A DNA stretch of 64,000 bases from Ostrea edulis (lineage: Eukaryota). The stretch lies in assembly GCF_947568905.1 (NCBI RefSeq), contig NC_079169.1, forward strand, positions 87,544,001 to 87,608,000, written 5' to 3'. The translations under genes were made by a program, and so were the position numbers. Shown piece by piece: positions 1 to 64,000 of this stretch (positions within the stretch are counted from its first letter, which is position 1; every line of letters begins with the position of its first letter). The notes under the pieces were generated by a model. That model did not search any database. It was given only the letters and a program-made list of their open reading frames with translations, and was not told where the DNA came from.

Positions 1-850
1 TGGGAATATTTATATCTTGTGATCAGTTTCCTAAAAATTACTTTGTTTAATGCTACTCTGATTCTACGCACAGGTACTCTGAAGTTGATATATGTATCAA
101 GAATATGATGGAGTTCCTCCTTGACAGTATCTAAGTAGTCTTTGGTGATTAGGTCTTCCAACACTCTGTTGGAATTCCTATGGGTACGAATTGTACTCCT
201 TCACTAGCTGACATGTTTTTGCATTCTTATAAAGCAAATCTCTCCAAAAGCCTCTACATGAGAAGAAAACATATCGCTGTGACCTTCAACTCCACATTTA
301 GACAAATCGACGACGTTTTATCTATTAATGATACTCATTTTCATTCATATGTTGATTGGATATATTTATCCCAGTGAGTTCGAAGCAAGAAACACAACAA
401 AGTCTTCTACGTCTGCTTCCACTTGGATATTTTATTGAAGTTGATTGGAAACAGCAATGTAAAACTCAACAAACGAGATGACTTCAGCTTTTCCATCGTC
501 AACTTCCCGTAATCATGTAGCAATATTACAAAATCACCTGCATATGATATTTATGTCTTTCAACTGGTTCGATAAACAATAGCATCTTCTGCGTATGATA
601 ATTCTTAAATGGAGCCAGACTACTGACAAATAAGTTTTTGTTATAGTGGTTTCAATAATCTCGTTTAAATTCAGCATTTCGCAATTGTATTGTCGTTATA
701 ACGATCTAATTTACAACTACGATATGTGGGTAAAATGAACACTATCTGACTTGTTTGACACCATTCTTAGGCCGTTTTGGCTCACTGATTTTGACTACGG
801 ATCACTCTGTTTACCTGATCAAGATATAGAGCAAGATATATCGTAAGTAT
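1..850 (+). mobile_element. Decayed Penelope-like (Naiad-type) reverse transcriptase fragment, arm1 copy
   Basis: GIPMGTNC-P-LAD-FL and FR--DDVLS RT motifs (ORF 180-377), followed by degenerate RDDFSFSIVNFP; interrupted by stops and frameshifts. Confidence 0.85.
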
Positions 851-2180
851 CCCTTGACCCAATGCTCAAAATAATCTACAACAATATTTCAAACTTCTCT
901 ACCATTCCATAACACTCAGCTTCTCTTAAATCTTTGGCATTTTGTACAGAAGTACTGAATTGATTTAAAGAAAAAAATGAATTGATTTGTTAATTGTTTA
1001 TTGAACACATTCAAAACACAGAATACAAGTTAGAGGAAGGACATCTTTATACAGCATGGCGTACGTGAATCTCAGCAACACTACAAAACAATAGAATTAA
1101 CACAGCAATTATATATACTTTGGTATATTTATCACACAACTGATCTATATATATGTGTGTGTCAGAAAGTCACGATCTCCAGAGAATCAAACATAAAAGA
1201 TACAATGTCAAAGATATGTTGTGAAAACCAGCTTTCATTCAGTCTTCTAGAACAGTAATATTACAGGAGTGTACACGGAACAAATACTGCCTTCAATGAT
1301 TATTTTGTTGGGAGAATTAAATCAGAAATATGAAAAATGGCTAACACCTCACAAATGTTAAAGCAATTTGATAACAAATGTACACATTTGTATACCGTGG
1401 TGCCTGTAATATAGATTGATCTTAATTTAGTTGTTTAAAATATTAATCATCTAACATACTACTGGGAAATTATTGAACCAACATGTCAAGAGAACAAATA
1501 GAATTCATGAAATTCATATTATAAAGACTAATTTCGACATCTGAGTGAACGATATTAATCACAGAATAGCGGTAACACTATGTCATTTCAACAATTTAGA
1601 TTTATGGAACAGAAAATCACGATATATGCTCAATAAAATGATAATTTAATGTCCAATGGTCACCACAGTTACTGGATTAAATCTACTGATACAGTAATGA
1701 GACTTATGCTATAATTATGTCCCCGATACAGGCATGTTATCACTTCCTTCCATCATTATTTGAGTCGAAATTTTCATGACCTAACCCTTTTGTTCTCAAT
1801 TTGTAGACGTCTTGATATGTCAATTTGATCTTACCCTTATTTTAACACACCAACTTCACCCTCCTCTTATTTGTAAGGATCTTATCTAAATGCTTCATCT
1901 TCAATATCACCCTATTACCACTTCAATTTAAATCTCCCTTGGTCTTAATTGACCTTAACGGCGGTCATGTTGTACCTAGTATGCTTAAATTTCTAATGTG
2001 GTGTGTAGAGAGGAAATGAAGAATATTCTGAAAATTCCTTCTACACAGTAAATAAAATACCAACGAAAGAGAATTAGAATGATGATGGGACTACTTGGAT
2101 CAGAAAAGCAAGGCCATGTCTTAAGCTCAGGTGACTTCCATCAAAATGAAACTAGTGATATGGAAGAGAATGAATAAAAC

Positions 2181-3154
2181 CTACGCCATTTCACATATAT
2201 AATTGTTGAGATCGGTGCAAGGATCATCTGTCCACGTCATTACATAGCCTGGTTCATTTCGAAAGACTACACAATTTTCGTTTCCATATCTGTTGTTAGG
2301 CTGGATGGTACCCCAGTTGGTATAGGTAGCAGTTTTACCGGAGGATATCCAAACAAATGTATCTTCTTCGACGATATCAGTTAAACCAATGTAGAAACCA
2401 TGGTATCCTAATATGTAGACAAAGTTATCAATATGTAAGTGAATTCAAATAGGAATATCAAATATTTCATTGTGACAAGGGTATTCATTTACATTCTTTT
2501 TAAATAGAAATATTTGCTCTTGGAATAAACATTGAGGAATCACAAACCAGACTGTTTGACGGGGTTTTCAAGAAATTTCTGTGTCGCGACATCGTCCACT
2601 GTGGCCAAAGACGCAGTCCTGCCATACTGAGAACCAATTGCTTGGCAGAGTTTCTTAAGGAAAAGAAGAGAGTCTGTGTTATTCGTCATCAATTACAGCT
2701 TTGAGATTTTATGCAATATCTGTAACATGTCATGAATGACGATTCTAGAGTATATTTAATGAATGTAAGGACAGAGAAATGAATGTTTACCAGTGCTCCG
2801 GCAAGCGTCTCGTTGTCTTTGCTGAGGAAGAAACATCTGTCATTGTGTGCACTCCAGTTAGTGGGACAAACAGCGAATACTTCAATCAAAGATTAAAATA
2901 ATGTAATCATACATGTGTATGTCTGAAAACAAACCATATACCCCACCTCCCGAAACAGAAACTCAAATGAAACTAAAGGAAACTTTTCCAAGAATCCGAA
3001 TATTTGAAAAATGTAGAGTACTTCAAATGAAATTCACAAATGATTAAAATCAAAGAACAGTTTCTGCCATTCTTTAGTACTTGAATAGAATATGCATCCA
3101 AATAAACTTACCTGTGGTCAGTGCTGTGAGAAAGATGAGGAGCTGAATATTCAT
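2181..3154 (-). CDS. C-type lectin type A, copy A1. Four exons: 3154-3112, 2879-2791, 2653-2548, 2407-2181; ~154 aa, secreted, perlucin-like CTLD
   Basis: Signal peptide MNIQLLIFLTALTTG; CPTNWSAHNDRCFFLS; YIGLTD; WGTIQPNN; ENCVV; WTDDPC; YICE. All introns GT-AG with consistent phases. Confidence 0.92.
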
Positions 3155-4279
3155 TTTGGACGGTTGATTATTTGTAATCTGTAGAGAAACCAAGTTGGTG
3201 CACTTATATAGTGCTGCAATTTTGATAAGAAGTCACGGAGAGAAAGGTTATAATGTAGAACCTAAAGAAGAACACCATTCACATCTCCTAGGTGGATGAA
3301 GACCTTACAATCATCACGTTTAATTTAGTAGGCGTAAGATTTGACTACACGACATTAAAGGAAACGAAAATTATCAATATATACTGCATGACAACATGAT
3401 AACACTGTTTATCATAATCATTACATATTGGGGGAATTTGGTCCCAATTTTGATTTCTTTACAGGAGCAATAAAGGTTTGAGGGTGAATTCAAAACAGAA
3501 TGAAAAATATAACAATGCATGTGGGTTTGGATGAATGTAGGACATTAATTTCGAAGTACATAGCATGAACAAATGAAAATCATGTAACTTTCTTAATTCT
3601 ATAATTTGTAGTTGATAATCAGTATATACAATGTGTCGCAATAATAATTGTATTTAGATACCTCTGTGAGCATACTGTAACTCTCCCAGTCATTCACTGT
3701 TTGCAGTTGTATGTCCCGCTAGAATATTTTGCTGAATTAGAGGCACCACCAGCTTAAGGCAAAAAGCATCAGATTTAGGGTTTTTAATTCCGTTTCCATG
3801 ACTTTAAGATATCTTACGTTGATGAGTTGTATTTGTGGATATAAAAACACCTTTACTTAAGAAACGTAATGTAGACTATTTCGTTAATTTTATTTGTCTA
3901 AAGATATTTTATTTGCACTACTCTACATGGTATAAATTGGTATTTTTTAAAACAAATTTACTAGTGCACCATTTGCTTTGTACGTGGGTGAAAGTCGGTC
4001 AACCAAATCACGAAAACTAGAATATATGATATTTCAGTTTCCACTAACGAGAAAGAATTGCATATTTAGATAATCTGAAACGTGCATCACGTATAGGTAG
4101 TGGACATGACGTCTTGACAATGTTCTACATTGTGATCTTTCTCCGTCAACATAATCCTGTTTGATTATGTTCTATTTCCTTACCTTTCTTCACGAACCTA
4201 AAATCTTATCAAAATTACACCACTATATAAAAGCAAGAAATTGGTTTCTCTGCAGATCATTATTAATCAACCGTCCAAA
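3155..4279. promoter_or_regulatory. Divergent promoter region between lectins A1 and B1, with two TATA boxes (3204-3210 minus; 4224-4232 plus)
   Basis: TATATAA about 50 bp upstream of each ATG; both genes share the leader aaccgtccaaaATG. Confidence 0.7.
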
Positions 4280-5391
4280 ATGAATATCCAGCTCCTCATC
4301 TTTCTCGCAGCGATGACCACAGGTATGTTTATAAGGATGTTGATTGTATCATCATTAATATCAGCATTTTACCGCAATTTTTTTAAAAAGAGCCTTAAAT
4401 TACCAGGGACCGGATAAATTGGAGGTCACAGCTTACTAATAAATTTTTCTGTTTGCTTTTTCAAATTACTAAGAAAGATTAGAAATAAATGAATTTTATT
4501 TTCAGTTCTGCCTACTAACAATTCTGAACTCTCTTCTAGTGTTCGCTGCCTGTCCTGCACATTGGTCTGGACATAGGGACAAATGTTACTTCTTCAGTAG
4601 AGACAATGAGACGTTTTCGGACGCTCTGGTAAATATCCGTTATTCTCTTTCTACAAAAGACATTATTTCAAAGATAATCGTCCTTGATAAATGTCTTCAT
4701 GTGTGTAGAATGACGTCATCGCTTTCTTGCAGATACTCTGTGAAATGCTAGGAGTCCAGTACCGTAGACCTGCCTCCATTGCCACCATAGATGGCGCCAA
4801 CACACAAAACTATCTGGCCAACCTGATTAGGCACTCCGGTATGTCCATCTCCTTTCAAAACCCAAAACAGATACCTTTTCCCTTGTGATTGATATACATT
4901 AAGATCGACTCAAAACTATAATTGTACTCTACTCTGTCGTTCCATTACATTCCAGGATCTAATGCTTACTATATTGGTGTCAACGATATTGTCAACGAGG
5001 GCGAATTTGTATGGATTTCTTCTGGACAGAATGCCACTTATTTGAACTGGGGTCCCGACCAGCCCAACAACCGATGGGGAAATGAAAATTGTGTTGTCAT
5101 TAGAAACGATCCAGGTCAAGGGTTTGACATGACGTGGTCAGATGACCCCTGCACTGATCTGAACACGTATATCTGCGAAATGCCGTATGTTTTCACTTTT
5201 GTTTTATCATATTACATCCTTCAAAGATTTAGGTAGGGAATTATTGATATCATTTACATCTCATGATGTTGATATCGTCTTACTAAAACTAGTACGCATC
5301 GAATGTCGACCGGTCACACCCGCCGTGAGCCCTATATCTCGATCCCAGTCGATTATTTTACAGGTACCCCAGGTTGATTACAGATTCTTAA
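4280..5391 (+). CDS. C-type lectin type B, copy B1. Five exons: 4280-4322, 4540-4628, 4733-4838, 4956-5184, 5364-5391; ~164 aa
   Basis: Signal peptide MNIQLLIFLAAMTTG; CPAHWSGHRDKCYFFS; YIGVND; WGPDQPNN; ENCVV; WSDDPC; YICE. GT-AG introns. The short last exon is inferred from a conserved acceptor and stop. Confidence 0.9.
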
Positions 5392-6174
5392 TTTTGTCGG
5401 AGGCAGTTGCAGACGATATAAGTTTGATATTCTTGAATAAATGTGGTGAAATAAAGCAGCTTCTTGTATCTGTAGTAATACACAATTATCATCTCTGAAT
5501 TAAGATTTTCAATGCTTTGATTCAGGATATTACGTTTCACTAAAACCGTTCCAACTTTACCATTAGATCGCTTTATTCTTTCTAAATGCTTGATGTCGGA
5601 CATAATGATTGTTATTCCATCATAGCATCATGAACACCAATGTGGATTCCGTGAATTATCATGGTACATGTATATCGACTTCATGGATTATCGCTGTTTT
5701 ATAAGTTTTATTGCATCGTAAAATCATGTTAATATTTCTGTAGGAGTTTCTAAGAAGTGATACACATCTTTCAGCTTAGAAATAAAGCTATTCACATGTT
5801 TTTTTGTATTGTAGTGCTGCTGAGATTCACATTCCGATTGTTGGATAAAGAGTAATGCATTATTATTGTATTTTGTGTGTTATATGTATATACTGTACAA
5901 ATAAATTATCTTATTTTTTGTCTGCTAAATCTTTAAAAAATATGGTATTTATTCACATAATGTCAAATAATTATTTTCAAGAATGATTATACCTGAAAAA
6001 GGTATTCAAATAGAAAAGTCAAACTGATTAGAGGTTAAGTAAGATTCATAAAGATTGAATAGAGGTAAAGAAGAATTGTTACAAATTAACAGTAAATGTA
6101 TTCTGAGAGAAGGCAATCAACAGTTCATACGTATTGACAATGGGAATTCGATAGTACATACATATAGACACATG

Positions 6175-7859
6175 GATTGAGAGCAGACATTCAACTGTCA
6201 TACTAATCGAGACAAGATAATCAACTGTCATACAGATTGAGACAAGACAATCAACTGTTATACAGATTGAGACAAGATAATCGACAGTCATACAGAATGA
6301 GATAACACAATCAACTGTCATACAGATTGAGATAACACAATCAACAGTCATACAGAATGATATAAGACACAACCAACTGTCATACATATTGAGATAAGAC
6401 AACCAACTGTCATACAGATTGAGACAACATAATCAACTGTCATACAGATTGAGAAAAGACAATCAACTGTCATACAGATTGAGATAAGACACAATCAACT
6501 GTCATACAAATTGAAACAACATAATCAACTATCATACAGAACGCGATAAGATAATCAACAGTCATACAGAATGAGACAAGATAATTAACTGTCATACAGA
6601 ATGAGACAAGATAATTAACTGTCATACAGATTGAGACAAGATAATTAACTGTCATACAGATTGAGAAAAGATAATTAACTGTCATACAGATAGAGACAAG
6701 ATAATTATCTGTCAAACAGAATGAGATAAAATAATCAAATGTCATACAGATTGAGACAAGATAATTAACTGTCATACAGAATGAGACAATATAATTAACT
6801 GTCATTCAGATGGAGACAAAATAATTGTCATACAGAATGAGATAAAATAATCAACTGTCATACAGATTGAGACAAGATAATCAACTGTAATACATTTTAA
6901 GGCAAGATAATTAACTGTCATGCAGATTGAGATAAGATAATCAACTGTTATACAAATTGAGACAAGATAATCAACTCTAATACATTTTGAGACAAGATAA
7001 TTAACTGTCATACAGATTGAGACAAAATAATTAACTGTCATACAGATTGAGAAAAGATAATTAACTGTCATACAGATAGAGACAAGATAATTATCTGTCA
7101 TACAGAATGAGATAAGATAATCAACTGTCATACAGATTGAGACAAAATAATTAACTGTCATACAGAATGAGATGATATAATTAACTGTCATACAGATTGA
7201 GACAAGATAATTAACAGTCATACATAATGAGATAAGACAGGTAACTGTCATACAGATTGAGATAAGACAATCAAAAGTCATACAGAATGAGATAAGATAA
7301 TCAACTGTCATACAGATTGAAACAACATAATCAACTCTCATACAGTTTGAAATAAGAGAATTAAATGTCATACAGATTGAGACAAAAATAATCAACACTC
7401 ATACAGATTGAAACAAGATAATCAACTGTCATACAGATTGAGATAAGACAATCAACAGTCATACAGATTGAGACAAGATAATCAACCGTCATACAGAATG
7501 AGATAAGATAATTAACTGTCATACAGATTGAGACAAGATGATTAACTGTTATACATATTGAGACAAGATAATTAACTGTCATACAGATTGAGAAAAGATA
7601 ATTAACTGTCATACAGATTGAGACAAGATAATTAACTGTCAAACAGATTGAGACAAGATAATTAGCTGTCATACAGATTGAGACAAGATAATTAACTGTA
7701 ATACAGATTGATACAAGATAATTAACTGTCACACAGATTGAGATAAGATAATCAACAGTCGTACAGAGTTAGATAAGACAATCGATAGTCATATAGAATG
7801 AGATAAGACAATTAACTGTCATACAGATTGAGATAAGATAATCAACTGTCAAACAGATT
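6175..7859. repeat. 30-bp satellite array (~56 units; AGATAATCAACTGTCATACAGATTGAGACA)
   Basis: Clear 30-bp periodicity; produces spurious 10-aa repeat ORFs. Confidence 0.95.
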
Positions 7860-9261
7860 ATAATTATAATTTAATGCAAAAGACAAATGTACTAACATTC
7901 GTTTATTAAAATGTACATAAATTTTGAAAAATACAAGTCAACTGAGCCGCAAAATGACTCACTTAGCATGACGAAGCGTCTAGCTGTGAAGGTAGCAATA
8001 TTAGTTCTTTTGAGCCTATTTATCAAATTATTGTAAATGTAGTAATTGAAGGTGAAGTTTGAAGTTCGTTGGGACAGAAAATATGTGTAGGCTATGAATG
8101 CAATGCGTATTTTGCTGCCCTTAAAGATCGACTTTGAAGTAGACTACATGAAAACTTACCCTTGCATGCAACGTTGTCGCTAATAGTAAGTCCGACACAA
8201 GAAATATACAAACAAGTGATTAATTGCGATCCACAGCTCAATGTGACTGACGTCATCTGATATGAAATATGACGTATGATTGTTTTTTTGAAAGGCAGAT
8301 CAAGCAATGAAGCAACCCCCTTCCCCAAGGAGAAATGTATATCAAAATGAGCAGGCTTCTGTTTACTTGGTAAATAATTAATTCGAATATAATTTCTTTG
8401 GCTTTACCTATTATTCGACCATGACACAGAGAAAGATCTTTTCCAACAGTGATTTGCGTACAAGTAGATGGTAATTGACAAGGAGAAAAAAATATGTATA
8501 TTAAACCAAAATATCGTATTGCACGCGTTGACTTTCTATTCCAAATGCAAGGCCCAAAAGATTGCTGCAATGTAAATTTCAAGAGAGAAAAATAGTTCCG
8601 GCAACTGGTTGTCAAGGGGCATGTCCCCATACCAAACCAGGTTATACAAAAATAATCTGCGCTCCTCAATTTAAATTTGACCAATCAGAGACTAGAATAC
8701 AATATGAATTAAATTATAAGAGAATAATTTCAGTGTATTGTATGTAGTCATTAACAAGAGTTGAAAATATATTTCAAAGAATAGATTAAAACGATTGATA
8801 TTTCGCACAACCATCAAAATAATTTCGACGTCAAATAAATTCAAACATATTTTGGAGTATGAAATGATATTTTTCAGACATGCATAGGTATTTATAAATG
8901 CACATTGAAAACAATTTGTCAGTAAAAATATTATATTCTCGTAATCATTTATTTTGTAGTTTCTTTGCATTAAAATAGTTAATTCTCTAACTAATATCAC
9001 CTCAGCTGCCGAAAGTTCAAATTGAATATATACTACACTACACCAAAATGCACTTTATCATAAGGTGTAAACCGACTACACCGGGTATATAACGGTGTTA
9101 TGAAATGAAGACCAACCATACAGATTGAGAGGAAACAAACGACAGCCATAGAGATTGAGAGGAAACAAACGACAGCGATACAGATTGAGACAGGACAATC
9201 AACAGTCATAGTGATTTATACATGTTAACGAAAATGTAAACACATGAAGGTAAAGATTGAT

Positions 9262-9661
9262 TTTGATGCACCAGATGCGCATTTCAACAAATAATGTATC
9301 TTCATTGATGCTCAACCGAAATGTTTGAAATTCGAAATAGCAATGAAGTTTTAGAGCTATTTTAGGGGGAAACAGAGTGCCTAAAAAGTGGAGTAAAATT
9401 CATCTAAGGATAAGAGCTATGCGTGAGGGAGATAATCCTTAATATTCAAATTAATTTCTAAATTTTATAACAGGAATTAAATATACATCCGTATTTTCAA
9501 GCTAGTAACGAAGTATTTAGCTACTGGGCTGTAGAGACTCTGGGGGACTAACAGTCCACCAGCAGAGGTCTCGACGCAGGGGTCATAATGTAAAACTTAT
9601 ACGGTACCAATTTTGATGTACCAGATGCGCATTTCGACAAATAATGTCTCTTCCGTGATGC
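9262..9661 (-). mobile_element. Non-LTR retrozyme monomer flanked by two minimal hammerhead motifs, at the centre of palindrome 1
   Basis: Predicted cleavage sites at 9274 and 9624 are 350 nt apart. Both cores are mutated (ATGAAGA, CGGAAGA). Matches copies at 28.6, 38.5, 50.0 and 56.4 kb. Confidence 0.82.
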
Positions 9662-9693
9662 TATTTCGGATTTCAAACATTTCGGTTGAGCAT

Positions 9694-9737
9694 GCAAGGT
9701 GAAGATAACGAACAGTGATCAATCTCATAACTCCTAC
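9694..9737 (-). mobile_element. 44-bp Naiad 3' tail inserted into a third, inverted hammerhead copy
   Basis: gcaaggtgaagataacgaacagtgatcaatctcataactcctac lies between gagcat and aatgaagatacattatttgtc. Confidence 0.8.
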
Positions 9738-10324
9738 AATGAAGATACATTATTTGTCAAAATGCGCATCTGGTGCATCAAAATTGGTACCGTGTAAGTT
9801 TTACATCAATCTTTACCTCGATGTGTTTATATTTTCGTTAACATGTATAAATCACTATGACTGTCGACTGTCCTGTCTCAATCTGTATCGCTGTCGTTTG
9901 TTTCCTCTCAATCTGTATGGCTGTCGTTTGTTTCCTCTCAATCTGTATGGATGGGCTTCATTTGATTACACCGCTGTATACCTGGTGTAGTCGGTTCACA
10001 CCTTATGATAAAGTGCATTTTGGTGTAGTGTAGTATATATTCAATATGGACGTTCAGCAGCTGAGGTGATATTAGTTAGAGAATTAACTATTTTAATGCA
10101 AAGAAACTACGAAATAAATAATTACGATAATATGATATTTTTAATTACAAATTGTTTTCAATGTGCATTTATAAATACCTATGCATGTCTGAAAAATATC
10201 ATTTCATACTCCGAAATATGTGTGGATTTATTTAACGTCGAAATTATTTTGATGGTTGTGCGAAATATCAATCGTTTTAATCTATTCTTTGAAATATATT
10301 TTCAACTCTTGGTCTTGACTACAT

Positions 10325-10917
10325 GCACGGTGAAGATAACGAACAGTGATCAATCTCATAACACCTACAACCAATACAAAATAGATAGTTGGGAAAACAC
10401 GGACCCCTGGACACACCAGAGGTGGGATCAGGTGCCTAGGAGGAGTAAGCATCCCCTGTTGACCGGTCACACCCGCCGTGAGCCCTATATCCTGATCAGG
10501 TAAACGGAGTTATCCGCAGTCAAAATCAGTGTGCCAAGAACGGCTTAACAATCGGTATGAAACACGTCAGACAGCATTTGACCCAATGTGAGGTTGTATT
10601 GACGAACCAGATCGTTATAACGACCATAGAATTTGCGAAATGCTGACTTCAATCGAGACTGTTGAAATCCCTGTACCATCAACTTGTTTGTCAGTAGCTT
10701 ACCTCGATTTAAAAACTGACTATACCCAGAACAAGCTCTTGCATATCGAATCAGTTGAGATATATAAACACCATATGCAGGTATTAATGGAATATTGCTA
10801 CACAAATATGGGAAGTTGACGATGGAGAAGCTGAAATCATTCCGTTTGTCATACAGTTGAGTCGTCAGTTTGCCGTTAATGTCTACTTTCAATAAAATAT
10901 CTAAGTATGAAGCAGAA
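10325..10917 (-). mobile_element. 5'-truncated young Naiad-type Penelope-like element (RT C-terminus plus 3' UTR)
   Basis: ORF 10545-10928: SASYLDILL, LYDKR-DFSFSIVNFP, SNIP--PAYGVYISQLIRYARACS; fixed 3' end. Confidence 0.9.
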
Positions 10918-11296
10918 TCTTGTCTCAATCTGTATGACAGTTGGTTGTCTTATCTCAATCTGTATGACAGCTGGTTGTCTTATCTCAATCTGTATGACAG
11001 CTGGTTGTCTTATCTCAATCTGTATGACTGTTGATTGTCTTATCTCAATCTGTATGACAGTTGGTTGTCTTGTCTCAATCTGTATGACAGTTGGTTGTCT
11101 TATCTCAATCTGTATGACGGTTGTCTTATCTCAATCTGTATGACAGTTGGTTGTCTTGTCTCAATCTGTATGACAGTTTGTTGTCTTGTCTCAATCTGTA
11201 TGACAGTTGGTTGTCTTATCTCAATCTGTATGACAGTTGGTTGTCTTATCTCAATCTGTATGACAGTTGGTTGTCTTATCTCAATCTGTATGACAG
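10918..11296. repeat. Short 30-bp satellite array fused to the 5' end of the Naiad insertion (~13 units)
   Basis: ttggttgtcttatctcaatctgtatgacag repeats; absent at the equivalent site in arm1 and arm3. Confidence 0.9.
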
Positions 11297-12174
11297 ATAC
11301 AATACACTGAAATTATTCTCTTATAATTTAATTCATATTGTATTCTAGTCTCTGATTGATCAAATTTAAATTGAGGAGCGCAAATTATTTCTGTATAACC
11401 TGTTTCGGTATGGGGACATGCCTTTTGACAACCAGTTGCCGGAACTATTTTTCTCTCTCGAAATGTACATTGCAGCACTGTTTTGGGCTTTGCATTTGGA
11501 ATAGAAAGTCAACGCGTGCAATACGATATTTTGGTTTAATAAACATATTTTTTCCTCGTTGTCAATTATCATCTACTTGCACGCAAATCACTGTTGCAAA
11601 AGATCTTTCTCTGTATCATGGTCGAATAATAGGTTAAACCAAAGATATTATATTCGAATTAATTATTTACCAAGTAAACATAACCCTGTTCATTTTGAAA
11701 TACATTTCTCCCTGGGGAAGAGGGTTGCTTCTTTCAAAAAAATAATCATACGTCATATTTCATATCAGATGACGTCAGTCACATTGAGCTGTGGATCGCA
11801 ATTAATCACTTGTTTGTATATTTCTTGTGTCGGACTTACTATTAGCGACAACGTTGCATGCAAGGGTAAGTTTTCATGTAGTCTACTTCAAAGTCGATCT
11901 TTAAGGGCAGCAAAATACGCATTGCATTCATAGCCTACACATATTTTCTGTTCCAACAAACTTCAAACTTCACCTTCAATTACTACATTTACAATAATTT
12001 GATAAATAGCCTCCGAAGAACCAATATTGCTGTCTTCACAGCTAGACGCTTCGTCGTGGTTGCTAAGTAAATCATTTTGCGGCTCAGTTGACTTGTATTT
12101 TTCAAAATGTATGTACATTTTAATAAACGAAGGTTGGTACATTTGCCTTTCGCATTAAATCATAATTATAATTT

Positions 12175-13935
12175 GTATGCCTGTTGATTGTCTTATCTCA
12201 ATCTGTACGACAGTTGATTATCTTATCTCAATCTGTATGACTGTTGATTGTCTTATCTCAATCTGTATGACTGTTGATTGTCTTATCTCAATCTGTATGA
12301 CTGTTGATTATCTTATCTCAATCTGTATGACTGTTGATTGTCTTATCTCAATCTGTATGATTGTTGGTTGTCTTATCTCAATCTGTATGACTGTTGATTG
12401 TCTTATCTCAATCTGTATGACTGATGATTGTCTTATCTCAATATGTATGACTGTTGATTGTCTTATCTCAATCTGTATGACTGTTGATTGTCTTATCTCA
12501 ATTTGTATGATTGTTGGTTGTCTTATCTCATTCTCTATGACTGTTGATTGTGTTATCTCATTCTGTTTGACAGTTGATTGTCTTATCTCAATCTGTATGA
12601 CTGTTGATTATCTTGTCTCAAACTGTATGACAGTTGAGTATTTTGTCTCAATCTCTATTACTGTTGATTATCTTGTCTCAATCTCTATGAAAGTTGATTG
12701 TCTTATCTCAATCTGTATGATTGTTGATTGTCTTATCTCATTCTGTATGATAGATTATTGTCTTATCTCAATCTATATGCCTGTTGATTGTCTTATCTCA
12801 TTCTGTATGACAGTTGATTGTCTTATCTCAATATGTAGGATTGTTGATTGTCTTATCTCATTCTGTATGACAGTTGAATGTCTTGTCTCAATTTGTATGA
12901 CTGTTGATTATCTTGTCTCAAACTGTATGATAGTTGATTATCTTGTCTCAATTTCTATGACTATTGATTATCTTGTCTCAATCTGTATGACAGTTGATTG
13001 TGTCTTATCTCAATCTGTATAACAGTTGATTATCTTATCTCAATCTGTATGACAGTTGATTATCTTGTCTCAATCTATATGACAGTTGATTGTCTTATCT
13101 CAATCTGTATGACTGTTGTCTTATCTCATTATGTATGACTGTTGATTATCTGGTCTCAATCTTTATGACAGTTGATTATCTTGTCTCAATCTGTATGACT
13201 GTTGATTATTTTGTCTCAATTTGTATGACATTTGATTATCTTGTCTCAATCTGTATGATAGTTGATTGTCTTATCTCAATCTGTATGACTGTTAATTGTC
13301 TTATCTCATTATGTATGACTGTTGAATATCTTATCTCAATATTTATGACAGTTGATTATATTGTCTCAATCTGTGTGACAGTTGATTATCTTGTCTCAAT
13401 CTGTATGACAGTTGATTATCTTATCTCATTCTGTATGACAGTTGATTATCTTGTCTCAATCTGTATGACAGTTGATTATATTGTCTCAATCTGTATGACA
13501 GTTGATTATCTTGTCTCAATCTGTGTGACAGTTGATTATTTTGTCTCATTCTGTATGACAGTTGATTATCTTATCTCATTCTGTACGAGAGTTGATTATT
13601 TTGTCTCATTCTCTTTGAGAGTTGATTATTTTGTCTCATTCTGTATGAGAGTTGATTATTTTGTCTCATTCTGTATGCCTGTTGATTATCTTATCTCATT
13701 CTGTACGAGAGTTGATTATTTTGTCTCATTCTCTTTGAGAGTTGATTATTTTGTCTCATTCTGTATGCCTGTTGATTGTCTTATCTCAATCTGTTTGACA
13801 GTTGATTGTCTTATCTCAATCTGTATGACTGTTGATTTTCTTATCTCATTCTGTATAACAGTTGATTGTCTTGTCTCAATCTGTACGACAGTTGAATGTC
13901 TGCTCTTAATTTCTATGACAGTCGATTATCGTGTG
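12175..13935. repeat. 30-bp satellite array, arm2 (~58 units)
   Basis: Reverse complement of the 6175-7859 array type. Confidence 0.95.
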
Positions 13936-14713
13936 TCAATATATATGCACTATCGAATTCCCATTGTCAATACGTATGAACTGTTGATTGCCTTCTCTCA
14001 GAATACATTTACTGTTAATTTGTAACAATTCTTCTTTACCTCTATTCAATCTTTATGAATCTTACTTAACTTCTAATCAGTTTGACTTTTCTATTTGAAT
14101 ACCCTTTTCAGCTATAATCATTCTTGAAAAGAATTGTTTTACATTATGTGAATAAATACCATATTTTTTAAAGATTTAGCAGACAAAAAATAAGATAATT
14201 TATTTGCACAGTATATACATATAACACTCAAAATACAATAATAATGCATTACTCTTTATCCAACAATCGGAATGTGAATCTCAGCAGCACTACAATACAA
14301 AGAAAACATGTGAATAGCTTTATTTATAAGCTGAAAGATGTGTATCACTTCTTAGAAACTCCTACAGAAATATTAACATGATTTTACGATGCAATAAAAC
14401 TTATAAAACAGCGATAATCCATGAAGTCGATATACATGTACCATGATAATTCACGGAATCCACATTGGTGTTCATGATGCTATGATGGAATAACAATCAT
14501 TATGTCCGACATCAAGCATTTAGAAAGAATAAAGCGATATAATGGTAAAGTTGGAACGATTTTAGTGAAAAGTAATATCCGGAATCAAAGCGTTGAAAAT
14601 TTTAATTCAGAGATGATAATTGTGTATTACTACAGATACAAGAAGCTGCTTTATTTCACCAGATTTATTCAAAAATATCAAACTTATATCGTCTGCAACT
14701 GCCTCCGACAAAA

Positions 14714-17700
14714 TTAAGAATCTGTAATCAACCTGGGGTACCTGTAAAATAATAGACTGAGATCGAGATATAGGGCTCACGGCGGGTGTGACCGGTTGAC
14801 ATGGGATGCTCACTATTTCAAGTAAGACGATATCAACATCATGAGATGTAAATGATACCAATATTTCCCTACATAAATCCTTGAAGGATGTAATATGAGA
14901 AAACAAAAGTGAAAACATACGGCATTTCGCAGATATACGTGTTCAGATCAGTGCAGGGGTCATCTGACCACGTCATGTCAAACCCTTGACCTGGATCGTT
15001 TCTAATGACAACACAATTTTCATTTCCCCATCGGTTGTTGGGCTGGTCGGGACCCCAGTTCAAATAAGTGGCATTCTGTCCAGAAGAAATCCATACAAAT
15101 TCGCCCTCGTTGACAATATCGTTGACACCAATATAGTAAGCATTAGATCCTGGAATGTAATGGAACGACAGAGTAGAGTACAATTATAGTTTTGAGTCGA
15201 TCTTAATGTATATCAATCACAAGGAAAAAGGTATCTGTTTTGGGTTGTGAATGGAGATGGACATACCGGAGTGCCTAATCAGGTTGGCCAGATAGTTTTG
15301 TGTGTTGGCGCTATCTATGGTGGCAATGGAGGCAGGTCTACGGTACTGGGCTCCTAGCATTTCACAGAGTATCTGCAAGAAAGCGATGACGTCATTCTAC
15401 ATGCATGAAGGCATTTATCAAGGACGATTATCTTTGAAATAATGTCTTTTGTAGAAAGAGAATAACGGATATTTACCAGAGCGTCCGAAAACGTCTCATT
15501 GTCTCTACTGAAGAAGTAACAGTTGTTCCTATGTCCAGACCAGTGTGCAGGACAGGCAGCGAACACTAGAAGAGAGTTCAGGGGCCCGTTTTACAAAAGG
15601 TCGTAAGTCTTAAAATTAGTCGTAAGACATAACTTACGATGAGAGACCGTTTTACAAAGATTTAGGATTTACGAGTTACGTTGAAATTCGACCTTAAGTC
15701 TACGACCGCCCGGGGGCGACCCTATGTCCCAAGTTTTGTCGTAAGTGCTCCATAAAATCTTTGTTACTATGGTTATTAAAATAATTCAACATGGCTGCAT
15801 TTCTAATGTTTAATGTTATGAATGAGACTCATAAAAAACGTGCGCTGTGGGTGTTTTGCGATAAAAATAATCCATTGGACTACTTCAATGATGTTGAGGT
15901 AGTCGAGAGGTATCGTTTACCCAGGCGGTATCTCTACGAGTTAACATATTTAGTGCGGGGAGACGTAGAGCATCCTACAAACCTAAGCAAGGCTGTACCA
16001 GCTGTTATTCAAGTACATGCCATGATTCATTATTGTCTGCACACATAAAGGCCTGTCCTGCCTCCTTTGTTTACTACAATGCGTCACCTCCTCTGATGAC
16101 TTCGTCACACAAAATGTGGTTACGTACTCGTATATCTCCGTCAGTGCGCAAATCAAACAAATGTAGCAAGTGTGTGCCATAAGACCCATTGCAATGTTTT
16201 ACAATGTTTGTATATTCCTGCATAGACCATACTTTTTCCAATGATCATGATGATGTTGACTACTTCAAGCATTTTTAAAAAGAATATGCATGTCATATCA
16301 GATCTTATTTCGACGCACCCATCCACACGTAGGCCTAGTTATGTACACCTATATTATACATGTATGCACTTACATGTACTAGGACATCATTTATTTGCAC
16401 GGTGTTATCCAATACCATGGTAGATTTATACCAATTATTAGCATGTATGAGAAAGACACTGTATTGGGAAAAATTGTGAGTGAATTAATCCCTAACCCTT
16501 TTCCACGTCCGCCCCCATCCATTGAATTATCAGTTAGGCCTATTAGTATGTTTGTAAATGTATTTCAAATGGAAAAATACATTGTGAGTGAATTAATTAA
16601 TTAATAACTACAGCCCCCCATTATACCAGTTATTAGTATTTATGAAAAAATAGACGGTGTTGCATTTTTTTTTAACTGTGATTGAATGCCCCCCCCCCCC
16701 TAACAAGTACCATCATCGATCATATTGCTTGTTATATAGCCATTAACGAACTGCAAAGATTCACCTTTCCGTCCTATATTAGACCACTTGATACAGCCAC
16801 GTACCTGTAGAATAATGATTTTATATCACCTAGTATATCATGTAGATTATAATACACAAGAATAACTCTTATCTAAAATCTAACTTTTAAAAAATCAAGT
16901 TAACTTCCTTGATATTGGAAATCTGTAATTAATATTAAGATAATTAGGAATATATATAATTTGAGATCAAATAATAAGTCTAATTATTCATATAATACGC
17001 ATGCATTAGCACAACTAACTTATAATTAGCAATCTGACCCCCCCCTCCCACCTTAGTCTTGTAACTCGAATATAAATACATGTGCATTTGTATATATGTA
17101 TGTAAAAACAAAATACTTGCTTATAACATACTATGCAGTAATTAAGAATTATTTATATGTACATGTATTGATCAGCTTCAAATGGTCAACATTCAATCAA
17201 CAGGTTTTGGCTACAGTCAGGTGCCTTACTACCCCCCCCCCCTTGATTTATTTTGGCGATATTTTCTTCAAAATGTGTGGATTCCCTGTCTATCCCATTC
17301 CAATTTAGATAGTCGTTTCACTGTTAGTATGAATTAGTAGCTTATTAATTAATGTATCAATTCAGATTGTATGCCAACAAGTTTGGTAAATCAATAGATT
17401 GAATTGAATAAATTTACTTCGCTTAATTAGCAATGCAAATATATAATTTAAAGTCAATTTGCTCCAATTTTCTTTCCTCCCCAGTGTCTGTGCGTCAAAC
17501 TGTCGGGTTTCCCGCGGTATCTATGTTCAATTCTACAACTTCATGCGCTGAAGAGTTCCATATACGACTTGCGACAAAAGAATTTACGATATACGATTAC
17601 GATACATTTTGTAAAACGGTCCTACGATCTGTCGTAAGTTCTTCAAATTTATGACTTAGGACTTAAAATTTACGACCTTTTGTAAAACGGGCCCCTGAAT

Positions 17701-17934
17701 TGTTAGTAGGCAGAACTGAAAATAAAATTCATTTATTTCTAATCTTTCTTAGTAATTTGAAAAAGCAAACACAAAAAATTATTAGTAAGCTGTGATCTCC
17801 AATTTCCCCAGTCCCTGTAATTTAAGCCCCTTTTTATTGCGGTAAAATGCTGATATTAATAATGGTACAATCAACATCCTTCTAAACGTACCTGTGGTCA
17901 GCGCTGCGAGAAAGATGAGGAGCTGGATATTCAT
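14714..17934 (-). CDS. C-type lectin type B, copy B2. Exons 17934-17892, 15565-15477, 15372-15267, 15149-14921, 14741-14714; Harbinger insertion in intron 1
   Basis: Same exon structure as B1 and open frame (HRNNC and IDSAN variants). Confidence 0.88.
15582..17694 (+). mobile_element. Non-autonomous PIF/Harbinger DNA transposon, 2113 bp
   Basis: TIR GGGCCCGTTTTACAAAAGGTCGTAA; flanks CAG and CTG at an original CAG site; ORF 15791-16048 resembles the HARBI1-type transposase N-terminus (VFCDKNNPLD...RYRLPR...QV). Confidence 0.88.
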
Positions 17935-19504
17935 TTTGGACGGTGGATTAATAATGATCTGCAGAGAAACCAATTTCTTGCTTTTATATAGTGGTGTAAT
18001 TTTGATAAGATTTTAGGTTCGTGAAGAAAGGTAAGAAAACAGAACATAATCAAACAGGACTATGTTGAAGGAGAAAGATCAAAATGTAGAACATTGTCAA
18101 GACGTCGTGTCCACTACCTATACGTGATGCACGTTTCAGATTATCTAGATATGCAATTCTTTCTCGTTAGTGGAAACTGAAATATCAAATATTTTAGTTC
18201 TCATGATTTGGTACACCGACTTTCACCCACGTACAAAGCAAATGATGCACTAGTAAATTTGTTTTAAAAAATACCAATTTATACCATGTAGAGTAGTGCA
18301 AATGCAAGGTGAAGATAACGAACAGTGATCAATCTCATAACTCCTACAAGCAATACAAATTAGATAGTTGGGCAAACACGGACCCCTGGACACACCAGAG
18401 GTGGGATCAGGTGCCTAGGAGGAGTAAGCATCCCCTGTTGACCGGTCACACCCGCCGTGAGCCCCAAATCCTGATCAGGTAAACAGAGTTATCCGCAGTC
18501 AAAATCAGTGTGACAAGAACGGCTTAACAATCGGTATGAAACACGTCAGGCAGCATTTGACCCAATGCGAGGTTGTATTGACGACCTAGATCGTTATAAC
18601 GACCATAGAATTTGCGAAATGCTGACTTCAATCGAGACTGTTGAAATCCCTGTACCATCAACTTGTTTGTCAGTAGCTTACCTCGATTTAAAAACTGACT
18701 ATACCCAGAATAATAAAATATCTTTAGACAAATAAAATTAACGAAATAGTCTGCATTACGTTTCTTAAGTAAAGGTGTGAAACATTATTCTGTTTCTGGG
18801 TTTTTATATCCACAAATACAACTCATCAACGTAAGATATGTTAAAGTCATGGAAACGGAATTAAATATCTAAATCTGATGCTTTTTACCTTAAGCTGGTG
18901 GTGCCTCTAATTCAGCAAAATATTCTCGCAGGTCGTACAACTGCAAACAGTGAATGACTGGGAGAGTTACGGTATGCTCACAGGGGTATCTAAATACAAG
19001 TATTACTGCGACACATTGTATATACTGATTATCAACTAGAAATTATAGAATAATTCATCAAGAAAGTTACATGATTTTCATTTCTTCATGCTGTGTACTT
19101 CGAAATTAATGTCCTACATTCATCCAAATCCACATGCATTGTTATATTTTTCATTCCGTATTGAATTCGCCGTAAAACCTTTATTGCTCCTGTAAAGAAA
19201 TCAAAATTGGGACCAAATTCCCCCAATATGTAATAATTATGATAAACAGTGTTATCATGTTTTCATGCAGTATACATTGATAATCTTCGTTTCCTTTCAC
19301 CCAATGTCGTGTAGTCAAATCTTACGCCTACTAAATTAAACGTGATGATTGTAAGGTCTTCATCCACCTAGGAGATGTGAATGGTGTTCTTCTTTAGGTT
19401 CTACATTATAACCTTTCTCTCCGTCACTTTTTATCAAAATCGCAGCACTATATAAGTGCACCAACTTGGTTTCTCTACAGATTACAAATAATCAACCGTC
19501 CAAA
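17935..19504. promoter_or_regulatory. Divergent promoter region B2/A2, containing a Naiad insertion
   Basis: TATA boxes at ~17982-17990 (minus) and 19449-19456 (plus). Confidence 0.65.
18304..18710 (-). mobile_element. 5'-truncated Naiad-type element in the arm2 promoter region
   Basis: Near-identical to 10325-10730; absent from the other three arms. Confidence 0.88.
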
Positions 19505-20476
19505 ATGAATATTCAGCTCCTCATCTTTCTCACAGCACTGACCACAGGTAAGTTTATTTGGATGCATATTCTATTCAAGTACTAAAGAATGGCAGAAACT
19601 GTTCTTTGATTTTAATCATTAGTGAATTTCATTTGAAGTACTCTACATTTTTCAAATATTCGGATTCTTGGAAAAGTTTCCTTTAGTTTCATTTGAGTTT
19701 CTGTTTCGGGAGGTGGGGTAGATGGTTTGTTTTCAGACCTACACATGTATGATTACATGATTTTAATCTTTGATTGAAGTATTCGCTGTTTGTCCCACTA
19801 ACTGGCGTGCACACAATGACAGATGTTTCTTCCTCAGCAAAGACAACGAGACGCTTGCCGGAGCATTGGTAAACATTCATTTCTCTGTCCTTACCTACAT
19901 TAAATCTACTCTAGAATCGTCATTCATGACATGTAACACAGATTGCAACAAATCTCAAAGCTGTAATTGATGACGTATAACACAGACTCTTCTTTTCCTT
20001 AAGAAACTCTGCCAAGCAATTGGTTCTCAGTATGGCAGGACTGCGTCTTTGGCCACAGTGGACGATGTCGCGACACAGAAATTTCTTGAAAACCCCGTCA
20101 AACAGTCTGGTTTGTGATTCCTCAATGTTTATTCCAAGAACAAATATTTCTATTTTAAAAAAATGTAATGTAATGCCCTTGTCAAAATGAAATATTTGAA
20201 ATTCCTATTTAAATTCACTTACATATTTATAACTTAATCTACATATTAGGATACAATGGTTTCTACATCGGTTTAACTGATATCGTCGAAGAAGACACAT
20301 TTGTTTGGATATCCTCCGGTAAAACTGCTACCTATACCAACTGGGGTACCATCCAGCCTAACAACAGATATGGAAACGAAAATTGTGTAGTCTTTCGAAA
20401 TGAACCAGGCTATGTAATGACGTGGACAGATGATCCTTGCACCGATCTCAACAATTATATATGTGAAATGGCGTAG
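19505..20476 (+). CDS. C-type lectin type A, copy A2. Exons 19505-19547, 19780-19868, 20004-20109, 20250-20476
   Basis: Open spliced frame; QPN and WTD motifs; GT-AG introns. Confidence 0.92.
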
Positions 20477-21489
20477 GTTTTATTCATTCTCTTCCATACC
20501 ACTAGTTTCATTTTGATGGAAGTCACCTGAGCTTAAGAAATGGGCTTGCTTTTCTGATCGAAGTAGTCCGCTCATCATTCTAATTCTCTTTCGTTGGTAT
20601 TTTATTTACTGTGTAAAAGGAATTTTCAGAATATTCTTCATTTCCTTTCTACAGACCACATTAGAAATTCAGACAAGCTAGGTACAACATGACCGCCGTT
20701 AAGGTCAATTCAGACCAAGGGAAATTTAAAGTGAAGTGGTAATAGGGTGATATTGAAGATGAAGCATTTAGATAAGATCCTTACAAATAAGAGGAGGGTG
20801 AAGTTGGTGTGTTAAAATAAGGATAAGATCAAATTGACGTATCAAGACGTCTACAAATTGAGAACAAGGGTTAGGTCATGAAAAGTTCGACTCAAATAAT
20901 GATGGAAGGAAATGATAACATGCCTGTATTGGGGACATAAGTATAGCAGAAGTCTCATTACTGTATCAGTAGATTTAATCCAGTAACTGTGGTGACCATT
21001 GGACATTAAATTATCATTTTATTGAACATATATCGTGATTTTCTGTTCCATAAATTTAAATTGTTGAAATGACATAGTGTTTCCGCTATTCTGTGATTAA
21101 TATCGTTCACCCAGATGTCGAAATTAGTCTTTATACTATGAATTTCATCAATTCTATTTGTTCTCTTGACATGTTGGTTGAATAATTTCCCAGTAGTATG
21201 TTAGATGATTAATATTTTAAACAACTAAATTAAGATCAATCTATATTACAGGCATCACGGTATACAAATGTGTACATTTGTTATCAAATTGCTTTAACAT
21301 TTGTGAGGTGTTAGCCATTTTTCATATTTCTGATTTAATTCTCCCCAAAAAATAATCATTGAAGGCAGTATTTGCTCCGTGTACACTCCTGTAATATTAC
21401 TGTTCTAGAACACTGAACGAAAGCTGGTTTTCACATCATATCTTTGACATTGTATCTTTTATGTTTGATTCTCTGGAGATCGTGACTTT

Positions 21490-21492
<3 letters not shown>

Positions 21493-21535
<43 letters not shown>
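21493..21535. repeat. (TA)n microsatellite, expanded in arm2
   Basis: Direct reading; the arm1 and arm3 equivalents are short. Confidence 0.95.
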
Positions 21536-21539
<4 letters not shown>

Positions 21540-21799
21540 TTGTGTGATAAATATACCAAAGTATATATAATTGCTGTGTTAATTCTATTGTTTTGTAGTG
21601 TTGCTGAGATTCACGTACGCCATGCTTTATAAAGACGTCCTTCCTCTAACTTGTATTCTGTGTTTTGAATGTGTTCAATAAACAATTAACAAATCAATTT
21701 ATTTTTTCTTCTTCAAATCAATTCAGTACTTCTTTACAAAATGGCAAAGATTTAAGAGAAGCTGAGTTTGAAATATTGTTGTAGATTATTTTGAGCATT

Positions 21800-22976
21800 G
21801 GGTCAAGGGATGCTTACGATATATCTTGCGCTATATCTTGATCAGGTAAACAGAGTGATCCGTAGTCAAAATCAGTGTGCCAAAACGGCCTATGAATGGT
21901 GTCAAACAAGTCAGATAGTGTTCACTTTACCCACATATCGTAGTTGTAAATTAGATCGTTATAACGACAATACAATTGCGAAATGCTGACTTTAAACGAG
22001 ATTATTGAAACCGCTACAACAAAAACCTACTTGTCAGTTGTCTGGCTCCATTTAAGAATTATCATACGCAGAACATGATCTTGTTTGTCGAACCAGTTGA
22101 AATACATAAATATCATATGCAGGTGATTTTGTAATATTCCTACATGATTACGGGAAGTTGCCCAACTATGTATTTTGTATTGCTTGTAGGAGTTATGAGA
22201 TTGATCACTGTTCGTTATCTTCACCTTTCATAGAGAAGCTGAAGTCATCTCGTTTGTTGAGTTGTTACATTGCTGTTTCCAATCAACTTCAATAAAATAT
22301 CCAAGTGGAAGCAGACGTAGAAGACTTTGTTGTGCTTCTTATTTCGAATTTACTGGGATAAATATATCCAATCAACATATGAATGAAAATGAGTATCATT
22401 AATAGATAAAACGTCGTCGATTTGTCTAAATGTGGAGTTGAAGGTCACAGCGATATGTTTTCTTCTCATGAAGAAGCTTTTGGATAGATTTGCCTTGTAA
22501 GAATGCAGAAACATGTCCGCTAGTGAAGGAGTACAATTCGTACCCATAGGAATTCCAACAGAGTGTTGGAAGACCTAGTAACCAAAGACTACTTAGATAC
22601 TGTCAACGAGGAACTCCAGCATATTCTTGATACATATATCAACTTCAGAGTACCTGTGCGTAGAATCAGAGTAGCATTAAACAAAGTAATTTTTAGGAAA
22701 CTGATCACAAGATATAAATATTTCCGTGTTCCATTTTTATTGACGACGCACTGTTTATGATGCCAAAGACCTCATTCTTTAATTTATTGTGAGGAATGGT
22801 GTAAAGTGTTGAAATGTCACTTTTCAATGTTATTGATTTGGGAAAATCTTTGTTATTTTAGGTTTGCTAAACGTTCCTTCAAATTTATTTAGAATCTGTA
22901 TTTGATATACGAGTATTACACTTCTCGAATATGTTGTGGCACATTTATTTTCCTCTTCACAGCAGTTAAAATGTAT
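21800..22976 (-). mobile_element. Decayed Naiad RT fragment, arm2 copy, with a younger 3' tail inserted at ~22166-22231
   Basis: ORF 22350-22547 (MGTNC...); reverse complement of 1-850 and 29400-30480. Confidence 0.85.
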
Positions 22977-23116
22977 NNNNNNNNNNNNNNNNNNNNNNNN
23001 NNNNNNNNNNNNNNNNNNNNNNNNNNNNNNNNNNNNNNNNNNNNNNNNNNNNNNNNNNNNNNNNNNNNNNNNNNNNNNNNNNNNNNNNNNNNNNNNNNNN
23101 NNNNNNNNNNNNNNNN
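22977..23116. other. Assembly gap (140 N)
   Basis: Run of N. Confidence 1.
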
Positions 23117-23334
23117 ACAACACCCGATACCTAAAAGTGTCGGCTCCACAACATGGATACAAGGTCAAATACAAAATATTTTGCTTTACAAAAAAGTGTT
23201 TATATATATATACATACCCGATCATGGTACAAACTCTCTAAACCATAGTCAGTAAACACGCTTTACAACGTAACCACCACCATTTTTATCACTCAGTACA
23301 ATAGTGTATCACTCTTCTCACCAATGTAGTTTAT

Positions 23335-23449
23335 CGATACTTGTTTTTGTGTGTTATTTGTTTGTGTAATTTATGTCTCTTGATAAAGACGCGGGTTGCG
23401 TCGAAAATTTGAGTTTTAAATAACCAACAGTGTCGTGGCCTTTTCAGTG

Positions 23450-23502
<53 letters not shown>
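23335..23502. repeat. ~120-bp dispersed repeat followed by (TA)n; second copy at 50580-50753
   Basis: atcgatacttg...gacgcgggttgcgtcgaaaatt...ttttcagtgctttta(ta)n occurs twice. Confidence 0.75.
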
Positions 23503-23504
<2 letters not shown>

Positions 23505-23584
23505 ATATTGCACAAAATGTCTATGGTATAGGAAATAAGTAAAAAAAATTATATCCAACGATGACTAAATACAAATGATGCTGT

Positions 23585-23743
23585 CTTGTCAGGATATAGG
23601 GCTCACGTCGGGTGTGACCAGTCGACAGAGGATGCTTAATCCTCCTAGGCACCTGATCCCACGTCTGGTGTATGCAGGGGTTCGTGTTTGCCCAACTATC
23701 TATTTTGTATTGCTTGTAGGGGTTATGAGATTGTTCACTGTTC

Positions 23744-23745
<2 letters not shown>
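23585..23745 (+). mobile_element. Naiad 3' UTR fragment, followed by (TA)n at 23746-23788
   Basis: ggatatagggctcacg...gattgttcactgttcgta matches the 3' tail consensus. Confidence 0.8.
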
Positions 23746-23792
<47 letters not shown>

Positions 23793-23804
23793 AAACATCT
23801 TTTG

Positions 23805-26400
23805 TCGACCGGTCACAACCGCCGTTAGCGGCCTAGCAATCGGTATGAAACACGTCAGACAGTATTTGACCCAATGATAGATTGTGTTGTCGAATTAGAT
23901 CGTTATAGTGACCATAGAATTTGCAAAATGCTGACTTCAATCGAGAATGGTGAAATCTTGTACCATCAAATTGTTTGTCAGTAGCTTGCCTTGATTTAAA
24001 AAACTGACTATACGCAGAACAAGGTCTTGTGTATCGAATCGGTTGAGGGATATAAACACCATATACAGGTGATAATAGAATATTGCTACATAACAATGGG
24101 AAGTTGACGATGGAGAAGCTGAAATCATTACGCTTGTCATACAGTTGAATTGTCACTTTGCCATTAATATCTACTATGAATGAGAGTTATTATTGTTAAT
24201 AAACAAAACATCGTCGACATATCTAAATGTCGAATTGAAGGCCATAGCAAGATATTTTTTCTTTTCACGTAGAAGTTTTTGAATAAATTCTGCTTGATAT
24301 GAATATAGAAACATGAATGCTAACAAAGGAGCACAATTCGTGCCCATGGGAATTCCAACAGAGTGATGGAAGACTGATCACCAAATTTATGGTAAGGAAT
24401 GGTCGTTTATAGTGTTGAAAAGTCATATGTTTTGATGTTATTGATTTGGGAAAATTTTGCGATTTCAAGTTTACTAAAAGTTCTTTTGAATTGTATAGAA
24501 TCCACATTTGATTAACACCACTTCTGGCATATGTAATCGCACAGTAAGTTTGAAGTTTTTCCTTCACAGCTGTTAATATTTTCTTGAGGAATAAAGTTAG
24601 GGGCTTGGTAGAGCAATTACTAGATCCAGTAATGTGTCTTTGTTCGTAAGGGTTTTTATGTAGTTTAGGAATCCAATATAGGTACGGTAACTCATATTTA
24701 TTTACCCATTGACTGGGATATCAAATGTGTCTAAAACTGAAGCATGGTTTTGAAGAATTTTCTCTTTTGGAAGAGCAGTTGGAGTATAAGTACGAATACC
24801 AAAAATGGAATTAATGCCAAGTTCGTTTAAAATACCGTTGTAATAATGAGCCTTACAAACAAAGACAATGTTGTTACTAGCTTTGTCAGATGGAACAAAA
24901 ACATATTTCTCATGTAACCTATCTAATTATTTTATCACTTCTGGTTTACTAAACACAGAAGGATAGATGATACGTACTTTTGACTTAATCAGTCTAATGC
25001 GGGATTTTAATATTCTTATGGCTTTTAACCCATTTTGACAATGCATCAAGTTCTTCTTCATATTTAGCCCATCGTCTGGTATAATTTTCGACAGAATTCA
25101 TAATAGAGATGAAGTTATGTCGCCAATTAAAGGACCGAGGTTCTCTGTATTTAGGATCTTTTAGAATAAAGGATTTGAGGTCCTCATATTCAACTATATC
25201 AACATCACTAGTGATGACATATCCAGCTGGACAATAGTTGAAAGAAGATGAACAAGAATAAGTTGGTAGATTACGTATAAGATGGTCTGTATCTAAGCAC
25301 TGCAAAGTTTGTTTATAATTAAAAAGTTTGGATGCAATAATAGAAGTATAGCTGTAGAAAATACAGGGTGTAGACGTGAACCTGAAATAAGTTGGAATAC
25401 ACGACTGAACCCTTTTATGATGAAGAATGTTGCTTATGTTGACGGCATATATTTCTTTGTTTGTAAATTTGAGTTTAAGGAACTGGCGGCATGATTTGGA
25501 AGGATATCATTCATAACCCGTGCTGGTTTAAAGAGCCTGTGATAGGCAACATCCATAATCGTGGAGTTCAGTCTGTATTCAGGTGTTGAAAAATCCAAGT
25601 ATAGACTAGCTGTAGCTTCTTCAAACAACGTATGTAAAACTCTCAATGGAACAGAGTAAAGTTTTGTACGAATATGATGTGGACCTAATTGTCTGCTGAT
25701 GTAAGGCAAATGTGAATCATATGTGACATCATTTATGCTTGGTCTTTTATATGAACGATGTCCATGATTACGTTTCTGTCTTTGAGTATTTAGAAAGAGT
25801 CCCATCACATTCACGTTATTTCCTTGTGGACTAGTTAAATTTCCCACATCATATACATTATCATTGCATGCATATGGAAATGCAGTGACTAGGGTCCTGA
25901 TCCAGTGATCTTCTCGTTGTCTACGAAAAGGGGTGCCTAATGTTGGATTGTTTGTGTGATGGTAAATGTTTTCCAAAATCCTTACCCTCATGGACAAAAT
26001 GAAGTGGTCCGGTGCATTGAAATGCTTGTAAAGAAGTTGGTTACCACCATAATTTATAGGAAATATGTGTCCCGATATTCTTTTATTAAGTGAATCCTTG
26101 GTTTCTTCCACATGATTTAAGCCACACAGGTTACACATAATGGCATGGAAAACGTTAAAAGATTTACAAGTCAAATTATCAAACGTTTTGGTACAGAGAC
26201 TACGTCCAGTGAGGTTACTACTAAATGAATTTTTTGCAGAACATTTTGAGATCGAGAGCATGGGATCTGAAAAGGAATTATCAAAAATATCTCTTAAAGA
26301 CCCAAATATAATACCCTGCGGTTTCTTCACGGATGACTGAATGTGGGCGGAGCTCATCTATGGTCATTGTTATTTACGTAAAATTTACATGGCCAAAATA
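23805..26400 (-). mobile_element. Near-full-length decayed Penelope-like element with N-terminal GIY-YIG endonuclease followed by RT (Naiad/Chlamys architecture)
   Basis: ORF 25434-26357: TCKSFNVFHAIMCNLCG...KRISGH...YKHFN...REDHWIRTL-T--PY--ND. Then PAG-VIT-D...PKYREP (24994-25305), DKASNNIVFVCK, GVNQMWIL-NSK (24265-24567), PMG motif and the RT C-terminus (23833-24156). Confidence 0.88.
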
Positions 26401-26535
26401 TCAAGGTGTCATGTATACTTTTGATATACACAGGACATGTGTCAGGGGCGTCTGCAGAGTTTCTCTGGTGATAGTGTTTGTATCTATAACGGTAGCTGAT
26501 ACAGTCTACACCCACCACCCCTATTTTCCTCTCTC

Positions 26536-26539
<4 letters not shown>

Positions 26540-26583
<44 letters not shown>
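26540..26583. repeat. (CT)n microsatellite
   Basis: Direct reading. Confidence 0.95.
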
Positions 26584-26588
<5 letters not shown>

Positions 26589-28022
26589 TTTGCTGACTGA
26601 ATAAATTATTTTATAAACATAGATCTATCATTAAATGATAATATAAATTATTTCAGTAAGTTACAAGTTTTAGAATTTAATGTGCAAAGTGTTGTTTGAT
26701 TTCTGATTGTGTAATTTATAATACATGCATATAGTGGAGAAAAGAATACAATTATATTAAAATTGCATTGTTAATAATTGCAAGAAAATAGCAGTTGTTG
26801 AGAGGTCCATGCTATCAAAACTCTGGTATACTGGGCTTCCTCAAGATCTAAAGAATGCCTGTACTAATTGACTGTTATTGCTATCAAAACACCTATCTGA
26901 GGTCCCTCTAGAACAGTCTCTGCAGATGTCACTCCAACTGAGATCTATTGTTAAATGTTTGAATGACAGGCGACTTACCATTTGGGGGTGTTAACTTAAA
27001 ACTGGGTTTGTAAAGGAACATAACGGTCTTTAATTTGGGTATAAGAATTTTGGTTTCTGTACCAAAGCTGACAATTTGACGATTGTACATAAGACAAATC
27101 TTTGATATCTCGAAGGATAATCCGAGGGTCACCAACCGATCTGTAAGAGCCTGATTATGTTATATCCCCTGTACCCCACAACTTTGCAGGTCACAGAGAA
27201 AATTCAAGAACTTCTGCAAAATATGGGACTTGGATAGAATCATTATTTGTGAGCCCAGAGCTATGGATCTTGTGCAACATACTAAATAGTTAATTTCATG
27301 GAAAACAAGTACACATACCCCTGTATTACATGCCATTTTTAAAGACAGTAATATTGCATAATTATAGAGGAAATGTCATTGTGCATTGTTATATTTCTTT
27401 GATATATCAAAATCAGTAAACAATTGAAAATGAAAATAGTAATTTTATAACTTTAATCAATATGTTTGAATTTGTCTTGCAAATCAAACTTTAAGTATAT
27501 GTTGGTAAACTTTTCTCGAGTACCAAGAGATTTGATGCCGAGGGACCAAATCGAGTGGCCAGAGAAAAGTTTAACAACATACTTAGTACATATTTCACAC
27601 GAGAAATGAGAATTCTTTGTGGTCTCTATTTAATTTATTTTACCCTGCCGTATTTTTCATCCTTTAATCAAGATCATCAGCATTTATTTTGATTGGTCCA
27701 ATTTTGTTTTGGTGGGGTTTGATAATTTCTGCCCTAAAGGGGGGGGGGGTTACCTGTATTTAACAGCCAGGTGAGGGTGCATATTGTGTAGTTTTCAAGT
27801 GTTATTAGGTTTTTCGTACACATCCAATATATCTTCATCCATGTTTCAAGAGTGTCCACCACGTATTTTCAAATAAATAAGCTAAAGACTTACTAAAACT
27901 ATTGTTTTGAACATTTTCGGATGATAGATTACTGGATGTATCGCTTTATGATTGAAGTCCGATGGTGAGTACACATCCTATACCATTTTTATGAAGTGTT
28001 AGTGATGGAGCAGAACAGATAC

Positions 28023-28024
<2 letters not shown>

Positions 28025-28069
<45 letters not shown>
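28025..28069. repeat. (GA)n microsatellite
   Basis: Direct reading. Confidence 0.95.
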
Positions 28070-28070
<1 letters not shown>

Positions 28071-28513
28071 AAATACAGCATGTCTGTTCTCTTGTTTCTT
28101 TTGGTCTCCGAAGCTCCCCTAATGTTTGTATTTTTGTTTTAATATTCAATGTTCTATACCAAGTCTGGTACATATGTAACTGATACACCGTAATCAGAAA
28201 GCGCGACTCCCTTCCTAAATTCTTACCAATCATCGATAATTATTGGTCTAATAATTAGAAATAGAGGCACGGTTACCCAACCATGAAGCTTTGACTGGGG
28301 GTGTACCAAGATATTTGGTACACGCAAAAATCTTTTTTTCGAGGTGTCAAACATGCACTAATTAAACATTTCACATCATGGATGACTATGAACATTATAT
28401 TTTGTTAAAAGTTTTCATAGATACAATTAATTGATACTTTATTCTCATAAATATACAGTCATACAGTACAGAAAGAAAATTGTCTTCATGGGAATAATTG
28501 CCACCACCCCCCA

Positions 28514-28560
<47 letters not shown>

Positions 28561-28566
<6 letters not shown>

Positions 28567-29267
28567 CGAAATGCGCATCTGGTCCATCAAAATTGGTACC
28601 GTATAAGTTTTACATTATGACCCCTGGGTCGAGGCCTCTGCTGGCGGACTGTTAATCCCCGAGGGTCTCTACAGCCCAGTAGCTAAGTACTTCGTTACTA
28701 GCTTGAAAATACGGATGTATATTTAATTGCTGTTATAAAATTTAGAAATTCATTTCAAAATTAAGGATTATTTCCCTCATGCATAGCTCTTATCCTTTGA
28801 CGAATTTGGCTCCACTTGTTTGGCACGCTGTTTTTAGCTATATTTAGATCTGAAGAGACATTATTTGTCGAAATGCGCATCTGGTGCATCAAAATTGGTA
28901 CCGTATAAGTTTTACATGATGACCCCTGGGTCGAGGCATCTGCTGGTGGACTGTTAGTCCCCGAGGGTCTCTACAGCCCAGTAGCTAAGTACTTCGTTAC
29001 TAGCTTGAAAATACGGATGTATATTTAATTCCTGTTATAAAATTTAGAAATTCATTTCAAAATTAAGGATTATCTCCCTCATGCATAGCTCTTATCCTTG
29101 GACGAATTTGGCTCCACTTTTTTGGCAACTGTTTTTGGCTATATTTAGCTCTAATACTTCATAGTTATTTCGGATTTCAAACATTTCGGTTGAGCATCAC
29201 TGAAGAGACATTATTTGTCGAAATCCGCATCTGGTGCATCAAAATTGATACCGTATAAGTTTTACAT
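28561..29267 (+). mobile_element. Tandem retrozyme array: two monomers and three hammerhead positions, abutting (TA)n at 28517-28562
   Basis: Predicted cleavage after 28579, 28881 and 29231, giving monomers of 302 and 350 nt; core CTGAAGA-gaca/tgtc-GAAA at 28850 and 29200. Confidence 0.88.
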
Positions 29268-29399
29268 ATAAAACACTTTTTTGTAAAGCAAAATGTTTTG
29301 TATTTGATCTTGTATCCATGTTGTGGAGCCGACACTTTCAGGTATCGGGTGTTGTTAGAACTTAGTGCTTATATATATTTATATCTTAACTTAGCTCTT

Positions 29400-30480
29400 C
29401 AGTATACATTTTAACTGCTGTGAAGAGGAAAATAAATGTGCCACAACATATTCGAGAAGTGTAATACTCGTATATCAAATATGGATTCTAAATAAATTTG
29501 AAGGAACGTTTAGCAAACCTAAAATAACAAAGATTTTCCCAAATCAATAACATTGAAAAGTGACATTTCAACACTTTACACCATTCCTCACAATAAATTA
29601 AAGAATGAGGTCTTTGGCATCATAAACAGTGCGTCGTCAATAAAAATGGAACACGGAAATATTTATATCTTGTGATCAGTTTCCTAAAAATTACTTTGTT
29701 TAATGCTACTCTGATTCTACGCACAGGTACTCTGAAGTTGATATATGTATCAAGAATATGCTGGAGTTCCTCGTTGACAGTATCTAAGTAGTCTTTGGTT
29801 ACTAGGTCTTCCAACACTCTGTTGGAATTCCTATGGGTACGAATTGTACTCCTTCACTAGCGGACATGTTTCTGCATTCTTATAAGGCAAATCTATCCAA
29901 AAGCTTCTACATGAGAAGAAAACATATCGCTGTGACCTTCAACTCCACATTTAGACAAATCGACGACGTTTTATCTATTAATGATACTCATTTTCATTCA
30001 TATGTTGATTGGATATATTTATCCCAGTGAATTCGAAATAAGAAACACAACAAAGTCTTCTACGTCTGCTTCCACTTGGATATTTTATTGGAAACAGCAA
30101 TGAAACAACTCAATTGCAACAAACGAGATGACTTCAGCTTCTCTATCGTCAACTTCCCGTAATCATGTAGCAATATTACAAAATCACCTGCATATGATAT
30201 TTGTATTTCAACTGGTTCGATAAACAAGAGCATCTTCTGCGTATGATAATTCTTAAATGGAGCCAGACTATTGATAAATAAGTTTTTGTTATAGCGGTTT
30301 CAATAATCTCGTTTAAAGTCAGCATTTCGCAATTGTATTGTCGTTATAACGATCTAATTTACAACTACGATATGTTGGTAAAATGAACACTATCTGACTT
30401 GTTTGACACCATTCTTAGGCCGTTTTGACACACTGATTTTGAAGACGAATCACTCTGTTTACCTGATCAAGATATATCGT
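29400..30480 (+). mobile_element. Decayed Naiad RT fragment, arm3 copy
   Basis: WILN, FSTLYTIPH, MGTNC and DDVLS motifs, with stops. Confidence 0.85.
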
Positions 30481-31815
30481 AAGTATCCCTTGCCCCAATG
30501 CTCAAAATAATCTACAACAATATTTCAAACTTCTCTACCATTCCATAACATTCAGCTTCTCTTAAATCTTTGCCATTTTGTAAAGAAATATTGAATTGAT
30601 TTGAAGAAAAAAATGAATTGATTTGTTAATTGTTTATTGAAAACATTCATAACACAGAATACAAGTTAGAGTAAGGACATCTTTATACAGCATGGCGTAC
30701 GTGAATCTCAGCAACACTACAAAACAATAGAATTAACACAGCAATTATATATACTTTGGTATATTTATCACACAACTGATCTATATATATATATGTCAGA
30801 AAGTCACGATCTCCAGAGAATCAAACATAAAAGATACAATGTTAAAGATATGTTCTGAAAACCAGCTTTCATTCAGTGTTCTAGAACAGTAATATTACAG
30901 GAGTGTACACGGAGCAAATACTGCCTTCAATGATTATTTTGTTGGGAGAATTAAATCAGAAATATGAAAAATGGCTAACACCTCACAAATGTTAAAGCAA
31001 TTTGATAACAAATGTACACATTTGTATACCGTGATGCCTGTAATATAGATTGATCTTAATTTAGTTGTTTAAAATATTAATCATCTTTACATACTACTGG
31101 GAAATTATTGAACCAACATGTCAAGAGAACAAATAGAATTGATGAAATTCATAGTATAAAGACTAATTTCGACATCTGGGTGAACGATATTAATCACAGA
31201 ATAGCGGTAACACTATGTCATTGCAGCAATTTAAATTTATGGAACAGAAAATCACGATATATGTTCAATAAAATGATAATTTAATGTCCAATGGTCACCA
31301 CAGTTACTGGATTAAATCTACTGATACAGTAATGAGACTTATGCTATACTTATGTCCACGATACAGGCATGTTATCATTTCCTTCCATCATTATTTGAGT
31401 CGAAATTTTCATGACCCAACCCTTTTGTTCTCAATTTGTAGACGTCTTGATATGTCAATTTGACCTTACCCTTATTTTAACACACCAACTTCACCCTCCT
31501 CTTATTTGTAAGGATCTTATCTAAATGCTTCATCTTCAATATCACCCTATTACCATTTCAATTTAAATCTCCCTTGGTCTGAATTTACCTTAACGGCGGT
31601 CATGTTGTACCTAGCTTGCTTAAATTTCTAATGTGGTCTGTAGAGAGGAAATGAAGAATATTCTGAAAATTCCTTCTACACAGTAAATAAAATACCAACG
31701 AAAGAGAATTAGAATGATGATGGGAATTCTTCGATCAGAAAAGCAAGCCCATGTCTTAAGCTCAGGTGACTTCCATCAAAATGAAACTAGTGATATGGAA
31801 GAGAATGAATAAAAC

Positions 31816-32795
31816 CTACGCCATTTCACATATATAATTGTTGAGATCGGTGCAAGGATCATCTGTCCACGTCATTACATAGCCTGGTTCATTTCGAAAG
31901 ACCACACAATTTTCGTTTCCATATCTGTTGTTAGGCTGGATGGTACCCCAGTTGGTATAGGTAGCAGTTTTACCGGAGGATATCCAAACAAATGTGTCTT
32001 CTTCGACGATATCAGTTAAACCGATGTAGAAACCATGGTATCCTAATATGTAGACAAAGTTATCAATATGTTAGTGAATTCAAATAGGAATATCAAATAT
32101 TTCATTGTGACAAGGGTATTCATTTACATTCTTTTTAAATAGAAATATTTGATCTTGGAATAAACATTGAGGAATCACAAACCAGACTGTTTGACGGGGT
32201 TTTCAAGAAATTTCTGTGTCGCGACATCGTCCACTGTGGCCAAAGACGCAGTCCTGCCATACTGAGAACCAATTGCTTGGCAGAGTTTCTTTGGGAAAAG
32301 AAGAGAGTCTGTGTTATTCGTCATCACTTACAGCTTTGAGATTTGTTGCAATCTGTGTTACATGTCATGAATGACGATTCTAGAGTAGATTTAATGTATG
32401 TAAGGACAGAGAAATGAATGTTTACCAATGCTCCGGCAAGCGTCTCGTTGTCTTTGCTGAGGAAAAAGCATCTGTCATTGTGTGCACTCCAGTTAGTGGG
32501 ACAAACAGCGAATACTTCAATCAAAGATTAAAATCATGTAATCATACATGTGTATGTCTGAAAACAAACCATCTACCCCACCTCCCGAAACAGAAACTCA
32601 AATGAAACTAAAGGAAACTTTTCCAAGAATCCGAATATTTGAAAAATGTAGAGTACATGTACTTCAAATGAAATTCACAAATGATTAAAATCAAAGAACA
32701 GTTTCTGCCATTCTTTAGTACTTGAATAGAATATGCATCCAAATAAACTTACCTGTGGTCAGTGCTGTGAGAAAGATGAGGAGCTGAATATTCAT
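31816..32795 (-). CDS. C-type lectin type A, copy A3. Exons 32795-32753, 32514-32426, 32288-32183, 32042-31816
   Basis: Open spliced frame with the same exon lengths as A1 (43/89/106/227). Confidence 0.92.
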
Positions 32796-33943
32796 TTTGG
32801 ACGGTTGATTATTTGTAATCTGTAGAGAAACCAAGTTGGTGCACTTATATAGTGCTGCGATTTTGATAAGAAGTCACGGAGAGAAAGGTTACAATGTAGA
32901 ACCTAAAGAAGAACACCATTCACATCTCCTAGGTGGATGAAGACCTTACAATCATCACGTTTAATTTAGTAGGCGTAAGATTTGACTAGACGACATTAGG
33001 TGAAAGGAAACGAAGATTATCAATATATACTGCATGAAAACATGATAACACTGTTTATCATAATTATTACATATTGGGGGAATTTGGTCCCAATTTTGAT
33101 TTCTTTACAGGAGCAATAAAGGTTTTACGGCGAATTCAATACGGAATGAAAAATATAACAATGCATGTGGGTTCAGATGAATGTAGGACATTAATTTCGA
33201 AGTACACAGCATGAAGAAATGAAAATCATGTAACTTTCTTGTTGAATTATTTTATAATTTCTAGTTGATAATCAGTAATACTTGTATTTAGATACCTCTG
33301 TGAGCATACTGTAGCTCTCGCAGTCATTCACTGTTTGCAGTTGTACGTCCTGCTAGAATATTTTGCTGAATTAGAGGCACCACCAGCTGAAGGCAAAAAG
33401 CATCAGATTTGGGGTTTTTAATTCCGTTTCCATGACTTTAACATATCCTACGTTGATGAGTTGTATTTGTGGATATAAAAAACCGTGAAACAGAATAATG
33501 TTTCGCACCTTTACTTAAGAAACGTAATGCAGACTATTTCGTTAATTTTATTTGTCTAAAGATATTTTATTTGCACTACTCTACATGGTATAAATTGGTA
33601 TTTTTTAAAACAAATTTACTAGTGCACCATTTGCTTTGTACGTGGGTGAAAGTCGGTGAACCAAATCACGAAAACTAGAATATACATGTATGATATTTCA
33701 GTTTCCACTAACGAGAAAGAATTGCATATTTAGATAATCTGAAACGTACATCACGTATAGGTAGTGGACATGACGTCTTGACAATGTTCTACATTGTGAT
33801 CTTTCTCCGTCAACACAGTCCTGTTTGATTATGTTCTATTTCCTTACCTTTCTTCACGAACCTAAAATCTTATCAAAATTACACCAGTATATAAAAGCAA
33901 GAAATTGCTTTCTCTGCAGATCATTATTAATCCACCGTCCAAA

Positions 33944-35048
33944 ATGAATATCCAGCTCCTCATCTTTCTCGCAGCGCTGACCACAGGTATGTTTATAAGG
34001 ATGTTGATTGTATCATCATTAGTATCAGCATTTTACCGCAATAAAAAGAGCCTTAAATTATCAGGGACCGGATAAATTGGAGATCACAGCTTGCTAATAA
34101 ATTTTTCTGTTTGCTTTTTCAAATTACTAAGAAAGATTAGAAATAAATAAATTTTATGTTCAGTTCTGCCTACTAACAATTCTGAACTTTCTTCTAGTGT
34201 TCGCTGCCTGTCCTGCACATTGGTCTGGACATAGGGACAAATGTTACTTCTTCAGTAGAGACAATGAGACGTTTTCGGACGCTCTGGTAAATATCCGTTA
34301 ACTCTTTCTACAAAAGACATTATTTCAAAGATAATCGTCCTTGATAAATGTCTTCATGCGTGTAGAATGACGTCATCGCTTTCTTGCAGATACTCTGTGA
34401 AATGCTAGGAGCTCAGTACCGTAGACCTGCCTCCATTGCCACCATAGATGGCGCCAACACACAAAAATATCTGGCCAACCTGATTAGGCACTCCGGTATG
34501 TCCATCTCCATTCAAAACCCAAAACAGATACTTTTTTCCTTGTGATTGATATACATTAAGATCGACTCAAAACTATAATTGTACTCTACTCTGTCGTTCC
34601 ATTACATTCCAGGATCTAATGCTTACTATATTGGTGTCAACGATATTGTCAACGAGGGTGAATTTGTATGGATTTCTTCTGGACAGAATGCTACTTATTT
34701 GAACTGGGGTCCCGACCAGCCCAACAACCGATGGGGAAATGAAAATTGTGTTGTCATTAGAAACGATCCAGGTCAAGGGTTTGACATGACGTGGTCAGAT
34801 GACCCCTGTACTGATCTGAACACGTATATCTGCGAAATGCCGTATGTTTTCACTTTTGTTTTATCATACTACATCCTTCAAGGATTTATGTATGGAAATA
34901 TTAATATCATTTACATCTCATGATGTTGATATCGTCTTACTAAAACTAGTACGCATCGCATGTCGACCGGTCACACCCGCCGTGAACCCTATATCTCGAG
35001 CCCAGTCGATTATTTTACAGGTACCCCAGGTTGATTACAGATTCTTGA
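33944..35048 (+). CDS. C-type lectin type B, copy B3. Exons 33944-33986, 34198-34286, 34390-34495, 34613-34841, 35021-35048
   Basis: Open spliced frame; the last-exon stop is TGA instead of TAA. Confidence 0.9.
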
Positions 35049-35829
35049 TTTTGTCGGAGGCAGTTGCAGACGATAAAGTTTGATATTCTTGAATAAATCT
35101 GGTGAAATAAAGCAGCTTCTTGTATCTGTAGTAATACACAATTATCATCTCTGAATTAAGATTTTCAATGCTTTGATTCAGGATATTACGTTTCACTAAA
35201 ACCGTTCTAACTTTACCATTATATCGCTTTATTCTTTCTAAATGCTTGATGTCGGACATAATGATTGTTATTTCATCATAGCATCATCAACACCAATGTG
35301 GATTCCGTGAATTATCATGGTACATGTATATTGACTTCATGGACTATCACTGTTTTATAAGTTTTATTGCATCGTAAAATGTTGTTAATATTTCTGTAGG
35401 AGTTTCTAAGAAGTGATACACATCTTGCAGCTTAGAAATAAAGCTAGTCACATGGTTTTTTTTGTATTGTAGTGCTGCTGAGATTCACATTCCGATTGTT
35501 GGATAAAGAGTAATGCATTATTATTGTATTTTGTGTGTTATATGTATATACTGTACAAATAAATTATCTTATTTTTTGTCTGCTAAATCTTTAAAGAATA
35601 TGGTATTTATTCACATAATGTCAAATAATTATTTTCAAGAATGATTATACCAGAAAAAGGTATTCAAATAGAAAAGTCAAACTGATTAGAGGTTAAGTAA
35701 GATTCATGAAGATTGAATAGAGGTAAAGAAGAACTGTTACAAATTAACAGTAAATGTATTCTGAGAGAAGGCAATCAACAGTTCATACGTATTGACAATG
35801 GGAGTTCGATAGCGCATACATATAGACAC

Positions 35830-37054
35830 ACGATAATCGACTGTCATAGAAATTGAGAGCAGACATTCAACTGTCATACAGATTGAGGCAAGAAAATCAA
35901 CTGTCATACAGATTGAGACAAGACAATCAACTGTCATACAGAATGTGACAAGACAATCAACGGTCATACAGAATGAGATAAGACAACCAACAATCATACA
36001 GATTGAGACAAGACAATCAACTGTCATACAGAATGAGATAAGATAAATGACTGTCATAGAAATTGAGACAAGATAATTAACTGTCACACAGAATGAGACA
36101 AGACAATCAACTGTCATACAGAATGAGATAAGATAATCAACAGTCATACAGATTGAGACAAGATAATTAACTGTCATACAGAATGAGATAAGATAATCAA
36201 CAGTCATACAGATTGAGACAAGATAATCAACTGTAATACATTTTGAGACAAGATAATTAACTGTCATACAGAATGAGATAAGATAATCAACTGTCATAGA
36301 GATTGAGACAAGATAATCAACTGTAATACATTTTGAGACAAGATAATTAACTGTCATACGGATTGAGACAAGATAATTAACTGTCATACAGATTGAGAAA
36401 AGATAATTAACTGTCATACAGATAGAGACAAGATAATTATCTGTCATACAGAATGAGATAAGATAATCAACTGTCATACAGATTGAGATAAGATAATTGA
36501 CTGTCATACAGAATGAGATATGATAATTAACTGTCATACAGATTGAGACAAGATAATCAACAGTCATACAGAATGAGATAAGACAATTAACAGTCATACA
36601 GTTTGAGATAAGACAATTAAGTGTCATACAGAGTGAGACAAAATAATCAACAATCATGCAGATTGAGACAAGATAATCAACTGTCATACAGATTGAGACA
36701 AGATAATCAACCGTCATACAGAATGAGATAAGATAATTAACTGTCATACAGATTGAGACAAGATAATTAACTGTCATACATATTGAGACAAGATAATTAA
36801 CTGTCATACATATTGAGACAAGATAATTAACTGTCATACAGATTGAGACAAGATAATTAACTGTCATACAGATTGAGACAAGATAATTAACTGTCATACA
36901 GATTGAGACAAGATAATTAACTGTCACACAGATTGAGACAAGATAATCAACAGTCGTACAGAGTTAGGTATGACAATCAACAGTCATACAGAATGAGATA
37001 AGACAATTAACTGTCATACAGATTGAGATAAGATAATCAACTGTCAAACAGATT
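35830..37054. repeat. 30-bp satellite array, arm3 (~41 units)
   Basis: Same monomer as the arm1 array. Confidence 0.95.
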
Positions 37055-38454
37055 ATAATTATAATTTAATGCAAAAGACAAATGTACTAACCTTCGTTTA
37101 TTAAAATGTACATAAATTTTGAAAAATACAAGTCAACTGAGCCGCAAAATGATTCACTTAGCATGACGAAGCGTCTAGCTGTGAAGGTAGCAATATTAGT
37201 TCTTCTGAGTCTATTTATCAAATTATTGTAAATGTAGTAATTGAAGGTGAAGTTTGAAGTTCGTTGGGACAGAAAATATGTGTAGGCTATGAATGCAATG
37301 CGTATTTTGCTGCCCTTAAAGATCGACTTTGAAGTAGACTACATGAAAACTTACCCTTGCATGCAACGTTGTCGCTAATAGTAAGTCCGACACAAGAAAT
37401 ATACAAACAAGTGATTAATCGCGATCCACAGCTCAATGTGACTGACGTCATCTGATATGAAATATGACGTATGATTGTTTTTTTGAAAGGCAGATCAAGC
37501 AATGAAGCAACCCCCTTCCCCAAGGAGAAATGTATTTCAAAATGAGAAGGCTTCTGTTTACTTGGTAAATAATTAATTCGAATATAATATCTTTGGCTTT
37601 ACCTATTATTCGACCATGACACAGAGAAAGATCTTTTCCAACAGTGATTTGCGTACAAGTAGATGGTAATTGACAAGGAGAAAAAAATATGTATATTAAA
37701 CCAAAATATCGTATTGCACGCGTTGACTTTCTATTCCAAATGCAAGGCCCAAAACAGTGCTGCAATGTAAATTTCGAGAGAAAAAATAGTTCCGGCAACT
37801 GGTTGTCAAGGGGTATGTCCTCATACCAAACCAGGTTATACAAAAATAATCTGCGCTCCTCAATTTAAATTTCATCAATCAGAGACTAGAATACAATATG
37901 AATTAAATTATTAGAGAATAATTTCAGTGTATTGTATGTAGTCATTAACAAGAGTTGAAAATATATTTCAAAGAATAGATTAAAACGATTGATATTTCGC
38001 ACAACCATCAAAATAATTTCGAAGTCAAATAAATTCAAACATATTTTGGAGTATGAAATGATATTTTTCAGACATGCATAGGTATTTATAAATGCACATT
38101 GAAAACAATTTGTCAGTAAAGATATCATATTCTCGTAATCATTTATTTCGTAGTTTCTTTGCATTAAAATAGTTAATTCTCTAACTAATATCACCTCAGC
38201 TGCTGAAAGTTCATATTGAATATATACTACACTACACCAAAATGCACTTTATCATAAGGTGTGAACCGACTACACCGGGTATATAACGGTGTTATGAAAT
38301 GAAGACCAACCATACAGATTGAGAGGAAACAAACGACAGCCATAGAGATTGAGAGGAAACAAACGACAGCGATACAGATTGAGACAGGACAGTCGACAGT
38401 CATAGTGATTTATACATGTTAACGAAAATGTAAACACATGAAGGTAAAGATTGA

Positions 38455-38856
38455 TTTTGATGCACCAGATGCGCATTTCAACAAATAACGTATCTTCATT
38501 GATGCTCAACCGAAATGTTTGCAATCCGAAATAGCAATGAAGTTTTAGAGCTATTTTAGGGAAAAACAGAGTGCCTAAAAAGTGGAGTAAAATTCGTCTA
38601 AGGATAAGAGCTATGTGTGAGGGAGATAATCCTTAATATTCAAATGAATTTCTAAATTTTATAACAGGAATTAAATATACATCCGTATTTTCAAGCTAGT
38701 AACGAAGTATTTAGCTACTGGGCTGTAGAGACTTTCGGGGACTAACAGTCCACCAGCAGAGGTCTCGACGCAGGGGTCATAATGTAAAACTTATACGGTA
38801 CCAATTTTGATGTACCAGATGCGCATTTCGACAAATAATGTCTCTTCAGTGATGCT
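38455..38856 (-). mobile_element. Retrozyme monomer at the centre of palindrome 2
   Basis: Cleavage sites at 38468 and 38818 (350 nt apart); the 38818 motif keeps the CTGAAGA...GAAA core. Confidence 0.85.
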
Positions 38857-38887
38857 ATTTCGGATTTCAAACATTTCGGTTGAGCAT

Positions 38888-38931
38888 GCAAGGTGAAGAT
38901 AACGAACAGTGATCAATCTCATAACTCCTAC
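38888..38931 (-). mobile_element. 44-bp Naiad 3' tail inside a hammerhead copy (same event as 9694-9737)
   Basis: Identical insertion point and sequence. Confidence 0.8.
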
Positions 38932-39527
38932 AATGAAGAGACATTATTTGTCGAAATGCGCATCTGGTGCATCAAAATTGGTACCGTATAAGTTTTACAT
39001 CAATCTTTACCTTGATGTGTTTATATTTTCGTTAACATGTTTAAATCACTATGACTGTCGACTGTCCTGTCTCAATCTGTATCGCTGTCGTTTGTTTCCT
39101 CTCAATCTGTATGGCTGTCGTTTGTTTCCTCTCAATCTGTATGGATGGGCTTCATTTGATTACACCGCTGTATACCTGGTGTAGTCGGTTCACACCTTAT
39201 GATAAAGTGCATTTTGGTGTAGTGTAGTATATATTTTTAATTACAAATTGTTTTCAATGTGCATTTATAAATACCTATGCATGTCTGAAAAATATCATTT
39301 CATACTCCGAAATATGTGTGGATTTATTTAACGTCGAAATTATTTTGATGGTTGTGCGAAATATCAATCGTTTTAATCTATTCTTTGAAATATATTTTCA
39401 ACTCTTGTTCATGACTACATGCACGGTGAAGATAACGAACAGTGATCAATCTCATAACACCTACAACCAATACAAAATAGATAGTTGGGAAAACACGGAC
39501 CCCTGGACACACCAGAGGTGGGATCAG

Positions 39528-41676
39528 GCGGCCGTTTCACTAAGCGATCGTAGATCGTAAACGTACGATTACGTTTAAGATCATTTGACTCGCACGTATA
39601 CGAGCGTTTCACGAAACCTATCGTAGTCGTAACACTTACGATTGCGATTTACGTCTGACTTTTTAGAACTCTTTTCTCTATGGAGGTAGATTTAAAATTA
39701 ATCCTACCATGAAAAGAAATATTCATTCATTATTTCCTCATGGTTTTAAACATATCCTTATCGTCTGCAGTAACCCATGCAAGTTGTCAACAAAAATAAT
39801 GGAAATTTTGAGCCCGATCTCTAGTGTAACGTAAAGAAAATTCCTAGAATGTTTAAACAATTGATAGAATAATTTTTATTGACTTTCATGTAACTAAAAT
39901 GGGGGTGGGGGTGATATAAGAAATAACATAAAAGATTTACATTTTAGAATTTTAAATGCCATGTATCGATCTGCTCATGTGAGCCAAATTTCCATCAATA
40001 AGTAAACTATGTTCAACGGATTAAAAAAAATGAATAAGAAAATGAAATTATATTGATAAAAGCAAATAATAAATGAAAATAAAATTGCACACAAGAATAG
40101 GAGATTTTATCCTGCATCAAACCATGGATATGTACGTACTCCGGCGTTAAATCATTGTTGTAAAATAAGCTGTAACACTAATGACATATCTAGTCACTTA
40201 TTTGTATAAATTTCAAACAAATCATGGGCTCAATTTGTCTCTAAAATGACTTGAAATTTATTTTCCCCATGCGTTTGTCTTTTATATATATATTTTTCCG
40301 TTTAGGCATGTAAGCATATGCTAACTTTCGTCTTTACGTGATGATGTATAATCCAGATCATTTATTAAAAATTATTATTGATATTACACTTTATGATGAT
40401 TGATTTTTATATTGTTTAACGTCCCTCTCGTAAATTTTCACTAATATGGAGACGTCACCATTGCCGGTGAAGGGCTATAAAATGTAGGCCTATACTCGGC
40501 GCTTACGGCCATTGGGCAGGGAGGGATCTTTTTCATGGTACACCTGCTGTGACACGGGACCTCAGTGTTTGCAGTCTCATCCGAAGGACCGCCCCATTTA
40601 GTCGCCTCCTTCGATAAGCAAGAGGTACTGAGGACCTATTCTAATCCGGATCCCCACGGGAGTGCACTTTATAAAAAGGGGTCGGAACCCCAAGGGTCCG
40701 ATAATGACCCTTCCCTTGTCTGTGTATACATATAGGTCTAGTCTGTATGTTTAATTTCTAACGACCTTCATAAAACTACAGAAACAATCCACTTGCAAAA
40801 TTGGGATTTTAACCCCTCTCCCATTACCAAATCATTTTATTATCATATTTTCCTTAAAATGTGCATGTATTATGCAGTTAGTCAGTTGCATCAAAGGTAT
40901 TGATCTGACGGGGGGGAAAAAGCTGAATACGTCGAATCGCAACGTCTCGGATCATTAAATCAACTGTTTCTAAAGAAATTTAATTTCTGAACATGAGAAT
41001 AATGTCTTGGATCCTCTCTAATGTTAAATATACATGTGATCTAACGGTGATGCAGGCATATGTAGCTATCTCCCCATATCTGTTCTCGTTATTATTACAT
41101 GCAAAGTTTGATATATTGACTAACCCCCCCCCCCCCCCCCTCACTTTATAAAATATGAATTCTTGCATTGTCTTTATATTTATTTCAGCAAACTGGTAAC
41201 AAGGGCTAGGCCCGTTTTGGACCCGAACTTTGTGATACAATGAATTTATACTCTATTTGTGGTATCACAGAGCCCGGGCCCAAAACGGACTTGACCCCTG
41301 TGAGACTGACATTTCTGTGGTCGTGCGTAACAAAGAAGGATAACTCTAATTGATTTAAGATTCGGGCTCGGACTGTACAATATTTTTGTGCAAAAGCAGA
41401 CTGCAAGTCATTGTGATTGTTTTCTTCCTCCAAAGTATAAACAAACTCAGTCAGGTAAATACTACCACAAAATGATCTCAGGCGGGCCAGCATGGCGGCC
41501 ATATTGCTCATTTACGTTCATGTAGGAGCACTTACGATAGCCCTAGACCACTCGTAGGGTTACGATCAATATTGATCGGAAATCGCAAATCGTAACTTTT
41601 AGTGAAACGGTCTTACGTGCTACGTTTACATTTAAGTCTACGTTTACGATCTACGATCGTTTAGTGAAACGGCCGC
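39528..41676 (-). mobile_element. Non-autonomous PIF/Harbinger element, 2149 bp, CAG target-site duplication
   Basis: TIR GCGGCCGTTTCACTAA(G/A)CGATCGTAGATCGTAAACGTA; TSD cag at 39525-39527 and 41677-41679; weak transposase-like N-terminal ORF 41206-41511. Confidence 0.85.
40394..40661 (-). mobile_element. SINE (bivalve Meta/RUDI-like core inferred) inside the Harbinger element
   Basis: Reverse complement of the 57140-57405 element. Confidence 0.75.
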
Positions 41677-42165
41677 CAGGTGCCTAGGAGGAGTAAGCAT
41701 CCTCTGTTGACCGGTCACACCCGCCGTGAGCCCTATATCCTGATCAGGTAAACGGAGTTATCCGCAGTCAAAATCAGTGTGCCAAAAACGGCTTAACAAT
41801 CGGTATGAAACACGTCAGACAGCATTTGACCCAATGTGAGGTTGTATTGACGAACCAGATCGTTATAACGACCATAGAATTTACGAAATGCTGACTTCAA
41901 TCGAGACTGTTGAAATCCCTGTACCATCAACTTGTTTGTCAGTAGCTTACCTCGATTTAAAAACTGACTATACCCAGAACAAGCTCTTGCATATCGAATC
42001 AGTTGAGATATATAAACACCATATGCAGGTGATAATGGAATATTGCTACACAAATATGAGAAATTGACGATGGAGAAACTGAAATCATCCCGTTTGTCAT
42101 ACAGTTGAGTCGTCAGTTTGCCGTTAATGTCTACTTTCAATAAAATATCTAAGTATGAAGCAGAA

Positions 42166-44995
42166 TCTTGTCTCAATTTGTATGACAGTTGATTTTCTTG
42201 TCTCAAACTGTATGACAGTTGATTATTTTGTCTCAATCTCTATGACTGTTGATTATCTTGTCTCAAACTGTATGACAGTTGATTATTTTGTCTCCATCTC
42301 TATGACTGTTGATTATCTTGTCTCAAACTGTATGACAGTTGATTATTTTGTCTCAAAATGTATTACAGTTGATTGTCTTATCTCAATCTGTATGACTGTT
42401 AATTATCTTGTCTCAATCTGTATGACTGTTGATTATCTTGTCTCATTCTGTATGACAGTTGATTATTTTGTCTCAATCTGTATGACTGTTGATAATCTTG
42501 TCTCAAACTGTATGATAGTTGATTATTTTGTCTCAAAATGTATTACAGTTGATTGTCTTATCTCAATCTGTATGACTGTTAATTATCTTGTCTCAATCTG
42601 TATGACTGTTGATTGTCTTGTCTCATTCTGTATGACTGTTGATTATTTTGTCTCAATCTGTATGACTGTTAATTATCTTGTCTCAATCTGTATGACTGTT
42701 GATTATCTTGTCTCAATCTGTATGACTGTTGATTATCTTGTCTCAAACTGTATGATAGTTGATTATTTTGTCTCAAAATGTATTACAGTTGATTGTCTTA
42801 TCTCAATCTGTATGACTGTTAATTATCTTGTCTCAATCTGTATGACTGTTGATTATCTTGTCTCATTCTCTATGACAGTTGATTATCCTGTCTCAATCTG
42901 TATGACTGTTGATTATCTTGTCTCATTCTGTATGACAGTTGATTATTTTGACTCAATCTGTATGACTGTTAATTATCTTGTCTCAATCTGTATGACTGTT
43001 GATTATCTTGTCTCATTCTGTATGACAGTTGATTATTTTGTCTCAATCTGTATGACAGTTGATTATCTTGTCTCATTCTGTATGACAGTTGATTATCTTG
43101 TCTCAATCTGTATGACAGTTGATTATCTTATCCCATTCTGTATGATTGTTGATTATCTTATCTCAATCTGTATGACTGTTGATAATCTTGTCTCAATCTG
43201 TATGACTGTTGATTATCTTGTCTCAAACTGTATGACAGTTGATTATTTTGTCTCAATCTCTTTGACTGTTGATTATCTTGTCTCAAACTGTATGACAGTT
43301 GATTATTTTGTCTCAATCTCTATGACTGTTGATTATCTTGTCTCAAACTGTATGACAGTTGGTTGTCTTATCTCATTCTGTATGACTGTTGATTATCTTA
43401 TCTCAATCTGTGTGACAGTTGATTATCTTGTCTCAAACTGTATGACAGTTGATTTTTTTGTCTCAAAATGTTTTACAGTTGATTGTCTTATCTCAATCTG
43501 TATTACTGTTGATTATCTTGTCTCAATCTGTATGACTTTTGATTCTTTTGTCTCAATCTGTATGACTGTTGATTATCTTGTCTCAATCTCTATGACTATT
43601 GATTATCTTGTCTCAATCTGTATGACAGTTGATTATCTTATCCCATTCTGTATGTTTGTTGATTAGTTTGTCTCAATCTGTATGACTGTTGATTATCTTG
43701 TCTCAATCTGTATGACAGTTGATTATCTTGTCTCAATCTGTATGGCTGTTGATTAGTTTGTCTCAATCTGTATGACTGTTGATTATCTTGTCTCAATCTG
43801 TATGACTGTTGATTAGTTTGTCGCATTCTGTATGACAGTTGATTATGTTGTTTCAATCTGTATGACTGTTGATTATATTATATCAATCTGTATGACAGTT
43901 AATTATTTTGTCTCAATCTGTATGACAGTTGATTATATTGTCTCAATCTGTATGACTGTTAATTGTCTTATCTCATTATGTATGACTGTTGATTATCATG
44001 TCTCAATCTTTATTAGAGTTGATTATCTTGTCTCAATCTGTATGACTGTTGATTATTTTCTCTCAATCTGTATGACAGTTGATTATCTTGTCTCAATCTG
44101 TATGACTGTTAATTGTCTTATCTCATTATGTATGACTGTTGATTATATCGTCTCAATCTGTATGACAATTGATTGTCTTATCTCATTCTGTATGACAGTT
44201 GATTGTCTTATCTCATTATGTATGACTGTTAATTATCTTGTCTCAATCTGTGTGACAGTTGATTATCTTGTCGCAATCTGTATGACAGTTGATTATCTTG
44301 TCTCAATCTGTATGACTGTTAATTGTCTTATCTCATTATGTATGACTGTTGATTATATCGTCTCAGTCTGTATGACAGTTGATTGTCTTATTTCATTCTG
44401 TATGACAGTTGATTATCTTGTCTCAATCTGTATGACAGTTGATTATATTGTCTCAATCTGTATGACAGTTGATTATCTTGTCTCAATCTGTGTGACAGTT
44501 GATTATATTGTCTCAATCTGTATGACAGTTGATTATCTTATCTCATTCTGTATGACAGTTGATTATCTTGTCTCAATCGGTATGACAGTTGATTATATTG
44601 TCTCAATCTGTATGACAGTTGATTGTCTTATCTCAATCTGTATCACTGTTGATTATCTTGTCTCAATCTGTATGATAGTTGATTATCTTATCTCATTCTG
44701 TACAAGAGTTGATTATTTTGTCTCATTCTGTATGACAGTTGATTATTTTATCTCATTCTGTATGAGAGTTGATTATTTTGTCTCATTCTGTATGAGAGTT
44801 GGTTATTTTGTCTCATTCTGTATGAGAGTTGATTATTTTGTCTCATTCTGTATGCCTGTTGATTGTCTTATCTCAATCTGTATGCCTGTTGATTTTCTTA
44901 TCTCATTCTGTATGACAGTTAATTCTCTTGTCTCAATCTGTACAACAGTTGAATGTCTGCTCTCAATTTCTATGACAGTCGATTATCGTGTGTCA
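42166..44995. repeat. 30-bp satellite array, arm4 (~94 units), with local higher-order repeats
   Basis: Variant unit tctcaaaatgtattacagtt recurs at ~42351, 42531 and 42771. Confidence 0.95.
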
Positions 44996-45770
44996 ATATA
45001 TATGCACTATCGAATTCCCATTGTCAATACGTATGAACTGTTGATTGCCTTCTCTCAGAATACATTTACTGTTAATTTGTAACAATTCTTCTTTACCTCT
45101 ATTCAATCTTTATGAATCTTACTTAACCTCTAATCAGTTTGACTTTTCTATTTGAATACCTTTTTCAGGTATAATCATTCTTGAAAAGAATTATTTGACA
45201 TTATGTGAATAAATATCATATTTTTTAAAGATTTAGCAGACAAAAAATAAGATAATTTATTTGTACAGTATATACATATAACACACAAAATACAACAATA
45301 ATGCATTACTCTTTATCCAACAACCGGAATGTGAATCTCAGCAGCACTACAATACAAAGAAAACATGTGAATAGCTTTATTTCTAAGCTGCAAGATGTGT
45401 ATCACTTCTTAGAAACTCCTACAGAAATCTTAACAACATTTTACGATGCAATAAAACTTATAAAACAGCGATAATCCACGAAGTCGATATACATGTACCA
45501 TGATAATTCACGGAATCCACTTTGGTGTTCATGGTGCTATGATGGAATAACAATCATTATGTCCGACATCAAGCATTTAGAAAGAATAAAGCGATATAAT
45601 GGTAAAGTTGGAACGATTTTAGTGAAAAGTAATATCCTGAATCAAAGCGTTGAACATTTAAATTCAAAGATAATAATTGTGTATTACTACAGATACAAGA
45701 AGCTGCTTTATTTCACCAGATTTATTCAAGAATATCAAACTTATATCGTCTGCAACTGCCTCCGACAAAA

Positions 45771-47288
45771 TTAAGAATATGTAATCAACCTGGGGTACCT
45801 GTAAAATAATCGACTGGGCTCGAGATATAGGGCTCACGGCGGGTGTGACCGGTCACTGCATATGGTGTTTATATATCTCAATTGATTCGATATGCAAGAG
45901 CTTGTTCTGGGTTTAGTCAGTTTTTAAATCGAGGTAAGCTACTGACAAACAAGTTGATGGTACAGGGATTTCAACAGTCTCGATTGAAGTCAGCATTTCG
46001 CAAATTCTATGGTTGTTATAACGACCTACTTCGTCAGTACAACCTCGCATTGGGTCAAATGCTGTCTGACGTGTTTCATACCGATTGTTAAGCCGTTCTT
46101 GGCACACTGATTTTGACTGCAGATAACTCCGTTTGCCTGATCAGGATATAGGGCTCACGGCAGGTGTGACCGGTCAACAGGGGATGCTTACTCCACCTAG
46201 GCACCTGATCCCACCTCTGGTGTGTCCAGGGGTCCGTGTTTTCCGAACTATCTATTTTGTATTGTTTATAGGAGTTATGAAATTGATCACTGTTCGTTAT
46301 CTTCACCTTGCATGCTTACTATTTTAAGTAAGACTATATCAACATCATGAGATGTAAATGATATCAATATTTCCATACATAAATCCTTGAAGGATGTAAT
46401 GTGATAAAACAAAAATGAAAACATACGGCATTTCGCAGATATACGTGTTCAGATCAGTGCAGGGGTCATCTGACCACGTCATGTCAAACCCTTGACCTGG
46501 ATCGTATCTAATGACAACACAATTTTCATTTCCCCATCGGTTGTTGGGCTGGTCGGGACCCCAGTTCAAATAAGTGGCATTCTGTCCAGAAGAAATCCAT
46601 ACAAATTCGCCCTCGTTGACAATATCGTTGACACCAATATAGTAAGCAGTAGATCCTGGAATGTAATGGAACGACAGAGTAGAGTAAACTTATAGTTTTG
46701 AGTCTATCTTAATGTATATCAATCACAAGGGAAAAGGTATCTGTTTGGGTTTTGGATGGAGATGGACATACCGGAGTGCCTAATCAGGTTTGCCAGATAT
46801 TTCTGTGTGTTGGCGCTATCTATGGTGGCAATGGAGGCAGGTCTACGGTACTGGACTCCTAGCATTTCACAGAGTATCTGCAAGAAAGCGATGACGTCAT
46901 TCTACACGCATGAAGGCATTAATCAAGGTCTTTGAAATAATGTCTTTTATAGAAAGAGAATAACGGATATTTACCAGAGCGTCCGAAAACGTCTCATTGT
47001 CTCTACTGAAGAAGTAACATTTGTTCCTATGTCCAGACCAGTGTGAAGGACAGGCAGCGAACACTAGAAGAGAGTTCAGAATTGTTAGTAGGCAGAATTG
47101 AATATTTTTTATCTTTCTTAGTAATTTGAAAAAGCAGAGAAATTGATTAGTAACCTGTGATCTCCGATTTCCCCGGTACCCCTTTCTTTATTGCGGTAAA
47201 ACGTTTATACTAATAATGATACAATTAGCATCCTTCTAAACGTACCTGTGGTCAGTGCTGCGAGAAAGATGAGGAGCTGGATATTCAT
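45771..47288 (-). CDS. C-type lectin type B, copy B4. Exons 47288-47246, 47063-46975, 46877-46772, 46655-46427, 45798-45771
   Basis: Open spliced frame (CPSHW, GSTAYY and IRYDP variants); Naiad insertion in the last intron. Confidence 0.88.
45854..46311 (+). mobile_element. 5'-truncated young Naiad in intron 4 of B4
   Basis: ORF 45882-46091 is the RT C-terminus; ends in tatcttcaccttgc. Confidence 0.88.
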
Positions 47289-48441
47289 TTTGGAAGGTTG
47301 ATTAATAATGATCTGCAGAGAAAGCAATTTCTTGCTTTTATATAGTGGTGTAATTTTGATAAGATTTGAGGTTCGTGAAGAAAGGTAAGGAAACAGAACC
47401 TAATCAAACAGGACTATGTTGACGGAGAAAGATCACAATTTAGAACATTGTCAAGACGTCGTGTCCACTACCTATACGTGATGCATGTTTCAGATAATCT
47501 AGATATGCAATTCTTTCTCGTTAGTGGAAACTGAAATATCATATATTCTAGTTTTCGTGATTTGGTTCACCCACTTATAAAGCAAATGGTGCACTAGTGA
47601 AACTCTTTTTAAAACAAAAATACCAATTTATACTATAGAGTGGTTCAAATAAAATAAGATTAGAAAAATGAAATTAACGAAATAATCTACATCACGTTTC
47701 TTAAATAAAGGTTTTAAACATTATTCTGTTTCTGGGGGTTTTATATCCACAGATACAACTCATCAACGTAAGATATCTTAAAGTCATGGAAACGGAATTA
47801 AAAATCTAAATTTGATGCTTTTTGCCTTAAGTTGGTGGTGCCTCTAATTCAGCAAACTAGTCTCGCAGGTCGTACAACTGCAAACAGTGAATGACTGGGA
47901 GAGTTACAGTATGCTCACAGAGGTATCTAAATACAAGTATTACTGCGACACATTGTATATACTGATTATCAACTAGAAATTATAAAATAATTCATTAAGA
48001 AAGTTACATGATTTTCATTTGTTCATGCTGTGTACTTCGAAATTAATGTCCTACATTCATCCAAATCCACATGCATTGTTATATTTTTCATTCCGTTTTG
48101 AATTCGCCGTAAAACCTTTATTGCTCCTGTAAAGAAATCAAAATTGGGACCAAATTCCCCCAATATGTAATGATTATGATAAACAGTGTTATCATGTTGT
48201 CATGCAGTATATATTGATAATCTTCGTTTCCTTTCACCCAATGTCGTGTAGTCAAATCTTACGCCTACTAAATTAAACGTGATGATTGTAAGGTCTTCAT
48301 CCACCTAGGAGATGTGAATGGTGTTCTTCTTTAGGTTCTACACTATAAACTTTCTCTCCGTGACTTCTTATCAAAATCGCAGCACTATATAAGTGCACCA
48401 ACTTGGTTTCTCTACAGATTACAAATAATCAACCGTCCAAA

Positions 48442-49413
48442 ATGAATATTCAGCTCCTCATCTTTCTCACAACACTGACCACAGGTAAGTTTATTTGGAT
48501 GCATATTCTATTCAAGTACTAAAGAATGGCAGAAACTGTTCTTTGATTTTAATCATTAGTGAATTTCATTTGAAGTACTCTACATTTTTCAAATATTCAC
48601 ACTCTTGGAAAAGTTTCCTTTAGTTTCATTTGAGTTTCTGTTTCGGGAGGTAGGGTATATGGTTTGTTTTCAGACCTACACATGTATGATTACATGATTT
48701 TAATCTTTGATTGAAGTATTCGCTGTTTGTCCCACTAACTGGAGTGCACACAATGACAGATGTTTCTTCCTCAGCAAAGACAACGAGACGCTTGCCGGAG
48801 CATTGGTAAACATCCATTTCTCTGTCCTTACCTACATTAAATCTACTCTAGAATCGTCATTCATGACATGTAACACAGATTGCAACAAATCTCAAAGCTG
48901 TAATTGATGACGTATAACACAGACTCTTCTTTTCCTTAAGAAACTCTGCCAAGCAATTGGTTCTCAGTATGGCAGGACTGCGTCTTTGGCCACAGTGGAC
49001 GATGTCGCGACACAGAAATTTCTTGAAAACCCCGTCAAACAGTCTGGTTTGTGATTCCTCAATGTTTATTCCAAGAGCAAATATTTCTATTTAAAAAGAA
49101 TGTAATGTAATGCCCTTGTCACAATGAAATATTTGATATTCCTATTTGAATTCACTTACATATTGATAACTTTGTCTACATATTAGGATACAATGGTTTC
49201 TACATCGGTTTAACTGATATCGTCGAAGAAGATACATTTGTTTGGATATCCTCCGGTAAAACTGCTACCTATACCAACTGGGGTACCATCCAGCCTAACA
49301 ACAGATATGGAAACGAAAATTGTGTGGTCTTTCGAAATGAACCAGGCTATGTAATGACGTGGACAGATGATCCTTGCACCGATCTCAACAATTATATATG
49401 TGAAATGGCGTAG
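48442..49413 (+). CDS. C-type lectin type A, copy A4. Exons 48442-48484, 48717-48805, 48941-49046, 49187-49413
   Basis: Open spliced frame; QPN and WTD motifs. Confidence 0.92.
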
Positions 49414-50031
49414 GTTTTATTCATTCTCTTCCATTTCACTAGTTTCATTTTGATGGAAGTCACCTGAGCTTAAGAGACGGGCTTGCTTTTCTGATCCAAG
49501 TAGTTCCATCATCATTCTAATTCTCTTTCGTTGGTATTTTATTTACTGTGTAAAAGGAATTTCCAGAATATTCTTCATTTCTTCTATAGAAACCAAATTA
49601 GAAATTCAAACCAACTAGGTATAAACGTACGCGGTGAAGGTAAATTCAAACCAAGGGGATTTAAGTTGAAGTGGCAAGACCTTTACCAATAAGGGGAAGC
49701 TAAAGTTGGTGTGTTAAGATAAAGGTTGGGTCAAATTGATGTATTAAGACACCTATAATTGAGAACCAAAGGGTTAGGCCATGAAACGTTCTACTCAAGC
49801 AATGATGAAAGGAAGTGTTTTAAGACGCGGGCATTGGGGATATTAGTGGAGTAAAAGTTTCATTACTGTATTAGTAGATTTACTCGGGTACGTTTGGTGG
49901 CCATTGGACATTTAATTATCATTTTATTGAACATATATCATTGATTTTTTGTTTCATAACTATAAATTGTTGGAAATGGTATTGAATCACTGCCATTTTG
50001 TTATCGATATTGATTACCCAAATGTTAAAAT

Positions 50032-50310
50032 GTAAAACTTATACGGTAACAATTTTGATACACCAGATGCACATTTCGACAAATAATGTCTCTTCAGTGA
50101 TGCTCAACCGACATGTTTGAAATCCGGAATAACAATAATGTTTTAGAGCTATTATAGGGCGTATTTTCAAGCTAGTAACGAAGTACTTAGCTACGGGGCT
50201 GTAGAGACCCTCGGGGACTAACAGTCCACCAGCAAAGGCTTCGATCCAGGGGTCATAATGTAAAACTTATACGGTACTAATTTTGATGCACCAGATGCGC
50301 ATTTCGACAA
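50032..50310 (-). mobile_element. Internally deleted retrozyme copy with a near-intact hammerhead at ~50064-50106
   Basis: Minus strand reads gcatca CTGAAGA gacattatttgtc GAAA tgtgca TC tggtgt. Confidence 0.8.
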
Positions 50311-50363
50311 AGAAATAAATATGAATTTCATATTTCATAAACCCAATTTCTTCTCATGACGTG

Positions 50364-50366
<3 letters not shown>

Positions 50367-50431
<65 letters not shown>

Positions 50432-50493
50432 CATTTATTCCAAAGCACTTCCGCTCTCTGGTGGAATTTGGAAAAAAACATTGTTTTTTCAAA

Positions 50494-50575
<82 letters not shown>
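50367..50575. repeat. (GA)n, (CT)n and (TA)n microsatellite cluster
   Basis: Direct reading. Confidence 0.95.
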
Positions 50576-50579
<4 letters not shown>

Positions 50580-50700
50580 TATCGATACTTGTCGTTTTTG
50601 TGTGTTATTTGTTTATGTAATATATGTCTCTTGATAAAGACGCGGGTTGCGTCGAAAATTCGAGTTTTAAATAACCAACAGTGTCTTGGCCTTTTCAGTG

Positions 50701-50755
<55 letters not shown>

Positions 50756-63107: not shown

Positions 63108-64000
63108 GTACTGAGTCAGAACGTTAAATCACACGAGTATACTACTGTAACGCCAAGTAAAGAACATTAACACATACATGTATCTAGCAATGTTAAGATT
63201 GTATATCGGGTAATTTTCGCGCTTTTAACGAAAAGCGAAGTTTATTTTGATACAGAGTTTCTGTGTAGCTACCTTATGTTTATCTATGAGGTTGACCTGT
63301 TCATATTTACATTGTTAAACCGCAGATATACTGATTAACAACAGAGATGCATAGTAGTCATTTTTCACTGAATCTTTTCAAATAATTTCTCGTATTTTTT
63401 GTCTAGGATGAATCACCTGATTACTCCTTGTTACGCCTAACGCTGTTGTTTACTGGATAGAAATTCTATAGAATTTGATGACAATGAAATGTGTTTTCAT
63501 TAAATCCTAAGATCGGTTTCTGTAATTCTCTAATGTTGTAAATTCCTAATGCGCGTGATTCAGGCACCAGTAGTTTAGCAAATGCACGGAGTCTCGATAT
63601 TTGATTGTGTTGATAGTCTGTAAATGTGACCGCTTTTTGAAGAATATCGTGTCTGAATGATATTCAACGCAGCAACGCAATACGGGACTTTCAAGATACG
63701 GATCCACTCTGACTTTTATCGCGCGGTGAACGTAATTGTAGGACGTGTAAACTGGTTCCAGGCTGATTGGTGCTACACACAAAGAACGGGTCAGCGGTAC
63801 TTTGGTTAGCCCAAATGAGCCGATTTCATTGGTCAGTTGACTTTATGTCCCACTTAAGAGATTCCGAATGGTAGAGTCGTTGTAGTCTAGTTATGACGTC
63901 AAAGTCTACTCCACTACGTTACTTAGCTTCTAGAACTTACGTACTATGGGTATGTTGTAGCCGTTTCGTAGCTCGCGCTTCATACTTCACTTTATCATGT

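What the first reader, a model, noticed from the sequence alone, without database searches (positions are those of the whole stretch)
1..50030. Eight lectin genes arranged as a doubled giant palindrome
One block (Naiad remnant, lectin A(-), lectin B(+), 30-bp satellite, unique flank) occurs four times in alternating orientation. Diagnostic sites group arm1 with arm3 and arm2 with arm4: A exon 4 CAT versus AAT, B donor gtatgt versus gtacgt, and B exon 3 GGC versus AGC. This implies an inverted duplication first, then duplication of the whole palindrome with a ~29.5-kb period. Large gene-bearing palindromes can amplify and homogenise immune or biomineralisation genes by arm-to-arm conversion; that role here is inference.
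Basis: partly seen in the sequence, partly recalled or inferred. Interest (0 to 1): 0.8.

Follow-up and report, generated by a model that had tools for sequence, protein, structure and literature searches.

The report
Alternating inverted array of oyster lectin genes
A flat-oyster chromosome carries at least five alternately flipped copies of a block holding two small secreted C-type lectin genes; it is a real but old and diverged duplication cluster, not a palindrome kept uniform by copying between its arms.

Summary
The window is Ostrea edulis chromosome OX387709.1, with window position 1 at record position 87,544,001.

- **Structure.** Four arms in + - + - order are real, each with a divergent C-type lectin pair (A 164 aa, B 166 aa, five exons) and a 30-bp satellite.
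- **Fifth arm.** Sequence fetched to the left shows a fifth arm (-) with an intact B and a frameshifted A. That makes ten genes, nine intact. All nine are already in RefSeq, four of them inside two chimeric models.
- **Assembly gap.** The N gap lies inside the non-coding tail of arm 2. Its two sides match points 49 bp apart in arm 3, so they are collinear.
- **History.** Arms 1 and 3 are sisters (96-99% bootstrap), and the non-palindromic centre lies in direct orientation (98-99%). This favours tandem duplication of an inverted pair. Divergences are unequal, though (arm 1 vs 3 2.6%, arm 2 vs 4 5.6%), and the order among the minus arms is unresolved.
- **No homogenisation of the genes.** Partner arms differ by 3.5-6.2%, and the tree that pairs them is rejected. 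Only about 0.8 kb of the arm 2/arm 3 tails is near-identical. The genes show purifying selection.
- **Open point.** Whether unit 2 is a haplotig could not be settled, because the public contigs give no copy number. The sequence evidence makes it unlikely.

Modest interest.

The parts
1..9307 (+). Arm 1. Contains a retroelement RT remnant (about 1-830), gene A1, gene B1, the satellite, a flank (7871-8694) and an inner inverted segment (8739-9307).
   Evidence: The arm ends at window position 1, where retroelement fragments begin.
1047..3154 (-). Lectin A1, 164 aa. Exons 3154-3112, 2879-2791, 2653-2548, 2407-2185, 1080-1047.
   Evidence: The protein is identical to residues 1-154 of XP_048730081.2 and to XP_055998493.1. 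Pfam Lectin_C 61 bits.
4280..5848 (+). Lectin B1, 166 aa. Exons 4280-4322, 4540-4628, 4733-4838, 4956-5184, 5815-5848.
   Evidence: It matches XP_055998490.1. Pfam Lectin_C 55.6 bits.
6175..7859 (.). 30-bp satellite of arm 1 (56 copies).
9308..9736 (.). Centre of palindrome 1|2. It overlaps a copy of a roughly 300-bp repeat (9260-9653) that is also found at 28560-29267, 38454-38849, 50030-50322 and 56351-56605.
   Evidence: 8739-9307 against 10327-9737, 90.5%.
9737..23210 (-). Arm 2, including the N gap at 22977-23116. Insertions: retroelement fragment 10323-10878, satellite block 10918-11296, a 2.1-kb insert 15582-17697 in B2 intron 1, and retroelement fragment 18304-18714.
   Evidence: Collinearity across the gap.
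14256..17934 (-). Lectin B2, 166 aa. Exons 17934-17892, 15565-15477, 15372-15267, 15149-14921, 14289-14256.
   Evidence: It matches XP_055998491.1.
12170..13930 (.). 30-bp satellite of arm 2.
19505..21632 (+). Lectin A2, 164 aa. Exons 19505-19547, 19780-19868, 20004-20109, 20250-20472, 21599-21632.
   Evidence: It matches XP_055998494.1.
23211..29262 (.). Spacer of the tail-to-tail pair 2|3. Contains flank F (23324-23557), a 2.8-kb Penelope-like retroelement on the - strand (about 23553-26400) and a tandem 302-bp repeat (28560-29267).
29263..38501 (+). Arm 3.
30683..32795 (-). Lectin A3, 164 aa. Exons 32795-32753, 32514-32426, 32288-32183, 32042-31820, 30716-30683.
   Evidence: An RNA contig joins exon 3 to exon 4 and runs on into exon 5 letters.
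33944..35506 (+). Lectin B3, 166 aa. Exons 33944-33986, 34198-34286, 34390-34495, 34613-34841, 35473-35506.
   Evidence: An RNA contig joins 34841 to 35473 with GT..AG ends. In RefSeq it forms the first part of the chimeric model XP_055998012.1.
35815..37054 (.). 30-bp satellite of arm 3.
38502..38930 (.). Centre of palindrome 3|4, overlapping a copy of the same roughly 300-bp repeat (38454-38849). The copy carries a hammerhead-like core at 38826-38849 (-).
38931..51526 (-). Arm 4. Well conserved to 50031, then a 1.2-kb insert, then a diverged tail holding A4 exon 5. Other insertions: 39528-41677 and retroelement fragment 45856-46313. It lacks the 0.8-kb flank that arm 2 has.
42165..45004 (.). 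30-bp satellite of arm 4 (95 copies).
45313..47288 (-). Lectin B4, 166 aa. Exons 47288-47246, 47063-46975, 46877-46772, 46655-46427, 45346-45313.
   Evidence: It matches XP_055998492.1.
48442..51338 (+). Lectin A4, 164 aa. Exons 48442-48484, 48717-48805, 48941-49046, 49187-49409, 51305-51338.
   Evidence: In RefSeq it forms the second part of the chimeric model XP_055998012.1.

Best explanation
This is a germline segmental-duplication cluster in Ostrea edulis (OX387709.1, about 87.534-87.596 Mb).

The basic module holds two paralogous five-exon genes for small secreted single-domain C-type lectins. A is 164 aa, B is 166 aa, and they are 64% identical. The genes sit head to head around a 1.1-kb shared upstream region, so the pair is itself an old small inverted duplication. 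Beside B lies a 30-bp satellite, and beside A a retroelement remnant.

Inferred history:
1. The module was inverted-duplicated, which gave a + lineage and a - lineage.
2. The inverted pair, with its non-palindromic centre and right flank, was then amplified in tandem with a period of about 25-30 kb. This gave the present order: arm 0 (-), 1 (+), 2 (-), 3 (+), 4 (-). The leftmost unit is partial.
3. The copies have since diverged independently by 2.5-7%, collecting insertions of Penelope-like elements and a roughly 300-bp repeat.

Nine genes stay open under purifying selection, and one (A0) carries a frameshift. Exchange between partner arms is limited to the non-coding tails of arms 2 and 3.

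Shown: the structure, the gene models, splicing of A (exons 3-4) and B (exons 4-5), the sister relation of arms 1 and 3, and the direct orientation of the centre. Inferred: the order of events, secretion, sugar binding and any immune role.
For: Structure
- Self-alignment.
- The fifth arm lies in L002, 18,960 bp left of the window with an identical 13,154-bp overlap.
- tblastn finds exactly ten lectin gene copies from -18.9 to +64 kb.

Genes
- Uniform exon lengths of 43/89/106/223-229/34 nt, with all splice sites GT-AG.
- Pfam Lectin_C at 61 and 55.6 bits against a cut-off of 22.6.
- Best solved relatives are mannose-receptor and Mincle C-type lectin domains, E 1e-22 to 1e-14.
- RefSeq proteins match A2, A3 (identical to A1), B1, B2 and B4. 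Two chimeric models cover A1+B0 and B3+A4.
- RNA contigs of run X19 confirm the A exon 3-4 and B exon 4-5 joints. A exon 4 is held by four RNA runs of one study.

Selection
- pN/pS is 0-0.42 for A and mostly 0.08-0.65 for B. Synonymous divergence is similar to intron divergence.

History
- The (1,3) clade has 96-99% support, and the alternatives are rejected.
- 13|24 sites number 41, against 16 and 12.
- The centre lies in direct orientation at 98-99%.
- The - arms share a right flank: 23324-23502 matches 50572-50753 at 95.6%, and 23461-23557 matches window -1334..-1240 at 92.8%.

Against an assembly artefact
- The gap is collinear within one arm.
- There is no allelic overlap across the gap; only 72-79% retroelement similarity is seen.
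- The would-be allelic pairs differ by 2.6-7%, against a reported genome-wide heterozygosity of 1.02% (PMC9679249).
- The locus is held by DNA runs of 9 studies.
Against: - A single tandem duplication predicts equal divergence of 1v3 and 2v4. The observed values are 2.6% and 5.6%.
- The order among arms 0, 2 and 4 is unresolved. With one 130-bp patch included, (0,4) is favoured and (2,4) is rejected at AU 0.025.
- Informative sites form a mosaic.
- In the outer 1.5 kb, arms 2 and 3 group together at 12:3:1. This needs an extra conversion event or a more complex origin.
- The junction between the two full units is exactly where the assembly has its gap.
- Read depth could not be obtained. Only Logan contigs were served, mostly one contig per place with mixed arm-specific letters, so copy number is untested.
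- Secretion and ligand are not tested.
Confidence: 0.65

Rival explanations
1. Unit 2 (arm 3, centre, arm 4) is the other haplotype of unit 1, placed in tandem at a scaffold join. In this reading each real haplotype has only three arms (0, 1, 2).
For: - The only gap (22977-23116) sits at the junction of the two units.
- The start of the right-hand contig (a 94-bp arm tail, flank F, a Penelope-like element, then arm 3) parallels the layout 'arm 0 tail, F, Penelope fragments, arm 1'.
- The 1v3 divergence of 2.6% is within reach of very polymorphic bivalve loci.
- The reads tool gave no depth.
Against: - The two sides of the gap match arm 3 at points only 49 bp apart, as expected if one arm copy runs through the gap. 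Arm 0 has no counterpart of the 94-bp piece.
- The supposed alleles differ by 2.6% (1v3), 5.6% (2v4), 7% (flank F) and 11-20% (retroelement pieces). Reported genome heterozygosity is 1.02%.
- Arm 4 is no closer to arm 2 than arm 0 is (4.4% against 5.6%).
- The spacers are 2 kb against 6 kb and are not collinear.
Confidence: 0.13
2. The array arose by repeated fold-back (mirror) inverted duplications, as in breakage-fusion-bridge cycles or template switching. Each arm would then be copied from its neighbour.
For: - Orientation alternates strictly over five arms.
- Arms 2 and 3 end at the same point of the module (23210 and 29263) and are 99% identical there.
- In the outer 1.5 kb the neighbouring arms 2 and 3 group together at 12:3:1.
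- Repeats and inverted retroelement pieces sit at the junctions.
Against: - Over the genes, arm 3 groups with arm 1, not with its neighbour arm 2. Topologies that pair neighbours are rejected (AU 1e-5 to 0.04).
- The centres of 1|2 and 3|4 are direct copies, not mirror copies, of each other.
Confidence: 0.08
3. It is an actively homogenising palindrome system, in which arm-to-arm gene conversion keeps the lectin genes alike. This is the role the reader proposed.
For: - Exons are 2-4 times less diverged than introns.
- The A1 and A3 proteins are identical.
- There is a near-identical 0.8-kb tract between arms 2 and 3.
Against: - Partner arms differ by 3.5% and 6.2%.
- The (1,2)(3,4) tree is rejected.
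- A1 and A3 differ at 6 synonymous sites and no non-synonymous site. Synonymous divergence equals intron divergence, which is the mark of purifying selection rather than conversion.
- The near-identical tract is non-coding.
Confidence: 0.05

Closest known systems
Tandem and inverted expansions of C-type lectin genes in bivalve genomes
   Same: The genes encode single C-type lectin domain proteins with a hydrophobic N-terminus, clustered by local duplication. C-type lectin is among the domains over-represented in families expanded in O. edulis (PMC9679249).
   Different: Here the exact architecture is resolved: five alternately oriented modules, each an A/B head-to-head pair with a satellite. 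The word-based protein search found no relatives outside this locus. That search has limited reach, so this does not show absence.
Ampliconic gene-bearing palindromes of mammalian sex chromosomes
   Same: Inverted arms of about 9-13 kb that carry genes, around short spacers (0.43 kb and 6 kb). There is local evidence of arm-to-arm exchange next to one spacer.
   Different: Over the genes the arms are 3.5-6.2% diverged rather than more than 99% identical, and partner arms are not each other's closest relatives. The locus lies on a chromosome of a species without known sex chromosomes (from general knowledge, not tested here).
Complex inverted or tandem insertion structures of Penelope-like elements (Naiad clade) and their hammerhead-bearing non-autonomous repeats
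   Same: Penelope-like fragments in inverted and tandem order beside (TA)n, and roughly 300-bp repeats with a hammerhead-like core, sit at the arm ends and centres. This matches the structural habits described in PMC8557442.
   Different: These elements only mark the junctions. The arms themselves are host genes. No test shows that the elements caused the rearrangements.

Membership tests
C-type lectin-like domain proteins (Pfam PF00059) | Domain match above the curated cut-off. | tested here: met
   A scores 61.0 bits and B 55.6 bits against a cut-off of 22.6. The exon-4 ORFs alone score 45-47 bits. PDB relatives reach E 1e-22.
C-type lectin-like domain proteins (Pfam PF00059) | Conserved cysteine framework (long form, six Cys). 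| tested here: met
   Read directly from the translations. The six Cys sit in the contexts CPTNW, RCFF, KLCQ, NENCVV, DPCTD and YICEM, in all nine intact copies.
C-type lectin-like domain proteins (Pfam PF00059) | Calcium and sugar site motifs (EPN or QPD, plus WND). | tested here: inconclusive
   All copies have QPN and WTD (A) or WSD/WTD (B). These are variant motifs, so ligand and calcium dependence cannot be read from the sequence.
Palindromes homogenised by arm-to-arm gene conversion | Long inverted arms around a short spacer. | tested here: met
   Arms of about 9-13 kb. Spacers are 430 bp (1|2 and 3|4) and 6 kb (2|3).
Palindromes homogenised by arm-to-arm gene conversion | Near-identity of partner arms (more than 99%). 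| tested here: not met
   Substitution divergence is 3.5% for 1v2, 6.2% for 3v4 and 3.4% for 2v3. The exception is 0.8-1.0% over 29263-30062 against the arm 2 tail.
Palindromes homogenised by arm-to-arm gene conversion | Partner arms are each other's closest relatives. | tested here: not met
   The (1,2)(3,4) topology is rejected at AU 1e-5 to 1e-49 over the genes. Only the outer 1.5 kb groups arm 2 with arm 3, at 12:3:1 sites.
   2-6081 matches 29655-35739. 7871-10041 matches 37066-39235 (98.1%). 10135-10432 matches 39231-39528 (99.3%). 10429-10878 matches 41677-42126 (98%). All are on the + strand.
   The (1,3) clade has 96-99% support. The split of {1,3} from {0,2,4} is present, but the order inside {0,2,4} changes when one 130-bp patch is removed.
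   1v3 is 2.6% and 2v4 is 5.6%. Arm 4 is about 19% diverged in one 400-bp window.
   Only Logan contigs were available. They give no copy number and mostly one contig per place. Indirect sequence evidence favours one haplotype.
Naiad clade of Penelope-like elements (the 'Naiad remnant') | An RT preceded by an N-terminal GIY-YIG nuclease, with (TA)n targets and no canonical hammerhead. | tested here: inconclusive
   - RT: only a sub-threshold RVT_1 hit (E 0.0015, 18.7 bits against 29.6), plus Atlas neighbours with RVT_1 or DUF8422.
- Nuclease: a GIY-YIG-like stretch is seen by eye in the upstream ORF, with no Pfam hit.
- Target: (TA)n flanks the element.
- Hammerhead: Rfam finds none at its gathering scores anywhere in the window.
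- The features are as listed in PMC8557442.

The most novel reading that the evidence does not exclude
The alternating array is a standing recombination substrate. In this reading, Penelope-like elements and their hammerhead-bearing repeats at every junction promote repeated inversion, unequal exchange and short conversion tracts. The oyster would thereby shuffle and vary the copy number of a lineage-specific pair of secreted lectins between individuals. That would make it an autosomal invertebrate counterpart of ampliconic palindromes, used for immune diversity.
Probability: 0.1. Interest if true: 0.6.

Novelty: new member of a known kind. Interest (0 to 1): 0.33.

Why it matters
It gives a base-level anatomy of how one oyster lectin family expanded, through three nested levels of duplication:
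- an A/B head-to-head pair;
- an inverted pair of modules;
- tandem amplification of that pair.

It shows that an alternating-orientation array need not be kept uniform by conversion. It also explains two chimeric RefSeq models (A1+B0 and B3+A4), which arise because neighbouring arms put an A gene and a B gene on the same strand.

For oyster immunogenetics it defines nine near-identical lectin genes. Their paralogue-specific sites are needed to read expression or association data correctly.

Tried and rejected
- **Read test of the haplotig rival.** I laid three DNA runs and one RNA run on arm 3 to look for arm 1-private and arm 3-private letters in each individual. The runs are Logan contigs, mostly one contig per place with a mosaic of arm states, and only 40 of 195 difference rows are shown. 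Presence or absence and copy number cannot be read, so I dropped the test as inconclusive.
- **Rfam search for hammerheads** at the centres and junctions, whole window at gathering scores and three stretches at E <= 1. No hammerhead was found; the hits were weak microRNA-like hairpin and other sub-threshold matches, some over (TA)n. A core-motif search did find five copies.
- **Pfam on the retroelement ORFs**. Only one sub-threshold RT hit.
- **Word-based homologue searches for A and B**. Only proteins of this locus and two Logan fragments were returned. I did not run the exhaustive protein search, because the family is already named by Pfam and no claim here rests on absence of relatives.
- **Mirror duplication about the 2|3 axis, and trees pairing palindrome partners.** Both were rejected by the tree tests and by the orientation of the centre.
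- **Rooting the arm tree with the A/B paralogues.** Too few informative coding sites, so not attempted.

Full report
**Identity of the window**

A B-type exon-4 ORF finds the RefSeq protein 'lectin BRA-3-like [Ostrea edulis]' on a 93,534,300-bp record. Exact look-ups place the genes on OX387709.1 of assembly GCA_947568905.1. The fetched locus L002 overlaps the window identically over 13,154 bp. This puts window position 1 at record position 87,544,001 and supplies 18,960 bp to the left of the window.

**The observation**

Self-BLAST shows four copies of one block in + - + - order (with the satellites masked).
- Arm 1: 1-9307.
- Arm 2: 9737-23210.
- Arm 3: 29263-38501.
- Arm 4: 38931-50031, with a diverged tail to about 51526.

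Each arm holds a retroelement remnant, a lectin gene A, a lectin gene B on the other strand, a 30-bp satellite and an inner flank. Arms 1 and 3 are direct repeats 29,653 bp apart.

Identities, counting indels:

| Pair | Identity |
|---|---|
| 1v3 | 95.5% |
| centre, unit 1 against unit 2 | 98-99.3% |
| 1v2 | 93.8-97.2% |
| 2v3 | 93.9-96.9% |
| 2v4 | 91.9-96.4% |
| 1v4 and 3v4 | about 90% |

Over all four-arm columns the informative sites split 41 (13|24), 16 (14|23) and 12 (12|34).

**The gap**

The only N run is 22977-23116. Position 22976 aligns to arm 3 position 29404, and 23117-23210 aligns to 29355-29263 at 94.7%. The two sides therefore match points 49 bp apart on one uninterrupted arm. 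The gap sits inside the non-coding tail of arm 2, 1.3 kb beyond the last A2 exon, and the flanks are collinear. There is no direct, allele-like overlap between the sequence before and after the gap, only 72-79% similarity of retroelement pieces.

**The genes**

A and B share one structure of five exons (43, 89, 106, 223 or 229, and 34 nt). All introns are GT-AG. A is 164 aa and B is 166 aa, and they are 64% identical.

Their first exons and 5' leaders are 86% identical in inverted orientation (3095-3230 against 4339-4204), and their fourth exons are 73% identical. The head-to-head A/B pair is therefore itself an old inverted duplication.

Both proteins are C-type lectin domains.
- Pfam scores are 61 and 55.6 bits.
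- The best solved relatives are mannose-receptor and Mincle domains.
- Both have a hydrophobic N-terminus and six cysteines.
- The site motifs are the variants QPN and WTD/WSD.

All eight in-window genes are open.

RNA contigs of one public run join A exon 3 to exon 4, and B exon 4 to exon 5, exactly at the predicted sites. Four RNA runs of one study hold A exon 4.

RefSeq already carries all of these genes. A2, A3, B1, B2 and B4 are single models. A1+B0 and B3+A4 are two chimeric models, named 'C-type lectin domain family 4 member E-like' and 'macrophage mannose receptor 1-like'. The chimeras arise because neighbouring arms place an A gene and a B gene on the same strand.

**A fifth arm**

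Left of the window, at window coordinates -10161 to -2021 (L002 15176-23316), lies a fifth copy in - orientation.
- Its B gene (B0) is intact and equals the B part of XP_048730081.2.
- Its A gene (A0) has a one-base deletion in exon 3 and reads into stops.
- Its satellite is degenerate, at 71-76% identity.

tblastn finds exactly ten lectin copies between -18.9 kb and +64 kb. The array is therefore five arms and ten genes, nine of them intact, not a doubled palindrome of eight.

**History**

On 3,099 columns shared by the five arms (A gene to B exon 4), arms 1 and 3 are sisters with 96-99% bootstrap support. Every tested topology without that pair is rejected by the AU test: (1,2)(3,4) at 1e-5 to 1e-49, and the topologies with (2,3) at 0.04 or less.

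The order among the - arms 0, 2 and 4 is not resolved.
- With all columns, (0,4) is best.
- After removing one 130-bp patch that carries 17 of the 21 '04' sites, (0,2) is best and (2,4) is not rejected (AU 0.36).

The centre between the arms has non-palindromic parts, a retroelement fragment and a satellite block. These lie in the same orientation in both units at 98-99%. The - arms also share a right flank in direct orientation. Together this favours tandem amplification of an existing inverted pair and excludes a mirror copy about the 2|3 axis.

The history is not a single clean event.
- 1v3 differ by 2.6%, but 2v4 by 5.6% and 0v2 by 4.4%.
- Arm 4 has a 400-bp window about 19% diverged from all other arms, and it has lost most of its tail.
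- Arm 0 is 13-22% diverged downstream of B0.

**Homogenisation**

Partner arms differ by 3.5% (1v2) and 6.2% (3v4). Exons are less diverged than introns (A 0.9-1.7% against 2.8-5.1%). Synonymous divergence (A 1.9-5.6%, B 0.9-10%) is as high as intron divergence, while non-synonymous divergence is 0-2%. A1 and A3 give identical proteins yet differ at six synonymous sites. This is purifying selection, not conversion.

The one sign of exchange between partner arms is at the tail-to-tail junction. Arms 2 and 3 differ by only 0.8-1.0% over the outermost 0.8 kb, against 4-5% further in. In the outer 1.5 kb the site patterns are 12 (01|23), 3 and 1. That tract is non-coding retroelement remnant.

**Is the second unit a haplotig?**

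The junction of the two full units coincides with the gap, so this rival had to be weighed.

Against it:
- The gap is collinear within one arm.
- Arm 0 has no counterpart of the 94-bp piece that opens the right-hand contig.
- The would-be allelic pairs differ by 2.6-7%, and their retroelement parts by 11-20%. The published k-mer heterozygosity is 1.02% (PMC9679249).
- Arm 4 is no closer to arm 2 than arm 0 is.

For it:
- The layout at the start of the right-hand contig parallels that left of arm 1.
- I could not obtain read depth. The public runs are served as Logan contigs, which mostly give one mosaic contig per place.

DNA runs of nine studies hold half or more of the arm 3 words. This shows that the locus is present in many samples, but not its copy number. 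I put this rival at about 0.13.

**Transposons**

The 2|3 spacer holds a 2.8-kb retroelement whose RT lies at its 3' end, with an upstream ORF showing a GIY-YIG-like stretch, beside (TA)n. This fits the Naiad layout described in PMC8557442. It rests on a sub-threshold Pfam hit and reading by eye, so the label 'Naiad' is plausible but not shown.

A roughly 300-bp repeat sits at both palindrome centres and at the outer ends of arms 3 and 4. Five copies carry a hammerhead-like core, CTGAAGAG...CGAAA, giving 6 matches against 0.85 expected. Rfam reports no hammerhead.

**Verdict**

The structure is real, was correctly seen, and is larger than reported. It is an old, diverging segmental-duplication cluster of already annotated lectin genes. 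Its origin as 'inverted pair, then tandem copies' is supported in outline. The proposed homogenising role is not supported for the genes. It is a new member of a known kind and of modest interest.

Noticed in passing
window 9260-9653, 28560-29267, 38454-38849, 50030-50322, 56351-56605; L002 15702-16047: A roughly 300-bp repeat family sits at both palindrome centres, at the outer ends of arms 3 and 4, and inside the tail of arm 0. Five copies carry the core CTGAAGAGACATTATTTGTCGAAA (a hammerhead-like CUGANGA...GAAA), giving 6 matches against 0.85 expected. Rfam reports no hammerhead there, at gathering scores or at E <= 1.
   Followed up: partly
window 1047-3154 with L002 20352-22114; window 33944-35506 with 48442-51338: Two RefSeq proteins are chimeras of neighbouring arms. 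XP_048730081.2 joins A1 to B0, and XP_055998012.1 joins B3 to A4, in both cases through the 5' leader of the second gene. Whether read-through transcripts exist was not tested.
   Followed up: partly
L002 18225-19198 (window -6043..-5070): The A gene of the fifth arm (A0) has a one-base deletion in exon 3 (105 nt instead of 106) and reads into stop codons. Its splice sites are intact.
   Followed up: yes
window 34961-34999: A stretch of about 35 bp has a word depth of 2e5 to 1.4e6 in three DNA runs, with many loose ends on both sides. It is the end of a very abundant mobile element. The same point carries the 450-bp retroelement insert in arm 4 (45856-46313).
   Followed up: no
window 15582-17697: A 2.1-kb insert private to arm 2 lies inside intron 1 of B2. 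It has short ORFs with no Pfam hit, and its origin is unknown.
   Followed up: no
window 39528-41677: A 2.1-kb insert private to the centre of unit 2. Part of it (40409-40661) resembles 57141-57395.
   Followed up: no
window 62912-63124: An ORF with a Sushi (SCR) domain (Pfam 23.8 bits against 20.7), inside the gene-like region 56.7-63.1 kb to the right of the array.
   Followed up: no
window 57556-57984: An unrelated 28-bp satellite of 15 copies.
   Followed up: no
window 33500-33650 (arm 1 3856-3983): A 130-bp patch in the A-B intergenic region where arms 0 and 4 share 17 differences against arms 1, 2 and 3. It behaves as a single replacement or conversion event and alone flips the tree of the - arms.
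   Followed up: partly

What the first reader, a model, noticed from the sequence alone, without database searches (positions are those of the whole stretch)
9262..9800. Palindrome centre is a hammerhead retrozyme, and the inversion breakpoint is inside the ribozyme
The 316-bp spacer (9343-9658) between arm1 and arm2 is the body of a 350-nt retrozyme monomer. Arm1 ends at ...gaaatagca. At the second hammerhead (…ttccgtgaTGCT) the sequence switches through a 4-nt TGCT microhomology into the reverse complement of arm1. Minimal type-I hammerheads in 170-400-nt tandem repeats are known metazoan non-LTR retrozymes that make circular RNAs. I know of no report of one seeding a gene-bearing inverted duplication. 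The proposal that fold-back or template switching at the retrozyme created the lectin palindrome is inference.
Basis: partly seen in the sequence, partly recalled or inferred. Interest (0 to 1): 0.85.

Follow-up and report, generated by a model that had tools for sequence, protein, structure and literature searches.

The report
Old fold-back junction inside decayed oyster retrozyme
The centre of this lectin-gene palindrome lies in an old, decayed copy of a common oyster hammerhead "retrozyme" repeat, and the join looks like an ordinary fold-back duplication junction, with no sign that the ribozyme element caused it.

Summary
Arm 1 ends at 9342, a 316-bp unique spacer follows (9343-9658), and arm 2 starts at 9659. 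TGCT/AGCA is a 4-bp inverted microhomology at the spacer edges (chance about 0.5%).

The spacer and the inner 81-148 bp of both arms are one insertion of a 349-nt repeat family with at least 3,969 candidate loci in this 895-Mb oyster genome. The family's majority sequence is a canonical minimal type-I hammerhead (Rfam RF00163, full length, E=2e-5, 31 bits against a cut-off of 34). The copies at this centre are decayed and get no Rfam hit. The join touches only the outer 3 nt of helix I and removes no core nucleotide.

The same centre and junction occur again at 38405-39004 (97.7% identical). This is therefore one event, later copied.

My best reading (about 0.55) is a classical fold-back inverted duplication that happened inside a retrozyme copy already there and already mutated. 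A causal "seeding" role is not shown: none of 25 other loci examined has palindromic flanks.

One rival stays open (about 0.2). Elements of this Penelope-like type often insert with an inverted, 5'-truncated partner, and I saw inverted partners at 2 other loci. Such a short inverted repeat could have primed the palindrome.

Earlier notes of this scan had already described this retrozyme family elsewhere in the genome.

The parts
8739..9261 (+). Innermost non-retrozyme flank of arm 1 (copy A). It is the mirror of 9807-10324.
   Evidence: 31 differences in 520 aligned sites (6.0%) against arm 2.
9262..9342 (-). Retrozyme part of arm 1: monomer positions 281-349 plus the first 14 nt of the 3' tail. 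22 nt of the tail are deleted. Contains hammerhead copy 'b' with C3>A and G10.1>U.
9343..9658 (-). Unique 316-bp spacer (the loop of the fold-back). It is retrozyme body plus hammerhead copy 'a' (motif at 9661..9618; U4>G in this copy, canonical core in the second palindrome).
   Evidence: the monomer is 6.0% from the family majority. for the second palindrome.
9659..9662 (.). TGCT, the 4-bp inverted microhomology with AGCA at 9339-9342. This is the inversion junction. It is monomer 311-314 read on the minus strand and monomer 281-284 read on the plus strand.
   Evidence: chance of 4 bp or more = 0.005.
9659..9693 (+). Arm 2 retrozyme, monomer positions 281-315.
9694..9736 (+). 43-nt 5'-terminal fragment of an unrelated, very high-copy element, inserted between helix I nucleotides of hammerhead copy 'c'. 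Present only in arm 2 and its duplicate.
   Evidence: Read depth is about 20,000 per orientation against about 1-6 in the flanks.
9737..9806 (+). Arm 2 retrozyme, monomer 316-349 (hammerhead 'c': C3>A, G12>A) plus the complete 36-nt 3' tail.
9807..10324 (-). Innermost non-retrozyme flank of arm 2 (copy B).
10325..11289 (+). Insertion found only in arm 2: the same high-copy element family, carrying a 30-nt tandem repeat. The empty site is in arm 1 at about 8741.
38405..39004 (.). Second copy of the whole centre (palindrome C/D). It has the same junction, the same 43-nt insert and the same 22-nt tail deletion.
   Evidence: 600 bp colinear, 97.7%.
4922..5236 (+). C-type lectin domain exon in arm 1. 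Its mirror copy is at 14869-15183 on the minus strand.
   Evidence: PF00059, E=1.4e-11 for both.

Best explanation
Proposed sequence of events:
1. A 349-nt hammerhead retrozyme inserted next to a C-type lectin gene segment, with its 3' tail against what is now the arm flank. Its structure was [partial monomer][one full monomer][36-nt tail].
2. It decayed neutrally for a time and acquired C3>A and T283>C.
3. A break or collapsed fork on the 5' side of the element left a 3' end that folded back. That end annealed through 4 nt (TGCT on AGCA) 316 bp behind itself and was extended. Extension copied the last 105 nt of the retrozyme and then more than 13 kb of flank in reverse.
4. The 316 bp in the loop stayed single-copy and became the spacer.
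5. The arms then diverged by about 6% near the centre. Arm 1 lost 22 nt of the tail. Arm 2 gained a 43-nt fragment and a roughly 965-bp copy of another element.
6. Finally the whole palindrome was duplicated about 29 kb away.

Shown: the anatomy, the microhomology, the order of mutations, and the family identity. Inferred: the fold-back step itself, and that the retrozyme's presence at the break was incidental.
For: - Spacer plus inverted microhomology at its edges is the signature described for fold-back inverted duplications. That study found 2-8 bp in 13 of 21 human junctions and inverted Alu/L1 copies at 3 of 21 (PMC3907307).
- The join links monomer position 311 to position 281 in opposite orientation. 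It is not a homologous crossover.
- Both arms carry the same tail-to-flank junction, so one insertion was duplicated.
- All four arms share C3>A and T283>C. These positions are invariant in 29 family monomers. The spacer hammerhead lacks C3>A. So the arm copies were one DNA after the insertion had begun to decay.
- The timing fits. The central monomer is 6.0% from the family majority, against a family median of 2.6%. The arms differ by 6.0%, about 3% per lineage. The arm retrozyme parts differ at 3 of 83 sites. The two palindromes differ by 0.8-2.9%.
- Indels and substitutions group A with C and B with D near the centre.
Against: - No unduplicated allele or paralogue was found. The unique flank occurs only in the copies at this locus, so the ancestral state is not observed.
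- The head-to-head layout, with both 3' tails pointing outward, is also what a Penelope-type insertion with an inverted 5'-truncated partner looks like. See PMC8557442 and loci L025 and L028.
- A 5' start at monomer 311 also occurs in an ordinary insertion (L019).
- 3 differences in 83 sites is too few to separate the models firmly.
- The central join is not verified by reads.
Confidence: 0.55

Rival explanations
1. Seeding by an insertion-born inverted repeat. The retrozyme integrated in the way typical of Penelope-like elements, as a direct copy plus an adjacent inverted 5'-truncated copy. The TGCT join was made at integration. This gave a roughly 105-bp inverted repeat with a 316-bp spacer. 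A later break beside it allowed intrastrand annealing of the two copies and fill-in, which turned the flank into a giant palindrome.
For: [quoted passage not shown]
- This family shows the first three in every one of 25 loci. It shows inverted partners at L025 and L028.
- Both 5' ends here (positions 311 and 281) lie in the normal range of 5' starts.
- From general knowledge: short inverted repeats next to a break are known to prime large palindromes in yeast, Tetrahymena and mammalian cells. PMC3907307 cites Tanaka's 229-bp repeats.
Against: - The source RNA's last monomer would need to have carried C3>A (a dead ribozyme) and T283>C. Both are absent from 29 sampled monomers.
- The two arm copies differ at only 3 of 83 sites, no more than the flanks do. 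No extra age of the repeat over the palindrome is visible.
- Neither other locus with inverted copies has palindromic flanks.
Confidence: 0.22
2. Later insertion. A palindrome already existed, and a head-to-head retrozyme pair inserted exactly at its axis, for example at a nicked cruciform tip.
For: The outward-facing tails and perfectly mirrored flanks are formally compatible. Earlier notes of this scan mention palindromic Penelope/hammerhead insertions elsewhere in the genome (unchecked).
Against: - It needs insertion at the exact symmetry axis of a palindrome without a spacer.
- The retrozyme is about 6% from its family majority, while each arm has changed by only about 3% since the arms split.
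- It needs the same dead-ribozyme source as the rival above.
Confidence: 0.05
3. The retrozyme DNA itself caused the break, for example by fork stalling at its hairpin-prone ribozyme region. On this view the family is a recurrent hotspot for inverted duplication.
For: - The family is about 8 times denser in this 154-kb lectin cluster (2.2%) than its genome-wide lower bound of 0.26%.
- Arrays lie within 180-360 bp of two other copy boundaries.
Against: - None of 25 other loci has inverted flanks.
- The other boundaries do not coincide with retrozyme ends. One retrozyme in the cluster is a later insertion into an existing copy.
- The junction is not in the palindromic TGCGCA loop or in helix II.
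Confidence: 0.08
4. Assembly artefact: a chimeric fold-back read, or haplotypes collapsed or duplicated.
For: A 140-N scaffold gap (22977-23116) lies between the two palindromes, so the second palindrome could be the other haplotype placed in tandem.
Against: - The arms differ by 6% and by several indels.
- Arm-specific junction variants are seen in contigs of two other studies.
- The junction is assembled twice with 2-3% divergence.
Confidence: 0.04

Closest known systems
Fold-back inverted duplications with a spacer (Hermetz et al. 2014, PMC3907307)
   Same: Single-copy spacer between the inverted arms. Short inverted microhomology (4 bp here; 2-8 bp there) at the spacer edge. Junctions sometimes lie in interspersed repeats.
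   Different: This one is an old, probably fixed germline structure in an oyster, with a 316-bp spacer. The human spacers are mostly a few kb. It was later duplicated as a whole. There is no adjacent terminal deletion. The repeat at the junction is a ribozyme-bearing element.
Metazoan non-LTR retrozymes (Cervera & de la Pena 2020, PMC7229834; Li et al. 2026 preprint, 10.64898/2026.07.22.740005)
   Same: 349-nt non-coding unit in short tandem arrays, 39% GC. One minimal type-I hammerhead per unit, with a 1-bp helix III and a palindromic loop. Thousands of copies in a mollusc.
   Different: Circular RNA and self-cleavage were not tested here. The copies at this locus are decayed. The paper studied a mussel, not an oyster.
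Penelope-like element insertion architecture (Craig et al. 2021, PMC8557442)
   Same: Variable 5' truncation, partial tandem, a fixed 36-39-nt tail after the last unit, and occasional inverted 5'-truncated partner copies.
   Different: No reverse transcriptase or endonuclease ORF; the element is non-autonomous. Sequence kinship with a particular Penelope pseudo-LTR in this genome was not tested.
Palindrome formation primed by short inverted repeats (yeast, Tetrahymena, CHO cell systems; my own knowledge, partly cited in PMC3907307)
   Same: A short inverted repeat with a spacer sits at the exact centre of a large palindrome.
   Different: Here it cannot be told whether the short repeat came before the palindrome or is simply its innermost part.

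Membership tests
Type I hammerhead ribozyme (Rfam RF00163) | Conserved core CUGANGA ... GAAA ... cleavage after H17, with helices I, II and III | tested here: met
   Family majority: GCAUCA CUGAAGA GAC-loop-GUC GAAA UGCGCA UC UGGUGC. Rfam aligns all 45 model positions at E=2e-5.
Type I hammerhead ribozyme (Rfam RF00163) | Score at or above Rfam's gathering cut-off (34 bits) | tested here: not met
   Canonical copies score 31.2 and 29.8 bits. There is no gathering-level hit in the window.
Type I hammerhead ribozyme (Rfam RF00163) | The copies at the palindrome centre keep an intact core | tested here: not met
   First palindrome: C3>A (arm 1, arm 2), U4>G (spacer), G12>A (arm 2), and a 43-nt insert in helix I of arm 2. 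No Rfam hit at E<=10. Second palindrome: the spacer copy has a canonical core but one helix I mismatch, and no hit at E<=1.
Type I hammerhead ribozyme (Rfam RF00163) | Self-cleavage | not testable with these tools
   Needs an in vitro transcription and cleavage assay.
Metazoan non-LTR retrozyme | Short tandem repeats of 170-400 bp, each with a type I hammerhead, low GC, no ORF or LTR | tested here: met
   349-nt period, 1-4 full units per locus, GC 39%. No ORF of 70 aa or more in the centre.
Metazoan non-LTR retrozyme | Expressed as a monomeric circular RNA | not tested
Penelope-type (PLE-mobilised) insertion | 5' truncation, partial tandem, 30-40-bp terminal tail | tested here: met
   In 25 independent loci, 5' starts range over monomer positions 4-331. 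23 of the 25 arrays end at monomer position 35-40; the other two end at 24 and 29.
Penelope-type (PLE-mobilised) insertion | Sequence kinship with the pseudo-LTR of an autonomous PLE in the same genome | not tested
   The hammerhead-plus-tail module has about 7-30 times the read depth of the rest of the monomer. That hints it is shared with other elements, but no PLE was examined.
Fold-back inverted duplication | Single-copy spacer flanked by inverted microhomology, followed by mirrored arms | tested here: met
   316-bp spacer, 4-bp AGCA/TGCT (P=0.005), arms mirrored for more than 13 kb.
Fold-back inverted duplication | An ancestral unduplicated allele whose sequence runs on past the junction | not testable with these tools
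   No other copy of the unique flank exists in this genome. Orthologues in other species could not be reached.
Palindrome seeded by an inverted repeat | The short inverted repeat existed before the palindrome | tested here: inconclusive
   Inverted partner copies exist in the family (L025 and L028). But the arm copies here share private mutations and are no more diverged than the flanks.

The most novel reading that the evidence does not exclude
A by-product of Penelope-type integration, the inverted 5'-truncated partner copy of a hammerhead retrozyme, supplied a roughly 105-bp inverted repeat. That repeat primed a palindromic duplication of more than 13 kb carrying a C-type lectin gene. On this reading, this class of small ribozyme-bearing elements would be a built-in generator of palindromic gene amplification in bivalve immune-gene clusters.
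Probability: 0.2. Interest if true: 0.55.

Novelty: new member of a known kind. Interest (0 to 1): 0.3.

Why it matters
The locus is a clean, datable natural example of a fold-back inverted duplication that doubled, and later quadrupled, a C-type lectin gene segment in an oyster. Its junction is preserved at base resolution. It also shows that this oyster retrozyme family inserts like a Penelope-like element: fixed 36-39-nt tail, 5' truncation, occasional inverted partner. If such inverted partners were shown to seed palindromes repeatedly, that would link a small ribozyme-bearing parasite to the expansion of immune-gene families. On present evidence it is a single coincidence and needs no new mechanism.

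Tried and rejected
- **Rfam on the centre.** No hammerhead hit at E<=10 and none in the whole window at gathering level. The family identity had to be shown on canonical copies elsewhere.
- **Single-strand folding.** MFE folds of the motif do not recover the hammerhead, and z-scores are near 0. This is expected for a minimal, dimer-type ribozyme, so it is not used as evidence.
- **Homologous recombination between two inverted retrozymes.** Rejected, because the join links monomer 311 to 281, which is not a homologous register.
- **Twin-priming-type inversion alone.** Rejected as a full explanation, because the mirrored sequence continues more than 13 kb beyond the element.
- **The 43-nt insert as a templated insertion of the same repair event.** Dropped. 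It starts at the exact 5' terminus of a very high-copy element after 'CAT', as does the full copy at 10325. It is therefore a truncated element copy. My first reading of a 10-bp target duplication for the 10325 insertion was also wrong; at most 2 bp are duplicated.
- **Retrozyme arrays as markers of the outer copy boundaries.** Not exact. They are 180-360 bp off, and the one upstream of the window is a later insertion into an existing copy.
- **Reads over the central join.** Uninformative. The 'opposite strands' joints at 9657/9693 and 9662/9688 are simply canonical family reads from other loci.

Full report
**1. What is at the coordinates**

Reading 8800-10300 and the repeat scan show the layout. 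A mirrored pair sits at 8739-9261 and 9805-10327 (523 nt, 94%). Inside it lie shorter mirrored pieces.
- The reverse complement of 9262-9342 matches 9659-9693 plus 9737-9784.
- Arm 1 therefore ends at 9342, arm 2 starts at 9659, and 9343-9658 (316 bp) is unique.
- AGCA (9339-9342) and TGCT (9659-9662) are a 4-bp inverted overlap.
- In 200,000 random 316-bp spacers taken from the window, an overlap of 4 bp or more occurs in 0.5%.

**2. What the repeat is**

A search of the window's own genome (895 Mb, 52 contigs) with 9262-9662 gave 3,969 first-look candidates. The scored ones were 92-94% identical to the query. The sequencing runs that hold the flank are labelled oyster.

In 25 independent loci the element always has the same build:
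- a 5'-truncated monomer, starting anywhere from position 4 to 331;
- one to three full 349-nt monomers;
- a tail made of the first bases of the next monomer, ending at position 35-40 in 23 of the 25 loci (24 and 29 in the other two).

Of 56 ribozyme segments from these loci, 50 read GCAUCA-CUGAAGA, and most continue GAC-AUUAUUU-GUC-GAAA-UGCGCA-UC, followed by UGGUGC. That gives a 6-bp helix I, a 3-bp helix II, and a helix III reduced to A-U around a palindromic loop. This is the minimal, dimer-type type-I hammerhead.

Rfam aligns canonical copies to all 45 positions of Hammerhead_1 at E=2e-5 and 31.2 bits, just under the 34-bit cut-off. The monomer is 39% GC.

Tandem units of this size, low GC and a type-I hammerhead are the published description of metazoan non-LTR retrozymes, about 5,000 copies of which occur in a mussel (PMC7229834). 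5' truncation, partial tandems, a 30-40-bp tail and an occasional adjacent inverted 5'-truncated copy are the published hallmarks of Penelope-like element insertions (PMC8557442). [quoted passage not shown]

Earlier notes of this scan describe the same family elsewhere in this genome. I treat those as leads only.

**3. The centre in monomer coordinates**

On the minus strand:
- 9662..9624 is monomer 311-349 (hammerhead 'a').
- 9623..9274 is a full monomer ending in hammerhead 'b'.
- 9273..9262 is the first 12-14 nt of the tail.

On the plus strand:
- 9659-9693 is monomer 281-315.
- 9694-9736 is foreign sequence.
- 9737-9770 is monomer 316-349 (hammerhead 'c').
- 9771-9806 is a complete 36-nt tail.

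The two copies therefore meet head to head, with both tails facing the flanks. The join links position 311 to position 281. It overlaps only the outer three nucleotides of helix I of copy 'a' and removes nothing from that motif.

All three copies here are damaged:
- 'b' and 'c' have C3>A.
- 'c' also has G12>A and a 43-nt insert inside helix I.
- 'a' has U4>G and a helix I mismatch.

Rfam reports no hammerhead here at E<=10.

**4. One event, later copied**

The window holds four copies of a large unit: A (1-9342, plus), B (9659-22976, minus), C and D. A fifth partial copy lies upstream of the window.

The centre 9211-9810 recurs colinearly at 38405-39004 with 97.7% identity. It has the same junction, the same 43-nt insert and the same 22-nt tail deletion.

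Near the centre, A and C differ at 9 of 520 sites and B and D at 2 of 237. A and B differ at 31 of 520. The palindrome therefore formed first and was then duplicated as a whole.

In the distal arms the signal is mixed. A-C is 2.5%, A-B 3.5% and B-D 4.2%, with conflicting site patterns. I read this as exchange between copies.

A 140-N gap separates the two palindromes. I cannot exclude that the second is the other haplotype.

**5. Order of mutations**

- C3>A and T283>C are present in all four arm copies. These positions are invariant in 29 sampled family monomers. Copy 'a' lacks C3>A.
- GUC>GUU is shared by A and C only. The 43-nt insert is shared by B and D only. The tail deletion is shared by A and C only.
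- The central monomer is 6.0% from the family majority, against a median of 2.6% for the other copies.
- The arms have each changed by about 3% since they split.
- The retrozyme parts of the two arms differ at 3 of 83 sites.

The simplest account is that a near-consensus copy inserted, decayed by about 3%, and was then partly duplicated together with the flank.

**6. Mechanism**

A single-copy spacer bounded by a few bases of inverted homology is the signature of fold-back priming. That study reported 2-8 bp at 13 of 21 human junctions, and inverted Alu or L1 copies at 3 of 21 (PMC3907307).

I therefore read the join as the 3' end of a resected or stalled strand, ...TGCT, annealing to AGCA 316 bp behind it and being extended. 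The register of the join rules out homologous recombination between two retrozymes.

**7. Did the retrozyme cause it?**

- None of the 25 other loci has mirrored flanks next to the element.
- Two loci have inverted retrozyme copies: L025, with a 33-nt inverted tail fragment at the 5' end plus a tail-to-tail join, and L028, head to head with an 845-bp gap. Neither has a flank palindrome.
- The family occupies at least 0.26% of the genome and 2.2% of the 154 kb around the window.
- Arrays near other copy boundaries are 180-360 bp off. One of them is a later insertion into an existing copy, with a 4-5-bp apparent target duplication.

This is a sample of one. I judge that chance can explain it. 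That judgement is inference, since no genome-wide count of inverted-duplication junctions was possible.

It fits the family's habits. But it needs a source transcript with a dead terminal ribozyme, and it predicts older arm copies than are seen. I give it about 0.2.

**8. Checks with reads**

Contigs from two independent studies bridge 9206-9287 and 9783-9860. This confirms both flank-to-tail junctions, including the arm-1 deletion. The central join is hidden under family reads at depth in the hundreds to thousands. The 'opposite strand' joints listed there are what canonical copies elsewhere would give.

**9. Verdict**

The element is a new member of a known family. The junction is a textbook fold-back junction. 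The proposed causal role is unproven.

Noticed in passing
window 1-50030 and G000:C6 about 87534900-87540900: Five copies of a C-type-lectin-bearing unit in alternating orientation: Z(-), A(+), B(-), C(+), D(-). A/B and C/D are two copies of one palindrome. A 140-N gap at 22977-23116 lies between them, so the second palindrome might be a haplotype placed in tandem.
   Followed up: partly
G000:C6:87541106-87541454 (window -2895..-2547): A retrozyme of about one monomer (positions 33-349 plus 1-42) inserted into copy Z at a site that is empty in A, B and C, with an apparent 4-5-bp duplication (AATG). It shows the family was still moving after the unit was duplicated.
   Followed up: partly
window 9694-9736, 10325-11289, also 38888-38930 and 39421 onward: An unrelated element of very high copy number (read depth about 20,000 per orientation). 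A 43-nt 5'-terminal fragment sits inside the arm-2 hammerhead. A copy of about 965 bp carrying a 30-nt tandem repeat sits 630 bp away. Both follow 'CAT'. In other genomic copies the terminal 41 nt are tandemly repeated with TA between them.
   Followed up: partly
window 6175-7859, 12170-14000, 35762-37054, 42165-45057: Long arrays of a 30-nt tandem repeat (81-88% between units) inside every arm. They differ in length between arms and explain the unequal arm sizes.
   Followed up: no
L025:1381-1594: Two retrozyme arrays joined tail to tail, nearly symmetrically around the GGTACC in the 3' tail (99-nt arms, 16-nt gap). A 33-nt inverted tail fragment lies at the 5' end of the left array.
   Followed up: partly
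window 9580-9689 (read depth): The hammerhead-plus-tail part of the monomer has about 7-30 times the read depth of the rest of the monomer. This suggests the module is shared with other repeat families or with an autonomous Penelope-like element.
   Followed up: no
window 28560-29271, 50029-50311, 56347-56605; also window +102510 and +107958: Further insertions of the same retrozyme, each ending at monomer position 36-39. The local density is 2.2% of 154 kb, against at least 0.26% genome-wide.
   Followed up: partly
window 8143-8727: Part of the arm flank is itself a dispersed repeat: 1,381 first-look candidates, about 80-83% identical.
   Followed up: no
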